NCBI RefSeq assembly: GCF_964188315.1
Contig: NC_135658.1
Location: 11,036,001-11,100,000 of the forward strand
Direction of reading: 5' to 3'
Source of the DNA: Podarcis muralis
Lineage: Eukaryota
Length of the DNA stretch: 64,000 nucleotides
Shown here: one piece after another, positions 1 through 64,000 of the stretch
How positions within the stretch are numbered: the stretch's first letter is position 1
How the letters are laid out: every line of letters begins with the position of its first letter
The notes under the pieces: model-generated
What the model was told of the DNA's origin: nothing
Databases searched by the model: none
What the model saw: the letters and a program-made list of their open reading frames with translations, nothing else
Translations under genes and position numbers: made by a program

Positions 1-197
1 CAGAAGCATTGCTGCCTCCACAGCTGGATGCAGCAATAGCCCTTTCCTCCATGAATTTGTCTGATTCTCTTTAAAGCCATCCAAGTTGATGACCATCACT
101 GCCTTCTATGGGAGTGAGTTCCATAATTTAACTATGAGTAGCGTAAATAAGGGGGACGCGGGTGGCGCTGTGGGTTAAACCACAGAGCCTAGGACTT

Positions 198-1020
198 ATA
201 ATAGAATCATAGAATCATAGAGTTGGAATAGACCACAAGGGCCATCGAGTCCAACCCCCTGCCAAGCAGGAAACACCATCAGAGCACTCCTGACATATGG
301 TTGTCAAGCCTCTGCTTAAAGACCTCCAAAGAAGGAGACTCCACCACACTCCTTGGCAGCAAATTCCACTGTCGAACAGCTCTTACTGTCAGGAAGTTCT
401 TCCTAATGTTTAGGTGGAATCTTCTTTCTTGTAGTTTGGATCCATTGCTCCGTGTCCGCTTCTCTGGAGCAGCAGAAAACAACCTTTCTCCCTCCTCTAT
501 ATGACATCCTTTTATATATTTGAACATGGCTATCATATCACCCCTTAACCTCCTCTTCTCCAGGCTAAACATGCCCAGCTCCCTTAGCCGTTCCTCATAA
601 GGCATCGTTTCCAGGCCTTTGACCATTTTGGTTGCCCTCCTCTGGACACGTTCCAGTTTGTTAGTGTCCTTCTTGAACTGTGGTGCCCAGAACTGGACAC
701 AGTACTCCAGGTGAGGTCTGACCAGAGCAGAATACAGTGGCACTATTAATTCCCTTGATCTAGATGCTATACTCCTATTGATACAGCCCAGAATTGCATT
801 GGCTTTTTTAGCTGCTCATTTTAGCTTTTTTAGTTGGCTCATGTCAAGTTTGTGGTCAACCAAGACTCCTAGATCCTTTTCACATGTACTGCTCTCAAGC
901 CAGGTGTCCCCCATCTTGTATTTGTGCCTCTCATTTTTTTTGCCCAAGTGCAATACTTTACATTTCTCCCTGTTAAAGTTCATCTTGTTTGTTTTGGCCC
1001 AGTTCTCTAATCTGTCTAGA
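198..1020 (-). mobile_element. CR1 LINE 3' fragment inserted inside a Sauria SINE
   Basis: ORF 279..743 has the CR1 ORF2 C-terminus ([19 protein letters not shown]); (ATTCTATG) tail; the SINE resumes after it. Confidence 0.9.
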
Positions 1021-1785
1021 TTAGAACTTGCCAATGAGAAGGCCGGAGGTTCAAATCCCCGCAACGGGGTGAGCTCCTGTTGCTCGGTCCCTGCTCCTGC
1101 CAACCTAGCAGTTCAAAAGCACGTCAAAGTGCAAGTAGATAAATAGGTACCGCTCCAGCGGGAAGGTAAACGGCATTTCCGTGCACTGCTCTGGTTCGCC
1201 AGAAGCGGCTTAGTCATGCTGGCCACATGACCCGGAAGCTGTACGCCGGCTCCCTCGGCCAATAAAGCGAGATGAGCGCCGCAACACCAGAGTCGGCCAT
1301 GACTGGACCTTATGGTCACGGGTCCCCTTTACCTTTATCTTAAATGTTGGGACGTAATGAAATGTGAAAATGCGGATTTACAAATATAATGTATAAGTAT
1401 CATAAATGTATATGTAAAGATTTCGTATATGTATTGCAACATTAATAATAAATAAATAAGAATCCTGGAGGAGCACACATGGCACCCAGGCCGAAGGCTT
1501 GTCACTCCTGATTTTCATTGGTGAGCTATTAAAAGAATGGAAACGGTTTAAAAATAAAGGAAGGAGAAGGAGAAGGAGAAGAAGTTAACTTAAATTTCAG
1601 TGGGCCCTCCAGGGCACCTGGAATTTGCCCCAGCATGTTGGGTGCTCATGCAGGGCCTGCACTGGCCACAATTAAAAAATTTAAGAAACGAAAATATCCT
1701 GAAGCGAGACTTGCGACACAGCCATCCTCCACAGCCCAGCTTAATGGTAGGGCCCCTCACTAAGCACATAGAACACAGTAATTAC

Positions 1786-1836
1786 CTGGCTATAAATGGT
1801 TTGCTGCAACTTTAATCCCCTTTCATGCAGCTGCAA
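1786..1836 (-). CDS. INTS4: INTS4 exon 6 (51 nt; LQLHERGLKLQQTIYSQ); gene continues beyond the left edge
   Basis: Manual translation; ttttctacag acceptor, GTAATT donor. Confidence 0.94.
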
Positions 1837-2895
1837 CTGTAGAAAAAAAAAATGTGATTATAGTACCCAAAACAAAAAATAATAATAATTTAAATGGAGG
1901 GGTGGGAAAAATCACAAGAGGGGCAGGTCCTTAAAGGATTTGCTACTGGAGTTTAGCTATTAAGGGCATCAGCACAGGAGACTGATAAAAAATAAATAAA
2001 TTGAGTCGCAGAGATAACCTTACAAATTATTTTTCACCTTTGCTACGAGCTCCGTCTCAAACATCCAAATCCTGCAACTGAGTCCATTATGTGCTTAAGG
2101 CTACACTCCTATGTCCATTTCCCCCCGGGGAGTCAGACCCATTAAACACAGCGGGACTCGAACTCAGGCCACATGTGAAAGGTTGCTGCTTGGTCGTCCT
2201 TTCCTATGATGACTAGATGAGCGTTAACAGTCGAGACTCCATCACCAGGTTTTGGCCACACCTTCTCCTTATCACCCGAAGAGAACCAGTTTAATATTAT
2301 AATCCAGGGGTCGGCAAGGTTTATCTCGCCTGGGTTGGTTCACTCCCGCGGAGATTGCTCTGTGGGCTGGATCGCGCCTGCACAGATGCGATTTCCGGCG
2401 CCGCAGAAGTGAGTCCCCACTCTGCCGGTTTAGGGCAACATGCAGGGACTCGCCGAGTGAGCGGCTGGGTTCAGGGGCGGCTTGTGGGCTGTTTAAAAAA
2501 CGACCCCCATGGGCCGCTTGTGGCCCATGGGCCACAGGTTGCTGACCCGTTATACAGTGGTGCCCCGCAAGATGAATGCCTCCCAAGACGAAAAACCCGT
2601 TAGACGAAAGGGTTTTCCGTTTTTGAGTTGCTTCGCAAGACGATTTTCCCTATGGGCTTGCTTCGCAAGACGAAAACGTCTTGTGAGTCTTGTGATTTTT
2701 TCCCGCTCCCCCCCCCCTTTTTCTAAGCCGCTAAGCCGCTAATAGCCTTTTAGCCGCTAAGCCTTTAATAGCCGCTAAACCGCTAATAGCGCTAATCCGC
2801 TAAGCCGCTAATAGGGTTGCTTCACAAGACGAAAAAACCGCTAGACGAAGAGACTCGCGGAACGGATTATTTTCGTCTTGCGACGCACCACTGTA

Positions 2896-3451
2896 CAGTA
2901 TTTTTCGCTCTATAAGACGCACCTAACCATAAGACGCACCTAGTTTTTAGAGGGGGAAAGCAAGAAAAAAAATATTCTGCGCAGAGCATGTAAGCCGCTC
3001 TCGCTTTTCTTGCTTTAAACCATTCCGTCCCTCCTCCTGCTTCGCTGAGAAGCCAGCAGAGCAAGAGCAATAGCAATAGCTGCACAGCACTTCTTCTGCT
3101 AGCTTCCCAGCAAAGCGGGATGAGGGATGAAAGGGAGCGCTGAGCAGAGCCTGTATGCATCCCAGATGCGAATGCAGGCAGGAGGCTCTGCTCAGCACTC
3201 CATTTAAAGAGCCGCACGGAGCGTGTGTGTGGCTCTTGCTGGCTTTTCCCCGAGGAGGGAGAAGGGCAGCCCATCAGTCCCTTCCCCCTCCTCGGGGAAA
3301 AGCCCCCAAGAGCCGCACGCACGCTCCACACAGCTCTTTAAAAGGAGTGCTGAGCAGAGCCTCCCGCCTGCATTCGCTCCATAAGACGCACACACATTTC
3401 CCCTTACTTCTTAGGAGGGGAAAAGTGTGTCGTATGGAGCGAAAAACACAG
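2896..3451. mobile_element. Mariner/Tigger-like MITE (C(A/C)GTATTTTTCGC family)
   Basis: TIRs with TA TSD; related element at about 6523-6939. Confidence 0.75.
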
Positions 3452-3705
3452 TAATCCCTCTGACAACTTCCTGGTCAGCACCTTCTTTTCATGGAAGGCT
3501 ACAAAGAAGGGAGTAAGAGACAGGAAGGCCGGCCAATTCCTTAAAGGAGGACGTCTGCCATCCCATGGCTATGCCTGCTGGCCACTCACAGTCCCCATGG
3601 TGGCTAAATTCACCCCAGAAACACCTGCTAGCCTCCAATGCGCACCCCACACTCAAGTAGTATTTTGATTTAAGGGAAGCTGAACTCAGCGCTCCCGACC
3701 CTTAC

Positions 3706-3891
3706 CATTGCTTTTATAGCCGCAGTTCTAACCCGAGGATCCTGGTCACTGAAGTGATCCCCGATGATCTTCTGGACGTCTTTGGGAGGCTGGCCTTCGA
3801 CTTCTTTCGAGGTGCCTTTTTCCACAGTCCCAAGGTAGCCAATCAGGAGGAGGCATTTGGTCCTTACCCCGTGGGAGGAATCAGTCAGATG
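3706..3891 (-). CDS. INTS4: INTS4 exon 5 (186 nt; HLTDSSHGVRTKCLLLIGYLG...DQDPRVRTAAIKAM)
   Basis: Inside ORF 3670..3975; ctcag acceptor, GTAAGG donor. Confidence 0.96.
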
Positions 3892-5179
3892 CTGAGGAGT
3901 AAGGAAGAAGTAAATGAATGAACAGATTAGCCCAGAGGTCGGCAACCTAAGGCCCATCGGCCGGAAGCGGCCCATGAGGGTCGCTTAACTGGCCCATGAG
4001 CTGCCCCCGAACCGAGTCGCCGGGTTGGCTAGTCCCCGCGCCCTGCGCTAAACTGGCGCAGCGCAGGGACTCTCTTCTGCAGCTCTAGAAATCGCTTCTG
4101 CACATGCCCAGACTCCGAAAATCACTTCTGCGCAGGCACGGTTTTCGGTGTCTGGGCATGCGCAGAAGCGATTTCCGGTGCCACAGACATGCACAGATGC
4201 AATATCCAGTGTTGTGGTGAGCCAGTCCGGCCCACAAAGGATCTCCGCGGGAGTGATCCAGCCCATGCCTGATAAGCCTTGCTGACCCCTGGATTAGCCC
4301 AAACTTCTCCCAAATGAGTTCTTGTTTTTTAAAATGGACCGGTTTGTTTGGGGATTCAACACTCTTGGGGACGTTGGGTCTTATATGCAGTGGGATTTTA
4401 AGCACGTTGCCAAATTTGGGGAAGAGGGTTTTTAATGAAATCTCAGCAATAAATGGGGATGGGGGTAAAAAAAACCCACCTGGATTGGCTTTATTAAATC
4501 TCCATACACACCCAGCAGAAAACCAGGACATCTTACATTAAAAATAAATGAATCTCAGCAGCTATATACTAGCAGAAATCTTACAAGGGTTAAGCATAGC
4601 AAAATGGCACATTAACTGAGTAACTGACACAAAGTTCTGTGGGGGGAGAGATATTTTTGGCAGATTTCATAATGTAGACCAGTTTAAAAAATACTGTTAA
4701 ATCTGTTCCAATGGTCTTTAAAAATATCTGGATTATGCAACGTTTAAGTTATATTTGTTCAAAGGGGACATACCCTCTTTGGAACATTTTTGGTGCCAGA
4801 GGTTGTATGGCTGTGCAAGAAAATGAACTATTATTATTTTTTAAAAATAAAAAACTCTCCCCAGGCCACTTTTCCATCTCAGGTCATGCTCCCTCCCTAC
4901 ATTGCTCTAGGCCCTATTTTTTTCCTGGCTCGAAAGTGTCCTTGAACTGTAATAATGCCTCTTGGCTGCATGGATGGAAAGGGGTGTTGGGTGGGTGCTA
5001 TGTAGAGCCTTTGACTTTTGCCTGGCTGGAATGTAGCCGACTGTAAGAGTTGCATCCAGTGCTCTGTGCAGCTTTTGCCTCTAGCCTGCCTACCACCCCC
5101 AAAGGGTAACTGCAGCTCTCAGGCTGAAGGAAACGTCGTTCCACCTAAAAATATTTCCATATTGAATAGTTCAAATTAC

Positions 5180-5286
5180 CTTGCAGGCAACATCCACCAG
5201 GCGCATTCTCACCGCAGGGCTTTCTTGGAGCTTCTTTCCAATCACCAACAAGGTATCCAGCAGCTGAGCAAGAACTTGGTGGGACT
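5180..5286 (-). CDS. INTS4: INTS4 exon 4 (107 nt; SHQVLAQLLDTLLVIGKKLQESPAVRMRLVDVACK)
   Basis: Manual translation; tttttaag acceptor, GTAATT donor; phase fits exon 3. Confidence 0.96.
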
Positions 5287-6320
5287 CTTAAAAACAACAG
5301 TTGTTTTTTTTAAAAAAGTCATTATTTTATCTTGCATTCACTCATGTCCTGGGTCTGGAGGCACATGGTCCAGCAACTATGCTGAATCTAAGCAGGTAAC
5401 CATTTGATTTAATCATTTTCACTCTTCACTTGAATTTCCAAACACCATTCTGAAATATTGCACAGGCTTTTTATTAATTCGGAGACCGGCCTTCTAGTCT
5501 TTCCATCTGCTCTGCCAAAAAGAGAAACGCCAGTGATTCTGTTTCGTACACTTTTACGGTACAGTCATACCTCGGGTTGTGAATGCGATCTGTGCAGGAG
5601 GCATGTTCGCAACCCGCAGTGCTGCGTCTGCACATGCGCGTGATGCGATTCAGTGCTTCTGCGCATGCGCCAAAACCCGGAAGTAACCCGTTCTGATACT
5701 TCCAGGTTCGGCACAGTCCGTATCCCGAAAACGCACAACCCACAGCGTTCACAACCCGAGGTATGACTGTACGTCCTGCCACTTTTCCGAACCGGTCGGC
5801 CAGTTTCATAAGCAACAGGCCAAACCTGGTTGCAAGCTTGCTGCAAGCCTGGAGAGCTAAACCACGAGCCCAGGTTCAGCCAAACACTATGCCAAGCCAT
5901 GACTTAGCTCAGCTCAGCACAGTAGCAGCAGGACTAGGGGGCAGTCCGGCATCTGCAATCTCCTCTCCTGAAACCTGCATCCTCACACATTCACACTAAA
6001 CCTTGGTAATGATGTGCAAACCAAACCATTTTTCCAACAAGATTCAGGGCTAATCAATGAGGTGCCCTCCAAATGCTTTTGTCTAAAACTCTCCCCATCC
6101 CTGGGTGGAGAGGCTGGAAGGTTGTCCAATTAAGATGGTGAGCTCATAACCACCGGTTATCCCTGGTCTAGGCATATACCTATAATGTTACTCAATCTAA
6201 AGCAGTTTCATGCAACGATATGAAAGCAGTGTGCACGTACAACAACCCCTACCCCCAACAAAGTGAAACCTGGAAGGATTTGTACACCTCACCAGATTCC
6301 GTTTGGAAAATATCACCTAC

Positions 6321-6438
6321 TCTCATTTTGGAGTGTGTTGATGGCATCGTCCAGAATGCAGTCAGGAGAAAAGCCTGGAGTCTTTGTCAGCAAACCCAGC
6401 AAGGAAGCAACCTTCAACCTCACAGAAGGATCGTTCTC
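6321..6438 (-). CDS. INTS4: INTS4 exon 3 (118 nt; ENDPSVRLKVASLLGLLTKTPGFSPDCILDDAINTLQNE)
   Basis: Manual translation of the minus strand; cctag acceptor, GTAGGT donor; not in the ORF track. Confidence 0.96.
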
Positions 6439-7302
6439 CTAGGATGACAATAAGAGAAAAAAGTGGACTAAAGCCTTCACAAGCCAACTCTATCTGGGTG
6501 TGCAGTATCCACCGAAGAATTTACCGTATTTTTCGCCCTATAGGATGCACCTTTTCCCCTCCAAAAATGAAGGGGAAATGTGTGTGCGTCCTATGGGGCG
6601 AATGCAGGCATTTGCTGAAGCCTGGAGAGCGAGAGGCGTCGGTGCGCACTGACCCCTCTCGCTTTCCAGGCTTCAGGAAGCTATCCACAAGCCTTGCGCG
6701 CCCGGCGGGAGTTCCCACGGGCTCGCAAGGCTTGCGGGCAGCAGCCTGCAGCCCGGAGCACGGGATGCCCTCTGGAGGACCTGCTTCGGGCAGGTGTCCG
6801 CAAGCCTTGCGCGCCCGGGGGTAGTTCCCGCGAGCTTGCAAGGCTTGCAGGCGGCAGCCTGCAGCCCGGAGCATGGGGCGCCCAAAAAAATGAGGTGCGC
6901 CCTATGAGCCAGTGCGCCCTATAGGGTGAAAAATACGGTACATAAAAGTAGACTTTCAATACGGTTAAATATGCTTCAGGTTGAGTGTTTTCAGGTTGCG
7001 CTCCGTGGCGACCCGGAAGTAACGGAACGGGTTACTTCCGGGTTTTGCCACTCACGCATGCGCAGACACTCAAACGGACGTCATGCGCATGCGCAGGAGA
7101 GGTGAACTGCAACCCGCACATGCGCAGACGCAGGCTCCGTTCTACTCATGATGCAAACGGGGCTCCGGAACGGATCCCGTTCGCATCCAGAGGTACCACT
7201 GTACTTACCATTTAATTTTTGTTCTTAAAATCCCAAGAAATCGACTGATTTTTGCTCCCAAGACACCTTGCGATACCGTGAGATACCGCCCCTTGGCCCT
7301 AC

Positions 7303-7500
7303 CTTGTAATAATGCTCCAGCAAGATTCTGACCACTCCTTCCACACTTTCGGCTTCCACTGGCTTCCGAGCAAACTGAAGGAGGTACTGCAAAGCGTCCG
7401 CTGGCGAAGTTGCCTTGCACAGATCCACATGGAGTGCGGCCGACTTACTTGGTTTGGTCAGTCGGAGTTTCTTCGCTGAAATTTCCTCATGCTGCTGTTG
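7303..7500 (-). CDS. INTS4: INTS4 exon 2 (198 nt; ...KKLRLTKPSKSAALHVDLCKATSPADALQYLLQFARKPVEAESVEGVVRILLEHYYK)
   Basis: Near-identical to vertebrate INTS4; tttcag acceptor, GTAGGG donor, phase 0-0. Confidence 0.96.
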
Positions 7501-7917
7501 CTGAAATACGAACGCTTTATTAGGCTGAATTCACACACAAACAAACAAGAGCGGCAGTATAACCCAAATCGACTTACAAACAAACAACAGGCCCCACGTA
7601 GAAACATTAAGGCCAAGAGGAAAAACAAATGTACTGAAAACATCCCTCCCACTTCTAAGAGGCCATACGTTTAATCCTTACAACAACCCTGTAAGGTAGG
7701 GTCAGGATGAGAGGCGAGAGCAGCTACCTCCTCCCCCACCCGCACCGAGGTCACACCTTTGAGCTTCGAGTGGGAGGATTTGAACCCAGGTCCCTAAGCC
7801 CGCCACTCTAACCACTGCGCGACATTGCCCTTGCCCGTGGATGGGAGACGAATAAGCTTTACAGGTTTCGCCCCTTCCCTCCCTTCCCCACCCCACTTCC
7901 AAGGCCTCGCCGGTTAC

Positions 7918-7974
7918 CTGGACGACCACTTTGCTGAACTCTTCGTACACCCGTTTCTTCAGGTGCGCCGCCAT
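7918..7974 (-). CDS. INTS4: Integrator complex subunit 4, coding exon 1 (MAAHLKKRVYEEFSKVVVQ)
   Basis: Matches the INTS4 N-terminus (human MAAHLKKRVYEEFTKVVQ); GTAACC donor at 7917; GC-rich promoter upstream. Confidence 0.97.
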
Positions 7975-8720
7975 GACGGTCTTGATATTTCGCTTTCCGG
8001 CGCCGGCTGAGCCCCGCCGGCCACCGTCCTCTCCCTTTTCCTTCCCTCCCTCCCGCGCTGAGTATAAGTCAAAGAGATGAGGTTCTTAAGCCTTCCGCCC
8101 TTCTACTTCGGGCTTCCAATCGCAGCCATCAGACTCCTCCGCGTGCGGAGGCGAAGAGGGGAAGAAGTAAATGGGCAATATTCTCATATATCCATGTTAA
8201 GAATTCGAGAAAAGCCGGAGAAGGTTGCGGCGCCTTGAAAGCTCGCAGGGGCCGTTGCACCAAGGAAAGACGTGAACGTCCCAATTAATCTGCCTCTGCC
8301 CAAACGCCCACACCTTTTAAGGCGAAGGGCATGATTATTGGAAAATCATTTGCAAAGAAACCTTCAATTGCTTGGCTGTTTCAGGCAGCGCTCTAAGCTC
8401 NNNNNNNNNNNNNNNNNNNNNNNNNNNNNNNNNNNNNNNNNNNNNNNNNNNNNNNNNNNNNNNNNNNNNNNNNNNNNNNNNNNNNNNNNNNNNNNNNNNN
8501 NNNNNNNNNNNNNNNNNNNNNNNNNNNNNNNACAGCCACCACTCTTGCCCCGCAAAGGATTTAATGCATGCGATGAGGACCCGGAAGTCTCTATAAACCA
8601 AATTTCACCTAAGACTGTAGCCCCTTGTTGGACAATCAGACTGTAGGCTCGGAAGCAGCAAAAAGGGGCGGGACGGACGGAGAGGGGCGGGGCCAGCCTT
8701 TCCTGGAATACTGTACTGTC
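7975..8720. promoter_or_regulatory. INTS4 CpG-rich promoter region (contains an assembly gap)
   Basis: CpG-dense sequence upstream of the ATG; ETS/GABP motif CCGGAAGT at 8581; GC box near 8685; N-run at 8401-8531. Confidence 0.65.
8401..8531. other. Assembly gap (131 N)
   Basis: Run of n characters. Confidence 1.
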
Positions 8721-11700
8721 TTATGCGTGGGTAGAAATGGAGGTGGTTGTGATGTAAGGGCGATCTGCACATGCTCAAAGGCACTGATTTGTTTATATGC
8801 TTGCTTGCTTTTAGATCCTGCTACTTAAGGGATCAAATTTTGAAAGGGAGGCAGAAATAAGAACATCGGAACGGCCCCTGCCTAATAATGATGATGATGG
8901 TAATAAAATAAAAAATAAAATAAAATAAAATAATAATTTTATTATTTATACCCTGCCCATCTGGCTGGGTTTTCCTTCATCAAGTCAGACCAGCATCCTG
9001 TTCTCACGGTGGCCCAACTAGAGGCCTGTAAGCGGGGCCTGAGTGGAGGGAGAACATTAACAAATTACTTTTATAAAATAGAAAAAAACGCTGTTATAAA
9101 TGCCAGCATGTTTTGGTAAAGGCATTCTTCAGCAACACAAGAGAGCTGTTTTTTCCCCCCCTCCTGTGAAAAACTCCTTTTCACCTGTGAAAAACCTAAT
9201 CCTCTAGTGTCAAGGGAAAAAATACAGAAACATATCTGCAAAGGCATTGCATTTGCAGGGGAAGCTCAGCTCAGGAGCCCCAGGTCTCCAACAAAGGAAA
9301 ACAGGGAAAGTGTCAATACCAAATGCAGCAGTGCACTGATAAATGTATCTATGTACTGGCTCGATGTTATTCTATGGGAAAACTTTAGAAATTCATAAGA
9401 AATCATCAATCTTCTCAGTTCCAATGGCATTAGGACCCAGGGAAGTGAGATATAAGGGGTAAAAGGTAAAGATAAAGGACCCCTGGACGGTTAAGTCCAG
9501 TCAAAGGCGACTATGGGGTTGCAGCACTCATCTCCGCTTTCAGGCCGAGGGAGCCAGCATTTGTCCATAGGCAGCTTTCCGGCTCGTGTGGCCAGCATGA
9601 CTATACCGCTTCTGGCGCAACGGGACACTGTGACAGAAGCCAGAGCGCACAGAAATGCCATTTACCTTCCCACTGCAGTGGTACCTATTTATCTACTTGC
9701 ACTGGCGTGCTTTCAAACTGCGAGGTTGGCAGAAGCTGGGACAGAGCAACGGAAGCTCACCCCATCGCGGGGATTCAAACTGCTGATTTTCTGATCGGCA
9801 AGCCCCAGAGGCTCAGTGATTTAGACCACAGCACCACCCGTGTCCTCCCTGTGACATATATGATGTCTTGATGATGTATTATGGGAAACTTTGGGAAACT
9901 TTAAAATACTGATGTAACCATTGTTCAGGGCTTCTGGCTGCTTTGCATTTATGTTAGTCGTGGGAAGTCTTGTTGCAACAATAATGATCAAGCCTACTGG
10001 CTGCTGTTTTGCTTCTGTCTCCTGGCCAATGGGAGCCAAGGTTAGGCAATTGTGGGGCGCTCAAAGGACTCCCTTTTACAGTTCTTCGCATAAAAAGGAC
10101 CCCACATGCAGAAAACAAGGGTATGGCAGAGGGAAATTGAGAACAGGCATCTCCCTGATGTGCTAGTCTTCTACATGCAGAAAGTTGTGTGTGTTTTTAA
10201 AATGTGTTGAAGCACTGAAAAACGCACCTCCACCTGTCTGCAATGATAAACTCTGTCTTCTTCCACTATCCCATAATTCTATATAACTTGCAGAGTGGCT
10301 CAAACTTGGACCCAAATTAAATGTGACACCAGGTGAGCAGGAACAGATCTTGCTCAGTGTCTAGCACAGAAGGCTTCACATTTAATTAGAGCTACTTTAT
10401 TAGGTGTAACCAGTACTGTTCAAGAGGAATTACACAATTGTGCAATGGGACTTCACCTTCCTCTTGTCTCTCTGCCCTCCCCCAGGTTTCGAGGATACAT
10501 TGGGGGAGGGGGAGCTGCAGAGAAAAGGAGGGCACGTTTCGTTGCGCAAGTATAAGTCTGTTGTGCAAACAGAACAGCAAACACATATTCCTGGTTGGGG
10601 CGGGGCCTTGGGCAAATTGTCAACCGTGAACACAGAAGAAATTGCCATGCAGATAAGTATGAACAGTGGTCATTATGAATTTAATAGTGGTCATGCACAC
10701 ACACACGTGCAAAAAAAAATTATGCCAGGTTATTTATTTATTTGCATTTATATACCACTAAATATTCAAAAAATCTCAGTTGCGACGGTAACATAGACAT
10801 CCTAGCACCAGTGAATTCAATCCACAAGTGATAGCATGGAACTTCTTGATATGTTGTAAACTTCACGTTGCAATCTCCGTTGCAAGTTCCTTCATGAAAC
10901 AATAGCCACATTAAGGACAATTACGAAGTTTCCTGGGAAGTCATAAAAAATGCTTCCCGCACTGCTTTTTCAATATTAGTGTCTTCACAGATAACATTAG
11001 TGTCATCACACAGATAATATTGCATCCTAACCCATATTCAAGTTTCAAAAGTTCCTAAACACCTGAATCCACACCCTCACCTGCTAGATATATTGTTGGC
11101 CTTGTGTGTTCTGTTCTGCAGTATTTTTGCTCTTATAGCTGCAGAAACCTGCATGCTGCAGCGTCTTTACATACACATTTATGTAAAGCACTCCCCCTGC
11201 CCACCCAGGAATTCTGGGAACTTTAACTAAAGGGTCCTGGGAATCGTAGCTTTGTGAGGGGCAAACTACAGTTCCCAGGCATCTGGGGGACACACAAAAC
11301 ATTCTTTAAATGCACTCTAAATGTACTGTGTATGCACAGCCTTTTGCAGAACAAATGAATGCCAATTAAGCGAAACAAACATGCAGTGCTATGACGGAAG
11401 ACAGCACTCGAGTTTAAAAGTAAACATGAAGTAATCCAAGGCATGTGATTTGTTCAAATATCCCTAAAAAACAAGGATACTAAATTGAGAATACAAAGGG
11501 TGTTCGTGAGGGCTAATATAGCAGAAGTGCTGGTGGCAGATCGGGGGGGGGGGGGATAGACCACAAAGAGAATTTCCAAACTATTGCTATTTTGGGGTAG
11601 GGTTCAATCACATACTGGCAGCTGCTCACCCCCCAATCAAGTAAAACAATAGGAATATTTAACTAACTGACTAATGTTTGTTTTTCTTCCCCCTGCCCCA

Positions 11701-13454
11701 CCATTAGTTTTATGCCATTGGTTCTGGGTTTCGCTAGTGGGGCCACTAGTGAAAGTGATGGCTGGTTCAGGCAACCAGAAAGAAGTGCTATTCACACAAT
11801 CACTCACTCTTCGGAACTCATTGCCACAAGAGTCATCCACTAGCTGGGAGAAACCAGAAGATGGAAATACGTTCCCAGTTCCTAATTTGACATTCTCCGA
11901 AAGCTGCTCCTAAGCATGTTTACCAAGAGGGATGTGCTTCTTACCTACCGAGTTTGCATATGATTACAGCTTTATTACCTTATTTAATCCAGAGGTGCAG
12001 GTGCAGCCAATATGAGGGCTCTGTAGAGCTCTCCAGTCTTAAAATAAATGTTCAGACTGCCCCTAAAGAATACATTCCTCAAACAACCAGAAAGCTGTTC
12101 CCCTATGCCAGGTGCTATATATGCTGATGTAAAGGTAAAGGTAAAGGGACCCCTGACCATTAAGAGTGAAGGGGGCCATCTTGGAAGTGAGGAGGGGGTG
12201 GTAGCCTGCAAGAGAGAATTCTCTATAGGGAGCTGTAACACTCATTCAAGCCAGTAGTTTAGTTTGTGGTAAAGGTAAAGGGACCCCTGACCATTAGGTC
12301 CAGTCGCAGATGACTCTGGGGTTGCGGCGCTCATCTCGCTTCGCCAAGGGAGCCGGCGTACAGCTTCAGGGTCACGTGGCCAGCATGACTAAGCCACTTC
12401 TGGAGAACCAGAGCACACGGAAACGCCGTTTACCTTCCCGCTGGAGCGGTACCTATTTATCTACTTGCATTTTGACATGCTTTCGAACTGCTAGGTTGGC
12501 AGGAGCAGGGACCGAGCAACGGGAGCTTACCCCGTCGCAGGGATTTGAACCGCCGACCTTCTGATCAGCAAGCCCTAGGCTCTGTGGTATGCTGATGTAC
12601 ACAGTCACGAAGTCTATTTGTGCACCATGTGCTCTTGTCCTCTCCCTCGTACAATACAGTCAAAGAGCCGGGAGTCTATCAGTTCTGAGCTCCACAAAAA
12701 ATAACCTTCAGACTATGGCACACCATAAATCCAGACCACGGGCCATCTGTCCCCTGGGAACTATAGTACAGGCAACTCCCCATGTACACATGTTCAATAT
12801 GTGTGTGACCGCACAAATACGCATTGCACCTTTTTGCACAAATACGCATTGCAGGGTGGTGGCAGAACAGGGCGTTTGCAGGCTTTTTCAATGGTGCTTC
12901 AAATACAGTCGAACCTTGGTTCCCGAACAGCTTAGTTGCCGAGCAAATCGGCTCCCGAACGCTGCAAACCCGGAAGTAAGTGTTCCGGTTTGTGAACGTT
13001 TTTCAGAAGCCGAACGTCCGATGCAGCTTCCGCTTGAGCGCAGGAAGCTCCTGCAGCCAATCGGAAGCCATGCCTTGGTTTTCGCACCAATTCGGGAGTC
13101 GAACGGCCTCCCGGAATGGATTAAGTTCGAGAACCAAGGTACCACTGTATGTGCCATTTCAGTGCCTGTAAACTGGGAGTTGCCTGTATTTTCCTTGCAA
13201 CAGTATGAATCCAGGTGGAAATTGCAGGATAAGCAGGTGAGAGAGATACAGCCAAGATGCATGATTCTGAATCAAGACAAATTAACTCCAGTTGGGAATG
13301 AGGAAATCCACCCTTGCGCCAAATGTGTTGGGGATCTGTCGGGCTGCCAACAGGAGCAAAGCTCTCAGGTCATTCCAGCAGGCAATATTATCAGCAGCTG
13401 AGGTCCACTTACTTTGAAGCACCAACCCATTGGATATAAGGACATAGGAACCTA

Positions 13455-13817
13455 AGGTAAAGGTAAAGGTACCCCTGCCCGTACGGGCCAGTCTTGACAG
13501 ACTCTGGGGTTGTGCGCCCATCTCACTCAAGAGGCCGGGGGCCAGCGCTGTCCGGAGACACTTCCGGGTCACGTGGCCAGCGTGACATCGCTGCTCTGGC
13601 GAGCCAGAGCCGCACACGGAAACGCCGTTTACCTTCCCGCTAGTAAGCGGTCCCTATTTATCTACTTGCACCCGGGGGTGCTTTCGAACTGCTAGGTTGG
13701 CAGGCGCTGGGACCGAACAACGGGAGCGCACCCCGCCGCGGGGATTCGAACCGCCGACCTTTCGATCGGCAAGCCCTAGGCACTGAGGCTTTTACCCACA
13801 GCGCCACCCACGTCCCC
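13455..13817 (-). mobile_element. Sauria SINE (young subfamily)
   Basis: GGGACGxGGGTGGCGCTGTGG head and (ACCTTT)n tail; near-identical copies at 20943-21305 (+) and 47345-47700 (-, 13-bp TSD). Confidence 0.9.
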
Positions 13818-14087
13818 AAGGAACCTGCCTTATGCCAAATCAGACCACCAGCCCCTCTAGCTCAATATCTGTCTACACTCTGGCAGCAGCTTTGTGGAGT
13901 TTCAGGCAAGGAAAATTCCCAGTCTTGCCCAGAGATGCTGCCGAGGACTGGATTTTGCAGGTGAGGCGTGGGACCTACCACTGAGCTATAATAATAACAA
14001 TGATAATAATAATAATAAATTTATTATTTATACCCCACCCATCTGGCTGGGTTTCCCCAGCCACTCTGGGCAGCTCCTAACAGAATA

Positions 14088-14310
14088 CAGTGGTACCTCA
14101 GGGGTTAAGTACTTAATTCGTTCTGGAGGTCTGTTCTCAACCTGAAACTGTTCTTAACCTGAAGCACCACTTTTAGCTGTGCTGTCAGAGCACGATTTCT
14201 GTTCTCATCCTGAAGCAAAGTTCTTAACCTGAAGCACTATTTCTGGGTTAGCGGAGTCTGTAACCTGAAGCATATGTAACCTGAAGCGTATGTAACCTGA
14301 GGTACCACTG
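14088..14310. mobile_element. Tc1/pogo-type MITE, family A (CAGTGGTACCTC...)
   Basis: TIRs with TA TSD; copies at 25010-25251, 32225-32449, 41974-42215, 43336-43565, 44070-44300, 47846-48076, 54205-54438, 59204-59445. Confidence 0.9.
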
Positions 14311-14383
14311 TATTAAAAACACGATGAAAGATCAAACATTAAAAACTTCCTGAAACAGAGCTGCCTTCAGATGTCTTCTAAAA

Positions 14384-15069
14384 CAGTGTTTCCCAACCTT
14401 TTTTGGGCAAAGGCACACTTGTTTGATGAAAAAAATCTTGAGGCACACCACCATTACAGCCCCGTGACGTCAGCGCGCAGCGTCACGCCGGGAGGGAAGG
14501 GCGCCGGGGCGCTGCTGCTGCTGCTGCCGCCGCCGCTCCCGGCAGGCATGGGCCCAGCTGAGGCGGCGGCGGCTGTTGTGGTGGTGGCGGCGATAGCGGG
14601 CGGAGGAGGGGGCGGCGGCGGGGCCAAGGTGGCCGGCGGCGGCGGGGGAGGCGGCGGCGGGTGGAGCAGGAGGGCGGCCGAAGCCGGTGAGGGAGTAGGG
14701 TTGCCCGGGGCTTGAGGAGCCGTCGCCGGGAGTTGCTGCTGCTGTTGTTGCTGCTGCTGCCCGGACATGCCGGCCTCCTCCTCGTCCGCTGTCTCGCGCT
14801 CCTCCCTTTTGCGCGCGCTGCCCCGCCGCCGCCCCATTGGCCGGGTCCTGTCAGCTGATCCTGTGTTATTTCCTGTGTGTGTGTGTGAGGGGAGAATGGA
14901 GAGAGAAACCTCGGCACCACCACCGCGGAGCCGCCCCCGGCTCGACGCGGATCCTCGCCGCCGCCGCCCCGCCTCTCGCCGCCCGACTCGCCCGCCTCCC
15001 TCCCACGGCACACCAGGGAACGTCTCGCGGCACACTAGTGTGCCGCGGAACACCGGTTGGGAAACACTG
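14384..15069. mobile_element. Non-autonomous hAT element carrying a captured RANBP9-like gene fragment (Pack-hAT)
   Basis: Perfect 15-bp TIRs CAGTGTTTCCCAACC; perfect 8-bp TSD TTCTAAAA (14376-14383 and 15070-15077); inserted into an L2 3' fragment. Confidence 0.9.
14493..14830 (-). pseudogene. RANBP9: Captured fragment resembling RANBP9 exon 1 (5'UTR plus about 90 N-terminal codons; ATG at 14768)
   Basis: MSGQQQQQQQQQL...AALLLHPPPPPPPPPATLAPPPPPPPP...APFP matches the order of motifs in human RanBP9 (MSGQ...QQQQL...AALLLHPPPPPPPATAAPPPPPP...APFPHG); low complexity limits certainty. Confidence 0.75.
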
Positions 15070-15301
15070 TTCTAAAAGTCAGGTTGTTGTTTATTTCCTT
15101 GACATCTGATGGGAGGGCATTCCACAGGGCGGGCGCCACCACCGAGAAGGCCCTCTTCCTGGTTCCCTGTAACCCCACTTCTCGCAGTGAGGGAACCGCC
15201 AGAAGGCCCTCAGAGCTGGACCTCAGTGTCTGTGCTGAACGATGGGGGTGGAGAGGCTCCTTCAGGTATACTGGGCCGAGGCCCTTCCCGCTGGCTTTCC
15301 G

Positions 15302-15976
15302 CTACCACCAAGTGAAGAGAAATTTGTAGAAGTAGTCATTGGATTTGAAGCGGAAACCCTTTTCCGGAACGTAGCCCTGGAGAGAGATCTTGTACCCTTT
15401 GGCCTCCACGTCAATCTTGATGCAGTCGAGTAGGTCAGAAATGCCCGGAGAGGCTTTCCAGGGTCCAAACTTGACCACCGATTTCTTGTAGGAGTCCAAG
15501 CCGTTGAGGGTGTCATGGCACTTGACGACATCCTCATCGGTCTTCATCACGCACACCATGACGCTGGACTGCCGGGCCGCCACCGCTTCTGCCCTCGCGA
15601 TGCGGATCATCAGCTCGATGTTCTCGTTGTAGCTGGGCACGCGGGCAAGGAACTGTTTCCTGGCCACCAGCTCCCCAAAGATCTGGGGAGAGTCCTCCAG
15701 CTGCTTGACCAAAGGCTCGATGTCGTAAAAGAGGGCTTCCTTGTACACCTCCTGGACGCAGTTCGTGGGCACCTGGTTGCTGCGCAGGTATTCCAAGATG
15801 TACTTGAAGTAAGTCCCGGGCCGGTCTATGAAATATCTTCCCTCGGGGTCTGTGCGGGGCTTGGTCTGCCCACTGGCAAACATCTCAGCCAGCTTGGAAC
15901 CCGGGTGCTTCTTCAAGGTGCTTAGGGTGGTGGTGAATATCTCCCCGCCAACATTGAGCTCTATGATTTGAGACTG
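15302..15976 (-). CDS. KCTD14: KCTD14 coding exon 2, BTB/POZ domain protein (QSQIIELNVGGEIFTTTLSTL...FLFTWW*)
   Basis: T1-type BTB motif; KSVVKFGPWKA and terminal FTWW match KCTD14; synteny; ttccag acceptor (tandem CAGCAG allows 15976 or 15973). Confidence 0.95.
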   Translation of the reverse strand, partial: QSQIIELNVGGEIFTTTLSTLKKHPGSKLAEMFASGQTKPRTDPEGRYFIDRPGTYFKYILEYLRSNQVPTNCVQEVYKEALFYDIEPLVKQLEDSPQIFGELVARKQFLARVPSYNENIELMIRIARAEAVAARQSSVMVCVMKTDEDVVKCHDTLNGLDSYKKSVVKFGPWKASPGISDLLDCIKIDVEAKGYKISLQGYVPEKGFRFKSNDYFYKFLFTWW

Positions 15977-18183
15977 CTGGAAACAAAGAAAAGGAAAGCA
16001 AGGTGATATCCAGGGAAGGAAGGATGGATCTGTCCACTCTGATTTCTCACTGTTTATCATTTTTCCGATCTTTAAGTTCATTAACACAGGCTTTTGGCCC
16101 TTATTTTGGAGGGTAACCAAGTATGTCTGGGGTCTCTTGCACACCTGCTTTTGCAAACCCTCCAACATTTCTCCGATGAAAATAGGGATGCCCTATTCCA
16201 TAATAATAATAATTTTATTATTTCCCTTTCTTTCCCCAGGGCTACAACAGTTTAACAAGAAGGTACAGAAACTCGGGCTGTCAGTGGAAATTTTGCGATC
16301 GATGTCCCTACCATCTGCAAAGGCTATAATAAAAACTAGGTTGTGGGATATTGAACACTAAGAACTAACAGTAGCAGCAGAGAAAACATGTTCCCCTCTT
16401 TATTTTCAACTTTCTTGGGCCCATGAAACTAACCATAATTACCTTGAATTTCTGCTTAACCCTCAAGAAAGGAGGGCATTTTCACTGGCCAGATTTAATT
16501 CAAATCCATCCAGTCTCCTTTGGGGAAGGTTCTCAGGCAGGGAGGAAGGAGAAGAAAGAACTTGCCCATGCGAAGACCACCTGGTGGAAACCCTTACACA
16601 TATAGTTCTCAGTTGTAAACTATATGCTGATCTCCGCCAGCAATTTCTAGATCAACTCTGTATCCCCAAATGGAAACCAGAGTCAGAGGTCATACAATTT
16701 CTATTACTGGGGAATGATCAGGAGCTCACCAAGTTAGTGGTTAAATATCTCTATTTGGTTTTTTGTCGTTGAAATACACTGCAGACGTCTGCTCTCCCTG
16801 GAGACCAAGAGATGTGACGATAGACTGCTCTGCCTCCTTTCTTTTAGGAAATGTTTTGTGCCACTGGGGAAGTGGTACTTTAATTCTGTATTGATTTGTT
16901 TTATTTTGGATGTTGTTTGTGATGCCAATAAAAGGTTTTACGAATACGAATGTATACTCCACTGGCATTGCCCCAGCTACTCTGCACGGCTTCCAACATA
17001 TATAAAAACATAAGAAAACATTAAGCATTAAAAAAACCTGCCTTTAGGTGCCTTCTAAAGGTTGTATAGTTACTTATCTCCTTGGTTCGGGGGTTGCATG
17101 GCTCTATAGCCTCCAACATTTATCCGATGAAAATAGGGTTGTCATAAGGAAATGTGGGACATTCTGGGATCAAACCAGAAAACAGGACAGCTTCTGTAAA
17201 TCCAGGACTGTCCCTGGAATACAGGGACACTTGGCGGGTCTGCTTTTGGTGAGGTGGACCTGTCTTTTTCTAAATATTTATGGATGAGCATTTTGCATTC
17301 TTGGGTTGTTGTTTTTTAAAAAATATCTTATTAATAAACCAAATAAATCAAGGAGCATGACGTAATACTGTTATCGCAGGTTGAAAGCATTAACGTTGAA
17401 ACGTTCCAAAGCATTTTAAAGAAATACTCTACTCATTTCCCCATAAGCCTGTTAGGCTGGTTAATATGTATATTTTTGTAATAAGGTTAGCTTAATCATA
17501 GTTACTATGAACCCAAGGTTCTTTCTTTATTCATGTTCTTATACTTGCTTTTTATGGTTTGTTTGTTTTTTGCTATTTCTGTTCTTACATTGCTACTCGC
17601 TTTGAGACACTTTCATGTGAAAAGCAATGAATAAATACAATATAATAATAATTATAATAATGGCAGAAGGAGGACTCATGCAGACTTCCATTTGTGCCAC
17701 AATTTTTGTCCCAACGCTTTCCCTGGGAAAATGCTCTGCCGAATGGAAACAAACGTAAATCCACGGAACCCCCCCATTGATATTTGTTTCAATTCAGTGG
17801 TAAACAGAGGGTTTTCCCAGGGAAAGCGGTAGGACAAAAAAACGCCCACCCTCTCAGACCTGAGCTTGGAAGTCCCAAACCTGAGGCTGGAAATCACAGC
17901 ATAAACAGAAATCTTTTTATAAATGAAATAAACAAACAAAAGAGAACCAGATGAGCCCTGAGACACATCACTGTTGCACTGAGGGCTCACCTCTGCTATG
18001 CATTTCTAGATGCAGGAAAACCCACTTTTTATCACTGAACAGATTGCTTTTTGCTCAGATTCAGTGGGAAACTGTGGGTTTCCCCAGGGAAAGCACCAGA
18101 ACAAATGGGGAGGAAACACTCCGAGAAAGCCCTGGAAAGCCCATACCTGTGGAGCAAAGGTTGGTGTGGATGCTGGTCCCTGA

Positions 18184-18933
18184 CAGGGCCGGATTTAGGT
18201 TTGACGAGGCCTTAAGCTACTGAAGGTAATGGGGCCCTTTATATGTCCAGCTGCCCTTTGTCAACAACAAATTTCTGCTACTTTTTTTTGTGTTGAATAT
18301 ATGCTATGTGGTAATTTATGGACCTAATAGGTATCTCAAGCCATTTGCACATGTTGCCGTGCAACCAGTCCATGCAGAATGTAGGCACCCTATATATAGA
18401 AATGAGCGAAACAGTGATATTTTAGGGAGCAGGCTAGCAGGCGGGGCACGTGACTTACATTAGGGACATCCAACTCGCAAAAGTCTGCGATCTACTCACA
18501 GTATAGAAAAACCGGCAGTTGTCGTAAAAACTTACCCATTGTCGTAAAAAGACTGGCAGTGATTTACCCAAGGCTGTGGAGCATTTTTCAGGAAGGCAAA
18601 GTTGTGGAGCTTGAGCTTTTTTTTTAGGAAGCCAGAGTTGGTTTTTTTGTAAGGAGATTGCTCAGGGGCCAGAGATCAACCAGGATCTACCAGGAAAACC
18701 CTGTGATCTACCAGTAGATTGTGATATACCCGTTGGACATGCCTGACTTACATCAAAGGAGCCTACACAACACAAAACACTGTTGCTATATGTAGGTTTT
18801 ATTTTATTTGCTTTTTTATCTTATATTTTGGAAATGTACATCCAGTTTTTTTCCCTTTAATTTTTTGGGGGGCCCCCAAGAGAGTGGGGCCCTAAGCTAT
18901 AGCTTGCTTAGCTTATACGTAAATCTGGCACTG
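18184..18933 (+). mobile_element. hAT MITE (CAGGGCCGGATTT family) with a nested second MITE
   Basis: TIRs plus 8-bp TSD GTCCCTGA; other copies at 31645-32080, 53759-54190, 61549-61994, 62656-62812. Confidence 0.85.
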
Positions 18934-19124
18934 GTCCCTGAGACCAGTATTGTTAACTTTGATTAACTTTCTCCAGGGAAAACAAGAAGTCACCAACTTA
19001 CCTGGGCCTTTCTGTTACCTGGAGATGCTGGGAATTGAACCCACGACCTTCTGCAAAGCTCGGAGCTGCACAGCCCCTCCCCAGCTAGCTGTTCCAGGAA
19101 GTCCTGGCCCCGTGATTCACTCAC

Positions 19125-19184
19125 CGTTTGCAGGTTGCTCCCAATTTGTTTCCGGAGGGAAATCGGTTCTGATGAAATGCTCAT
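19125..19184 (-). CDS. KCTD14: KCTD14 probable coding exon 1 (MSISSEPISLRKQIGSNLQT)
   Basis: ATG followed by 20 codons and a perfect GTGAGT donor; phase 0 matches exon 2; position fits the two-exon KCTD14 layout. Confidence 0.75.
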
Positions 19185-20589
19185 CTTTCCCCTTCAACTC
19201 ACACCTGCAAGCTTCAGATCTGCAGGAAGGGCAGCCAGCCCCAAAAGACCCCAATGTGGTGGAGGGGTGCTGATTTTTCTCTCGTTCTCTCCCACTGCAG
19301 GTTTCCCCCCTCACAGCTGACTCCGGCACATCCGCCTGCCTGCCACTTGGCGGCCACAGCTCCCTGGAGAACTTCCCAGGTGAGTTACAGGTGCAAAGCA
19401 GGTAACCCGCAGGTGGAAATATTTTTCCAGGCCGGCCTGTCTTCTGGCAGCCAACTTTTGCTGAGCAGCCCAGAGAGAGAAGCACTGCCTATATATATTC
19501 CTCCCTGTGACACCTGCGTAAGAAGCCCTGGCTAACACCCAGCCGGGCAAACCAGACCCTCCCACTTTCTTCAGGTCTCACGTCCAGGTTAGTGTAGCCC
19601 GAAACACTCCCTTCTTGTGAACTGGTTACACCCTGCTCCCACAGCTTATCCTGAGCGACTGCTCTGTCCTCCTCTTTTAAAGGCACAGGAAGCTCATTCA
19701 GAGCTTAGCCGCTTTTTTGGGAGACCAGTCAATTGCCTGTTCTAGGCAGGGCTGCCCTCTCTCTGAACAGGTTTGCAGCTCGGTTTGCAACTCCTAAACC
19801 AATCATCTAGTCCAAACCTCTGCAAAAAAAATTTAAATTTATTGGTTTTTACATATTACTTTACAATACAGATGTACCAAAGCCGACACCATTTCCTCCC
19901 CATCCCCCCATACATTTACATTTCTATTTCCTCAATCCATCATATTATTCTTTTCTCCTTCCTCCCACTTCCCTCCGCCCCCACGCGATTTCCTCCACAT
20001 TATACAATTTACAATAATCTTTGCATTCTACAACCTTCTCAAATCATCTATATATTCTTATTATCTTTCCTTACTAATTTTCCTTCCATCCAGTACTTCA
20101 CATTTTAATCTAGGCATATTAGCATATCTTTTTTTGAGCAATATTTTGCCATATACTCATCAAAACACAGTGGTACCTCGCAAGACGAATGCCTCGCAAG
20201 ACAAAAAACTCGCTAGACGAAAGGGTTTTTTGTTTTTTGAGCTGCTTCGCAAGACGATTTTCCCTATGGGCTTGCTTCGCAAGACGGAAACATCTTGCAA
20301 GTTTGTTTCCTTTTTCTTAACACCGTTAATACAGTTGCGACTTGACTTCGAGGAGCAACTCATAGAACGCGGTGTGGTAGCCTTTTTTGAGGTTTTTAAA
20401 GACTTTGGTGATTTTTGAAGCTTTTCCAAAACTTTCCCGACACCGTGCTTCGCAAGACGAAAAAAATCGCAAGACGACAAAACTCGCGGAACGAATTAAT
20501 TTCGTCTTGCAAGGCACCACTGCATTTCCACCTTTTTAAATTTCCCCCCTGACTGATTTCTTATTATAGCAGTTAATTTTGCCAAAATT

Positions 20590-20935
20590 AAATATTCATT
20601 TAGTTTACAAATTCATTCCTCCTTTGTGGATGTAGTTTGTGACTTCCACCTAGCAGCAATCACTATTGTAGCAGCTGTACTTGCATATAGAAAAATTCTT
20701 CCCCCCCCCCCCAGTGGTATCTCATCATCTATCAATCCAAGGAGATATGACTCTGGTTTCTTTGTTATTGATATTTTCAACATCTTTAGTTCTTCGTGTA
20801 CTACTATCCAAAATTTCTTAATTTCCTCACACCTCCACCACATATGTATTGTTGTTCCTATTTCTCCACCACATCTCCAACAGAGGTTGGATTTCAATTT
20901 GTATATCTTTGCCAACTTAACTGGCGTTAAGTACC
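20590..20935 (-). mobile_element. L1/Tx1-like LINE ORF2 C-terminal fragment
   Basis: CWRCGGEIGTTIHMWWRCEEIKKFW zinc knuckle; related fragments at about 38.5-38.9k, 41.5-41.9k, 43.6-44.0k. Confidence 0.75.
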
Positions 20936-21554
20936 ACCTATTAGGGACACGGGTGGCGCTGTGGGTAAAAGCCTCAGTGCCTAGGGCTTGCCGATCGAAA
21001 GGTCGGTGGTTCGAATCCCCGCGGTGGGGTGTGCTCCCGTTGCTCGGTCCCAGCGCCTGCCAACCTAGCAGTTCGAAAGCACCCCCGGGTGCAAGTAGAT
21101 AAATAGGAACCGCTTACTGGCGGGAAGGTAAACGGCGTTTCCGTGTGCTGCGCTGGCTCGCCAGATGCAGCTTTGTCACACTGGCCATGTGACCCGGAAG
21201 TGTCTCCGGACAGCGCTGGCCCCCTGCCTCTTGAGTGAGATGGGCGCACAACCCTAGAGTCTGTCAAGACTGGCCCGTACGGGCAGGGGTACCTTTACCT
21301 TTACCTTACCACCTATAGAACATCTTTACAAAATTTTCTTTAATTGTATATGAACCCTCTGCAATTTCAGGAATCTCAGCTAAAGTATCCAGCTTTGGTT
21401 AATATGCTGGGAAAGTGCGCCTAGCTGTCAACTTTGCCCTTTTCTTGCGAGGAATCCTATTTGGAATAAGGGAATTTCCCTTTAAAAAAGGGAAATGTTG
21501 ACAGCTGTGAAAGTGAGGCACTGGAAAAGCCAGGAATGAATGAATCATTAATGG

Positions 21555-22209
21555 TGTTATAAGAATTTTAAGGTCTCAATTGTAGAATAAATATTCATAT
21601 ATGCACACATATCTAAATATATGAACCATGTGTCTGAAATAGTACGGGAGAGCAATCCTGAAGCCATTTTGACTCTCCCAATGAGCTCAAATATTCCTCT
21701 GCAGTAAGGGAGGCAAATGGGATTGTCTTTTTGCTTGCAAATCTTGTCTTAAGGGTGTATTTGTGTATGAATAGGGTGAGCCTGTGACCTGGATTCAGGA
21801 ACTAAAGTATTAACCATCACCAAAGAATGGGCAGGCTGCCCAGGTAATGCAATCAGGGGCCATTGTCAGGTATCCTGGCAGACAGGATTTCTGCTGTAGA
21901 CCACCTCCTTCTGTGATGTATGTATGATGTTTTGGGGAGTGGTCTTGGGCTACAGGGTGGGCAATTTCAAGCGTCTATATAAGGGCTTGTGCACCATTGT
22001 TCAGGGTTCTCCTCCCTCCTGCGTGTGGTGAGTGGGGACCCTGCTGCAACAGTTCCTTGAATAAAGATCAGGCTTACTAGCCGCTTTGCTTCTCAATATA
22101 CTCTGGTTGGCCTCTGTTGTTTTCTCCTACCAATAGGGAACCCACTTAAGGACTCTATATGGGCTCCGGAATACCCCATAAGGGAAAGGGAGCAGTTTTT
22201 CTTATAACA
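21555..22209 (+). mobile_element. Solo LTR (655 bp); second inverted, truncated copy at about 51461-52075
   Basis: 9-bp terminal inverted repeat TGTTATAAG...CTTATAACA; 4-bp TSD ATGG; internal AATAAA. Confidence 0.75.
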
Positions 22210-24109
22210 ATGGGAAGATGTATAAACATCCCACAAGCAAATCAAGATGAACGCCTGATAGATTCTCACTGTTGTAGACCCTCCTTTATTGAACAACAAA
22301 CATTCAATAAAGACTGGACACAGGCCGCATCATAACAGTGTATTCAAAGCAGTATTGCACCACTTTAAACAAAAAATTATCCCAAGAATCCTGGGAACCG
22401 TAGGTTGTTAAGGGCGCTGAGAGTTGCTATTCCCCTCACAGAGCTACAGTTCCCAGAGTTCTGTGGGGAAAGGGATTGGTCTTTGGACCACTCTGAGATC
22501 TGTAGTTCTATGAGATATCCCTAATAGGGTCTCAGCACCCTCAACAGACTACAGCTCCCATGATTCCTTGTGCAAAGGCACGACTGTTTAAATTGGAGCA
22601 ATACTGCTTCAAATGTATACAGGTACCAACCATTTTGCGTGCGTTCGATGGGGCCATCATCTGACCACTGCGTCAGCTTTGTGTAAGACTCACCCAGCAA
22701 GCGTCATGGTTAAGTGGGGATTTGAACCCAGGTCTCTGTGGTCCCAGTCCAATACTCTTAACGGCTTACACCACACGGCTTTCATGTACAGCCATACCTC
22801 AGGTTACAGACATTTCAGGTTACATTTTTTCGGGTTATGGACTGCCAAAACCCGGAAGTACGGGTTACTTCCAGGTTTCGGCGGTTGCACATGCGCAGAA
22901 GCACTAAATCGTGCTTTGCGCATGCGCAGAAGGCCAAATTGCAACCCACTCATGTGCAGACGCGCCACTGCAGGTTGTGAATGTGCATCCCGCATGGATC
23001 ACGTCCGCAACACAAGCGTCCACTGTATATAAAAGTCCTATTGCTGTTTTCAGTTTGTGAATGCAAACATGGGCTTGGCTCCGATGATGACTGTGGAACA
23101 TTCCTTTCCCTTGACTCTGGAACGGGGCATGGCGTGGCCGTGATTTTTCCTTGTCCTACGGCAGCCCATCCCAGGGTTCCCGGGCAAACCCAAGGACCGG
23201 CCCCACAATGCTGGCAGCCTTGGCGCACACCTCATTCCTCCCCTACATCAAACAGAGGTTTCTTCCCAACTCTGCAAACTTGGCAGCCCTCCTGCCGCAC
23301 CCTTAAGGCGGCCTACGTTTCTCTCCATTTACGTTTCCCACGCATAACTTGGCCTCTCCTCCAGCTGTTGCTCTTTATCTATAAAATTATGGAATTCACC
23401 CGCATAAGACGAAGTGTGATGCAAAGCAACTCAGAAGGCTTTAAAAAGATTAGACAAATTAGAAGGCTAGCAACAGCTAAGGTAAGGTAAAGGTAAAGGA
23501 CCCCTGGATGGTTACGTCCAGTCAAAGGCGACTATGGGGTTGTGGCGCTCATCTCGCTTTCAGGCCGAGGGAGCTGGCGTTTGTCCACAGGCAGCTTTCT
23601 GGGTCATGTGGCCAGCAGGACTAAACCACTTCTGGCGCAATGGGACACCGCGATGGAAACCAGAGCGCATGGAAATGCTGTTTACCTTCCCGCTGCAGTG
23701 GTACCTATTTATCTACTTGTGCTGGTGTGCTTTCAAACTGCTAGGAGCTGGGACAGAGCAATGGGAGCTCACACAGTCGTGGGGATTCGAACCGCCGACC
23801 TTCCGATCAGCAAGCCCACGAGGCTCAGTGGTTTAGACCACAGCGCCACCCACGTCCCAGCAACAGCTGTTAGCTACAATGACTAGGTTTGTTTGTTTGT
23901 TGCACCAACCTTTCCTCCAAGGAGCTCAAGGTAGTGGACACAGTTCTTCCCCTCCTCAATTAATCCCCACAACGACCTTGCAGAGTAGGTTATGCTGAGT
24001 GGCAGGGAGCATCGCCAAGTGAGCTTTGTGGCGCAGGGTGGGGATTGAACCCTGGTCTCCCAGGTCCTTTCCTGACACTCTAACCACTATGGCGCACTGG
24101 CTTGGCCTC

Positions 24110-24635
24110 CACTGATGGAGGTCGTTGTTGTGGTTGGCATCCGTCTGCCTCGAAAGACAACGGAGTGTTCCTCCAGGGGTGAAGTCACACCGCTCTGTTA
24201 GCATTAGGAAAACACCTCTCTAGGGCGCAAGCCTGGGCAGTGTGTCTGGAGCTCCTGGGCTGCCCAGACGGCAAGACCTCTTGGCCTCACAGATGTGGTC
24301 CAAAAAAAAGCAGAGCAAGGCGTTTGGCACCAGCTTGGCTGCAGGAGTTGCCAGAAGGAGGCATACAAAGCACCATCCAACTGCCTTAGGGACACCACTT
24401 CAGATTTGTGTAGGGTTTCCTCCTTAGCCTTTTCTTCTCCTGAAGATATCTATCCCACAAGGCAGTGGAGGTTTAGGATCAGAGTTTTCCTTCTCCTAGG
24501 TGGGCTCCCTTCGCAGGTGGATGAGCCCCATCTGCCCCTCACTCCCCTCTACAGATGTGCAGAAACCACCTTTTTGACCACAGAGCCCACTATTGGTTTC
24601 GTCTGCTCAATCCAACAGAGCCTGTCTTTGTACAG
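24110..24635 (-). mobile_element. Short non-autonomous RTE-type derivative (5'UTR-like part joined to a 3' end)
   Basis: CTAGGAGAAGGAAAACTCTGA 5' motif and TTGTCTTTCGAGGCAGACGGATGCCAAC 3' motif about 400 bp apart, no RT ORF. Confidence 0.5.
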
Positions 24636-25250
24636 GTCAGTTTTGGTGCTGACCTTGAAAGCCCTAAACGGCCTCGGTCCAGTATACCTGAAGGAGCGTC
24701 TCCACCCCCAGCGTCTCCACCCCAGCGCCGAGGGCCTTCTGGCGGTTCCCTCCCAGCGAGAAGTGAGGTTACAGGGAACCAGATGGAGGGCCTTCTCGGT
24801 AGTGGTGCCCACCCTGTGAAACGCCCTCCCTTCAGATGTGAAGGAAATAAGCAGCTATCTTTAAAAGACATCTGAAGGCAGCCCTGTTAAGGGGAGTTTT
24901 TAATATTTAATGCTGTATTGTTTTTAACATTCGATTGGGAGCTGCCCAGAGTGGCTGGGGAAACTCAGCCAGCTGGGTGGGTATAAATAATAAATTATTA
25001 TTATTATTACAGTGGTACCTCGGGTTAAGTACTTAATTCATTCCGGAGTTCTGTTCTTAACCTGAAACTGTTCTTAACCTGAAGCACCACTTTAGCTAAT
25101 GGGGCCTCCTCCTGCTGCCGCGCCGCCGGAGCACGATTTCTGTTCTCATCCTGAAGCAAAGTTCTTAACCTGAAGCACTATTTCTGGGTTAGCGGAGTCT
25201 GTAACCTGAAGCGTATGTAACCTGAAGTGTATGTAACCCAAGGTACCACT

Positions 25251-25299
<49 letters not shown>

Positions 25300-25726
25300 T
25301 ACACAGGGGAAGTTCCTAACTCACCGAGGGTTTGAGACCCTCACCTGGTTGAGCCAGAATTATGGGAGCTGGAGTCTGAAAACATCTGTAGGGCCACACA
25401 TTTCAGGCTCGCCTAGGTATACTGATGAATATAAGATGCTCACCATCCTCTTTAAATTGAATGCTTTTAAGGGGGGTGGGAACAACCCCAAAACTAACAC
25501 CACTGAATAAGATTAAGGGAGTTACATCGTGCAATTGATTTTTCTTCTCTTTACAATTAGGTATGCATCAGTGCTATTTCTCTGGAAAAAGAGGTGCCAG
25601 AACTCACCATGAACTTCTCCCTTCTTCTCTTATAATGGCAATGGTCGCCACCTGAATTCCGGTGAGTTCCGGCTGAAAAAAATCCCTGGTAAGCACATAT
25701 ATAAGGTCCACTGGACATTTGAATAC

Positions 25727-26279
25727 TTTATTTTTTATAACACACACATATGTACACACACACAAACACAGGTTTCAGCCTAACTTCTAAATAGTACAAA
25801 CAGAACAGTGTGTGAATTAATGAAACAAAATGAGGCGCTACTCAGAATAAGTCTTTTTATTGACAGTGAGCCCATCAGCTCAAATTTCACTTACGTACAA
25901 AACAATAAAATTAAGTTTACCTTTACGGAAGTGGATTGCAAGTATTAGTCATCAGAGACAATGCAATCAGTAGGACATGAGTAGATTTCAAAATACATAA
26001 ACATCCTCTTTGAATCATATAGGGCCATATATATGTTTGGCATTTAGTTTACTTTGTAAGATTTATAAGCCACTCAATCATCAAACCCTCTAAGCGGGTT
26101 ACATAAAATATTAAATATGCATTAAAATAATTTAAGCTTCCCTCCCACTCTATAAACCCTATCAATTCAGTATTTTCCGTATCACAGAGCTCGTTGCACC
26201 AGAAAGTCCTCTGGAAGAACATACAGCAAGACATGTCCGCTTCGTGAATTTGGACTCTGGGAGACAGTGCCAGCATAAC
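25727..26279 (-). other. Probable non-coding exon 2 (3'UTR) of THRSP-1
   Basis: GTAAGA donor at 27878, 28 nt after the stop; ttccacag acceptor at 26280; weak similarity to exon 2 of THRSP-2/3; AATAAA candidates at 25856-25861 and 25727-25732. Confidence 0.55.
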
Positions 26280-26855
26280 CTGTGGAATTAATTGGAAAGT
26301 AATTCTGAATGCTTTCTCATCAGAATGCCTTATCACTGTATTGGACTACTGCAATGCGCTCTATGTGAGGCTACCTTTGAAGGTGACCCGGAAACCACAA
26401 CTACCCCAGAATGTGGCAGCTAGACTGGTGACTGGGTGTAGCTGCTATTACACCGGTCCTGAAAGACCTATGTTGGCTCCCAGTACATTTCCGAGCACAA
26501 TTCAAAGTGTTGGTGCTGACCTTGAAAGCCCTAAACGGCCTCAGTCCAGTAGACCTGAAGGAGCGACTCCACCCCCATTGTTCAGCCCGGACACTGAGGT
26601 CCAGCTCCGAGGGCCTTCTGGTGGTTCCCTCCCTGCAAGAACTGAGGTTAAAGGGAACCAGGCAGAGGGCCTTCTCAGTAGTTGTGCCCTGTGGAACGCC
26701 CTCCCACCAGATGTCAAGGAAATAAACAACTACCTGACTTTTAGAAGACATCTGAAGGCAGCCCTGTTTAGGGAAGCTTTTAATGTTTGATCTTTTATTG
26801 TGTTTTTAACATCCTGTTGGGAGCTGCCCAGAGTGGTATAAATGGGCAGTGTACA

Positions 26856-26900
<45 letters not shown>

Positions 26901-27906
26901 TGTTATTATTATTATTATTCAATCTCCTTTTATAAAACAGCAAATCTAAACACAATGCTCTTTCTATACCCTTTGAACAATTTCCCTTGGAACTAACTGC
27001 ACTTAGACTAATTGCAATTGCACTTGGAACTAATTAGGGTTGCCATATGCCTGGGAAAACCCCGGACATGTCCTCTTTTGTGGGGGCCAACATGCCCCTT
27101 CAGGCGGATTTTTACATTTTAAAGGAAATGTCTGGGTCAGCAGGGGTGGGGTTCAGACTCGGGCTGCTCTGCATGCTGCAGCCGCTGCCATCCTGAGCTG
27201 GGGAAATAGGTATGCTGGCACAGTTTGGCTGTCCTCTTTTTTGCTCTTCAAAATATGGCAACCCTAAACTGGGCATTAAGACATTTTTGCACCTAGAAGC
27301 CCCAAGTGGAATCATATATCCATCTAATCCATCTAATTCCTGCTAATCTCAGCTAATGCCTCCATGAGAGGTGGCCATCCAAACTCTGCTTAAAAACCTC
27401 CAAGGAAGATAAAGGTAAAGGGACCATTAGGTCCAGTCGTGGCTGACTCTGGGGTTGCAGCGCTCATCTCGCTTTATTGGCCAAGGGAACCGGCGTACAG
27501 CTTCCGGGTCATGTGGCCAGCATGACTAAGCCGCTTCTGGCGAACCAGAGCAGCGCAAGGAAATGCCATTTACCTTCCCACCAGAGCGGTACCTATTTAT
27601 CTACTTGCACATGACATGCTTTTGGACTGCTAGGTTGGCAGGAGCAGGGACTGAGCAACGGGAGCTCACCCCGTCGTGGGGATTCGAACCGCTGACCTTC
27701 TGATCGGCAAGTCCTAGGCTCTGTGGTTTAACCCACAGCGCCACTCGCATCCCTCCAAGGAAGATAGGTTCACCTAAACAAAAATGTTTTAAGCAGGCAC
27801 CAAAAAGAGTACCGCAAACCTGCCTACCTGGTGCCAGTAGGCTGGGAATTCCCATTTGAGCAACGGAGGACCTCTTACCTTTGCTCTTTGCACCATGCAT
27901 TTGTCA

Positions 27907-28296
27907 TCAGCAGAGATGAATTTCGCCCTGGTTAATCTGCCCCATAATTTCATTGTATTTGGAGGTGACGGCATTGGCTCTCCTTGTCAGCTGTGCGAGG
28001 ACACGATACAAGCTGGACACGTGGTAATAGAAATAGCCTTCAGGGTTCTGCTTCTCTTTCTCTTCCTGTTCTTTCAGACGGCTGGCGACATCAGGGTTCT
28101 GGTTACTGAGAGGCAACAGGCCACCTTCCACCACCAGCTTGATGGATTTCAGCAGCGTGTAATAATCATACAGATCTTTGCCGCCCGAGTCAGCCTCAGG
28201 CGTGTTGTCCTGCCATTCCAAGGGGACGCCCTGGAGAACGCTGGGGAACATCACCGTTTGCTCCATCTTGCGGACTGCAGAGAAGTAATCTTCCAT
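27907..28296 (-). CDS. THRSP: THRSP-1, thyroid hormone responsive Spot14 protein, 129 aa (MEDYFSAVRKMEQTVMFPS...)
   Basis: Spot14 family motifs (MEQxVMFPS, DLY..Y.LLK, QLTRRA..VT.KY); Kozak accATGG at 28296; the ORF-track 5' extension overlaps the promoter. Confidence 0.95.
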   Translation of the reverse strand: MEDYFSAVRKMEQTVMFPSVLQGVPLEWQDNTPEADSGGKDLYDYYTLLKSIKLVVEGGLLPLSNQNPDVASRLKEQEEKEKQNPEGYFYYHVSSLYRVLAQLTRRANAVTSKYNEIMGQINQGEIHLC

Positions 28297-28766
28297 GGTT
28301 GCGAGAGGAGAGACTTCTTTGAGCCTAAAACCTCGGGGGATCTCAGGACCGTTAGATGTGAGCGTTCCTTGCTTCCAGTTGGTGTGGCAATTTATGAGCA
28401 AGCCTGGGTGGAAACCAGCCGTGGAACGTGTGATCAGGAAGAGGTCCATTGGAGCGGTGGACAACACCCCTCTGTCCTCAGCCAATCACATTTCTCCTCC
28501 TCTGGCATCTCATCAGTTGTCTCCTATGTGGTTAGCAATGTGACTTTATTTACAGGTTGGAATGAACCCAAATTAGAGGTGGACTGATTGACCCCAGTTG
28601 AAGCCAGGACTTGCTGATCAATAACTGACAAGTCATGATGTGCAGAGTGGAAAACACCAGGCCAAATCAAGCAATATTTATTCCCAGGGTTTCAGAATCA
28701 CTGGAGGACAAAAAAACAGGCTTGCAATAACTACATGGAGAGCCATTGCTACTCCTGAAGGCAGAG

Positions 28767-29396
28767 TGTGCTGGGCCCGGGGTAACCCGTGAAACGCGGT
28801 CCAGGACCGGTCCAGAATCCGAAGGTTCTGCTAGGAGTCAGTCCAACAGGCCCGAGGCAGGACATGAGGCAGGAAACCAGGCAAGGACAGGTACAGGATC
28901 TCAGGCAGGATCTAGCATACAGCAATGTTGCTCCTGCAACCTGGGGCGGGGTCCGACAGCCTTTTATCTTTGTCAGGGTAGCGGCCGGGCCTGATCCCCC
29001 AGCGACTCACCTCCCTGTTTTGCCCGGAGGCGAGCACTCCTCCTGCGAGTACTCAGGTCTCTCCTTCTCTCAGACCTGAGTCTCTGCAGCTCGGGAGACG
29101 TCGGTGGGTTACTAGACCCAGGGGCCGCCTCAGCCTCCCCTGACCCAACCGGTAGTGGAGCAGCTGTAAGTGATGGCCCAGCTGGAGGCAACGAGGTCAT
29201 CCCCGCATCTGGAGCCAGGGCAGGTTCAGGCCCCTGACTCGACCCAGCTGATGTTTGTTGCAGGGGAACATGTGCAGACTGGGACTCTTCAGGATCAGCC
29301 CCCAGACTTGGTTCAGATGATGCCTGAGGCAAAGGATCCGGTGCGGACTGAGACTCCTCTGGTTCCGAGTCCAAGCCCAAGTCCCAGGCCATCACA
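28767..29396. mobile_element. Solo LTR (630 bp)
   Basis: TGTG...CACA termini; 5-bp TSD CAGAG (28762-28766 and 29397-29401). Confidence 0.8.
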
Positions 29397-29818
29397 CAGA
29401 GAAGTATTGAATGCTCTTAATGCAGGCATCCCCAAACTCGGCCCGCCAGATGTTTTGGAAGTCCAACTCCCACCATCCCTAGCTAACAGGACCAGTGGTC
29501 AGGGATGATGGGAACTGTAGTCCCAAAACATCTGGAGGGCCGAGTTTGGGGATGCCTGGCTTAACCCATGCTTGATCTTTCACCAATTCATAGAACCTTA
29601 GAGTTGGAAGGGGCCCTGGGGGTCATGTAGTCCAACCCCTGCAATGCAGGAATCTCAGCTAAAGCATCCACGACAAATGGCCATCCAACCTCTGTTTAAA
29701 AACCTCCAAGGAAGGACAGTCCACCACCTCTTGTGAAACAGCTCCCCTGTTCCACTGCTGAACAGCTCTTACTGTCAGAAAGTTTTTCTCCTTTCTTGCA
29801 GCTTGAAACCATTGGTTC

Positions 29819-30429
29819 TATCATGGTTTGGTTCACAGGCGATCAAAGTCCCGGCAGGGGACGTCAGGACCGGGGGCAAGATGGCGGGGTGAGAGCAGGA
29901 ACGGGGGTCCAGAAGCCAGGAGTCGAGAAGCCAAGAATCCGAGGGTCAGAGAACTGGGAGTCAAGAAGCCAAGGGTCCGAGGGTCAGGAAGCAAGGGGTC
30001 ATGAAGTCAGGGGTCCGAGGGTCAGGAAGCAAGGAGACACGAAATCAGGGGTCCAAGGATCAAGAAGCAAGGAGTGAAGAAGTTAAGGGTCTGAGGATCA
30101 AGAAGCAAGGAGTCACGAAGTCAGGGGTCCAAGGATCAAGAAGCAAGGAGTCAAGAAGTCAAGGGTCTGAGGATCAAGAAGCCGAGGTTCAAGGATCAGG
30201 AAGCAAGACGCCAAACGCAGCAAGGCAGGGAACGTGTTGCTGTGGCAAAGAGCAGAAGGGGAATGCTGACCTTATATCCCTTCCTGGCTCTTGCCACCAG
30301 GTGCAGTGAGTTACCAAGTGGCCTCACCTGTGTGGCCGCGCCTTGCCTCTCCAGAACAAACTTAGGAAGGCCCCAGTCCTGCAAAGTCCTATTGGTCACA
30401 GGGCCTGGCTCCTGCACGCACACCTGACA
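29819..30429. mobile_element. Solo LTR (611 bp) with an internal minisatellite, inserted in a CR1 fragment
   Basis: T(A)TCATGG...CCTGACA termini; 5-bp TSD GGTTC (29814-29818 and 30430-30434); the CR1 sequence is continuous across the site. Confidence 0.75.
29905..30225. repeat. Minisatellite (about 38-bp unit, CAAGAAGCAAGGAGTCACGAAGTCAGGGGTCCGAGGAT-like)
   Basis: Visible tandem array inside solo LTR 29819-30429. Confidence 0.85.
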
Positions 30430-30519
30430 GGTTCGAATCCTACCCTCCAGAACGGGAGAAAACAAGCTTGCTCCCTCCTCCATGTGACAGCCCTTCAGAT
30501 ATTTGAAAATGGCTACCCT

Positions 30520-31100
30520 AGCTCTGCAGATGGTGACAGCAGTCACAAAATTAAAAGATGCCTGCTTCTTAGGAGAAAAGCAATGACAAACCTAGAAAGC
30601 ATCTTAAAAAGCAGAAACATCACCTTGCCAACAAAGGTCTGTATAGTTAAAGCTATGGTTTTTCCAGTAGTGATGTACGGAAGTGAGAGCTGGACCATCA
30701 AGAAGGCTGATTGCCGAAGAATTGATGCTTTTGGATTATGGTGCTGGAGGAGACTCTTGAGAGTCCCATGGACTGCAAGAAGATCAAACCTATCCATTCT
30801 TAAGGAAATCAGCACTGAGTGTTCACTGGAAGGACAGATCCTGAAGCTGAGGCTCCAAGACTTTGGCCACCTCATGAGAAGAGAAGACGCCCTGGAAAAG
30901 ACCCTGATGTTGGGAAAGATGGAGGGCACAAGGAGAAGGGGATGACAGAGGACAAGATGGTTGGACAGTGTTCTCGAAGCTACCAGCATGAGTTTGACCA
31001 AACTGCGGGAGGCAGTGGAAGACAGGAGTGCCTGGCGTGCTCTGTTCCATGGGGTCACGAAGAGTCAGACACGACTAAATGACTAAACAACAACAACATC
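30520..31100 (+). mobile_element. RTE-BovB LINE 3' fragment
   Basis: ITLPTKVCIVKAMVFPVVMYGSESWTIKKAD...; (CAA)n tail; other copies at 36010-36460 (+), 54645-55050 (-), 56330-56690 (+). Confidence 0.9.
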
Positions 31101-33342
31101 CTATCTCCTCTCAGTCTCCTCTTTTCCAGGCTAAACATACCCAGCTCTTTCAAGTGCTCCTTAGAAGCAGTGCTGTAGGATAGCCACCTCTGAATATCAG
31201 CATACCAGTTTCTACCTCCTCTCTTTCAAAAGACTGTGATTATTATTTTTTAAAGTTGTGCAATGGGAAGGAAGGGAATAGAGAACACCGTTGCATGCTA
31301 GCTTGAAAACATGCCCACATTGTTATGTGCAAAAGTGCACTGGGAGATAAAGGACCCCTGTTTATTTCAAATGATATGTGTGCGCACAGCCTAAATCGGT
31401 GGTGAGAGGGCGATCTGGCTGCGACATCTGTCACCCCATTGATCGCCAGGGTTCATCTGGCTATGCCATAGTCAATGGGCATAGCCCACGAAGCAGAGGA
31501 GCCTTCAGTGAGAGCATATTGGGGCATTGCACAGTGCTTATTGTTCAAACAGGGGTGTTACAAGCTATTTCCATCTGTGAAATGTTGGAAGGGGCAGGGA
31601 CAACTACATGGCCAAGGCAGCAATCCTAGAATCAGGGACTTGAGCAGTGCCAGATTTACATATGAACTAAAGAAGGTATAGCTTAGGGTCCCACTCTCTT
31701 GGGGGGCCCGAAAAAAATTAAAGAAAAAAAAGCACTGGATGTACATTTCCAAAATATAAGATAAAAAACAAATAAAATAAAACCTACATACAGCAACAGT
31801 GTTTTGTATTGTGTAGGCTCCTATGATGTAAGTAATGGCCTGCTAGCCTGCTAGCCCGCTCCCTCAAATATCACTGGTTTGCTCATTTCTATATATAGGG
31901 TGCCTACATTCTGCATGTGCAAATGGCTTTAGATAGCTATTAGGTCCATAAATTACCATATAGCATATATTCACCACAAAAAACAGTGACAATTTGTTGT
32001 TGACAAAGGGCAGCTGGACATATAAAGGGCCCCATTACTTTCAGTAGCATAGGGCCTCATCAAACCTAAATCCAGCCCTGGACGTGAGTCCCGAACAGGG
32101 ACAGACTCAACAAAAATCTTGGTTTGATGTTACGGGAAGGTATACTAACATTTCTGGAAGACACACAGCTCTGTGGTATCACATGTGTTTTCCATGCAGG
32201 AGGTTCCAGGATTGATGCCCAGTACAGTGGTACCTCAGGTTACAGACACTTCAGGTTACAGACTCCGCTAACCCATAATAGTACCTCGGGTTAAGAACTT
32301 TGCTTCAGGATGAGACCAGAAATCGTGCTCCGGCGGCGCAGCAGCAGCAGGAGGCCCCATTAGCTAAAGTGGTGCTTCAGGTTAAGAACAGTTTCAGGTT
32401 AAGAACGGACCTCTGGAATGAATTAAGTACTTAACCCGAGGTATCACGGTATCTCCAGGCAGGGCTGGGAAGAACTCCCTGTCTGAAATCCTGGAGAGCC
32501 CCTTGGCAAAAACCCTCTTGGGGACCTTTCCTGACAGGCAAGGAGCAGTCCTCCTGTGAGGCAGCCATTTTGATTTATGCCCCTAACATGAAGTTGCTCC
32601 ATGGAAAATTAAAAGGGCTGCCTCTAACTTAGGGCCCATTCACTCTTTGCTTGTTCTGGGATTTTTTTAGTCACGGGTCGTCTGAGAGGTTTTTGTCCCT
32701 TCACTTAAGCAGGGAAATCCCATTTGATGCTTGTTCCAATTCAGCAGTAAACATCAGATTTTCCCAGTAAAAACGGCAGAGGGGGGAAAAAATCTCTCAG
32801 ACCCATGACTAGAAACCAGGTAGGGTTCAATATTTCAAAAAGTAAAAATCTGGACACAAAAGCTTTCTCTTTTTTTGACAAAGTTGGCGAGCTTTTTTTT
32901 GGTTTCCCATTGGCCAAAGTTGTTGAGTTTTATTGGCAAATCCTTTTTTAAAAAAAAGTTTTTGAGCTATTTTTTTTAGGAAATTTGCCAAAAATTACCC
33001 CACTTCCGATACAGGCTTCCATACGCCTGGATTTTCCAGGACATCTTAAAAGATTTCTGAAAATTGCGCCCGGACGCTGTTTTCAGTGGAAATTGTGGAT
33101 GTACCCTTAATCACACAGCAACACACACACAAAAAGGCTGAATTGTGGGCAGGGTACTGATGCCCTTCATTTCCTTACAGGAGCCATGTGGTGGCACAGA
33201 GCTTATCTCCAGTGAATATGATTTCAGATAGCAAGCATAATAGGCAAAGACTCCGGATGAGAGCCATTACCTGTCAGGGTAGTTGACAAATACAGGACTA
33301 GATGAAACAGTGGTCTAGGCAGCTTCAAACAATGCAAAATGC

Positions 33343-33697
33343 TTTATTAGTCTGAACTAAAAGCAATATTTAAACACCAGAAAGCAATGGAAACCCAAGG
33401 CATACGTTTGCAATGGAGTTTATAGATATCAGTTTTGTCCATAAATACCATACAGATAGCCATTTTGTTCACAAATATAATATAGATAGGAATTATGTTC
33501 ACAAATATAATATAGATAGGAATTACGTTCACAAATATCAGTGCTTGGCTTATTCAAGTAAAGTCCATGCTACACAACGTTGTGGGGTAGATGCTGCAGT
33601 CAAGGTCTCTAGATTGTCCATTGAGAGCCTTCGTTGCGCAGCCTCAGACAGAGGACCCAAGTTGTACACATGTGCAGGTACAGAAATTCAGGTTGTC
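33343..33697 (-). other. Non-coding exon 2 (3'UTR) of THRSP-2
   Basis: ttttacag acceptor at 33698, AATAAA at 33343-33348; mirrored in THRSP-3. Confidence 0.7.
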
Positions 33698-34399
33698 CTG
33701 TAAAACGGAAAATGGAAAAGGTGTTAACATGGTGGGTTGTGTCTTAATTTAAACCAAGGGTCCCTGTGACTCAGCCCTAGAACTTTACTGATAGCCAACA
33801 TGGGGTTCTCCTGATTTTATTGGGGTACTACAACTCCCATATTCCAGTCAAGTTGACCAATGGTCAGGAATGATGGGAGTTCTAGTCCGGCAACATTGGA
33901 AAGGCACCACGTTAGCTTAGCTTTCCACTTAATAAATAGCCTGAATCCCCAAACTAAGGCCTGAAATATGAATGAAGTAATATAAGATTACCCTCACCAC
34001 CGAAAGATGGACCTGCCATGTCAGAAAATGGCATTCCGTAGCCCAGCCTGTGTTGACCTGGTGGCTACAACTTCCCTCATCCACAGCCAACAATGGCCAC
34101 CAAATTAACCAGGAAGGAAGGAAGAGTTTGCAAGCCTATTTTTAAAAGCTCTTTGACTCTGTTAACAGGCAGTGCCGCAACAGGAGACTACAGTACGGTG
34201 GTGCAAAATCACCTTTTATCACATCCACTTCTATTGGCTGATGGTGGCAATGTGGAAAGTTTAAAAGCGTGGATGCATACAAACATGGAAGGAACGCAGA
34301 ATGTTTGATGCAGGAAACCAGCTGATAGAGCCTTCCACAAGCTGTGCCCACCAGATGTTTTTGACCACGGTTCCCATAGTCATGTTGGCTGCGCTTTAA

Positions 34400-34752
34400 A
34401 AAGGTAAAGAGACCCCTGATCGTTAGGTCCAGTCATGGCCCACTCTGGGGTTGTGGCACTCATCTCGCTTTGTTGGCTGAAGGGGGCCGGCGTACAGCTT
34501 CCAGGTCATGTGGCCAGCAGGACTAAGCCGCTTCTGGCAAACCAGAGCAGCGCACGGAAACACCGTTTACCTTCCCTCCGGAGCGGTACCTATTTATCAA
34601 CTTGCACTTCACGTGCTTTCGAACTGCTAGGTTGGCAGGAGCTGGGACCGAACAACGGGAGCTCACCCCGTTGCGGGGATTCAAACCATCAACCTTCTGA
34701 TCAGCAAGCCCAAGAGGCTCTGTGGTTTAACCCACAGCGCCACCCGCGTCCC
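34400..34752 (-). mobile_element. Sauria SINE in the THRSP-2 intron (orthologous to 49052-49400 in THRSP-3)
   Basis: Same insertion point in both arms; shared diagnostic tail aacgatcaggggtctcttt. Confidence 0.9.
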
Positions 34753-34835
34753 ATTGGCTGGGCTTAGGGGAGAACAATAGGTGGGAGAAGGCCGAGTGAG
34801 CCGATAACTCACCTTTGGTGTCCTTGGCGTGTGTC

Positions 34836-35231
34836 TCACCAGCGGAGAGAGATTTCGTTCTGGTTGATCTGCCCCATGATTTCATTATATTTCGAAGTCA
34901 CGGCGTTGGCCCTCCTTGTCAGCTGGGTGAGGACGCGGTGCAAGCCAGACACGTGGTAATGGAAGAGATCTTCCAGATCAGCCTTCTCTTTGCTCTCCTC
35001 TTCCTTGAGGCTGGGATTCTGGAAGTCAAGAGGTGCTAAGCCACCCTCTGCCCTCCCCTTGATGGCTTTTAGCAGAGTGTAATCTTCATACAGGTCTCTC
35101 TCGCTGGAGTCTCCGTTGCTCGAGTTGGTCTCAAATGTTTCAGCCTGGTCTTCCAAGGAGACTCCAAGGAGGAGGCTGGGAAACATCACCGTTTGCTCCA
35201 TCTTGCGGACGGCAGAGACGTATCTTTCCAT
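34836..35231 (-). CDS. THRSP: THRSP-2, 131 aa (MERYVSAVRKMEQTVMFPSLL...)
   Basis: Spot14 motifs; gccATGG Kozak; TATATAAA at 35346-35353; GTGAGT donor 23 nt after the stop. Confidence 0.95.
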   Translation of the reverse strand: MERYVSAVRKMEQTVMFPSLLLGVSLEDQAETFETNSSNGDSSERDLYEDYTLLKAIKGRAEGGLAPLDFQNPSLKEEESKEKADLEDLFHYHVSGLHRVLTQLTRRANAVTSKYNEIMGQINQNEISLRW

Positions 35232-36422
35232 GGCGATGGGTCGAGAGGGAGTCTCCGGATCTGAATTTGACTTCTTTTTCAGGGTCCCAATCTGCGCTGT
35301 GCAGGAAAGGTGAGCTGTGTTAGGTTTCAGCCTTGCTGGTGGCAATTTATATAGCAATCTTGGTCACTTCCAGAAAGCCTGAGTGGGATAGTTCCATGCC
35401 AGTTCCGGACCCTCCTTTCCCAGGGAGCCAATCCCAGCTTCCCGTGAATTGCAAGAATTTGGCAGTGACTCGTCTGTGGGTTGCAATGTGATTTTATTTA
35501 CAGTCTGGATTCTTTCCCAAACTCTTTTGCCCATATCAGCGACTTGGCATAAAGTTGGACGCTTGCGTGTTCGGGTTGCCTCCCACCCCCATAATGAAAG
35601 AGAGAGAGACCTAAATTAAGTAATCACCAAGACTGGTACTAAATTAAACAGTTTTTGGCAAGCCACACTGCTGGCAAACCACAGAAAGACTGCCTTGGAT
35701 GGTATTGCATAATTTGCACTCAGTTTGTGATAGCTGGGTCCTGCCACCATCTTGCTGTGGGGCACGTGAAGCAGAGATCTTGCAGACTGTCTTCAAACCA
35801 CAGGGCCGGAAAAAGATGTTTGGCAAGCAACCTAAGTCTGGGAATCCACGTCCGGTCTGAACATCTATACAGGGTCAAGGGCTGGGCACGAGTCTTTAGC
35901 CCAGTCTCCTCTCTGTTTAGACTTCTAATTTCAGGGACTTGGGCAGAGGTCTGTCTTGCCACCCGCAACATGAAGATGCCAGATGGAAGTAATATTTAGT
36001 GGCTAACCCCAGCAGTGATGTATGGAACTGAGAGCTGGACCATAAAGAAGGCTGATCGCCGAAGAATTGATGCCTTTGAATTCTGGTGCTGGAGGAGACT
36101 CTTGAGAGTCCCATGGACTGTAAGAACAAACCGATCCATCCTGAAGGAAATCAGCCCTGAGTGCTCACTGGCAGGACAGATCCTGAAGCTGAGGCTCCAA
36201 TACTTTGGCCACCTCATGAGAAGAGAAGGCTCCCTGGAAAAGACCCTGATGTTGGGAAAGATGGGCACAAGGAGAAGGGGACGACAGAGGACGAGATGGT
36301 TGGACATTGTTCTCAAAGCTACCAGCATGAGTTTGACCAAACTGCGGGAGGCAGTGGAAGACAGGAGTGCCTGGCGTGCTCTGGTCCATGGGGTCACGAA
36401 GAGTTGGACACGACTAAATGAC

Positions 36423-36466
<44 letters not shown>

Positions 36467-37070
36467 TTATTATTTGTACCCCACCCATCTGGCTGGGTTT
36501 CCCCAGCCACTCCGGGCACCTTCCAACAAAGATTAAAAATACATCAAAATGTCATACATTAAAAACTTCCCTGAACAGGGCTGCCTTCAGATGTCTTCTA
36601 AATGTCAGGTAGTTCTTTATCTCCTTGACATCTGATGGGAGGGCGTTCCACAGGGTGGGAGCCAGTGTGGTGTAGTGGTTAAGAGCAGTAGTCTCGTAAT
36701 CTGGGGAACCGGGTTCGCGTCTCCGCTCCTCCACATGCAGCTGCTGGGTGACCTTGGGCCAGTCACACTTCTTTGAAGTCTCTCAGCCCCACTCACCTCA
36801 CAGAGTGTTTGTTGTGGGGGAGGAAGGGAAAGGAGAATGTTAGCCGCTTTGAGACTCCTGAAGGGGAGTGAAAGGCGGGATATCAAATCCAAACTCTTCT
36901 TCTTGAGAGCCAGTGTGGTGTAGTGGTTAAGAGCGGTGGACTCGTAATCTGGGGAACCAGGTTCGCTTCCCCGCTCCTCCACATGCAGCTGCTGGGTGAC
37001 CTTGGGCCAGTCACACTTCTCTGAAGTCTCTCAGCCCCACTCACCTCACAGAGTGTTTGTTGTGGGGGAG

Positions 37071-37277
37071 TTACAGATAGGTAGCCGTGTTGGTCTGCCA
37101 TAGTCAAAACAAAAAAAATTCCTTCCAGTAGCACCTTAAAGACCAACTAAGTTAGTTCTTGGTATGAGCTTTCGTGTGCATGGTATCTGAAGAAGTGTGC
37201 ATGCACACGAAAGCTCATACCAAGAACTAACTTAGTTGGTCTTTAAGGTGCTACTGGAAGGAATTTTTTTTGTTTTG
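37071..37277 (+). mobile_element. Penelope-like element terminal fragment with inverted duplication
   Basis: About 15-bp TSD TTTGTTGTGGGGGAG; 78-bp perfect inverted arms; CTGAAGAAG...CGAAAGCTC motif typical of PLE pseudo-LTRs. Confidence 0.75.
37181..37222 (+). ncRNA. Minimal type I hammerhead ribozyme motif
   Basis: UGGUAU-CUGAAGA-A-GUGUGC(AU)GCACAC-GAA-AGCU-C/AUACCA: 6-bp stem I, 6-bp stem II, palindromic AGCU in place of stem III. Confidence 0.7.
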
Positions 37278-40200
37278 TTGTGGGGGAGGAAGGGAAAGGA
37301 GAATGTTAGCCGCTTTGAGACTCCTGAAGGGGAGTGAAAGGCGGGATATCAAATCCAAACTCTTCTTCTTCTTCTACTGAGAAGGCCCTCTGCCTGGTTC
37401 CATGTAGCTTTGCTTCTCGCAATGAGGGAACTGCCAGAAGGCCCTCAGCGCTGGACCTCAGCGTCCGGGCAGAATGATGGGGGTGGAGACGCTCCTTCAG
37501 GTCTACTGGGCCGAGGCCGTTTAGGGCTTTAAAGGTCAACACCAACAAACTGCTTAGGAATGTAGGAAGCTAACTTATAGAGAGTAATAGAATTGGTCCA
37601 TCTAGCTCCCACGGCAAGTGCTCTCAAGCTGATCGGCAAGGGGTCTCAAGCAGGGTCATTGGGCGAGAGACCTTGCGTATAATATACACTGGTACCTCAA
37701 ACTTTATCTGTTCTGGAAGTCCGTTCCAAAACCAAAGCGTTCCAAAACCAAGGTGTGCTTTCCCATAGAAAGTAATGCAAAACAGATTAATCCATTCCAG
37801 ACTTTTGAAAACAACCCCTAACACAGCAATTTAACATGAATTTTACTCTCTAACGAGACAATTGATCCATAAAATGAAAGCAATCGTCAATGCACTGCAC
37901 TATAAAATAAATAAGTCAGTATTGTAGATGTTAAAAATTAAAATATTTTTTTTTCTTAACTGCACTGATGATAGTCATTGTTTGGATGGGGGGGGGGGTA
38001 TCCATTTTACGCAGTCACACAATCCAATCGGTAGCTGAACTGGGTTCCACACAGTCACAAAAACAAATTAACCGAAAAAGCCTCAAAAACAAAAATGCAA
38101 AATAAATAGCAAAAACAAAAGTGCCAAACTTAATCCATTACGGAAGTCCGTTTGACTTCCGAAATGTTCAAAAACCGAGCCGTGGCTTCTGATTGGTGCA
38201 GGTGCCCCGGAAACAATAGCTGACAGCTGCATCGGATGTTCAGCTTCCAAAAAATGTATCAAAAACCAGAACACTTACATCTGGGGTTTTGGTGTTTGGG
38301 AACCAAAGCGTTTGAGAACCAAGGTGTTTGAGAACCAAGGTACCACTGTACAACTTACAGCATAGGACAAGTTATGGAACTGGAATTTGAAATTCACAGT
38401 ATGTTACATGTTGAAAGAAAACTATATGAAAATGATGCTGGTATTTAACTCCTAGTAAATTAGCAAAAAATGTATAAAACAGGGTCAAATATATGCTGGA
38501 AATGTAACGAAAAAGAAGGCACCTTTTATCATAAGTGGTGGAATGTAAGGCAGTAAAAAGGGGGGGGGGGGTGATATATAATGAATTGGGAATTTAAAAA
38601 ACAGCAACAACCAAGAAGCCTTTCTTTTAGGAATTCTAGGTGCCAAAGTCCCAATGGAGCAGAAAAGACTATTTATGTATGTGACCATAGCTGGTCAGAT
38701 ATTAATGGTCCAGAGATGGAAATAAGACAAAGTCCCGGCCAGAGAAGAATGGCAGATTAATTTGATGGACTCTGCTGAAATGGCAAAATTGACCGGAAGA
38801 ATCAGAAATCAGGAAGACCAAAATTTTAATAAGGAATGGGGAAAATTTATAATTTATCTTAAAAACCTTTATAAAAGGCTAAAAATCATTAGTAGGCTTG
38901 GAATAACACTGGTAGTTTAATGTTGAACTTTGGATATAACGGAGATGAAAAAGAATTAGTAAGGTAAAGGGACCCCTGAGCATTAGGTCCAGTTGTGACC
39001 AACTCTGGGGTTGCGGCGTTCATCTCGCTTTATTGGCCGAGGGAGCCGGCATACAGCTTCTGGGTCATGTGGCCAACATGACTAAGCCACTTCTGGCGAA
39101 CCAGAGCAGAGCATGGAAACGTCGTTTACTTTCCCGCCGGAGCGGTACCTATTTATCTACATGCACTTTGACGTGCTTTCGAACTGCTAGGTTGGCAGGA
39201 GCTGGGACTGAGCAACGGGATTCGAACCGCTGACCTTCTGATCGGCAAGTCCTAGGCTCTGTGGTTTAACCCACAGCGCCGATGCAGGAGGAAATATTCA
39301 ACAAAAGGACCCACAAAGGGGAAGAGGGAAGGTCAGGAGATTCTTTGGAACCTTGTTTTGATGTTGGTTGTTGATAATTGACTGTAAAACTTTTATTTTT
39401 TTAAAAAAAAATTATTTTTTTTTTAAAAAAAGAGTTTCAAGCAGGGAAACGCTTTCCTCCCTACCTGGAGGTGGTGAGGACTGAACATGAGATCTTCTGC
39501 ATGTACAGCAGATGCTCTGCTGCTGAGTATTTCAACTTTTGTGGGTTTATTTACAATGCTGGAGCATGCCTGATCAGTTCTAGCCTCTTAATGGTCAGCA
39601 CCAAACAACAACCAGACACACATAGACCCAGAATAGAATGTAAATACTTTTGGATGCTTAACCCCATCAAAACAGTCCTTGAGCAGTGATGTTGTCTTTC
39701 AATGGACGAATGAGAGAGAGAAAGGGATGTTCTCTGTTTTGGGATGTGTCTCCTGAGCAGTTCATCACAGGCCAGATACACACATGGCTGTCTAGCCAAA
39801 CAGGGTATTGCATGGGCAGACAAGTGGGGTGATAACTTGGGCAAAGGGTTTGTGCCACCTGCCCCAGACTGAGTGAGCATGTGTTTGCTGGTTGATCATC
39901 ACCCAACCAGACACCAATTGTCGAAGGGAACGCACAAGGTTTGGGAAAAGTTCAGGGATCTTTGTTGCATTTCTTACACCAGACAAACACCAGCCTTTTG
40001 GGAACTGGAATTCAGGGTTGTCTAGTGAGTGGATTGGCAGCAGATTCAGGTGTCAAATATAGACTTGATAAGTAAAGGTAAAGGACCCCTGGACGGTTAA
40101 GTCCAGTCAAAGGCGACTATGGGGTTGCGACGCTCATCTCATTTTCAGGCTGAGGGAGCTGGCGTAATTAAGGACTACACTGCCTTACAGTGGTTTTATT

Positions 40201-40682
40201 AGGGAGTTAGAGAAATTCATGTAGGGAACTCAATAGCTACCAGGCCAAAGAGAACCTTGCCTGTAATGACCAGTGGGACGATACTTGGTGCTGGTGTTGA
40301 CCTTTAAAGCCCTAAACGGCCTCGGTCCTGTATACCTGAAGGAGCGTCTCCACCCCCGTCGTTCTGCCCGGACACTGAGGTCCAGCACCAGGACCTTCTG
40401 GAGGTTTCCTCACTGTGAGAAGCAAAGCTACAGGCAACCAGGCAGAGGGCCTTCTCGGTAGTGGCGCCTGCCCTGTGGAACGCCCTCCCATCAGATGTCA
40501 AAGAGATAAACAACTACATGACATTTAGAAGACATCTGAAGGCAGCCCTGTTTGGGGAAGTTTTTAATGTGTGACATTTTGATGTATTTTTAATCCTAGT
40601 TGGAAGCCGCCCAGAGTGGCTGGGGAAACCCAGCCAGGTGGGTGAATAATAAATAATAATAATTATTATTATTATTATTATT

Positions 40683-40732
<50 letters not shown>

Positions 40733-41463
40733 CGTCAGACATGTCTTTGGTGGCAGGTAATCGAGCCAGCCAGCTCCAGAAGGGCAACTGTGTCCATTTA
40801 TTGCAGCAAGGAACAGCATTGTGCTGCATGGGGTAGTTGACAAGATGTCATGGACTGGCTGGATTGCAGAGGGTTAGGTGAAAGCCAGATGTCCAGTGCC
40901 AATTTGCCAAATGGAAAAATTCCTGCCTGGCCCCAAATACGGCGGCCGACTAAGTCCTTAGAAAAGTCAAAACGTCAGTAAAAGCAATCAAATTCAGGGT
41001 GGGTAGGTGGGAGATCGGACAAAAGAGCAGGGAAGACTGCCAGGCAGGCCACAATTTAACACCCCATGGAGTGGGCCCACGCGTCCTCATTGGCTGGTTG
41101 TGCCCGCCGTCAGAGGAAAGCCTATTCAAGGTCTACTGGCATTGGCAAATAGCCGGCAGCCAGGTGATCCCAGCTGCCATTTGCTGGATCACTTGCGTGG
41201 CCCGCGGCCTGGACGTGACACCACCCACCGCAGAAGGTGAGCGGACGTCCTCTAACTCTCCACTTTTCCAGACTAAACCTGCCCAGCTCCTTCAACTGTT
41301 CCTCATCAGACCTGGTTTCCAGACCCTTGATCATCTTGGTTGCCCTCCTCTGCACATGTTCCAGCTTGTCAATATCCTTCTTAAATTGATCCTTATTATT
41401 GAAATGTTTGCCGCCTTGTTTCCTTCAGGAGGAAGGGTGGGATATAAATTAAAATAATAGTAA

Positions 41464-41515
<52 letters not shown>

Positions 41516-44500
41516 GGCCCAGCTACAGGAAGAAGAAACCCTCTAGTTTTCCCATTATGAACGCAGGACTTGCTTGTCTCTTTCAGTTTTAGGAACAAAA
41601 ACCCTGCAGAGGGACATTCCGAAGGCCTTTAGCGAGGTATTTTTATATGCAACAAATGCAGCTCGGATTTTGGTGGCAAAGGAGTGGAAGGAAGAAGAAG
41701 TCCCGACAATAACGGACTGGCATAACAACCTGCAAGAATTTGCTGAAATAGCGCAGTTGACAAATAGCCTGAGAGGCAATTCAAAGCAAAAATTTATGGA
41801 AAAGTGGGATAGATATAAGATATATGTTAAAAAAAATACAGTAAAGGTTCGCTATCTATGCTAGCATTCGATTGATGTTGGAGAGAGACTGAGTTGAGAC
41901 ATAAGAACAAGGGTACATAACGATATAGGAATGTATTAGATAAAATGTAAAGAAATATACAATAATAAGAGTACAGTGGTACCTCGGGTTAAGTACTTAA
42001 TTCGTTCTGGAGGTCCGTTCTTAACCTGAAACTATTCTTAACCTGAAGCACCACTTTAGCTAATGGGGCCTCCTGCTGCCGCTGTGCCACCGCCGCACGA
42101 TTTCTGTTCTCATCCTGAAGCAAAGTTCTTAACCCCAGGTACTATTTCTGGGTTAGCGGAGTCTGTAACCTGAAGTGTATGTAACCTGAAGCGTATGTAA
42201 CCCGAGGTACCACTGTATATTCATTTGTAAAAAAGGAATATACAACGGAATAGGCAGGAAGTCCAAAGTGTTGGTACATATATGATTTTGGAATAGTTTT
42301 TTGTCCCTGTTTCTTTTTCTTTTAGTATATAAACTTTGTATACATGTTGAAAATTATAGTATAATAAGCCTTGTGACGTAATATGAGAATGCTTACTGAG
42401 GTAACATAAGAACTTTAATAAATAAAATTTTTAAAAAGGAACAAAAACCCTGCAGAGATGAAATCTCCCTTCACCTTATTTTCCTGCCTTGCATCAGCTC
42501 TCTTCCAGTGCCCTATGGTCTGTTGGCAATGAAGAACCGCAGACACAGCTGAACATTTCGTGTTCTGGCAGAAGGGTTTCCAAAGTGTTTGGCCCATGCA
42601 ATGCTGAGTGCTGCTTGGGCCAAAACGAATGGGTCAAAAGGAAATGGGCGCCATGCAACTTTTCACTCATCGAGACAAATTTCCCCATCTCTGGAGAGGG
42701 GTCTTGCTCCAAAGTGGCAGACGATTTCGCCAGCGCTCATCCTAACGCCCAGCACAGCTCTTGTCTATTATCCAGCATTTGCAAAATTGCGTGGCCTTGC
42801 CGAGTCCCAGTGAAAGGGTCAAAGCAGTAGGCACAGTTCAGTTCTATTTTGGGGAGATCTGTAAATAAAGCCACACTGTTAGCTGCCAAGAAAGGAAACA
42901 GTTGCCTCATATGTTCAAGGATAAAGGTTGCGATTGCCTAAAACGGTGCTAGGGTAGTGTCTTTTTCTTGGCACTGAACCCGTCCTGATCACTCGTTGGG
43001 TGACTGAGCTCCATCCAGTCTTCTTTTCTTTTTTGAAAATAATTTTTATTTGGTTCTACAGATTTAAGATTATAATCATACCACATCAATCAATAGATTT
43101 TATTGCGTTAGCCGTGTGGCCATAGCATGATATACATAGAAATAACAACATAAAATGGGGGTGGGGAGATAAAGGTAGATATCGTCCCACATCAAATCCA
43201 CAGTTAAAAGATTCCTCCAAATCTCTGGACTTCCCACCCTCCCCTCCTTGGGTTCTGTTGTTCCCCCTTTTCTGTTGCATCTTTCCCTCATAAACCAAGT
43301 TTTTTGTAACTCCATTATATCCCTAGTTTTCATTACAGTGGTACCTCGGGTTACAGACGCTTCAGGTTACATACGCTTCAGGTTACAGACTCCGCTAACC
43401 CAGAAATAGTACCTTGGGTTAAGAACTTTACCTCAGGATGAGAACAGAAATTGCGTGGCAGCAGCGGGAGGCCCCATTAGCTAAAGTGGTGCTTCAGGTT
43501 AAGAACAGTTTCAGGTTAAGAACGGACTCCGGAACGAATTAAGTTCTTAACCTGAGGTACCACTGTACATTACATGTGTTATTGCAGTCCTGCTAGTGTT
43601 TTCAGCTGTTTATAGTGGTCTTCCAGGTAAATTATAATTTTTCCCCATTCCTTATTAAAGTTTTGGTCTTCCTGGTTTCTGAGCTTCCCAATCAATTTTG
43701 TCATAATCCATCAACATGATCTGCCATTCTTCTCTAGTAGGGACTTTATCTTCTTTCCATCTCTGAGCTAACAGCATCCATGCAGCTGTCGTCACATACA
43801 TAAGAAGTATTTTCTGCTCCCTTGGAATTTCAGCACCTACAATTCCTAATAGAAAAGCGTCTGGGTTTTTTAAATAAAAGTTATTTTAAACATTTTTTCC
43901 AATTCATTATATATCATTTCCCATAATGCTTTTATTACCTTACACGTCCACCACATAGGATAAAAGGTGCATTCTTTCTCTTTACATTTCCAGCAGATAT
44001 TTATACCTGTCTTGTACATTTTTGCTAACTTACTAGGGTTATATATCACTGGTACATCATTTTCCTGTACAGTGGTACCTCGGGTTAAGAACTTGATTAG
44101 TTCTGGAGGTCCGTTCTTAACCTGAAACTGTTCTTAACCTGAGGTACCACTTTAACTAATGGGGCCTCCCGCTGCCGCCACACGATTTCTGTTCTTATCC
44201 TGAAGCAAAGTTCTTAACCCGAGGTACTATTTCTGGTTTAGCGGAGTCTGTAACCTGAAGCGTCTGTAACCTGAGGCGTCTGTAACCTGTGGTAACACTG
44301 TAATTTTCTTTCAATGTACAGCATGCCGAGAATGTCAAATCTGTATTCTTTAACCTCTCCCAAGATGAGAGCTGGATATTATGTCCCAAATCCCTTGCCC
44401 ATTATATCATTACAGATTTAACCTGTTCAACCTTTGTGTGCCATTCCAAAATCTATCTTCCATCCAGTCTTGCTGCATACATTGTCCTCAATAAGTCTGG

Positions 44501-44576
44501 AAGATTTAACTACTCTCACCACTTACAGCCCACCTTGAATTGCATTTGGCACCTCAAGATACCTGTAAGCTGTAGA

Positions 44577-44980
44577 CCAGGGGTCGCCAACCTAAGGCCC
44601 ACGGGCTTGGAGCAACCCACGGAGGCTGTTTAACAGGCCCACAAGCCACCCCCGAACAGAGCCGCCCGCTCAGCGAGTCCCCACACAATGCGCTAAACCA
44701 CCGCAGCGCAGGGACTCTCTTCTGTGGCTCCGGAAATTGCTTCTGCGCATCCCCAGACTCTGGAAATCGCATCTGCGCATGTCTGCGGTTCCGGAAATCG
44801 CTTCTGGGCATGCCCAGACACAGAAAATCGCTTCTGCACAGGCACAATTTTCAGCATCTGGGCATGCGCAGAAGCGATTTCTGGCACTTCGGACATGCGC
44901 AGACGCGATTTCTGGCGTCACGCTGTGCCAGCCTGGCCCACGGAGGATCTCCGCGGGAGTGATCTGGCCCATGCCCTTGC
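44577..44980. mobile_element. hAT MITE (CAGGGGTCGGCAACC family) directly upstream of the THRSP pseudogene
   Basis: Terminus and internal GCGCAGAAGCGATTTCCGG repeats shared with copies at 2305-2550 and 3929-4292. Confidence 0.75.
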
Positions 44981-45012
44981 TGTAGACACAGGGAAAATCT
45001 CACCTCCTAGCT

Positions 45013-45505
45013 ATGGGAGGTTCCTTCTCTGCTGTGCAGAAGATGGAGTAGCTTCGGAAGAGCCAGACGACACATTTGAAGCTGACTCTGATGGGGGCCA
45101 AAAGTGACGCAGGTGGCGCTGTGGGTTAAACCACAGAGCCTAGAACTTGCCGATCAGAAGTTCGGCGGTTCAAATCCCTGCGGAGGGGTGAGTGCCCGTT
45201 GTTCAGTACCTGCTCCTGCCAACTGAGCAGTTCAAAAGCACGAAGTGCAAGTAGATAAACAGGTACCGCTCCGGCGGGAAGGTAAATGGCATTTCCGTGT
45301 GCTGCTCTGGTTCGCCAGAAGCGGCTTAGTCAAGCTGTCTGCGGACAAACGCCGGCTCCCTCGGCCTATAGAGCGAGATTAGCGTGCAACCTCAGAGTCG
45401 GTCACGACTGGACCTAATGGTCAGGGGTCCTTTTACTGATGGTGGCCAAGAGCTGTATGAATATTACACACAGGTGAAATCCACGAAGCAGTCAGCAGAA
45501 GACAT
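45013..45505 (+). pseudogene. THRSP: THRSP pseudogene (THRSP-1-like) with a premature stop, an internal deletion and a SINE insertion
   Basis: ATG GGA GGT TCC TTC TCT GCT GTG CAG AAG ATG GAG TAG aligns to THRSP-1 ATG GAA GAT TAC TTC TCT GCA GTC CGC AAG ATG GAG CAA; then EPDDTFEADSDGGQ, a SINE, then ELYEYYTQVKSTK (THRSP-1: DNTPEADSGGKDLYDYYTLLKSIK). Confidence 0.85.
45103..45436 (+). mobile_element. Sauria SINE inserted into the THRSP pseudogene
   Basis: TSD TGATGG(G/T)GGCCAA at 45089-45101 and 45437-45449. About 15 further Sauria SINE copies, e.g. 9433-9850, 12268-12590, 23482-23860, 27410-27755, 38960-39282, 52303-52650, 62910-63210. Confidence 0.9.
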
Positions 45506-45566
45506 TCACGAGGGGTTCAAAAACGAGGAAGCGGTTTTGTGCTGCTGTGAGGTCCTCCATCCTATA

Positions 45567-45998
45567 CAGTGGTGCCTCGCAAGACGAAAAGAATCCGTTC
45601 CGCGAGTCTCTTCGTCTTGCGGTTTTTTCGTCCTGCGAAGCAAGCCCATTAGCGGATTAGCGGATTAGCGCTATTAGCGGGCTTAGCGGATCAGCTGATA
45701 AGCGGCTTAGCGGATCAGCTGATTAGCGGCTTAGCGGATCAGCTGTTAAGCGGCTTAGCGGATCAGCTGATAAGCGGCTTAGCGATCAGCTGTTAAGCGG
45801 CTTAGCGGATCAGCTGATAAGCGGCTTAGCGGCTTGGGGAAAAGGGGAGGGGGAACCCTGCAGGAACTCGCAAGACATTTTCGTCTTGTGAAGCAAGCCC
45901 ATAGGAAATTCGTTTTGCGAAGCACCTCCAAAACGGAAAACCCTTTCGTCTAGCGGGTTTTCTGTCTTGCGAGGCATTCGTCTTGCAGGGCACCACTG
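45567..45998. mobile_element. Tc1/pogo-type MITE, family B, with an internal (GCGGCTTA/GCGGATCAGCTG) tandem array
   Basis: CAGTGGTGCC..GCAAGACGAA TIRs, TA TSD; copies at 2555-2893 and 20168-20522. Confidence 0.85.
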
Positions 45999-46559
45999 TA
46001 CTCAGGTTGCATATAGGTGTTTCTTTCTGCTGCTGGTTTCCATGGCATCTTTGGGGAGGGGCAAGATGTTGCAGGAGACCTCTGCCCCAGGCCCTGAAGA
46101 GGCTATGGACGTGCCAGTCAGAATAGATGGAACCGGGCTAGATGAACAAGTTGCTTGATCTGGGGCTAAGGCATCTTCTATTGCATCTTCCAGCCCTTGC
46201 CCTGACCCTGACCATGTATCAGTGTTCAGAGGGGAGCTGGATTTCCAGACTGAAGCCATTGCCAAACATCTTTGCCCACAAAATCTCTGCTTCTCATGAC
46301 CCCCGCAAAATGGTAGTATGAACCATCTATCACAAACGGAGCCCAAATTATGCAATCATTCTCCTGGCACCCTCCCTGTGCTTGCTGAAGGCCAGGAAAG
46401 TGCCTTGCCAAACGTTGTTAGGAAATTTCCATTCAGTGCAAGCCCAGATTATAGCTTGATTTAGATTTCTCTGCCTCTCTCTGATTATTGGTCAGAATTG
46501 TGGAGCTGGAAGGGACTTTCAGAACGTTCTAGTCCAGCTCTTACCACCAGAAAGTTCCT

Positions 46560-48245
46560 CCTGATGTTTAGTGGACTCTCTGTTCTTGTAACTTGAAGTC
46601 ACTGGTTCAAGTCCCACCCTCCAGAGCAGGAGAAAACCAGCTTGCTCCATCTTCAATGTGACAGCCTTTCGGATATTTGAAGAAGGCTGTCATATCTCCC
46701 CCTCAGTCTCCTCTTTTTCCAGGCTAAGCATACACAGCTCCTTCAACCGTTCCTCATCAGACCTGGTTTCCAGATCCTTGATCATCTTGGTTGCCCTCCT
46801 CTGCACACCTTCCAGCTTGTCAACATCCTTCTTAAATTGTGGTGCCCAGAACTGGACACAGGACTCCGGGTGTGTTCTGACCAAGGCAGAATAGAGTGGG
46901 ACTATTACTTTCCTTGATCAGGACACTAGACCTCTTGATGCAGCCTAGAATAGGATTAGCTCTTTTTGCTGCTGCATCACGTGGTTGACTCATGCTAAGC
47001 TTGTGGTCCACCAAGACCCCTAGATCCTTTTCACATGTACTGCTTGCGAGACAGATGTTCGCCTTCATAAATTACTGCAGTTGATTATTCCTGCCTTACA
47101 TTTCTCCCTGTAGAAATTCATTTTGTTAGTTTTGGCCCAATTCTCCAATCTGTTAAGGTCATCTTGAACCCTGATTCTGTCTTCTGCAGCATTAGCTACC
47201 CCTCCCATTTTGGTGTCATCTGCAGATTTGATGAGTATCCCCTCAGTTCCTTTGTCCAAGTCATTTAAAAAGAGGTTGAACAACAATGGGCCCAGTACAG
47301 AACCCTGCGGCACCCCACTCGGCACTTATTTCCAGGATGATAAAAAGGTAAAGGTACCCCTGCCCATACGGGCCAGTCTTGCCAGACTCTAGGGTTGTGC
47401 GCCCATCTCACTCAAGAGGCCGGGGGCCAGCGCTGTCCGGAGACACTTCCGGGTCACGTGGCCAGCGTGACAAGCTGCATCTGGCGAGCCAGCGCAGCAC
47501 ACGGAACGCCGTTTACCTTCCTGCTAGTAAGTGGTCCCTATTTATCTACTTGCACCCGGGGGTGCTTTCGAACTGCTAGGTTGGCAGGTGCTGGGACTGA
47601 GCGACGGGAGCGCACCCCGCCGCGGGGATTCGAACCGCCGACCTTTCGATCGGCAAGTCCTAGGCACGGAGACTTTTACTCACAGCGCCACCCGCGTCCC
47701 TCCAGGATGATAAGGAACCATTAATGAGCACTCTTTGGGTTTGGTCAGTCAACAAGCTACAAATCCACCTAAAAGTTACCTCATCCAGCCCACAATTTAC
47801 CCACTTCTCTGGGTTATCATGGGGGACCTTACTGAAATCAAGATACAGTGGTACCTCGGGTTAAGTACTTAATTCGTTCTGGAGGACTGTTCTTAACTTG
47901 AAACTGTTCTTAACCTGAAGCACCACTTTAGCTAATGGGGCCTCCCGCTGCCGCTGCACGATTTCTGTTCTCATCCTGAAGCAAAGTTCTTAACCTGAGG
48001 TAACATTTCTGGGTTAGTAGAGTCTGTAACCTGAAGCGTATGTAACCTGAAGCGTATGTAACCCGAGGTACCACTGTACATTATGTCCACTGCGTCCCCC
48101 TGATCCACCAAGTTTGTAACTCTATCAAAGAAAAAAGTGAGATTTGTCTGACATGACTTGTTTTTGAAAAACCCATGCTAGGTCTTAGTAATCACAGCAT
48201 CCATTTTGAAGTGTGCTCAGACTGACTGTTTAATTATCTGTTCAA
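46560..48245 (-). mobile_element. CR1 LINE fragment interrupted by a Sauria SINE and a Tc1/pogo MITE
   Basis: CR1 RT-region translations (GVPQGSVLGPLLFN, ADDTK); other CR1 pieces at about 29.6-30.5k, 41.2-41.4k, 63.2-63.5k. Confidence 0.85.
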
Positions 48246-48279
48246 GGACCCTGGTGGCAAGTAGCTGATAGAGGCAAAA

Positions 48280-48470
48280 GGGTTTGAGAAAGAATCTGGG
48301 AAAGAATCCAGACTGTAAATAAAATCACATTGCAAGCCACAGACGAGTCACTGCCAAATTCTTGCAATACACGGGAAGCTGGGATTGGCTCCCTGGGAAA
48401 GGAGGGTCTGGAACTGGCATGGAACTATCCCACTCAGGCTCTCTGGAAGTGACCAAGATTGCTATATAAA
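48280..48470 (+). promoter_or_regulatory. THRSP-3 proximal promoter: forkhead-like and C/EBP-like block, inverted CCAAT (48384-48388), TATA (48463-48470)
   Basis: Motifs visible in the sequence; mirrored at 35346-35530 and partly conserved at 28388-28560. Confidence 0.7.
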
Positions 48471-48584
48471 TTGCCACCAGCAAGGCTGAAACCTAACACA
48501 GCTCACCTTTCTTGCACAGCGCAGATTGGGACCCTGAAAAAGAAGTCAAATTCAGATCCGGAGAATTCCTCTCGACCCATCGCC

Positions 48585-48980
48585 ATGGAAAGATACGTCT
48601 CTGCCGTCCGCAAGATGGAGCAAACGGTGATGTTTCCCAGCCTCCTCCTTGGAGTCTCCTTGGAAGACCAGGCTGAAACATTTGAGACCAACTTGAGCAA
48701 TGGAGACTCCAGCGAGAGAGACCTGTATGAAGACTACACTCTGCTAAAAGCCATCAAGGGGAGGGCGGAGGGTGGCTTAGCACCTCTTGACTTCCAGAAT
48801 CCCAGCCTCAAGGAAGAGGAGAGCAAAGAGAAGGCTGATCTGGAAGATCTCTTCCATTACCACGTGTCCGGCTTGCACCGCGTCCTCACCCAGCTGACGA
48901 GGAGGGCCAACGCCGTGACTTCTAAATATAATGAAATCATGGGGCAGATCAACCAGAACGAAATCTCTCTCCGCTGGTGA
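48585..48980 (+). CDS. THRSP: THRSP-3, 131 aa, one amino acid different from THRSP-2 (S37L)
   Basis: Inverted near-identical copy of THRSP-2; TATATAAA at 48463-48470; GTGAGT donor at 49004. Confidence 0.95.
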   Translation: MERYVSAVRKMEQTVMFPSLLLGVSLEDQAETFETNLSNGDSSERDLYEDYTLLKAIKGRAEGGLAPLDFQNPSLKEEESKEKADLEDLFHYHVSGLHRVLTQLTRRANAVTSKYNEIMGQINQNEISLRW

Positions 48981-50101
48981 GACACACGCCAAGGACACCA
49001 AAGGTGAGTTATTGGCTCACTCAGCCTTCTCCCACCTATTGTTCTCCCCAATGGGACGCGGGTGGTGCTGTGGGTTAAACCACAGAGCCTAGGACTTGCC
49101 GATCAGAAGGTCGGCGGTTCAAATCCCCATGACGGGGTGAGCTCCCGTTGCCCGGTCCCTGCTCCTGCCAACCTAGCAGAAAGCACGTAAAGTGCAAGTC
49201 GATAAATAGGTACCGCTCCGGTGGGAAGGTAAACGGTGTTTCTGTGCGCTGCTCTGGTTCGCCAGAAGCGGCTTAGTCATGCTGGCCACATGACCCGGAA
49301 GCTGTACACAGGCTCCCTCGGCCAGTAAAGCAAGATGAGCGCCGCGACCCAAGAGTCGGCCACGACTGGACCTAACGATCAGGGGTCTCTTTACCCTTTT
49401 TAAGCCTAGCCAACATAACTATGGGAACCATGGTCAAAAAGATCTGGTGGGCTCAGCTTGTGGAAGGCTCTATCAGCTGGTTTTATGCATCAAAGTTTCT
49501 GCTTTCCTTCCATGTTTGTATGCATCCATGCTTTTAAACTTTCCACATGGCGACCATCGGCCAATAGAAGTGGATGTGATAAAACATGATTTTGCACCAC
49601 CGTACTGTAGTCTCTTGTTGCGGCACTGCCTGTTAACAGAGTCAAAGAGCTTTTAAAAATAGGCTTGCAAACTCTTCCTTCCTTCCTGGTTAATTTGGTG
49701 GCCATTGTTGGCTGTGGTTGAGGGAAGTTGTAGCCACCAGGTCAACACAGGCTGGGCTGCGGAATGCCATTTTCTGACATGGCAGGTCCATCTTTCGGTG
49801 CTGAGGGTAATCTTATATTACTTCATTCATATTGCAGGCCTTAGTTTTGGGATTCAGGCTATTTATTCAATGGAAAGCTAAGCCAATGTGGTGCCTTCTC
49901 AATGTTGCCGGATTAGAACTCCCATCATTCCTGACCATTGGTCAACTTGACTGGGAATATGGGAGTTGTAGTACCCCAAGAACATCAGGAGAACCCCATG
50001 TTGGCTATCAGTAAAGTTCTAGGGCTGAGTCACAGGGACCCTTGGTTTAAATTAAGACACAACCCACCTTGTTAACACCTTTTCCATTTTCCATTTTACA
50101 G

Positions 50102-50456
50102 GACAACCTGAATTTCTGAACCTGCACATGTGTACAACTTGGGTCCTCTGTCTGAGGCTGTACAAAGGAGGCTCTTAACGGACAATCTAGAGACCTTGAC
50201 TGCAGCACCTACCCCACAACGTTGTGTAGCATGGACTTTACTTGAATAAGCCAAGCACTGATATTTGTGAACGTAATTGCTATCTATATTATATTTGTGA
50301 ACGTAATTGCTATCTATATTATATTTGTGAACAAAATGGCTATCTGTATGGTATTTATGGACAAAACTGATATCTATTAACTCCATGGCAAACGCATGCC
50401 TTGGGTTTCCATTGCTTTCTGGTGTTTAAATATTGCTTTTAGTTCAGACTAATAAA
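50102..50456 (+). other. Non-coding exon 2 (3'UTR) of THRSP-3
   Basis: ttttacag acceptor at 50101, AATAAA at 50451-50456. Confidence 0.7.
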
Positions 50457-50924
50457 GCATTTTGCATTGTTTGAAGCTGCCTAGACCACTGTTTCATCTA
50501 GTCCTGTAGTTGTCAACTACCCTGACATGTAATGGCTCTCATCTGGAGTCTTTGCCTATTATGCTTGCTATCTGTGCCACCACATGGCTCCTGTGAGGAA
50601 ATGAAGGGCATCAGTGCCCTGGCAGGACCCACAATTCAACTTTCTCTCTTTTCCTCTGTGTTGGTTTACTGAGTCTAGGGGCCGCCATTTTCCATGGAGT
50701 GATGTCATCGTAGGGGTATACATTAGAATGGCAGGTGCAAGCGAGAGCTGCTATTGGCTGTCCCTGCTAGGAGGCCCCACCCCCCAGTATAGTATTTTGC
50801 TAAGGCATTCTTCCAACCTGGAGCTGGCCAGGATTTCAGATAGGGATCCCTTCCCAGCCCTGGGGATACTGGGGATTGAACATGGGACTCACATACAGCG
50901 TACCACAGAACTGTCTTTCACCAG

Positions 50925-51052
50925 AAGCTGGGATAGCTCAGTCAGTAGAGCATGAGGCTCTTAACCTGAGGGTCATGAGTTTGAGACCCATGTCGGGCAA
51001 AAGATTTCTGCATCTACAGGGGCTCGAACCAAATGTCCCTTGTGGTTCTATG
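50925..51052 (+). mobile_element. tRNA-Lys(CTT)-derived SINE with a CR1-like tail
   Basis: Head GCTGGGATAGCTCAGTCAGTAGAGCATGAGGCTCTTAACCTGAGGGTC resembles tRNA-Lys; ends in TTCTATGAT; short TSD CCAGAA; absent from the mirror arm. Confidence 0.7.
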
Positions 51053-54000
51053 ATCCAGAAATTTTGGCAGACCTTCCCATAACATCAAACTGAGATTTTA
51101 GCTGAGTCCAAGAAGGAATTCTCAATCCCCGTTAGGGACTTTCTTCGCCCACCGATTCTACGATTGCCACCTTTCCCAGGTTAGGGTTCCTGCTCTTTTA
51201 AGAACACCCTTTTCAGCCTTTTACAAATGTAAATGACTTGTGACACCTGCTCTCCTAACAGGAAGAACCTAAGATGTGTATAATCATTGCTGAAGTCTCC
51301 TCTGCTCCATGGGCTAAATTTGTTAATGTTGGCAGGCTGTTCTCTGCTGCTTTAAGCTGTTGCGCCAACATGTCCTCTGCAATGCACTAAGATCTTTTTC
51401 CCCAGTGTGCTTTTGTACATACTTTGCAGTTGCACGCACTGTCACATCATCCAAAGCTCTTGTTATAAGAAAAACTGCTCCCTTTCCCATATGGGGTATT
51501 CCAGAGCCCGTATAGAGTCCTTAAGTGGGTTCCCTATCTGTAGGAGAAAACAACAGAGGCCAACCAGAGTATATTGAGAAGCAAAGTGGCTAGTAAGCCT
51601 GGTCTTTATTCAAGGAACTGTTGTAACAGGGTCCCCACACACCACACGCAGGAGGGAGGAGAACCCTGAACAATGGTGCACAAGCCGTTCTATAGACGCT
51701 TTAAATTGCCCACCCTGTAGCCCAAGACCACCACCACCACCCCAAAACATCATACATGCATCACAGAAGGAGGCAGTCTATAGCAGAAATCTTGTCTGCC
51801 AGGATACCTGACAATGGTCCCTGATTGCATTACCTGGGCAACCTGGCCATTCTTTGGTGATGGTTAATACTGTAGTTCCTGAATCCAGGTCTCAGGTTCA
51901 CCCGATTCATACACAAATATGCCCTTAAGACAGGATTTGCAAGCAAAAAGACAACTCCATTTGCCTCCCTTACTGCAGAGGAATATTTGAGCTCATTGGG
52001 AGAGTCAAAATGACTTCAGGATTGCTCCCCTGTTCTATTTCAGACACATGGTTCATATATTTAGATATGTGTGCATTTAAGAATAATAGAAGTATTTAAA
52101 CAGTGACCAGCACTCCAAAACACGTTCCAGGTTGAGACACCTGGGCTCCTTCCAGGAGACACGAGAATTTATGGGACTCCAGAGCATGGTGTGAAACCAG
52201 TAAAAGTCGATGTTATACAGTTATGGGCAATATCGTGGCTAAGCCAAAGAAACCCAAGGACCAGTGTGGCGCAGAAGTTAAAAGTGTCACACTAGAACAC
52301 TGGGACGTGGGTGGCGCTGTGGGTTAAACCACAGAGCCTAGGACTTGCAGAAGGTCGGCAGTTCGAATCCCCACGACGGGGTGAGCTCCCATTGCTTGGT
52401 CCCTGCTCCTGCCAACCTAGCAGTTCGAAAGCATGTCAAAGTGCAAGTAGATAAATAGGTACCACTACGGCGGGAAGGTAAACGGCGTTTCTGCGCGCTG
52501 CTCTGGTTCGCCAGAAGCGGCTTAGTCATGCTGGCCCATGACCCAGAAGCTGTACGCCGGCTCCCTTGACCAATAAAGCGAGATGAGCACCGCAACCCCA
52601 GAGTCGGCCACGACTGGACCTAACGGTCAGGGGTCCCTTTAGCTTTACCTAGAACCTGAGAGACCAGGGTTTGAATCCCTGCTTGGCCACAAAGCTCACT
52701 GGGTGACCTCGGGCCAATAGGGTGTGTTAACAATTTTCAGCTTTCAAATTCCCAAAATGAGGGGTGGAATTCAAATTACCTTTTCAATTCAAAAGACATT
52801 TTGGTTAAGTTAATATAATTTTATTTTGCTCAGTAAGTGAAACATGTGTAAGTTTCCATAGAAATGGTTAAAAACGATTGACAAGTATTTCCAGTTATGT
52901 TACATATTAATATTCTTTTCATCTATTAGCATTATTATTATTTAGCATGACCTGACATTTTCAGAAGGAAAATTAAAATTCTTTGGTTCCCCCCCAAAGC
53001 AGTTTATGTGCTTCTTCACCAAATGTAGACTTACTAAGCTAAATGTTGTCCAATCACAAGAGTAACAGCAGATTTGAATTCTTCACACCCAAAAACGTAT
53101 TTTGAAGATCCCTCGCTGAATAAATTTGCAAAATTTAAGTTTCACCCCCTCTGAAATGATGCACCCTATTTGTCCAGTAACTCACGCTCAGCCAAACCTC
53201 CTTTGCTGCGTTGCTGTGAGGATAAATTGGGGAGTTGTTCTACGTATGCCTTATCCGTGGGATATAAACGTAATTAATTAGTTCATTGCTGGTTTACAGA
53301 GGTACACTTCGCTTGAACATGGATGCTTGCCTTAGCTGCCAAAGACACCCATAGGCCTAATCTGCAGGAATTTGTTTTTAATAGCCATGCCTTGTGGCGG
53401 CGAATCCCATGCATCAGTTACACGTTCTGGGAATTAACATTCTTCCCTATCGCCTCCTTGAATCTGCTGCCAAACAGCTCCATCCAGCGATGTCGAATTC
53501 TGCTGTTATCCTTCCGCAAACTGCTCCAACCTTATGTCCCCCTTGGTTTTTAATAAATGTGCAGCTGGCTGAGAGATGATCAACCTTCAGTCACATGCTT
53601 GGACTCAGCCAGGAGCTCCCAGGGCAGGTGACACCAACCCATGTCCCGAGACAAGAACTGATGGTACCAAAATATGTTTGTTTGCTTTGAAAGAAGCGCA
53701 TGATTCCCCAAACTTGTCCTGTAGCCAGGAAATAGCTACCAAAACTGGTAGCAGGTCTCAGGGCCGGATTTAGGTTTGATGAAACCCTAAGCTACTGAAA
53801 GTAATGGGGCCCTTTATATGTCCAGCTGTCCTTTGTCAACAACAAATTGTTGTTGTTTTTTGTGTTGAATATATGCTATATGGTAATTTATGGACCTAAT
53901 AGGTATCTAAAGCTATTTGCACATGTTGCCATGCAAGCAGTCCATGCAGAATGTAGGCACCCTATATATAGAAAGGAGCAAACCAGTGATATTTTAGGGA

Positions 54001-57000
54001 GCAGGCTAGCAGGCAGGGCCCATGACTTACATCATAGGAGCCTACACAACACAAAACAAAACACTCTTGCTGTATGTAGGTTTTATTTTATTTGTTTTTT
54101 ATCCTATATTTTAGAAATGCACATGCAGTTTATCCCCCTTTACGTTTTTTGGGGGCCCCCAAGAAAGTGGGACCATAAGCTATAGCTTGTTCAGTTTATC
54201 TGTACAGTGGTACCTCGGGTTAAGAACTTAATTCGTTCCGGAAGTCTGTTCTTAACCTGAAACTGTTCTTCACCTGAGGCACCACTTTAGCTAATGGGGC
54301 CTCCTGCTACCGCCACCGCGCAATTTCTGTTCTCATCCTGAAGCAAAGTTCTTAACCCGAGGTACTATTTCTGGGTTAGCAGAGTCTGTAACCTGAAGCG
54401 TCAGTAACCTGAAGCGCCTGTAACCCGAGGTACCACGGTAAATCTGGCAATGGTGGGTCTGGAACATGGGACCCCCTTGTTTGCCTGAGCAAGGAACAGA
54501 GTTAGAGGAGGAGGGAGGAAAAATGCAGTACTCTGGAGCCATGCAGCTGAGCAAGGTGCATCAATGGTTCGACTCAGCATACGGCACATTCCTAGCATCC
54601 TAAAGGTTCTTAGTCTGCAGGTTTTGTTTTTGTACAAACCTTGTTGTTGTTTAGTCATTTAGTCGTGTCCGACTCTTCAAGACCCCATGGACCAGAGCAC
54701 GCCAAGCACTCCTGTCTTCCACTGCCTCCCACAGTTTGGTCAGACTCATGCTGGTAGCTTCGAGAACACTGTCCAACCATCTCGTCCTCTGCCGTCCCCT
54801 TCTCCTTGTGCCCTCCATCTTTCCCAACATCAGGGTCTTTTCCAGGGAGTCTTCTCTTCTCATGAGGTGGCCAAAGTCTCCTCCAGCACCAAAGTCTCCT
54901 CCAGCACCAGAATTCGAAAGCACCAATTCTTCGGCGATCAGCCTTCTTTATGGTCCAGCTCTCACTTCCATACATCACTACTGGGGAAACCATAGCTTTA
55001 ACTATACGGACCTTTGTTGGCAAGGTGATGTCTCTGCTTTTTAAGAGACATCACCTTGCTGACATCTTCTAACCTTAGAAGATGAAATAGATTGTATTTA
55101 ACTTATTTTTTTATTTTTTAACCTTCAGAATCTCACAGAAAGCAGGTAGGACAGGCTGCCGAAAAAGCTACGCAAACAGGCTTCCAGGTCACTCCGCTCT
55201 GCTTCTTGTGGCACCCAAAACAAAGAGCAGTCAAAATCTGCAAATATGGGAGGTCTATTTGAACAGGCAGCTTCAGCAGATGTGTGGTATGCAATGCTGG
55301 GTCAACATTGCATAAAACCATAAAGTTGGAGTGGGGGCTTGTGGGCCACCTAAAAATTGGGTGATTTTTTTTTTCAGACCTTGGGGTAAAAGGCTGGTAC
55401 AAAACCTTAAGTAAATAAAATCTAGTCCGTCTTGAAATGTTTTAAGAAGTTCGTGCTATTCTAGCAAAGACAGTGGGCTGAATAAGGAGCTTTCAGGATA
55501 TGGATTTTCCTGAAACATCACAATGTAGACTGGTTGTGTTGGCTATATATCCAAATGCGTATCACGCTGCAATGTTCAGGCAACTAATATGCTCCCCAGT
55601 TGCTCCAGAGGAGTCTTCCGCAACCTGGTGCCCATGGTTCATGATCAGGGATGATGGGAATTGTAGTGCAAAACATCTGAACGGCATGATGCTCTGCAGG
55701 TTGTACAATGGAGTTTAAAGTTTCATCGCGGACAGAAATGTGAATATGCATCTCCAGTTCAGGTCTTTTAACTGTACTGGGCAACTATACCTGGGTCTGT
55801 GAAGCAGAGACACACATTGCTTTTAGCTGGACCTGCGGGGAATTTAACCTCAGACCTTATAATACAAAAGAAACATGTCCTGCCACCTTCATTACACGCA
55901 AACATTCCTCTTTCCCCAGGTCTTTGGTTAATCAAACAATCTAGGGCATGGAGGGGGATATTGTTTGTCGTTGTGTTATGCATTTTTGTGTATTTATACC
56001 GTAATATGCCTTGCAATCCTTAGATGAAGGGCAGTATATTAATTTAATTAAAAAATGTGTTCTTTTATGCTTCTTACCTGGAGATGTTGGGGATAGAACT
56101 ATTAGGGCATGTGGAGCTGGATTTGAAGGATCATACGAGCAGAATTTAGAGCTTGCATGGTAAGCCAACAGGGATTGTAGCATGTCAGAATGGTTAGCAG
56201 CACCAAAGCGGGTTTCCACTTCCCCTACAGCCTGGCTCACTTGTTTGAGACACCTGGATTGGGTGTAACATATTCCTGGATTACATTTGCATCTGGCACA
56301 CTAGACCGTATTCACTTCTATCTGATACAATCGAAATGAGTGCTGGAGAAGACTCTTGAGAGTCCCATGGACTGCAAGAAGATCAAACCTATCCATTCTG
56401 AAGGAAATCAGCCCTGAGTACTCAGTGGAAGGACAGATCCTGAAGCTGAGGCTCCAATACTTTAGCCACCTCATGAGAAGAGAAGACTCCCTGGAAAAGA
56501 CCCTGATGTTGGCAAAGATTGAGGGCACAAGGAGAAGGGGACGACAGAGGACGAGATGGTTGGACAGTGTTCTCAAAGCTACCAGCATGAGTTTGACCAT
56601 ACTGCAGGAGGCAGTGGAAGACAGAAGTGCCTGGTGTGCTCTGGTCCATGGGGTCACAAAGAGTCGGACACGACTAAACAGCAACAACATTGTGTAAAAT
56701 GCACGGGGATGGGGGAATGGCATCCAAAACTAAACAAGTGCAAGATTGAACATTATATATTAGGGTTACCATACATCTGGATTTTCCCAGACATGTTTAG
56801 AATAATGCAGTTGGCAGTGGTGTCCGGGTAGGAAAATGTCTTGGAAAATCAGCTCAACAACTTTGGGCAAAACTGAGAAAACTTAACAATTATATATATG
56901 CTCTTTGGATTTAAAATGCACTTTATTTCCCTATAGTATTTTGAAGCATGTTACATTTTTTATTCCTACCCAACTTAAGAGTCCAGTGCTTCAGGTAGGG

Positions 57001-57029
57001 TATCTGTTCTTGCGGTTATATGAAAAATT

Positions 57030-57570
57030 TTACACATCACTTGGGAAGACAGACGAACTAATGCCAGTGTACTGGAAGAAGCAAAGATCCCCAGTGTCGA
57101 AGCAAAGATTCTTCAACATCAACTTCGTTGGACTGGTCATGTTGTGCGGATGCCTGGTTATCGTCTCCCAAAGCAACTACTCTATTCCCAACTTAAAAAT
57201 GGAAAGTGTAATGCTGGTGGTCAACGAAAAAGGTTTAAAGACTGGCTCAAGGCAAATCTAAAAAAAATGTAGTATAAACAGTGACAACTGGGAAACACTG
57301 GCCTGTGAGCGCTCCAGCTGGAGAACAGCCTTTACCAAAGGTGTCATGGGCTTTGAAGACACTCGAACTCAGGACGCAAGGGAGAAACATGCTAAGAGGA
57401 AGGCACGCTTGGCAAACCCTCACCGTGATCAACTCCCACCAGGAAACCAATGTCCCCACTGTGGAAGGATGTGTGGGTCCAGAATTGGCCTCCACAGTCA
57501 CTTACGGAATCACATGTTTATGGAAGATAATCTTACTCAGCTATGAGTGATCGCCAAAGAAGATGATGAT
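57030..57570 (+). mobile_element. RTE-clade LINE 3' fragment (not BovB)
   Basis: WEDRRTNASVLEEA...LRWTGHVVRMP...RLPKQLLY and CPHCGRMC..IGLHSH zinc-finger tail. Confidence 0.8.
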
Positions 57571-58049
57571 GAAAATGAAAGAATTTTTTTTTAATGCCAC
57601 TGAAAGCTAGCAGGGCAGGGCAGCCTACCCACAAAAAATGGGAAGAGGGAGAAGCATGTACACCAAATTGAGCTTCTTAGAGGAAAGATGGGATATAAAG
57701 GTATTAATAAATAATATATAGTACTGCCTCTGAGGCTGCAAATACCCCTCATGACTAGTAGCCATTGTTAGAAATAATATAGTGTCACATCTTAGCTTGG
57801 CCCCAAAGCAGAAACTATTGCCATATCATTCAATCCCATTCGTTAATTAAACCTGATTCCAAACTACTTTGTGACAATAAAAACACACATTACTTAGTCA
57901 TAGCTTTAATGATAAGATTAAAGGTCCAAGTGTTTGAAACAAGTATTTCATCTCAACTACTGACATAGGTTATGCACATATCCCACGCTCGACAGATTAC
58001 TCGTGGGATAACAAAGCAACGAATGAGACACCGACTGCTTGCAAAGTCT

Positions 58050-58099
58050 TCAGCGAATTGGATGGAAATTCTCCAGAACTTCTGCCATGCGTTTCTTTT
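58050..58099 (-). CDS. NDUFC2: NDUFC2 exon 3 coding part (EKKRMAEVLENFHPIR*); total protein 115 aa
   Basis: Manual translation; C-terminal FHPIR as in human; tttttatag acceptor; ATTAAA at 57905-57910 followed by a GU-rich stretch. Confidence 0.95.
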
Positions 58100-59600
58100 C
58101 TATAAAAAGAAGAAACAACACTGTTTAAAAAAGCCAGTTCACATTATAATTAATGAGAAAAAGATTTCAGTGAAAATAAGGCAAGAACTATCCTGCCCCC
58201 AAGCAAATGCAAACCTCAAAAATAATGCAGAATGACAAAACGGACCAGGAATTCTGTGCTAGGAACCCAAATTCTGCAATCAGGAGAGTGCTACTGGAGC
58301 AGACCTAAGGTTCATCTTGTTTGGCCCCCCGTTTGGAGACCAATCAAATGCCTCTGGGAAGAAGTTCATAGGCAGGGCATGAAGGCAATAACTCTCCCTT
58401 ATTGTTGCTTCCTCTCTAGCAACTAGCATTTAATGGCATATTCTCTCTGAACCGGGAGGTCCCACTGGGCCACCGCCTCTGACCAAAGCAATGGTCTGAA
58501 GTGATCATGCGACTCAAGGGTAGGCAAACTAAGGCCGGGGGGCCGGATGCGGCCCAATCGCCTTCTCAAGCCGACCTGTGAACGGTCCGGGAATCAGCGT
58601 GTTTTTACATGAGTAGAATGTGTCCTTTTATTTAAAATGCATCTCTGGGTTATTTGTGGGGCATAGGAATTCGTTCATTTCCCCCCCCCCAAAAAAAAAA
58701 TATAGTCCAGCCCACCACATGGTCTGAGGGACGGTGGACAGGTCCATAGCTGAAAAAGGGTTGCTGACCACTGATGTGATTACTTGGCAGGAGTCTTCAG
58801 GACAGCTTCTACACAACCAACTGCAAGTCTAGAAGTCAGGGATGCAGTTGGGACGCATAACATATAGGGCACACAGTTAGAGCCCCGAGACAAGGCATCC
58901 AATGGAAATTTGTTCTTGCTCCTTCTCCTCCAGCTGACACATTCCTCAGCCGCTCTCTCCGCTTCTTAAGGAAAGGATTCCACACAGCCTGACTCGATGC
59001 TCTGAGCTCCAAACCGGCAATGGAGATGGCTCTGCAGCATTCAGCAGCGCTAAGGCTGCATGACATCAAACATTCACATATCACAGAACTGATGGAGTGT
59101 GCATTATCTTCTCCTGGCCTTCTAAGACGAGGTGTCACAGCTATTAAAACCTTGACGCAGACATATGTGCTTAAATCCATCAATTTCACTGAGTTTAAGT
59201 ATACAGTGGTACCTCAGGTTACATACGCTTCAGGTTACATACGCTTCAGGTTACAGACTCTGCTAACCCAGAAATAGTGCTTCAGGTTAAGAACTTTGCT
59301 TCAGGATGAGAACAGAAATTGTGCTCCGGTGGCGCGGCAGCAGCAGGAGGCCCCATTAGCTAAAGCGGTGCTTTAGGTTAAGAACAGTTTCAGGTTAAGT
59401 ACGGACCTCCGGAACGAATTAAGTACTTAACCCAAGGTACCACTGTACTTTACTCTGCGTTGAATTGTGGCCTGTGCTTGCAGCTGTCACTGTGTCACTC
59501 TATTCTGCCTCCCCCCATCCTTTAAAATCAAATAATGGTATGTCACAGTAGTATCAGCAGAAGCAGCCAGGAAGATCTGATTACTTGTAAGCAGGATAAC

Positions 59601-59601
59601 A

Positions 59602-59656
<55 letters not shown>
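59601..59656. repeat. (GAAA)n microsatellite
   Basis: Direct observation; (TAA)n, (CAA)n and (CTA)n arrays at 25.25k, 26.86k, 36.43k, 40.66k, 41.46k, 60.36k are mostly LINE tails. Confidence 0.95.
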
Positions 59657-60361
59657 CAAAGCCTATGTAAATCTACCTATCCTTAAAGGTTTAGCGGTTG
59701 TGCCCCCATTGCATGTGCTGCTGCAGAGGGGGACAAAGCTGGAAACAACATTCCTTCTCTCTGGTGCCACCCACCCACTCCCTGCCGACAAGGAGTTTGG
59801 TTATCTTTCTCTACGTTTTGTGTTCTGCCGGCAACTCAAAAACATTCATTTTTTATAGAAAGCTTTTCATTATGTTGCTCTTAATGTCTATATTGTGAGT
59901 GCTAGGTCTAGTTTTTTGCTCCTTTTTGTTTGATTCTTTGTTGTCAATCAACTTGTCATTTTTGTTTCGATGCTTGCTTTTTATATTTTTAAGCCGCTAT
60001 AAGCAACACCTGAATGAGCGTCTCCACCCCCTTCGTTCTGAGGTCCAGCTCTGAGGACCTTCTGGAGGTTCCCTCACTGTGAGAAGTGAGGCTACAGGGA
60101 ACCAGGCAGAGGGCCTTCTCGGTAGTGGAGCCTGCCCTGTGGAACGCCCTGTCATCAGATGTCAAGGCAATAAACAACTATCTGACTTTTAAAAGACATC
60201 TGAAGGCAGCCCTGTTTAGGGAAGTTTTTAATGCTTGATGTTTTGTCGGTTTATTTTTATTTTTATTATTATTCTGTTGGGAGCCACACCGAGTGGCTGG
60301 GGAAACCCAGCCAGGTGGGCTGGGTATAAATAATAAATTGTTGTTGCTGTTGTTACTACTG

Positions 60362-60406
<45 letters not shown>

Positions 60407-61086
60407 ACCATTGTGGAGAAGAAAAGCAGAGTATAACTTATTTAGCATAAATAATACAGCCCTCAACACGTATGTTGTATGAACTAGCCCTGAGTTTTTT
60501 GGGAAGATGGACAGCAGAGAACTCTCTCTCTTTCACCAAAGCTGCCTTATTTCACATATATCTGAACAGCAGCCTCACAGAACACATTCTCTCTGAGATT
60601 TGGGGTCTTCCACTGCCACATTCCCATACAGAAAACATAGGGAGGTACATTTTACTCCATACAAACCAGTGAAAAGGGCTGGAACTCTGATATATGGTTC
60701 ACTCAGAGGGGTGTTTGGTTACTTTCCAGGGAGAGGTGGATCAGCTTTGAACACTCTAGCATGGCTGTCTTTACTTCCCTGGAGAGGCCTTTCCTACACT
60801 TTGAGAACCACGGGTAGGGGTGCGCATGCAACATATACAGTATGTGTGCAAGCACTGCTTTCCTACACCCCCTTGTGGCGTTTTTGTGCAGTAGAACGGT
60901 GCTGTTAAAAGCCACTTGCTTAGTCGTTGAACAGCAAGCAAGACTTGCTTGTAGTGGACCTGAAAAAAGTCTTACAACTGTGTGGGGACAAGGAAGTTTA
61001 AATCTCTGCTACCGTTGTTCTGACATCACATCATATATCCATGGGAGCAATGGAGGCGCATACCCAACAACTTATCACAAATGTAC

Positions 61087-61230
61087 CTTTTTCCTTAAAG
61101 TCCTCAGGATGGTGCCTTATGTATTCTGAAAGTTGTCGATCCTTTAAAGCATATTCGTAATTGGCTCGCTTACAGAGGTAATAACCTAGATAGAAGCCAA
61201 GAGATGTGACCAGGACTTGGCGATGGACTC
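61087..61230 (-). CDS. NDUFC2: NDUFC2 exon 2 (144 nt; VHRQVLVTSLGFYLGYYLCKRANY...HPEDFKEK)
   Basis: Homology to NDUFC2; ttccag acceptor, GTACAT donor; phase 1-1. Confidence 0.95.
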
Positions 61231-62223
61231 CTGGAACAGGACAAAGAAAAAAGAGGGGGGAAATAAGGGAGAGCAGGGGTGGCAGTTTAACAGGCTGAAC
61301 GGAAACCTCCATGAAGCATGCGCAGAGTTGCGATTTCCCTCACACCAAACCCTGAGTTGTGAGCGCAAGGCAGGGCAGAGACCCCCCCTGTGCACCCACC
61401 TCCACTCGGACCATAGGAACCAACTCCAAGGGGCTGAGGTGTCTTTGTCCATCCCACCCCCCCCATGATTAAATATTTAAGGGGGGCCGGGGGCCGCCAA
61501 AGTTAATGGTCACTGCCATTCAAATGGGGTGTATGTGTGTGGCTCCCCCAGTGCCGGATTTACATATACGCTAAACAAGCTGTAGCTTAGGGCCTCACTC
61601 TCTTGAGGGCCCCCAAAAAAATTAAAGGGGGAAAAACTGGATTTACATTTCCAAAATATAAGATAAAAAACAAATAAAATAAAACCTACATACAGCAACA
61701 GTGTTTTGTGTTGTGTAGGCTCCTAGGATGTAAGGAATGGGCCCCGCCTGCTAGCCTGCTCCCTAAAATATCACTGGTTTGCTCCTTTCTATATATATGA
61801 TGCCTACATTCTGTATGGAGGGGTTCCATGGCAACATGTGCAAATGGCGTGAGATACCTATAAATTGCCATTTGGCATATATTCAACACAAAAAAACAGC
61901 GACCATTTTGTTGTTGACAAAGGACAGCTGCACATATAAAGGGCCCCGTTACCTTCAGGAGTTTAAGGCCTCATCAAACCTAAATCTGGCCCTGGGCCTC
62001 CCCCACCCGCCCCAATATTTAATGCAGGTTGGCCCCGCTGACTCTGACCATGCACAGAGTGATTTCCTTGGATGCCCTTTTGCACAGCCCAGGGAGACAG
62101 TTCTTCCCCTCAAACCCGGGCATGCGCAGAGCGGTTTCCCCAGCACCAACCACCCCTCCCCTGAGCATGCACAGAGTGCATTTCCTCAGGAACCCTCCTT
62201 CCTTCCCGCCGGCCTCGACCCAC

Positions 62224-62377
62224 CCGTTCCCAGGACGGGCCTCTGTCTGATGGCGTTCTCCAGCAAGACGCTGATCCAGCCCAGGAAGCCCAGGTAGACC
62301 GAGCCCCTGTTGAACAGCCGCGGGGGCGGGATCGACCGAGCCTCGTCTGGCAGGCGGAGGTACAGCGGCGACGGCAT
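62224..62377 (-). CDS. NDUFC2: NDUFC2 exon 1 (MPSPLYLRLPDEARSIPPPRLFNRG...RPVLGT)
   Basis: LPDEARSxPPP motif of complex I subunit B14.5b; ccgccATG; GTGGGT donor; CpG island. Confidence 0.93.
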
Positions 62378-63713
62378 GGCGGAGGCCGGCGACAAGGGCG
62401 CGCAGACCCAGCAGCAGCAGCGGCGCCGCTCGGGGAGGGTCTGGCTTCAAGGGCAGGGGGAGGTCCGCCCCGCAACACCGTCCCCCGCGACTCCCGGCCC
62501 GCGACGCAAAGGTTCCGCGGCGCTTTGGTTCCCTCGCCTCGGAGCCAAGGGCAAGGGCGGTCCCTCAGCGACGTCTTCCCCCGCTCCGCATTGCACGCGG
62601 CCAGCGACGCGGAGGTTCCGCGACTCTTTGGTTCCCCGCTTCCTAGCCGCCCTCCCAGGGCCGGATTGAGGTTTGATGAGCTACTGAAGGTAATGGGGCC
62701 CTTTATATGTCCAGCTGTCCTTTGTCAACAACAAATTGTCCCTGTTTTTTGTGCTGAATATATGCTAGATGGTAATTTATGGACCTCATAGGTATCTCAA
62801 GCTATTTGCACATAACAAAATATGTATTTTATCAAAGTAATTGCTGGACTGAAATACAGTAAAGAAGTATATTAATAGCAAAACACAATTAAGAAGTATA
62901 TTGTAGTGAGGACGCGGGTGGCGCTGTGGGTTAAACCACAAAGCCTAGGACTTGCCGATCAGAAGGTTGGGGGTTCAAATCCCTGTGACGGGGTGAGCTC
63001 CCGTTGCTCGGTCCCTGCTTCTGCCAACCCAGCAGTTCGAAAGCACGTCAAAGTGCAAGTAGATAAGTAGGTACCGCTCTGGCGGGAAGGTAAACGGCGT
63101 TTCCGTGCGCTGCTCTGTTTCGCCAGAAGCGGCTTAGTCATGCCGAGATGAGCGCCACAACCCAGAGTTGGTCATGACTGGACCTAATGGTCAGGGGTCC
63201 CTTTACCCTTACATCTCCTCTCAGTCTCCTCCTTTCCAGGCCAAACATACCCAGCTCCTTCAACCTTTCCCCATAATGCTTGGCTTCCAGACCCTTGATC
63301 ATCTTGGTTGCCCTCCTCTGCACACATTGCCAACATCCTTCTTAAATTGTGGTGCCCAGAATCAGAATTCCAGATGTGGTCTGACCGAGGCAGACTGGAG
63401 TGGTACTATAACGTCCCTTGATCTGGACACTAGACTTCTGTTGCTGCAGCCTAGAATGGCATAAGCTTTTTGCTGCTGCATCACAATGTTGTAGTTTACA
63501 CCAGAGGTGGGTAGATTCCAGCCTTCTACATTTTTTTTCTTTACTTGAACCTAGTGGTCTACCAACCGAAACCAGGTACCACTGAGCCTCTTCAGCTCGC
63601 CAACTGGAAGGTCGGCGGTTCGAATCCCCACAACGTAGTGAGCTCTTGTTGGTCTGTCCCAGCTCCTGCCAACCTACCAGTTTGAAAGCACGCCAGTGCA
63701 AGTAGATAAATAC

Positions 63714-63870
63714 AGTGCGGGGGTGTGGGGGTATTTGATCCCCTGCTAAATTTGCCCATTTGCCCTCTGATGAAGAAACGACCAGTCCATAATTTTAATG
63801 GTAGGTTTATTGTAGCTGTGAGAGACAGAATAACAGGAAAACCCCCAGAAACCCAGAAGACAAAAGTCAG
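63714..63870 (+). mobile_element. Tc1-like DNA transposon left-end fragment
   Basis: TA+CAGTG...GTATTTGATCCCCTGCT...ATAATTTTAATGGTAGGTTTATT resembles vertebrate Tc1 termini. Confidence 0.55.
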
Positions 63871-64000
63871 AGATTGATGTGCCTCTTCAGTCCAGCCTAA
63901 TTTAGGTGGAAAATGTTGTTTGGTTGATGTGAGTCAATGACCCGCAACCCGCGTAGGGTAAATAAGACACAAGGATACATGTATTTTAGGTTAATGGGCT

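What the first reader, a model, noticed from the sequence alone, without database searches (positions are those of the whole stretch)
14376..15077. Pack-hAT: a young DNA transposon carrying the 5' end of RANBP9
Seen: a 686-bp element with perfect 15-bp TIRs and a perfect 8-bp TSD, inserted into an L2 copy. Its interior is an extremely GC/CpG-rich segment that reads on the minus strand as a 5'UTR plus MSGQ-polyQ-L...AALLLH-polyP-AT(L)A-polyP...APFP. Established: this motif order is the RanBP9/RanBPM N-terminus, RANBP9 is not part of the INTS4-NDUFC2 synteny block, and gene capture by TIR transposons is common in plants (Pack-MULEs) but sparsely reported in vertebrates. Inference: the element captured RANBP9 exon 1 (stopping just before the SPRY-proximal HGDSALNEQ) and then transposed, and it may belong to a family that spreads a CpG-island fragment around the genome.
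Basis: partly seen in the sequence, partly recalled or inferred. Interest (0 to 1): 0.9.

Follow-up and report, generated by a model that had tools for sequence, protein, structure and literature searches.

The report
hAT transposon carrying RANBP9 gene start
This is one copy of a small cut-and-paste (hAT) transposon in a wall-lizard genome whose middle holds the start of the host gene RANBP9 instead of a transposase gene. The loaded element seems to have spread to thousands of sites, which is rare for this transposon class in vertebrates.

Summary
A 686-bp element (14384-15069) has perfect 15-bp inverted ends (CAGTGTTTCCCAACC) and a perfect 8-bp target duplication (TTCTAAAA). It sits in a very high-copy repeat whose other copies carry that octamer once.

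On the minus strand it holds about 21 nt of RANBP9 leader and codons 1-94. These are colinear with true RANBP9 exon 1 of other squamates and break right after APAPFP.

- Podarcis muralis gene models show sister copies that keep the rest of exon 1. Some abut the transposon end directly, so this copy is an internal-deletion derivative.
- Read depth suggests a few thousand copies carrying the RANBP9 start.
- The left junction is present in runs of at least six species labels, so this insertion is not species-specific.
- Not shown: that 14790-14951 is RANBP9 5'UTR or promoter, the parent locus in this genome, any promoter activity, and that the host repeat is L2.

The scan has already found this family on other DNA of the same genome (at least eight notes, four followed up).

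It is a new member of a known kind (Pack-TIR/hAT transduplication), unusual for its copy number. The closest high-copy vertebrate parallel is a bat Helitron that carries the NUBPL 5' end.

The parts
14376..14383 (.). Left target-site duplication TTCTAAAA
   Evidence: Read directly. Other copies of the host repeat have it once. It fits the hAT target pattern nTnnnnAn, which I cite from memory.
14384..14398 (+). Left terminal inverted repeat CAGTGTTTCCCAACC
   Evidence: perfect complement of 15055-15069, and no other match in the window.
14399..14486 (.). Left subterminal arm of the transposon backbone. It holds GGCACAC at 14412 and 14442 and a TGACGTCA palindrome at 14465-14472.
   Evidence: One search gives the GGCACAC positions. 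One search shows depth about 10 times that of the cargo, so it is shared with many other elements. There is no match to RANBP9 loci.
14487..14768 (-). RANBP9 codons 1-94 (MSGQ...APAPFPPG), captured cargo
   Evidence: Residues 65-92 are identical to the P. muralis model P0124, which continues [10 protein letters not shown].
14769..14789 (-). About 21 nt of RANBP9 leader just upstream of the ATG (GCGGACGAGGAGGAGGCCGGC)
   Evidence: 19 of 20 nt match L004 at the same distance from its ATG; 2 of 200 dinucleotide shuffles reach the score. 8-9 nt are shared with L001 and L003.
14790..14951 (-). GC-rich cargo of unverified origin (possible RANBP9 5'UTR/promoter). It holds CCAAT on the minus strand at 14836-14840, GC boxes, (TG)7 at 14874-14887, and an 81-bp stretch (14829-14909) that some family copies lack.
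   Evidence: Sequence read. No match to RANBP9 upstream of L001 and L003-L005. The joint 14828>14910 appears in all four runs.
14952..15054 (.). Right subterminal arm of the backbone. It holds a 52-bp stretch (14952-15003) that has other neighbours in most copies, 22-nt repeats, GGCACAC at 15007, 15029 and 15038(-), and a perfect 22-nt palindrome at 15026-15047.
   Evidence: Loose ends at 14952 and 15003 and the highest depth.
15055..15069 (-). Right terminal inverted repeat
15070..15077 (.). Right target-site duplication TTCTAAAA

Best explanation
This is a non-autonomous hAT transposon of the Pack-TIR (transduplicated) type. Shown: a hAT backbone, consisting of 15-bp inverted ends plus subterminal arms with GGCACAC repeats, encloses 465 bp of foreign GC-rich DNA. 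At least 303 bp of that DNA (14487-14789) is the leader and first 94 codons of RANBP9. The element inserted into a high-copy repeat and made an 8-bp duplication. Inferred: an ancestor of the family picked up RANBP9 exon 1, with some DNA on either side, at the DNA level. The likely routes are template switching during repair of an excision gap or at a stalled fork, or two nearby elements moving as one. A hAT transposase encoded elsewhere then moved the loaded element. Microhomology-type internal deletions produced several subfamilies, and the 686-bp form seen here, which lacks the exon from HGGD onward, is one that went on amplifying. The cargo is not needed for movement and encodes no working protein. 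Its effect on the host, if any, would be the scattering of CpG-island-like DNA.
For: - hAT hallmarks: 8-bp TSD, CAGTG... TIR, and 5 of the window's 9 GGCACAC motifs within 65 nt of the two ends.
- Empty-site form in other copies of the host repeat.
- RANBP9 identity: phmmer E 8e-17 to P0004, which matches human RANBP9 (7nsc_A) at 1e-41. blastn gives 72.8% over 309 columns, E 2.6e-51. The alignment is colinear at 77-78% identity.
- RANBP9 loci of four other squamates carry no such TIR.
- Family and deletion series from at least 16 distinct P. muralis UniProt models. Some continue ...[16 protein letters not shown]...RVHYKG. Four end HYKG+WETL, which is the TIR GGTTGGGAAACACTG translated, followed by different residues. 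Eight share a deletion joining the AALLLH region to EKELKRRL. Three join this element's own right-arm reading GGERRGGGGEDPRR to EKELKRRL.
- Copy number: summed depth at the ATG/leader is about 3,000-4,000 times that of a single-copy contig in organism B, and about 25,000 times at the ends.
- Youth of the family: 827 laid contigs are 99% or more alike, 609 are 95-99% and 144 are 90-95%. This copy differs from the family majority at about 4 of 371 scorable sites.
- Real junction: 4 of 5 sampled words across 14345-14414 are held by 19 runs of six species labels.
Against: - The parent RANBP9 locus of this genome was not seen, so the cargo boundaries and the identity to the parent are unknown.
- BLASTP with composition correction gives only E 0.005, because the region is low-complexity.
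- PDB and representative-library searches with the ORF alone did not return RANBP9.
- 14790-14951 could come from another locus.
- No autonomous partner and no second copy lie in the window.
- The depth sums are not true copy counts, as the tool itself warns.
- The coding part 14500-14764 was masked by the read tool, so its depth was never measured directly.
Confidence: 0.85

Rival explanations
1. Same element, but the family also acts as a mobile CpG-island promoter. On this view the cargo (CCAAT box, GC boxes, RANBP9 start site) stays unmethylated and starts transcription at many insertion sites, and this is part of why the subfamily is retained.
For: - CpG observed/expected is 0.93 over 538 bp at 75% G+C, in a copy whose junction is shared by several species.
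- RNA reads from both strands lie on the cargo (run X23).
- Captured 5' gene ends are the most amplified class in bat Helitrons (PMC4224331).
Against: - RNA depth tracks DNA copy number along the element. The ratio between 14787-14807 and 14850-70 is about 3 in both DNA and RNA, as expected for passive read-through or DNA carry-over.
- There are about 311 reads for thousands of copies, with no strand bias on the cargo.
- At about 1% divergence, CpG retention needs no special explanation.
- No methylation or start-site data were available.
Confidence: 0.12
2. The resemblance to RANBP9 is chance similarity between low-complexity GC-rich sequences (polyQ, polyP, polyA/T/S).
For: Composition-corrected BLASTP gives E 0.005. 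The ORF alone finds no RANBP9 in the PDB. Long ORFs occur in all frames of this GC-rich DNA.
Against: - The non-repetitive blocks are colinear and in order.
- The only two hits in 5.8 billion proteins are RANBP9 exon 1 and a sister copy.
- Sister copies run straight on into the unmistakable conserved part of RANBP9 exon 1.
- The ATG context and leader also match.
Confidence: 0.02
3. Assembly artefact: a GC-rich fragment was mis-joined into the repeat.
For: GC-rich, low-complexity DNA inside a high-copy repeat is a typical place for mis-assembly. L002 shows that odd joins do occur in short-read contigs of this family.
Against: Perfect TIRs and a perfect TSD are not produced by mis-assembly. Left-junction words are present in 19 independent runs. 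Up to 86% of the words of the whole 851-bp stretch are held by single runs.
Confidence: 0.01

Closest known systems
Pack-TIRs of animals, especially Pack-hAT-N8_XT of Xenopus tropicalis (Tan et al. 2021, PMC8277862)
   Same: A non-autonomous hAT element bounded by TIRs and an 8-bp TSD carries a fragment from the 5' end of a host gene (there, 291 bp of the CAPSL 5'UTR) and has transposed after loading.
   Different: In that survey of 100 animal genomes only 4 of 370 Pack-TIRs were multicopy, and the example has three copies. Here depth suggests thousands of copies, several deletion subfamilies, and spread across several lizard species. That survey's text does not mention lizards.
HelibatN3 Helitron carrying the NUBPL promoter, 5'UTR, first exon and part of intron 1 in Myotis (Pritham and Feschotte 2007, as cited in PMC4224331)
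   Same: The 5' end of a vertebrate host gene was amplified to about a thousand copies by a DNA transposon. Elements carrying 5'-end cargo reach the highest copy numbers.
   Different: That is a rolling-circle Helitron with no TIRs and no TSD, so both capture and spread work differently from cut-and-paste hAT transposition.
Pack-MULEs of rice (PMC5861414)
   Same: TIR transposons that preferentially duplicate GC-rich gene fragments and sharply raise local GC content where they land. The same GC jump is seen here, from about 45% to about 75%.
   Different: They belong to the Mutator superfamily (9-11 bp TSD, long TIRs) and occur in plants. There are many different cargoes at low copy number each, rather than one cargo at very high copy number.

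Membership tests
hAT superfamily (non-autonomous element) | 8-bp target-site duplication | tested here: met
   TTCTAAAA on both sides, once in other copies of the host repeat. It also fits nTnnnnAn, a pattern I cite from memory.
hAT superfamily (non-autonomous element) | Short TIRs (about 10-25 bp) beginning YARNG | tested here: met
   Perfect 15-bp TIR starting CAGTG.
hAT superfamily (non-autonomous element) | Subterminal short repeats (transposase-binding type) | tested here: met
   Five GGCACAC motifs within 65 nt of the ends, against four in the remaining 63.9 kb. There are also 22-nt direct repeats at 15001/15023. Their function is inferred.
hAT superfamily (non-autonomous element) | A matching autonomous element that encodes a hAT transposase with the same ends | not testable with these tools
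   None in the window. The genome could not be searched.
Pack-TIR / transduplicated element | Interior derived from a host gene located elsewhere, and no transposase | tested here: met
   Searches show RANBP9 codons 1-94 plus leader. The element is 686 bp with no transposase ORF.
Pack-TIR / transduplicated element | Parental copy in the same genome without TIRs | tested here: inconclusive
   RANBP9 exon-1 loci of four other squamates lack the TIR.
Pack-TIR / transduplicated element | Multicopy: further copies at other sites with other flanks | tested here: met
   At least 16 distinct P. muralis models exist, four with the TIR followed by different residues. Depth is in the thousands. TSDs of other copies were not read.
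Functional RANBP9 paralogue | SPRY, LisH, CTLH and CRA domains | tested here: not met
   The ORF ends 10 codons after the breakpoint, before the conserved ALNEQ...SPRY part.
CpG island (sequence criteria) | At least 200 bp, G+C at least 50%, CpG observed/expected at least 0.6 | tested here: met
   538 bp, 75% G+C, observed/expected 0.93. Unmethylated state and promoter activity are not testable here.

The most novel reading that the evidence does not exclude
A lacertid hAT lineage habitually lands in, and copies from, CpG-island gene starts. The RANBP9-loaded subfamily has seeded thousands of CpG-island-like fragments, some of which work as new promoters, first exons or methylation-free islands. 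That would be a vertebrate counterpart of rice Pack-MULEs, driven by a cut-and-paste element. Unchecked notes from this scan report RANBP9, and possibly PKD2, CRPPA and other cargoes.
Probability: 0.2. Interest if true: 0.8.

Novelty: new member of a known kind. Interest (0 to 1): 0.58.

Why it matters
Gene-fragment capture by TIR transposons in animals has been described as rare and almost always single-copy (PMC8277862). A hAT element that captured a gene start and then reached thousands of copies in wall lizards would show that transposition-dependent amplification of host DNA can be very effective in a vertebrate.

It would also give a natural system for asking whether dispersed CpG-island fragments stay unmethylated or create new transcription start sites.

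There is a practical point too. The family already produces spurious gene models in the P. muralis proteome, at least 16 short 'proteins', two of them named RANBP10. It should be masked in lacertid annotation.

Tried and rejected
- The ORF alone against PDB sequences gave only chance hits. Low complexity defeats phmmer here. The link to RANBP9 came only through P0004.
- The exhaustive representative search gave one sister copy and two unrelated repetitive proteins.
- The longer 199-aa reading frame as a query found nothing new.
- A look-up of the P. muralis model P0009 for its DNA failed: it is not on record. No DNA of other copies was therefore obtained.
- The second read-laying run masked 14430-14764. 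The breakpoint at 14486 and the depth of the coding part could not be read.
- I looked for RANBP9 5'UTR/promoter homology of 14790-14951 and of both arms in four squamate RANBP9 loci. Nothing beyond the proximal 21 nt and one odd 23-mer turned up.
- L002 as a possible parent locus was rejected. After 163 nt it leaves the RANBP9 frame at a 16-nt inverted repeat and continues into unrelated DNA.
- A retrocopy origin was considered. Nothing supports it: there is no poly(A), and the cargo lies inside the TIRs. Whether sister copies carry intron 1 could not be confirmed, because similarity to P0133 stops at HYK.
- Literature searches for RANBP9 with Podarcis and for the TIR string returned nothing.

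Full report
**What is there**

The stretch 14376-15077 reads TTCTAAAA, then CAGTGTTTCCCAACC, then 656 bp, then GGTTGGGAAACACTG, then TTCTAAAA.
- The inverted-repeat finder reports the arms (I3).
- A search for the 15-mer with up to two mismatches finds only these two sites in 64 kb, against 0.25 expected.
- The element proper is 14384-15069, 686 bp.
- G+C jumps from about 45% in the flanks to 66-81% inside.
- CpG observed/expected is 0.93 over 14463-15000, against 0.53-0.61 outside.
- No second copy or fragment of the element lies in the window.

**Is the insertion real?**

I laid contigs of four public runs, from four organism labels, on 14000-15450.
- The flanks belong to a repeat of about 1e5 copy-equivalents.
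- Many of its other copies run from 14383 directly to about 15086.
- Contigs that start at 15070 are preceded by ...GGCTGCCTTCAGATGTC, the sequence that precedes the left TTCTAAAA.
- The host repeat therefore carries the octamer once, and the duplication arose on insertion.

A 70-nt probe centred on the left junction (14345-14414) had five sampled words.
- 30 of the 40 possible words in that probe cross the junction.
- Four of the five sampled words are held by 19 runs labelled as six organisms (A, B, E, F, G, H), but not by organism I.
- The junction is therefore not an assembly artefact, and this insertion, or an identical one, predates the split of those taxa.
- I could not exclude a parallel insertion at the same site in another copy of the host repeat.

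**hAT features**

- The TSD is 8 bp.
- The TIR starts CAGTG.
- Five of the window's nine GGCACAC motifs lie within 65 nt of the two ends.
- There are 22-nt direct repeats and a perfect 22-nt palindrome in the right arm.
- No transposase fits in 686 bp.
- From memory, not tested: the TIR resembles those of Charlie/SPIN-like hATs.

**The cargo**

On the minus strand an ATG at 14768 opens a 104-codon frame: MSGQ(Q9)[24 protein letters not shown](P9)ATLA(P8)[35 protein letters not shown], followed by PGVTLRADVTGL and a stop.

Searched alone, this frame finds nothing in the PDB. Among 5.8 billion proteins it finds only two relatives.
- P0004 (E 8e-17) is a 153-aa product of a Logan contig (L001) that continues ...[64 protein letters not shown].
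- P0004 matches human RANBP9 (7nsc_A) at E 1e-41 and RANBP10 more weakly. L001 is therefore the true RANBP9 exon 1 of another squamate.
- P0001 is the start of another copy of the element.

Comparison with these loci gives the following.
- At the DNA level, 14776-14486 aligns to L001 1537-1818: 72.8% over 309 columns, 45 of them gaps, E 2.6e-51.
- The match is similar for three further squamate RANBP9 loci, L003-L005.
- In a multiple alignment the element frame is 77-78% identical to P0004/P0133 and colinear through all non-repetitive blocks. It departs from every RANBP9 sequence right after APAPFP.
- Composition-corrected BLASTP is weak (E 0.005), as expected for such low-complexity sequence.
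- None of the RANBP9 loci carries the TIR.

**How far does RANBP9 extend upstream?**

- L001 and L003 share 8-9 nt before the ATG.
- L004 shares 19 of 20 nt (GCGGA.GAGGAGGAGGCCGG) at the same distance from its ATG. Two of 200 dinucleotide shuffles score as well.
- Beyond about 14789 nothing aligns in either orientation.
- 14790-14951 may still be the lacertid RANBP9 5'UTR/promoter, since it has a CCAAT box and GC boxes. That is not shown.

**The family**

Searching with P0004 returned many short Podarcis muralis UniProt entries. Cluster look-up brought the total to at least 16 distinct sequences. They fall into four forms.

| Form | Models | Structure |
|---|---|---|
| (a) | P0124, P0008, P0011 | ...[37 protein letters not shown]...RVHYKG. 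The first 27 residues after the start of P0124 are identical to residues 65-92 of this element's frame. |
| (b) | P0013 and seven cluster mates | Begin with a frame-shifted reading of this element's polyQ-to-AALLLH DNA, joined directly to EKELKRRL. |
| (c) | P0025, P0046, P0132 | Join GGE(R/K)RGGGGEDPRR, a reading frame of this element's right arm, to EKELKRRL. |
| (d) | P0009, P0125, P0127, P0130 | End ...HYKG-WETL followed by D, LYSIYTT, T or L. GWETL is the translation of the TIR GGTTGGGAAACACTG. |

- Taken together, these models show that the family once carried the whole exon 1.
- Different internal deletions gave subfamilies that each have several diverged copies.
- The exon's 3' end faces the same TIR as in this copy.
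- The 686-bp copy here is the form that lost everything from HGGD onward.
- In form (d) the junction AAAGGT is common to the exon/intron boundary and to the element's left end (...AAAAAAGGTTGGG). This is a microhomology, as expected for repair-type deletions (inference).

**Abundance and age**

- In organism B a single-copy contig next to the repeat has depth 122.
- Summed depth is about 4.6e5 at the ATG/leader (14766-14786), 2.0e5 in the 81-bp indel stretch, 1-2e6 in 14955-14996, and 3e6 near the TIR.
- This gives very roughly 3,000-4,000 copies carrying the RANBP9 start, about 1,600 with the 81-bp stretch, and 1-2.5e4 elements sharing the backbone.
- The tool warns that such sums are not copy numbers, and it masked the coding part itself.
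- A variant lacking 14829-14909 occurs in all four runs, including RNA reads.
- Of the contigs laid at 90% identity or more in organism A, 827 are 99% or more alike, 609 are 95-99% and 144 are 90-95%.
- This copy differs from the family majority at about four scorable sites (14425, 14439, 14784, 15018) out of about 371.
- The family is young and this copy is close to its master. However, the insertion is shared among several species labels, so it is not species-specific.

**Transcription**

- One RNA run read as raw reads laid 311 reads on 14765-15030 from 12% of the run. Reads came from both strands in similar numbers over the cargo.
- RNA depth follows DNA copy number along the element.
- This fits passive transcription of many copies. 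It is no evidence for promoter activity, and none of it can be assigned to this locus.

**Unexplained**

- 14978-15000 is identical to 23 nt lying about 305 nt upstream of the RANBP9 ATG in L001, but in the opposite orientation relative to the coding part. The local score is 23, against 11.1 +/- 1.6 for mononucleotide shuffles.
- That 23-mer lies in a 52-bp stretch (14952-15003) that is the most abundant part of the element and has different neighbours in most copies. It therefore looks like backbone.
- L002 shares 163 nt with the element's coding start. It then switches at a 16-nt inverted repeat into another CpG-rich region and unique DNA, without a TIR.

**Comparison with the literature**

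- Tan et al. 2021 found 370 Pack-TIRs in 100 animal genomes, 208 of them in hAT elements. Only four were multicopy, and the example (hAT-N8_XT with the CAPSL 5'UTR) has three copies.
- Bat Helitrons amplified the NUBPL promoter, 5'UTR, first exon and part of intron 1 to about a thousand copies. Cargo from gene 5' ends reaches the highest copy numbers there.
- Rice Pack-MULEs prefer GC-rich cargo.
- No paper in the library links RANBP9 with Podarcis or contains the TIR string.

**Earlier notes of this scan**

- The same RANBP9-loaded element is reported at other places in this genome, in at least eight notes, four of them followed up. They describe a 686-bp form with 94 codons and hundreds to thousands of copies.
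- Other notes report hAT elements with other gene starts.
- My results agree on the first point. They add the full-exon sister copies, the deletion series, the cross-species junction and the limits of the 5'UTR claim.
- I did not test the other cargoes.

**Verdict**

This is a genuine Pack-hAT copy and a deletion derivative of a RANBP9-exon-1-carrying family that is very abundant in wall lizards. It is a new member of a known kind, notable mainly for its copy number. Function beyond selfish spread is unproven.

Noticed in passing
window 14000-14383 and 15078-15290: The host repeat is extremely abundant, at about 1e5 copy-equivalents in four lizard runs. It has a tail of 16-nt tandem units (TGTAACCTGAAGC...) at 14223-14306. 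On the minus strand it reads ...RAFSVVAPALWNALPSDVKEINNNLTFR.... Whether it is L2 or an L2-tailed SINE was not determined.
   Followed up: partly
window 14829-14909: This 81-bp stretch holds the CCAAT motif and (TG)7. It is absent from a subfamily seen in DNA of two species and in RNA reads (joint 14828>14910).
   Followed up: partly
window 14978-15000; L001:1219-1241: An exact 23-nt match between the element's right arm and the RANBP9 upstream region of another squamate. Its orientation is inverted relative to the captured coding part.
   Followed up: partly
L002:1-1751: A Logan contig starts like the element's RANBP9 frame (91% over 163 nt). It then switches at the inverted repeat GCCCCGCCGCCGCCCC into another CpG-island-like region with a likely non-coding first exon, and on into unique DNA. 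It is either a chimera or a differently loaded relative.
   Followed up: partly
P0008, P0009, P0011, P0013, P0025, P0046, P0124-P0132 (Podarcis muralis UniProt entries): At least 16 short predicted proteins of P. muralis are built on copies of this transposon family. Two are named RANBP10. They look like annotation artefacts.
   Followed up: yes
window 14465-14472: A perfect TGACGTCA (CRE-type) palindrome lies in the left arm, just beyond the RANBP9 breakpoint, inside an imperfect GTGACG...CGTCAC hairpin.
   Followed up: no

What the first reader, a model, noticed from the sequence alone, without database searches (positions are those of the whole stretch)
27907..48980. Four-member THRSP (Spot14) cluster: three intact genes and one pseudogene
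Seen: THRSP-1 (-), THRSP-2 (-), a pseudogene (+) and THRSP-3 (+). THRSP-1 is about 65% identical in protein to THRSP-2/3 (manual alignment), while THRSP-2 and -3 differ by one residue. Established: mammals have a single THRSP here and chicken has two (alpha and beta); Spot14 regulates lipogenesis through MID1IP1/ACC. Inference: repeated birth-and-death expansion of a lipogenic regulator in lizards, possibly tied to fat-body or yolk lipid cycles.
Basis: partly seen in the sequence, partly recalled or inferred. Interest (0 to 1): 0.75.

Follow-up and report, generated by a model that had tools for sequence, protein, structure and literature searches.

The report
Spot14 gene cluster with converting palindrome
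A wall-lizard chromosome carries three working copies and one dead copy of the fat-synthesis regulator Spot14 (THRSP). The two near-identical copies are not a recent duplicate but an old mirror-image pair that keeps overwriting itself by gene conversion.

Summary
Three intact single-exon Spot_14 (PF07084) coding sequences of 129, 131 and 131 aa and one relic lie next to NDUFC2, the THRSP position. T1 is about 65% identical to T2 and T3. T2 and T3 differ by one residue, from 7 nucleotide differences of which 6 are synonymous.

The interpretation needs revision in four respects.
- The T1 versus T2/3 split is old. Many squamates carry three paralog types (A, B, C) in the same order; Rhineura has all three intact.
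- The pseudogene is the positional ortholog of type C, dead since before Podarcis and Lacerta split.
- T2/T3 is one ancient inverted duplication of B, shared by Podarcis, Lacerta and Zootoca. A 2.3-kb core spanning the whole transcription unit is kept 95-99% alike within each species by arm-to-arm gene conversion. The unconverted shell just upstream is only about 73% alike and groups by copy, not by species.
- A Podarcis-specific SINE sits at the same intron site in both arms, and Zootoca has the spacer flipped.

Independent assemblies of four species show the arrangement, so an assembly artefact is excluded. Transcript contigs show a GT..AG intron in the 3'UTR and both T2- and T3-type letters.

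The genes are already annotated, often misnamed MID1IP1-like. The history appears undescribed. It is a clean textbook case of moderate interest. The scan noted a similar converting palindrome elsewhere in this genome.

The parts
27907..28296 (-). T1, the type-A THRSP paralog. Complete 129-aa CDS in one exon. A likely splice donor lies 27 nt after the stop.
   Evidence: - ORF and translation.
- Pfam Spot_14 E 1.6e-30.
- Identical to protein P0067, already called in this genome.
- Orthologues in 5 lacertids.
- Donor-like context after the stop.
33225..35527 (-). T2 arm of the inverted repeat (the converted core). It holds the core promoter, exon 1, the intron and exon 2 of T2.
   Evidence: - Self-BLAST: 2304 nt, 94.6% identical to 48289-50574.
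- Same splice sites, TATA-like box and poly(A) signal as T3.
34836..35231 (-). T2, the type-B THRSP paralog and the parental copy. Complete 131-aa CDS.
   Evidence: -.
- Equals P0075.
- Its flanks beyond both repeat ends align with the single B gene of Rhineura.
35528..35893 (-). Distal upstream region of T2, outside the converted core (the old shell of the duplication).
   Evidence: - Aligns with Rhineura B upstream.
- Only about 69-73% identical to its copy at 46020-46494.
42487..43022 (+). Conserved non-coding block that lies just upstream of the intact type-C gene in Rhineura and Elgaria.
   Evidence: - 70.7% over 566 nt to Rhineura, E 1e-70.
- 67% over 322 nt to Elgaria.
-.
45013..45505 (+). 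Pseudogene, the relic of paralog C. It has a start codon and 12 codons, then a stop. It lacks the 10 most conserved codons (a 31-nt deletion shared with Lacerta). A SINE was inserted at about 45098-45436. A middle piece lies at 45438-45500. The C-terminal third is not recognisable.
   Evidence: -.
- Nucleotide identity to Rhineura C is 85.7-86.8%, against 80-82% to T1 and 74-80% to T2.
- Position and orientation match gene C of Elgaria and Rhineura.
46020..46494 (+). Diverged copy of the B distal upstream region that came with T3 (the old shell of the duplication). TE insertions now separate it from the T3 core.
   Evidence: - 66.6% over 530 nt to Rhineura B upstream, E 1e-44.
- Groups with the same block of P. 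raffonei, L. agilis and Zootoca at 100/100 support.
48289..50574 (+). T3 arm of the inverted repeat (the converted core). It comprises a TATA-like box at 48464-48471, exon 1 to 49003, an intron at 49004-50101, exon 2 from 50102, and AATAAA at 50451-50456.
   Evidence: -.
- A spliced contig and reads skip 1098 nt with GT..AG ends.
- Sequence read directly.
48585..48980 (+). T3, the derived inverted copy of type B. Complete 131-aa CDS with Leu37 instead of Ser37.
   Evidence: -.
- Equals P0073.
- A T3-type transcript contig at 48661-48868 has 0 mismatches over 4 diagnostic sites.
49049..49399 (+). SINE inside the T3 intron. Its twin lies at 34400-34756 in the T2 intron. Both sit at the same site with the same target-site duplication.
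   Evidence: Present in both arms of both Podarcis species and absent from both arms of L. agilis and Zootoca, where the site is empty.
58037..61237 (-). NDUFC2 exons, the last two found. This is the syntenic neighbour that marks the THRSP locus.
   Evidence: - Pfam NDUF_C2 E 2.5e-15 for 61088-61237(-).
- Aligns with Elgaria NDUFC2 exons.
- C-terminal exon read by translation.

Best explanation
**What is there.** The window holds the squamate THRSP (Spot14) cluster beside NDUFC2. Squamates inherited three tandem paralogs, arranged A(-), B(-), C(+), then NDUFC2.

**What happened in lacertids.** In the lacertid stem lineage, a segment of at least 3.3 kb carrying the whole B gene was copied in inverted orientation to just beyond gene C. 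The segment ran from about 860 nt upstream of the ATG to about 1.6 kb past the stop. This produced T3. Gene C decayed into the pseudogene.

**How the two copies stay alike.** Since then, the 2.3-kb core of the two B copies has repeatedly exchanged sequence by gene conversion between the inverted arms. The core comprises the core promoter, the coding exon, the 3'UTR intron and exon 2. As a result T2 and T3 stay 95-99% alike within each species while diverging between species. The distal upstream part escaped conversion and has diverged to about 73%. A crossover between the arms flipped the spacer in Zootoca.

**Function.** All three intact genes are under purifying selection. T2 and T3 both appear to be transcribed as two-exon mRNAs with the intron in the 3'UTR. 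By homology they would act like Spot14, a small helical dimer that partners with MID1IP1 and modulates acetyl-CoA carboxylase and lipogenesis. That function is inferred and not shown here.
For: **Family and locus**
- Pfam Spot_14 matches.
- Match to the solved mouse Spot14 structure 3ONT, E 7e-17.
- NDUFC2 is adjacent in the window, in Zootoca and in Elgaria.

**Old paralogs**
- The protein tree has a squamate clade (92/93).
- It holds a type-B clade (93/97) that includes gecko, skink, iguanian, anguimorph, snake, teiid, Rhineura and the lacertid T2/3.
- It holds a type-C clade (93/90) without any lacertid.
- The lacertid T1 copies fall outside both clades.
- A lacertid-only clade is rejected, p-AU 0.02.
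- Rhineura carries A, B and C intact in the window's order with no second B. Elgaria shows B(-) C(+) NDUFC2(-).

**Pseudogene equals C**
- The block upstream of Rhineura C aligns collinearly with window 42487-43022 (E 1e-70) and with L. agilis. The 5' CDS of C aligns onto the L. agilis relic.
- The relic is closest to C at the nucleotide level. It shares a 31-nt frame-breaking deletion with P. raffonei and L. agilis.

**One old inverted duplication**
- The same T1(-) T2(-) psi T3(+) layout occurs in P. raffonei, L. agilis and Zootoca.
- The inner repeat boundary lies 296-340 nt before the ATG in all of them.
- The unconverted upstream shell groups by copy type at 100/99 and 100/100. The two types are about 73% alike and each is about 76% alike to Rhineura. 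Grouping by species is rejected, p-AU 1e-44.

**Conversion in the core**
- Arms are 97.6-99.7% alike within a species in the upstream and CDS parts, against 93-94% between genera, with no orthology signal.
- The core tree pairs the arms by species or genus at 100/99. A clade of all T2 copies is rejected, p-AU 1.5e-66.
- Species-specific amino-acid changes are shared by both copies.
- A Podarcis-only SINE with its target-site duplication is present in both arms.

**Spacer flip in Zootoca**
- The outer flanks are collinear and the whole spacer is reversed.

**Selection**
- dN/dS is 0.04-0.5.

**Expression and gene model**
- In run X1, exon depth is 190-670, against 12-18 in the intron and about 5 in intergenic sequence.
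- A spliced contig joins 49003 to 50102 with GT..AG ends. Three raw RNA-seq reads support the same junction.
- Contigs carry T3-type letters (depth about 470-535) and T2-type letters (depth about 201).
Against: - The A-type sequences do not form one supported clade in the 130-column protein tree. The affinities of one gecko group and one snake group are unresolved. The exact age of the triplication (all squamates or a subset) is therefore open.
- The AU rejection of a lacertid-only clade is only p = 0.02.
- The sequence affinity of the pseudogene to C rests on fewer than 130 nt. Summed protein scores were noisy. Position is the stronger argument.
- Run X1 is only guessed to be RNA. Its tissue and individual are unknown. 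De Bruijn contigs can mix T2 and T3 letters, so the T3:T2 ratio is rough.
- The two certain RNA-seq runs, X22 and X23, show almost no coverage of the exons.
- Expression of T1 was not examined.
- No function was tested.
Confidence: 0.85

Rival explanations
1. T2 and T3 are a young duplication in this species or genus, which is the natural reading of '98% identical, one residue apart'.
For: - CDS 98.2% identical; the arms 94.6% overall.
- dS between T2 and T3 is only 0.075.
Against: - The same inverted pair, with the same boundaries and flanks, is present in P. raffonei, L. agilis and Zootoca.
- The adjoining unconverted part of the duplicated segment is only about 73% alike and groups by copy across all four species.
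Confidence: 0.03
2. T2 and T3 are one locus assembled twice, from haplotype duplication or mis-assembly.
For: The arms are near-identical. In a DNA run of another sample, depth over the T3 exon is about single-copy, and the laid contig mixes T2 and T3 letters. This is uninformative either way.
Against: - The arms are inverted, 12.8 kb apart, and have different unique flanks on all four sides.
- They differ by 125 aligned positions, including indels.
- The arrangement recurs in chromosome-level assemblies of three other lacertid species fetched here.
- P. lilfordi and P. muralis also have two annotated B-type proteins each.
- A contig from another run bridges the inner T3 junction at 48172-48326 with no mismatch.
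Confidence: 0.02
3. Independent inverted duplications of B arose separately in Podarcis, Lacerta and Zootoca, so no conversion is needed to explain why the copies pair by species.
For: The core tree pairs the copies by species or genus.
Against: - It requires three events with the same insertion site, orientation and boundaries.
- The upstream shell tree shows two orthologous lineages that predate the genera.
- The SINE shared by both arms in Podarcis only is explained simply by conversion.
Confidence: 0.02
4. Strong purifying selection alone, without conversion, keeps T2 and T3 alike.
For: dN/dS is low, 0.04-0.4 between the arms.
Against: - The similarity extends to synonymous sites, the 5'UTR, the intron and a 370-nt SINE.
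- The two copies share species-specific changes.
- Selection cannot make paralogs group by species at silent and intronic sites.
Confidence: 0.02

Closest known systems
Mammalian THRSP (Spot14), including the solved mouse structure 3ONT
   Same: - Same Pfam family, with a direct sequence match to 3ONT over both conserved helical regions.
- Neighbour of NDUFC2.
- The whole CDS lies in exon 1, with one intron in the 3'UTR. That the mammalian gene has this layout is from my own knowledge.
   Different: - The lizard proteins are shorter, 129-131 aa. They start at the conserved ME.Y motif and lack the roughly 17-residue N-terminal extension of the mouse protein.
- There are three active genes instead of one.
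Chicken THRSPA/THRSPB (bird alpha and beta paralogs)
   Same: A local duplication of THRSP in a sauropsid. The paralogs are thought to act in lipogenesis as dimers with each other and with MID1IP1 (PMC6995218).
   Different: It is an independent event. All bird sequences form one clade (100/100) with two neognath sub-clades, separate from the squamate clade. No evidence was gathered here for an inverted, converting pair in birds.
MID1IP1 (MIG12, S14R), the other vertebrate member of the Spot_14 family
   Same: Same Pfam domain. NCBI names many of these lizard genes 'mid1-interacting protein 1-like'.
   Different: The lizard genes sit at the THRSP locus beside NDUFC2. In the tree they fall among turtle, bird and caecilian sequences, most of them named THRSP. 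The MID1IP1-like names therefore look like annotation slips. No true MID1IP1 sequence was included in the tree, so this rests on synteny and names.
Inverted-repeat (palindrome) gene pairs homogenised by arm-to-arm gene conversion, for example the sex-chromosome palindromes of primates
   Same: - Arms are kept more alike within a species than between species.
- Conversion is limited to a core.
- The spacer is inverted by recombination between the arms.
   Different: This one is small (2.3-kb arms, 8-23 kb spacer), autosomal as far as is known, and holds a single metabolic regulator gene. A diverged shell preserves the true age. The comparison with primate palindromes is from my own knowledge.

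Membership tests
Spot_14 / THRSP family (Pfam PF07084) | Match to the family profile above the curated cut-off | tested here: met
   T1 scores 106.6 bits, T2 121.5 bits and T3 121.1 bits, against a cut-off of 21. The pseudogene ORF does not match.
Spot_14 / THRSP family (Pfam PF07084) | Sequence relationship to an experimentally solved Spot14 | tested here: met
   3ONT_A 'Spot 14 protein' at E 7.2e-17. Both the N-terminal and the C-terminal helical regions align. No structure was predicted here.
THRSP rather than MID1IP1 | Position next to NDUFC2 | tested here: met
   NDUF_C2 exon at window 61088-61237(-), E 2.5e-15. NDUFC2 is also called next to the cluster in Zootoca and Elgaria.
THRSP rather than MID1IP1 | Groups with THRSP of other tetrapods in a tree that also holds MID1IP1 | tested here: inconclusive
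   The squamate copies sit inside a tetrapod set with turtles, birds and caecilians, most of which carry THRSP names. No bona fide MID1IP1 was retrieved, so the contrast was not made.
THRSP gene structure | Complete CDS in the first exon and a single intron in the 3'UTR | tested here: met
   - A spliced contig and 3 RNA-seq reads join 49003 to 50102 with GT..AG ends, 23 nt after the stop.
- The same sites are conserved in T2, and a like donor follows T1.
THRSP function | Induction by thyroid hormone or carbohydrate; dimerisation with MID1IP1; effect on acetyl-CoA carboxylase | not testable with these tools
   Known for the mammalian proteins (PMC4283044, PMC12183620). Nothing here tests it for the lizard proteins.
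Inverted repeat under concerted evolution | Paralogous arms are more alike within a species than orthologous arms are between species | tested here: met
   - 97.6-99.7% against 93-94%.
- The tree pairs arms by species at 100/99.
- The orthology topology is rejected, p-AU 1.5e-66.
Inverted repeat under concerted evolution | Independent evidence that the duplication is older than the species compared | tested here: met
   The unconverted upstream shell groups by copy type at 100/99 and 100/100, with about 73% identity between types. Flanks and boundaries are conserved.
Inverted repeat under concerted evolution | Discrete transfer of sequence between the arms, or recombination between them | tested here: met
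   - A Podarcis-specific SINE with its target-site duplication lies in both arms.
- The spacer is inverted in Zootoca while the outer flanks stay collinear.

The most novel reading that the evidence does not exclude
The inverted B copy (T3) landed immediately downstream of gene C and functionally replaced it. C's own upstream block (42487-43022) is still as well conserved with Rhineura as the promoters of the live genes. T3 may therefore be expressed under C's former regulatory context, while gene conversion forces it to encode the same protein as T2. In other words, one protein would be held under two different regulatory regimes. In Zootoca the spacer flip would have swapped those regimes between the two copies, providing a natural promoter-swap experiment.
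Probability: 0.15. Interest if true: 0.6.

Novelty: new member of a known kind. Interest (0 to 1): 0.4.

Why it matters
**Dating duplicates.** This is a compact, fully resolved example of how a pair that looks young can be old. The converted core says 'recent', and the unconverted shell 200 nt further on says 'ancient'. That is a useful caution for dating duplicates from coding identity.

**Annotation.** Squamates carry three old THRSP paralogs, which current annotation names inconsistently, often as MID1IP1-like. Lacertids replaced one of them with a second copy of another.

**Physiology.** The locus gives lizard physiologists three distinct lipogenic-regulator genes whose copy-specific expression can be followed in liver, fat body and vitellogenic females.

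**Natural experiment.** Zootoca has the regulatory surroundings of two identical coding units exchanged.

Tried and rejected
- **Summed tblastn scores.** I scored A-, B- and C-type proteins against the relic in four species. The result was noisy and only weakly favoured C. I replaced it with nucleotide comparison and synteny.
- **Extra constraint on the C-upstream block.** I asked whether it is more constrained than its surroundings within lacertids. It is not: 91.2% between the window and L. agilis, against 91-92.5% for neighbouring spacer segments. The left half of the spacer is 83-86%. So there is no specific support for the regulatory-capture idea.
- **GC-biased conversion.** GC3 of the converting copies is 0.67-0.71, against 0.65-0.68 in T1 and 0.60 in Rhineura B. 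The difference is too small and too confounded to claim.
- **Read depth in a DNA run as a copy-number test.** The contigs are de Bruijn paths that mix T2 and T3 letters, and the depth is a contig mean. This is uninformative.
- **Literature search.** The searchable library holds no paper on THRSP in lizards.
- **Steps not needed.** The coding sequences are single exons, so no spliced model had to be joined or searched. The N run at 8401-8531 was left alone.

Full report
**1. What is in the window**

| Copy | CDS from the family-conserved start | Length |
|---|---|---|
| T1 | 27907-28296(-) | 129 aa |
| T2 | 34836-35231(-) | 131 aa |
| T3 | 48585-48980(+) | 131 aa |

- The coding sequences were delimited.
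- All three match Pfam Spot_14 at E 1.6e-30 to 3.9e-35.
- T2 matches the solved mouse Spot14 structure 3ONT at E 7e-17.
- T1 is 64.7-66.2% identical to T2 and T3. T2 and T3 differ only by S37L.
- At the nucleotide level the T2 and T3 coding sequences differ at 7 sites, 6 of them synonymous.
- The window has one N run, 8401-8531, far from the finding. It was left alone.
- NDUFC2 exons lie at 58037-58175 and 61088-61237 on the minus strand, so this is the THRSP locus.
- The three proteins are identical to proteins already called in a public Podarcis assembly (P0067, P0075, P0073).

**2. The pseudogene**

- On the plus strand there is a start codon and 12 codons ending in a stop (45013-45048).
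- A SINE follows at about 45098-45436.
- A 21-codon piece follows at 45438-45500. The pieces are collinear with the family.
- The relic lacks the ten most conserved codons of the family through a 31-nt deletion. P. raffonei and L. agilis share this deletion, so the gene was dead before those genera split.
- L. agilis lacks the SINE and keeps a longer, gapped remnant.

**3. The cluster is old**

- Word and profile searches returned two to three Spot14-family proteins per squamate species. They also returned turtle, bird and caecilian THRSP.
- The maximum-likelihood tree used 89 rows and 130 columns, with caecilians as outgroup.
  - It has a squamate clade (92/93).
  - It has a type-B clade (93/97) that runs from a gecko to the lacertid T2/3, with Salvator and Rhineura as successive sisters of the lacertids.
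  - It has a type-C clade (93/90) with cordylid, anguimorph, python and iguanian members but no lacertid.
  - The lacertid T1 group (100/99) lies with the other type-A sequences in an unresolved part of the tree.
- Holding all lacertid copies together costs 36 log-likelihood units (p-AU 0.02).
- Bird duplicates form their own clade, so the chicken alpha/beta pair is a separate event.
- Gene order agrees with the tree. Elgaria shows B(-) C(+) NDUFC2(-). Rhineura has A, B and C intact in the window's order and orientation, with no second B within 10 kb.

**4. The pseudogene is paralog C**

- The roughly 600 nt just upstream of Rhineura C align collinearly with window 42487-43022 (70.7%, E 1e-70) and with L. 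agilis. The start of the C coding sequence aligns onto the L. agilis relic.
- At the nucleotide level the window relic is 85.7-86.8% identical to Rhineura C. It is 80-82% identical to T1 and 74-80% to T2.
- A protein-score comparison was noisy. Position is the main argument.

**5. T2 and T3 form an inverted repeat shared by lacertids**

- Self-comparison gives arms 33225-35527 and 48289-50574, which are 94.6% alike over 2.3 kb.
- I fetched the loci of the annotated orthologues in P. raffonei, L. agilis and Zootoca.
- All three species show T1(-) T2(-), a spacer holding the relic, then T3(+) and NDUFC2.
- The inner repeat boundary lies 296-340 nt before the ATG in every species.
- P. lilfordi and P. 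muralis also have two B-type proteins each.
- This excludes an assembly artefact.

**6. Concerted evolution of the core**

- Inside the repeat, the arms are 97.6-99.7% alike within a species in the upstream and CDS parts. Between genera they are only 93-94% alike, and T2-T2 comparisons are no closer than T2-T3.
- A DNA tree of the core, rooted with Rhineura B, pairs the arms by species or genus (100/99). A clade of all T2 copies is rejected (p-AU 1.5e-66).
- Both copies share species-specific amino-acid changes.
- A discrete proof comes from a roughly 370-nt SINE with its target-site duplication. It sits at the same intron position in both arms of both Podarcis species. Both arms of L. agilis and Zootoca have the empty site.
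- Homogenisation is tightest in the promoter-proximal and coding part and weaker in the distal 1 kb.

**7. The true age, from an unconverted shell**

- The Rhineura B upstream region, about 360-860 nt before the ATG, aligns with window 35311-35893 next to T2.
- It also aligns, in the orientation expected for T3, with window 46020-46494 (E 1e-44).
- So the original duplicated segment was longer than the present repeat.
- These shells are about 73% alike between copies in every species. They are 88-99% alike between species for the same copy, and about 76% alike to Rhineura.
- Their tree has two clades by copy type (100/99 and 100/100). Grouping by species is rejected (p-AU 1e-44).
- This means one duplication, well before the Podarcis/Lacerta/Zootoca split and after the split from Rhineura.
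- T2 keeps Rhineura-like sequence beyond both ends of the repeat, so T2 is the parental copy and T3 the derived one.
- The far end of the T3 segment lies a few hundred bases from the end of the relic. The duplication itself may have damaged C. This is an inference only.

**8. Spacer inversion in Zootoca**

- The outer flanks of Zootoca are collinear with L. agilis, but the whole spacer aligns in reverse.
- The relic and the T3-type shell now lie next to the T1-side copy. The T2-type shell lies next to the NDUFC2-side copy.
- This is the expected product of a crossover between the inverted arms.
- Rhineura polarises the change. The Podarcis/Lacerta orientation is ancestral.

**9. Selection, gene model and expression**

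- Selection: dN/dS is 0.04-0.41 between arms, 0.12-0.33 for B copies between genera and against Rhineura, and 0.25-0.53 for T1 orthologues.
- Reads were laid on 44900-50600.
  - One run, guessed to be RNA, has depth 190-670 on the exons, 12-18 in the intron and about 5 in unique intergenic sequence.
  - Three reads of two true RNA-seq runs show the same junction, but those two runs barely cover the gene.
- Gene model of T3: the gene has two exons with the intron in the 3'UTR. A TATA-like box lies at 48464-48471 and AATAAA at 50451-50456.
- The repeat therefore spans almost exactly the transcription unit plus the core promoter.
- T2 has the same signals, and T1 has a like donor after its stop.
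- Transcript contigs carry pure T3 letters at four diagnostic sites (depth 535). Elsewhere they carry T2 letters (depth 201 of 671), so both copies appear to be expressed.
- Contigs can mix paralogs, and the tissue is unknown.

**10. Function and comparison**

- Function is inferred from homology. Spot14 is a small helical dimer that pairs with MID1IP1 and affects acetyl-CoA carboxylase and lipogenesis (PMC4283044, PMC12183620, PMC6995218).
- The C-terminal helix that aligns best with 3ONT is nearly invariant among the lizard copies.
- Nothing here tests thyroid-hormone response, partners, or any link to fat bodies or yolk.

**11. Novelty**

- The genes are annotated in several lacertid genomes, often as 'mid1-interacting protein 1-like'.
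- The searchable literature has no paper on THRSP in lizards.
- The mechanism, a converting inverted repeat, is well known.
- I rate this a new member of a known kind: a very clean example, of moderate interest.

Noticed in passing
window 42487-43022: A non-coding block is conserved with the region just upstream of the intact type-C gene of Rhineura (70.7%) and Elgaria (67%), although C is dead in lacertids. Within lacertids it is no better conserved than the neighbouring spacer.
   Followed up: partly
window 37546-41611 versus 42437-48585: The two halves of the spacer differ in divergence from L. agilis. The T2-side half is 83-86% identical and the relic/T3-side half is 91-92.5%. This is unexplained.
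   Followed up: no
window 28297-28449, upstream of the T1 start: NCBI models of T1 in P. muralis and P. raffonei (180 and 185 aa) start at an upstream in-frame ATG. That ATG lies before a TATA-like motif shared with T2 and T3. The extension is absent from other lacertid models and from the Pfam domain, so it is probably 5'UTR or promoter and not protein.
   Followed up: partly
protein P0005 (P. muralis, UniProt A0A670HSS4): This B-type model has an internal replacement and a 5' extension read from the UTR. It looks mis-modelled. Many THRSP-locus genes of squamates and birds are named MID1IP1-like in NCBI.
   Followed up: no
window 30343-31098, 36008-36443, 54641-55046, 56336-56678: These are fragments of a retrotransposon ORF (reverse-transcriptase C-terminal part), 92-95% alike to each other, in both orientations around the cluster.
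   Followed up: no
window 1022-1342, 9463-9845, 12268-12588, 13453-13822, 20941-21308, 23485-23860, 27422-27753, 34400-34756, 38961-39280, 45106-45436, 47341-47707, 49049-49399, 52298-52650: At least 13 copies of one SINE family of about 330-370 nt lie in 64 kb, 75-95% alike. One disrupted the pseudogene, and one was spread to both repeat arms.
   Followed up: partly
L007 (Rhineura floridana) 806-1201(-) and 16885-17262(+): Intact type-C and type-A THRSP genes lie here that were not called as genes in the locus table. Only the B gene is annotated there.
   Followed up: partly
window 48389-48440 and 48563-48584: The P. muralis Ensembl-type model implies a small 5'UTR intron or an alternative upstream start for the B gene. 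The transcript contig in run X1 also starts at 48363, upstream of the TATA-like box at 48464. There may be two start sites.
   Followed up: no

What the first reader, a model, noticed from the sequence alone, without database searches (positions are those of the whole stretch)
31320..51420. Head-to-head inverted arms with a steep identity gradient, suggesting gene conversion
Arms 31320-35550 and 48255-51420 flank a spacer of about 12.7 kb. By eye, identity is about 98% in the CDS and high in the promoter, intron and 3'UTR. It drops to roughly 70-80% with arm-specific insertions distal to about 33130/50640 (e.g. tttcacagatggaaatagcttgtaacacc vs ttttacaaatgtaaatgacttgtgacacc). One recent duplication would give uniform divergence. 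An old inversion with a homogenised core fits palindrome-arm gene conversion, and the structure could also mediate recurrent inversion of the spacer.
Basis: partly seen in the sequence, partly recalled or inferred. Interest (0 to 1): 0.7.

Follow-up and report, generated by a model that had tools for sequence, protein, structure and literature searches.

The report
Lizard THRSP gene pair kept alike
Two back-to-back copies of a fat-metabolism gene (THRSP/Spot 14) in a wall lizard come from a very old mirror-image duplication whose 2.4 kb centre has been repeatedly copied from one arm to the other in each lizard lineage. The stretch between the copies is flipped in the common lizard, so this is a clear but ordinary case of a known process.

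Summary
Arms 33139-35527 and 48289-50638 are inverted, 12,761 bp apart. Each carries an intact 131-aa Spot_14 gene, transcribed divergently. Core identity is 95.4% overall (CDS 98.2%). It drops within less than 90 bp, a cliff rather than a gradient, to weak collinear homology (62-84% in local matches) that reaches 31324/51421.

In four lacertids the two copies pair by species in both CDS and non-coding core trees, and orthology by position is rejected (p-AU 5e-37 and 1e-4). The distal flanks instead pair by position, with an A/B split about as deep as the split from Rhineura.

Three further results point to conversion:
- A Podarcis-specific SINE sits at the same site in both arms.
- In Lacerta, A-type sequence runs about 330 bp further into arm B.
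- In Rhineura and Elgaria the divergent partner is a distinct B-type gene. In lacertids only a B-type pseudogene remains, inside the spacer (45013-45500).

The Zootoca spacer is inverted relative to Podarcis and Lacerta, and that state is derived.

This is a new member of a known kind (palindrome or inverted-repeat concerted evolution with inversion by recombination between the arms). The scan noted another palindrome (RPS29/7SL) elsewhere in this genome. No reads could be laid, so expression and orientation polymorphism are untested.

The parts
33139..35527 (-). Arm A homogenised core: about 300 bp promoter/5'UTR, THRSP-A CDS, candidate intron with SINE, candidate 3' exon
48289..50638 (+). 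Arm B' homogenised core, the mirror image of arm A
34836..35231 (-). THRSP-like gene A, 131 aa plus stop, Pfam Spot_14 (E 1.6e-34)
48585..48980 (+). THRSP-like gene B' (A-type), 131 aa plus stop, Spot_14. Differs from A by 7 nt (1 nonsynonymous, S37L)
35528..48288 (.). Unique spacer, 12,761 bp. Same orientation as in P. raffonei and Lacerta agilis, inverted in Zootoca vivipara
31324..33138 (-). Arm A distal part of the old duplication, not homogenised. Orthologous by position across lacertids. Carries arm-specific repeats at 31645-32081 and 32232-32451
50639..51421 (+). Arm B' distal part of the old duplication, not homogenised. Homologous to the downstream of Rhineura A, not of Rhineura B
35704..35888 (-). 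Old A-type upstream element next to arm A, outside the homogenised core
46198..46356 (+). Its diverged copy (68.6%) upstream of B', separated from the core by about 1.9 kb of B-specific sequence that includes dispersed repeats
34397..34756 (-). tRNA-like SINE in the candidate intron of A. Same insertion site and target-site duplication as in B'. Empty site in Lacerta, Zootoca and Rhineura
49049..49402 (+). The same SINE insertion in arm B'
45013..45500 (+). Pseudogene of the ancestral B-type THRSP partner, with frameshift, stop codons and a SINE insertion. Best matches Rhineura B
27907..28299 (-). THRSP-like gene C (tandem with A, 76% nt identity). Internal control that evolves by ordinary orthology
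33343..33348 (-). Conserved AATAAA, a candidate poly(A) signal about 170-210 bp inside the distal boundary (partner at 50451-50456 +). Not verified by RNA

Best explanation
The locus is an old inverted duplication of the A-type THRSP (Spot 14) transcription unit. It spans at least 4.5 kb: window 31324-35888, copied as 51421-46198. It arose before the last common ancestor of Podarcis, Lacerta and Zootoca, which is the Lacertini crown (about 38 Ma, published range 15-47 Ma, PMC6733905). The flank divergence suggests it is far older than that. Since then, recombination between the two arms on the same chromosome has repeatedly copied a 2.4 kb core from one arm to the other (non-allelic gene conversion). 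The core comprises about 300 bp of promoter, the single-exon CDS, a candidate intron and a candidate 3' exon. As a result the two genes evolve in concert within each lineage, while sequence outside the core diverges normally. The tract ends where homology breaks. On the spacer side this is a B-specific block shared by all lacertids. On the distal side it is a (GT)n/(CT)n low-complexity patch with indels. A crossover outcome of the same recombination inverted the spacer in the Zootoca lineage. The original divergent partner (B-type gene, intact in Rhineura and Elgaria) decayed to a pseudogene and now lies inside the spacer. Shown here: the structure, the age relative to speciation, concerted evolution, lineage-specific tracts and the orientation difference in Zootoca. 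Inferred: the molecular route (break repair using the other arm as template), the exon/intron assignment, and that both copies are expressed.
For: 1. Structure and step-like identity profile.
2. The same divergent pair is present in Lacerta agilis (8.4 kb apart), Zootoca (23.4 kb) and P. raffonei (19.2 kb), with C on the A side in all three and NDUFC2 called beyond B in the Zootoca locus.
3. The CDS tree pairs A and B by species (Pw 90/88, Pr 95/93, La 100/100, Zv 98/94). AU tests reject a positional A clade (p 5e-37) and a clade joining lacertid B with outgroup B (p 5e-58).
4. The non-coding core tree gives the same result (La 100/100, Zv 100/100, Pr 93/96) and rejects the positional clade (delta lnL 419, p 1e-4).
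5. Core identity is 94-99.8% within species against 90-94% between genera at the same position.
6. Distal blocks D1 and D2 cluster by position (A clade 100/99, B clade 100/100 and 100/99). A-B identity there is 52-63%, as deep as the split from Rhineura A.
7. A Podarcis-only SINE with the same target-site duplication lies in both arms of both Podarcis. The site is empty in all Lacerta, Zootoca and Rhineura arms.
8. Lacerta arm B carries A-type sequence about 330 bp beyond the boundary kept by Podarcis and Zootoca.
9. Nested younger tracts exist: Lacerta promoter plus CDS 99.3% against 94-95% downstream, and P. raffonei intron 99.8% against 96.4%.
10. In the outgroups Rhineura and Elgaria the A/B partners are only 73-76% identical in nucleotides, and B-type forms its own clade (98/95) with no lacertid member.
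11. Gene C, in the same cluster, follows the species tree.
12. Inversion: Pw_A-upstream matches Zv_B-upstream (3775 nt in the same orientation against 262 nt for Zv_A). Pw_B-upstream matches Zv_A-upstream (2439 against 77 nt in the opposite orientation). Matches run right up to the arm edge. The B pseudogene lies on the A side and on the same strand as A only in Zootoca.
Against: Between the two Podarcis species the core is about as different within a species (2.5-4.2%) as between species (3.6-4.6%). Species-type sites (24) outnumber position-type (7) and cross-type (7) sites, but singletons dominate (131). Conversion is therefore episodic on a scale of millions of years, not continuous. No clear GC bias was found (W>S 47 vs S>W 32 among changes fixed in both arms). 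The Zootoca inversion rests on one assembly and could not be checked with reads. Gene structure and expression are unverified because no reads could be laid. It is not settled whether the duplication predates the split from amphisbaenians. The Rhineura locus ends 808 bp beyond its B gene.
Confidence: 0.88

Rival explanations
1. A single recent inverted duplication of a 2.4 kb THRSP segment in this species. The weak distal similarity would be chance or shared repeats.
For: High identity with abrupt ends. A global alignment sees no distal homology.
Against: The pair occurs with the same proximal boundary and position-specific flanks in four species of three genera. The distal blocks are colinear and homologous to the downstream of Rhineura A in both arms. 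They form deep position-wise clades.
Confidence: 0.02
2. Independent, parallel duplications of gene A in each lacertid lineage. This would also make the copies pair by species.
For: Species-wise pairing of copies.
Against: It would need the same insertion point, the same boundaries, and B-side flanks that are orthologous across genera and 40-50% diverged from the A side. The shared B pseudogene lies next to the same spacer end.
Confidence: 0.02
3. Strong purifying selection on a conserved transcription unit, rather than sequence exchange, keeps the two old copies alike.
For: The core roughly matches the promoter-to-poly(A) unit. In the window's own pair, 6 of the 7 CDS differences are synonymous.
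Against: The same core differs by 6-10% between genera but only 0.2-5.6% between paralogues within a species, including synonymous and candidate intron sites. Lineage-specific substitutions are shared by both arms. A young SINE is present in both arms. Selection cannot copy an insertion.
Confidence: 0.03
4. Assembly artefact: a collapsed or mis-joined haplotype creates a false inverted copy, or a false orientation in Zootoca.
For: Near-identical repeats are classic sources of misassembly. No read-level check was possible.
Against: The pair appears in independent assemblies of at least four species, with both proteins also annotated in P. lilfordi and P. muralis. The arms differ at over 100 sites and have unique flanks. 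The only gap in the window is far away (8401-8531). For the Zootoca orientation alone, an artefact remains possible (about 0.2).
Confidence: 0.03

Closest known systems
Saccharomyces chromosome XIV 'flip/flop' region (Salzberg et al. 2022, PMC9731477)
   Same: A gene-bearing inverted repeat of a few kb (4 kb there, 2.4 kb here) is homogenised within each species. It flanks a unique region (24 kb there, 8-23 kb here) whose orientation differs among lineages because of recombination between the repeats.
   Different: In yeast the orientation is polymorphic within species and re-inversion is shown to be recurrent. Here only one fixed difference between genera is seen. The arm genes here are a vertebrate lipogenesis regulator. 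Arm identity is lower (95-98%).
Mammalian sex-chromosome palindromes with arm-to-arm gene conversion (e.g. X palindromes, Jackson et al. 2021, PMC8981503; Y palindromes, from my own knowledge)
   Same: Inverted arms around a unique spacer. The arms are older than speciation yet more alike within a species than between species. The arms carry intact genes.
   Different: Those arms are typically above 8 kb and above 99% identical, lie on sex chromosomes and show GC-biased conversion. This one is short, probably autosomal (my inference from the size of the 107.5 Mb record), 95-98% identical, and its GC bias is inconclusive.
Eutherian FLNA-EMD region flanked by inverted repeats with recurrent inversion (Caceres et al. 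2007, from my own knowledge, not checked here)
   Same: Inverted duplicates evolve in concert across many species, and the segment between them has inverted in some lineages.
   Different: There the genes lie in the spacer, not the arms, and many independent inversions are documented. Here there is one.
RPS29/7SL palindrome in the same wall-lizard genome (scan note s1-152571)
   Same: Inverted gene-bearing arms reported as conserved across squamates and kept alike by conversion.
   Different: Different genes and a different locus. I did not test that note.

Membership tests
Palindrome / inverted-repeat pair under concerted evolution (arm-to-arm gene conversion) | Two arms in inverted orientation around a unique spacer | tested here: met
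   Arms 33139-35527 / 48289-50638, spacer 12,761 bp
Palindrome / inverted-repeat pair under concerted evolution (arm-to-arm gene conversion) | The duplication predates speciation (orthologous arms and flanks in several species) | tested here: met
   The same pair, boundaries and position-specific flanks occur in four lacertids. Distal trees cluster by position
Palindrome / inverted-repeat pair under concerted evolution (arm-to-arm gene conversion) | Arms cluster within species rather than by position | tested here: met
   CDS and non-coding core trees. AU p 5e-37 and 1e-4
Palindrome / inverted-repeat pair under concerted evolution (arm-to-arm gene conversion) | Direct trace of sequence transfer (insertion or flank sequence copied to the other arm) | tested here: met
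   Podarcis-specific SINE in both arms. A-type distal sequence in Lacerta arm B
Palindrome / inverted-repeat pair under concerted evolution (arm-to-arm gene conversion) | GC-biased fixation in the converted region | tested here: inconclusive
   W>S 47 vs S>W 32. Core GC 0.46-0.49 vs 0.448 in Rhineura
Palindrome / inverted-repeat pair under concerted evolution (arm-to-arm gene conversion) | Very high arm identity (above 99%) and long arms (above 8 kb), as in classical sex-chromosome palindromes | tested here: not met
   2.4 kb arms, 95.4% identity. It works like a palindrome but is a small inverted gene pair
Inverted-repeat-mediated inversion (NAHR flip) | Spacer orientation differs between lineages, with breakpoints inside the arms | tested here: met
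   Zootoca against Podarcis and Lacerta. Flank matches run up to the arm edges, and the B pseudogene is on the A side. Assembly-level evidence only
Inverted-repeat-mediated inversion (NAHR flip) | Recurrence, or polymorphism within species | not testable with these tools
No long-read evidence
THRSP / Spot 14 family (Pfam PF07084) | Spot_14 domain over the whole protein | tested here: met
   E 1.6e-34, 3.9e-34 and 3.3e-30 for A, B' and C
THRSP / Spot 14 family (Pfam PF07084) | Synteny with NDUFC2, as at the tetrapod THRSP locus (from my own knowledge of human 11q14.1) | tested here: met
   An NDUF_C2 gene lies downstream of Zootoca B. Scan note s1-152653 places NDUFC2 just beyond the window end

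The most novel reading that the evidence does not exclude
The THRSP palindrome may be a true flip-flop. On this reading the spacer, which carries the B pseudogene and any upstream regulatory DNA, re-inverts recurrently and is polymorphic within lacertid species. Homogenisation would be favoured because lacertids replaced the lost B-type paralogue with a second A-type dose. That would make it a tractable autosomal vertebrate model for the balance between conversion and crossover at short inverted repeats.
Probability: 0.2. Interest if true: 0.6.

Novelty: new member of a known kind. Interest (0 to 1): 0.45.

Why it matters
This is a compact and unusually well-delimited natural example of concerted evolution on what is probably an autosome of a reptile. 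The core is 2.4 kb. In the two Podarcis species compared four ways, its edges switch within tens of bases. The proximal edge lies within about 45 bp of the same place in all four species, while the distal edge has moved in Lacerta and Zootoca. Lineage-specific tracts, a hitch-hiking SINE, a decayed ancestral partner and one spacer inversion are all visible.

It shows that gene trees of lacertid THRSP copies cannot be read as orthology. It also shows that annotations naming these genes 'MID1IP1-like' hide a lineage-specific replacement of the B-type paralogue by a second A-type copy. It gives a concrete place to measure tract length, boundary control by homology breaks, and inversion rate in squamates. 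It does not reveal a new mechanism.

Tried and rejected
- Global MAFFT alignment of the whole arms and a nine-sequence alignment of the distal regions failed, because arm-specific repeats break colinearity. I replaced them with sensitive local searches and block-wise alignments anchored on Rhineura.
- GC-biased conversion was tested and is inconclusive.
- Heterogeneity inside the window's own core is significant only because of the CpG-rich SINE (p 1e-7 with it, 0.055 without it). I therefore do not claim nested tracts in this species, although Lacerta and P. raffonei show them.
That used its only call, so nothing was laid.
As a result a third Podarcis, the Sceloporus B-type locus and the region beyond Rhineura B could not be fetched.
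- I considered whether arm B' is the ancestral B gene overwritten by A. I rejected this because a separate B-type pseudogene persists and because the diverged flank of B' is A-type.
- No formal GENECONV run was made. Tree incongruence with AU tests was used instead.
- The N run at 8401-8531 was left untouched.
Full report
**1. What is in the window**

An inverted-repeat search finds three colinear high-identity blocks that together cover 33225-35527 and 48289-50574, 12.8 kb apart. A self-BLAST joins them into one match, 33139-35527 against 50638-48289.

Each arm holds an intact 131-codon ORF: 34836-35231 on the minus strand and 48585-48980 on the plus strand. Both hit Pfam Spot_14 at E about 1e-34. 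The 5' ends face the spacer, so the pair is divergent ('head-to-head').

A third Spot_14 gene, C, lies at 27907-28299 in tandem with A and is 65% identical in protein.

The two CDS differ at 7 of 396 nt, six of them synonymous.

A re-alignment of the core gives 108 mismatches in 2343 sites:
- promoter/5'UTR: 97.0%
- CDS: 98.2%
- downstream: 94.7-96.7%
- a SINE shared by both arms: 89.4%, with 18 of its 37 mismatches at CpG

Without the SINE, the core is not significantly heterogeneous (p 0.055).

**2. The edges**

A global alignment drops to random similarity outside 33139-35527. A sensitive local search finds four colinear inverted matches further out, at 62-84% identity, reaching 31324/51421. 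Arm A has two dispersed-repeat insertions there that arm B lacks.

The old duplicated unit is thus about 4.5 kb, of which only the central 2.4 kb is nearly identical.

In a four-way comparison with P. raffonei, variable sites are all 'position-type' outside the core. Inside it they are singletons or 'species-type'. The switch occurs within gene coordinates 9705-9712 and 12056-12094 (window 35520-35527 and 33138-33176). This is a cliff, not a gradient.

The distal edge lies in a (GT)n/(CT)n low-complexity patch with indels, about 170-210 bp beyond a conserved AATAAA. The proximal edge abuts B-specific sequence that is shared by all lacertids examined.

**3. Other species**

A protein search and cluster look-up showed that Podarcis raffonei, P. 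lilfordi, P. muralis, Lacerta agilis and Zootoca vivipara each have two near-identical copies. Each pair shares species-specific substitutions.

The loci were fetched for L. agilis, Z. vivipara and P. raffonei, and for the outgroups Rhineura floridana, Sceloporus undulatus and Elgaria multicarinata. All three lacertids show the same divergent pair, 8.4, 23.4 and 19.2 kb apart, with gene C beyond A in each. NDUFC2 is called beyond B in the Zootoca locus.

Within each species the arms are 94-99.8% identical over a core that starts about 300-340 bp upstream of the ATG.

**4. Test of concerted evolution**

*CDS tree.* The A and B copies pair by species (90/88, 95/93, 100/100 and 98/94). Gene C follows the species tree. 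AU tests reject a clade of the positional A copies (p 5e-37). They also reject a clade joining lacertid B copies with outgroup B genes (p 5e-58).

*Non-coding core.* A tree of 1412 non-coding core columns gives the same result, with the Lacerta and Zootoca pairs at 100/100. The positional clade is rejected (delta lnL 419, p 1e-4).

*Identities.* Core identity between genera at the same position is 90-94%, lower than between paralogues within a species.

*Distal flanks.* Two distal blocks anchored on Rhineura give position-wise clades (A 100/99; B 100/100 and 100/99). A-B identity there is only 52-63%, as deep as the split from Rhineura A.

Windowed comparisons show the same switch along the arm.

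**5. Direct traces of transfer**

- A 355 bp tRNA-like SINE with the same target-site duplication lies at the same site in both arms of both Podarcis species. All four Lacerta and Zootoca arms, and Rhineura, have the empty site. Because the duplication predates these genera, the insertion must have been copied from one arm to the other.
- In Lacerta, arm B carries A-type sequence for about 330 bp beyond the boundary that Podarcis and Zootoca retain. This is a lineage-specific extension in the A-to-B direction.
- Lacerta and P. raffonei show nested younger tracts: 99.3% against 94-95%, and 99.8% against 96.4%.
- Between the two Podarcis species the core is about as diverged within as between species. 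Exchange is therefore episodic.

**6. Origin of the pair**

In Rhineura and Elgaria the gene divergent from A is a distinct B-type paralogue. It is 73-76% identical to A in nucleotides and forms its own clade at 98/95.

Lacertids have no intact B-type gene. A relic lies in the spacer at window 45013-45500 on the plus strand. It has a frameshift, stop codons and a SINE insertion, carries B-type residues, and best matches Rhineura B. In Lacerta the match is 76.8% in nucleotides, against 64-65% to A-type. The relic is present in all four lacertids.

The diverged distal flank of the right-hand arm matches the downstream of Rhineura A, not of Rhineura B.

The right-hand gene is therefore an A-type inverted duplicate (B'), not a converted B. 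No A-type upstream element is seen in the 808 bp beyond Rhineura B. This hints that the duplication is lacertid-specific, but the locus ends too soon to be sure.

**7. Inversion**

The spacer end next to arm A in Podarcis and Lacerta lies next to arm B in Zootoca, and the reverse also holds. Matches run up to the arm edges.

The B pseudogene is divergent from A in Podarcis, Lacerta and the outgroups, but lies on the A side and on the same strand as A in Zootoca. The Zootoca state is therefore derived. It fits a crossover between the arms.

This rests on one assembly.

**8. Mechanism and comparison**

The simplest account is repair of breaks in one arm using the other arm as template. Non-crossover outcomes give conversion tracts bounded by homology breaks, and a crossover outcome gives the inversion. 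This is inferred, not shown.

The closest known systems are:
- the yeast flip/flop region (PMC9731477)
- mammalian sex-chromosome palindromes (PMC8981503)
- from my own knowledge, the FLNA-EMD inverted repeats

The arms here are shorter and less identical than in classical palindromes, and GC bias is not demonstrable.

The split of Podarcis from the other Lacertini is the Lacertini crown, dated at 37.6 Ma with published estimates of 15-47 Ma (PMC6733905). This gives a minimum age for the structure.

**9. Limits**

I sent none of those letters to a search tool afterwards.
- The look-up of encoding contigs withheld the P. lilfordi DNA and then closed.
- Exon/intron structure, expression of both copies and orientation polymorphism within species remain untested.
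- The assembly gap at 8401-8531 was left alone.
- The scan had already noted the pseudogene (s1-179076) and another palindrome in this genome (s1-152571).

Noticed in passing
window 37105-37182 / 37200-37277, and 36656-37370: A perfect 78-nt inverted repeat with a 17-nt loop lies in the spacer, inside a block of 95-100% tandem or direct repeats.
   Followed up: no
window 30664-31098 and 36009-36437 (also 56340-56678 and 54641-54879): Direct copies (93%) of a roughly 435-bp dispersed repeat lie outside arm A on both sides: beyond its distal end, and in the spacer past the upstream element. More copies lie near 54.6-56.7 kb. This is probably a transposable-element family.
   Followed up: no
L007 (Rhineura) 809-1201 minus and 16885-17256 plus: Intact B-type and C-type Spot_14 ORFs are present but not called as genes in the record's annotation. 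Only the A-type gene is called.
   Followed up: partly
L003 (Zootoca arm A) about 11666 onward: Arm A of Zootoca loses homology to all other arms about 400 bp before the usual distal boundary, by an insertion or deletion. This shortens the Zootoca core.
   Followed up: partly
window 34397-34756 / 49049-49402: Inside the shared SINE, a short variant block (gene coordinates about 10520-10581) is shared crosswise: this species' arm A with P. raffonei arm B, and the reverse. This is a mosaic that suggests exchange in both directions or old two-arm polymorphism.
   Followed up: partly
window 34792-34835 / 48981-49010: A GGTGAGT motif conserved in all lacertids and Rhineura lies 23 nt after the stop codon. 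It is a candidate splice donor that would put the SINE in an intron. It is unverified because no RNA could be laid.
   Followed up: no
   Followed up: no
L008 (Sceloporus): The Sceloporus locus holds 6649 N. Only the A-type and C-type genes are visible within 10 kb. Its B-type gene (probably P0043, by its lower identity to A) was not located.
   Followed up: no
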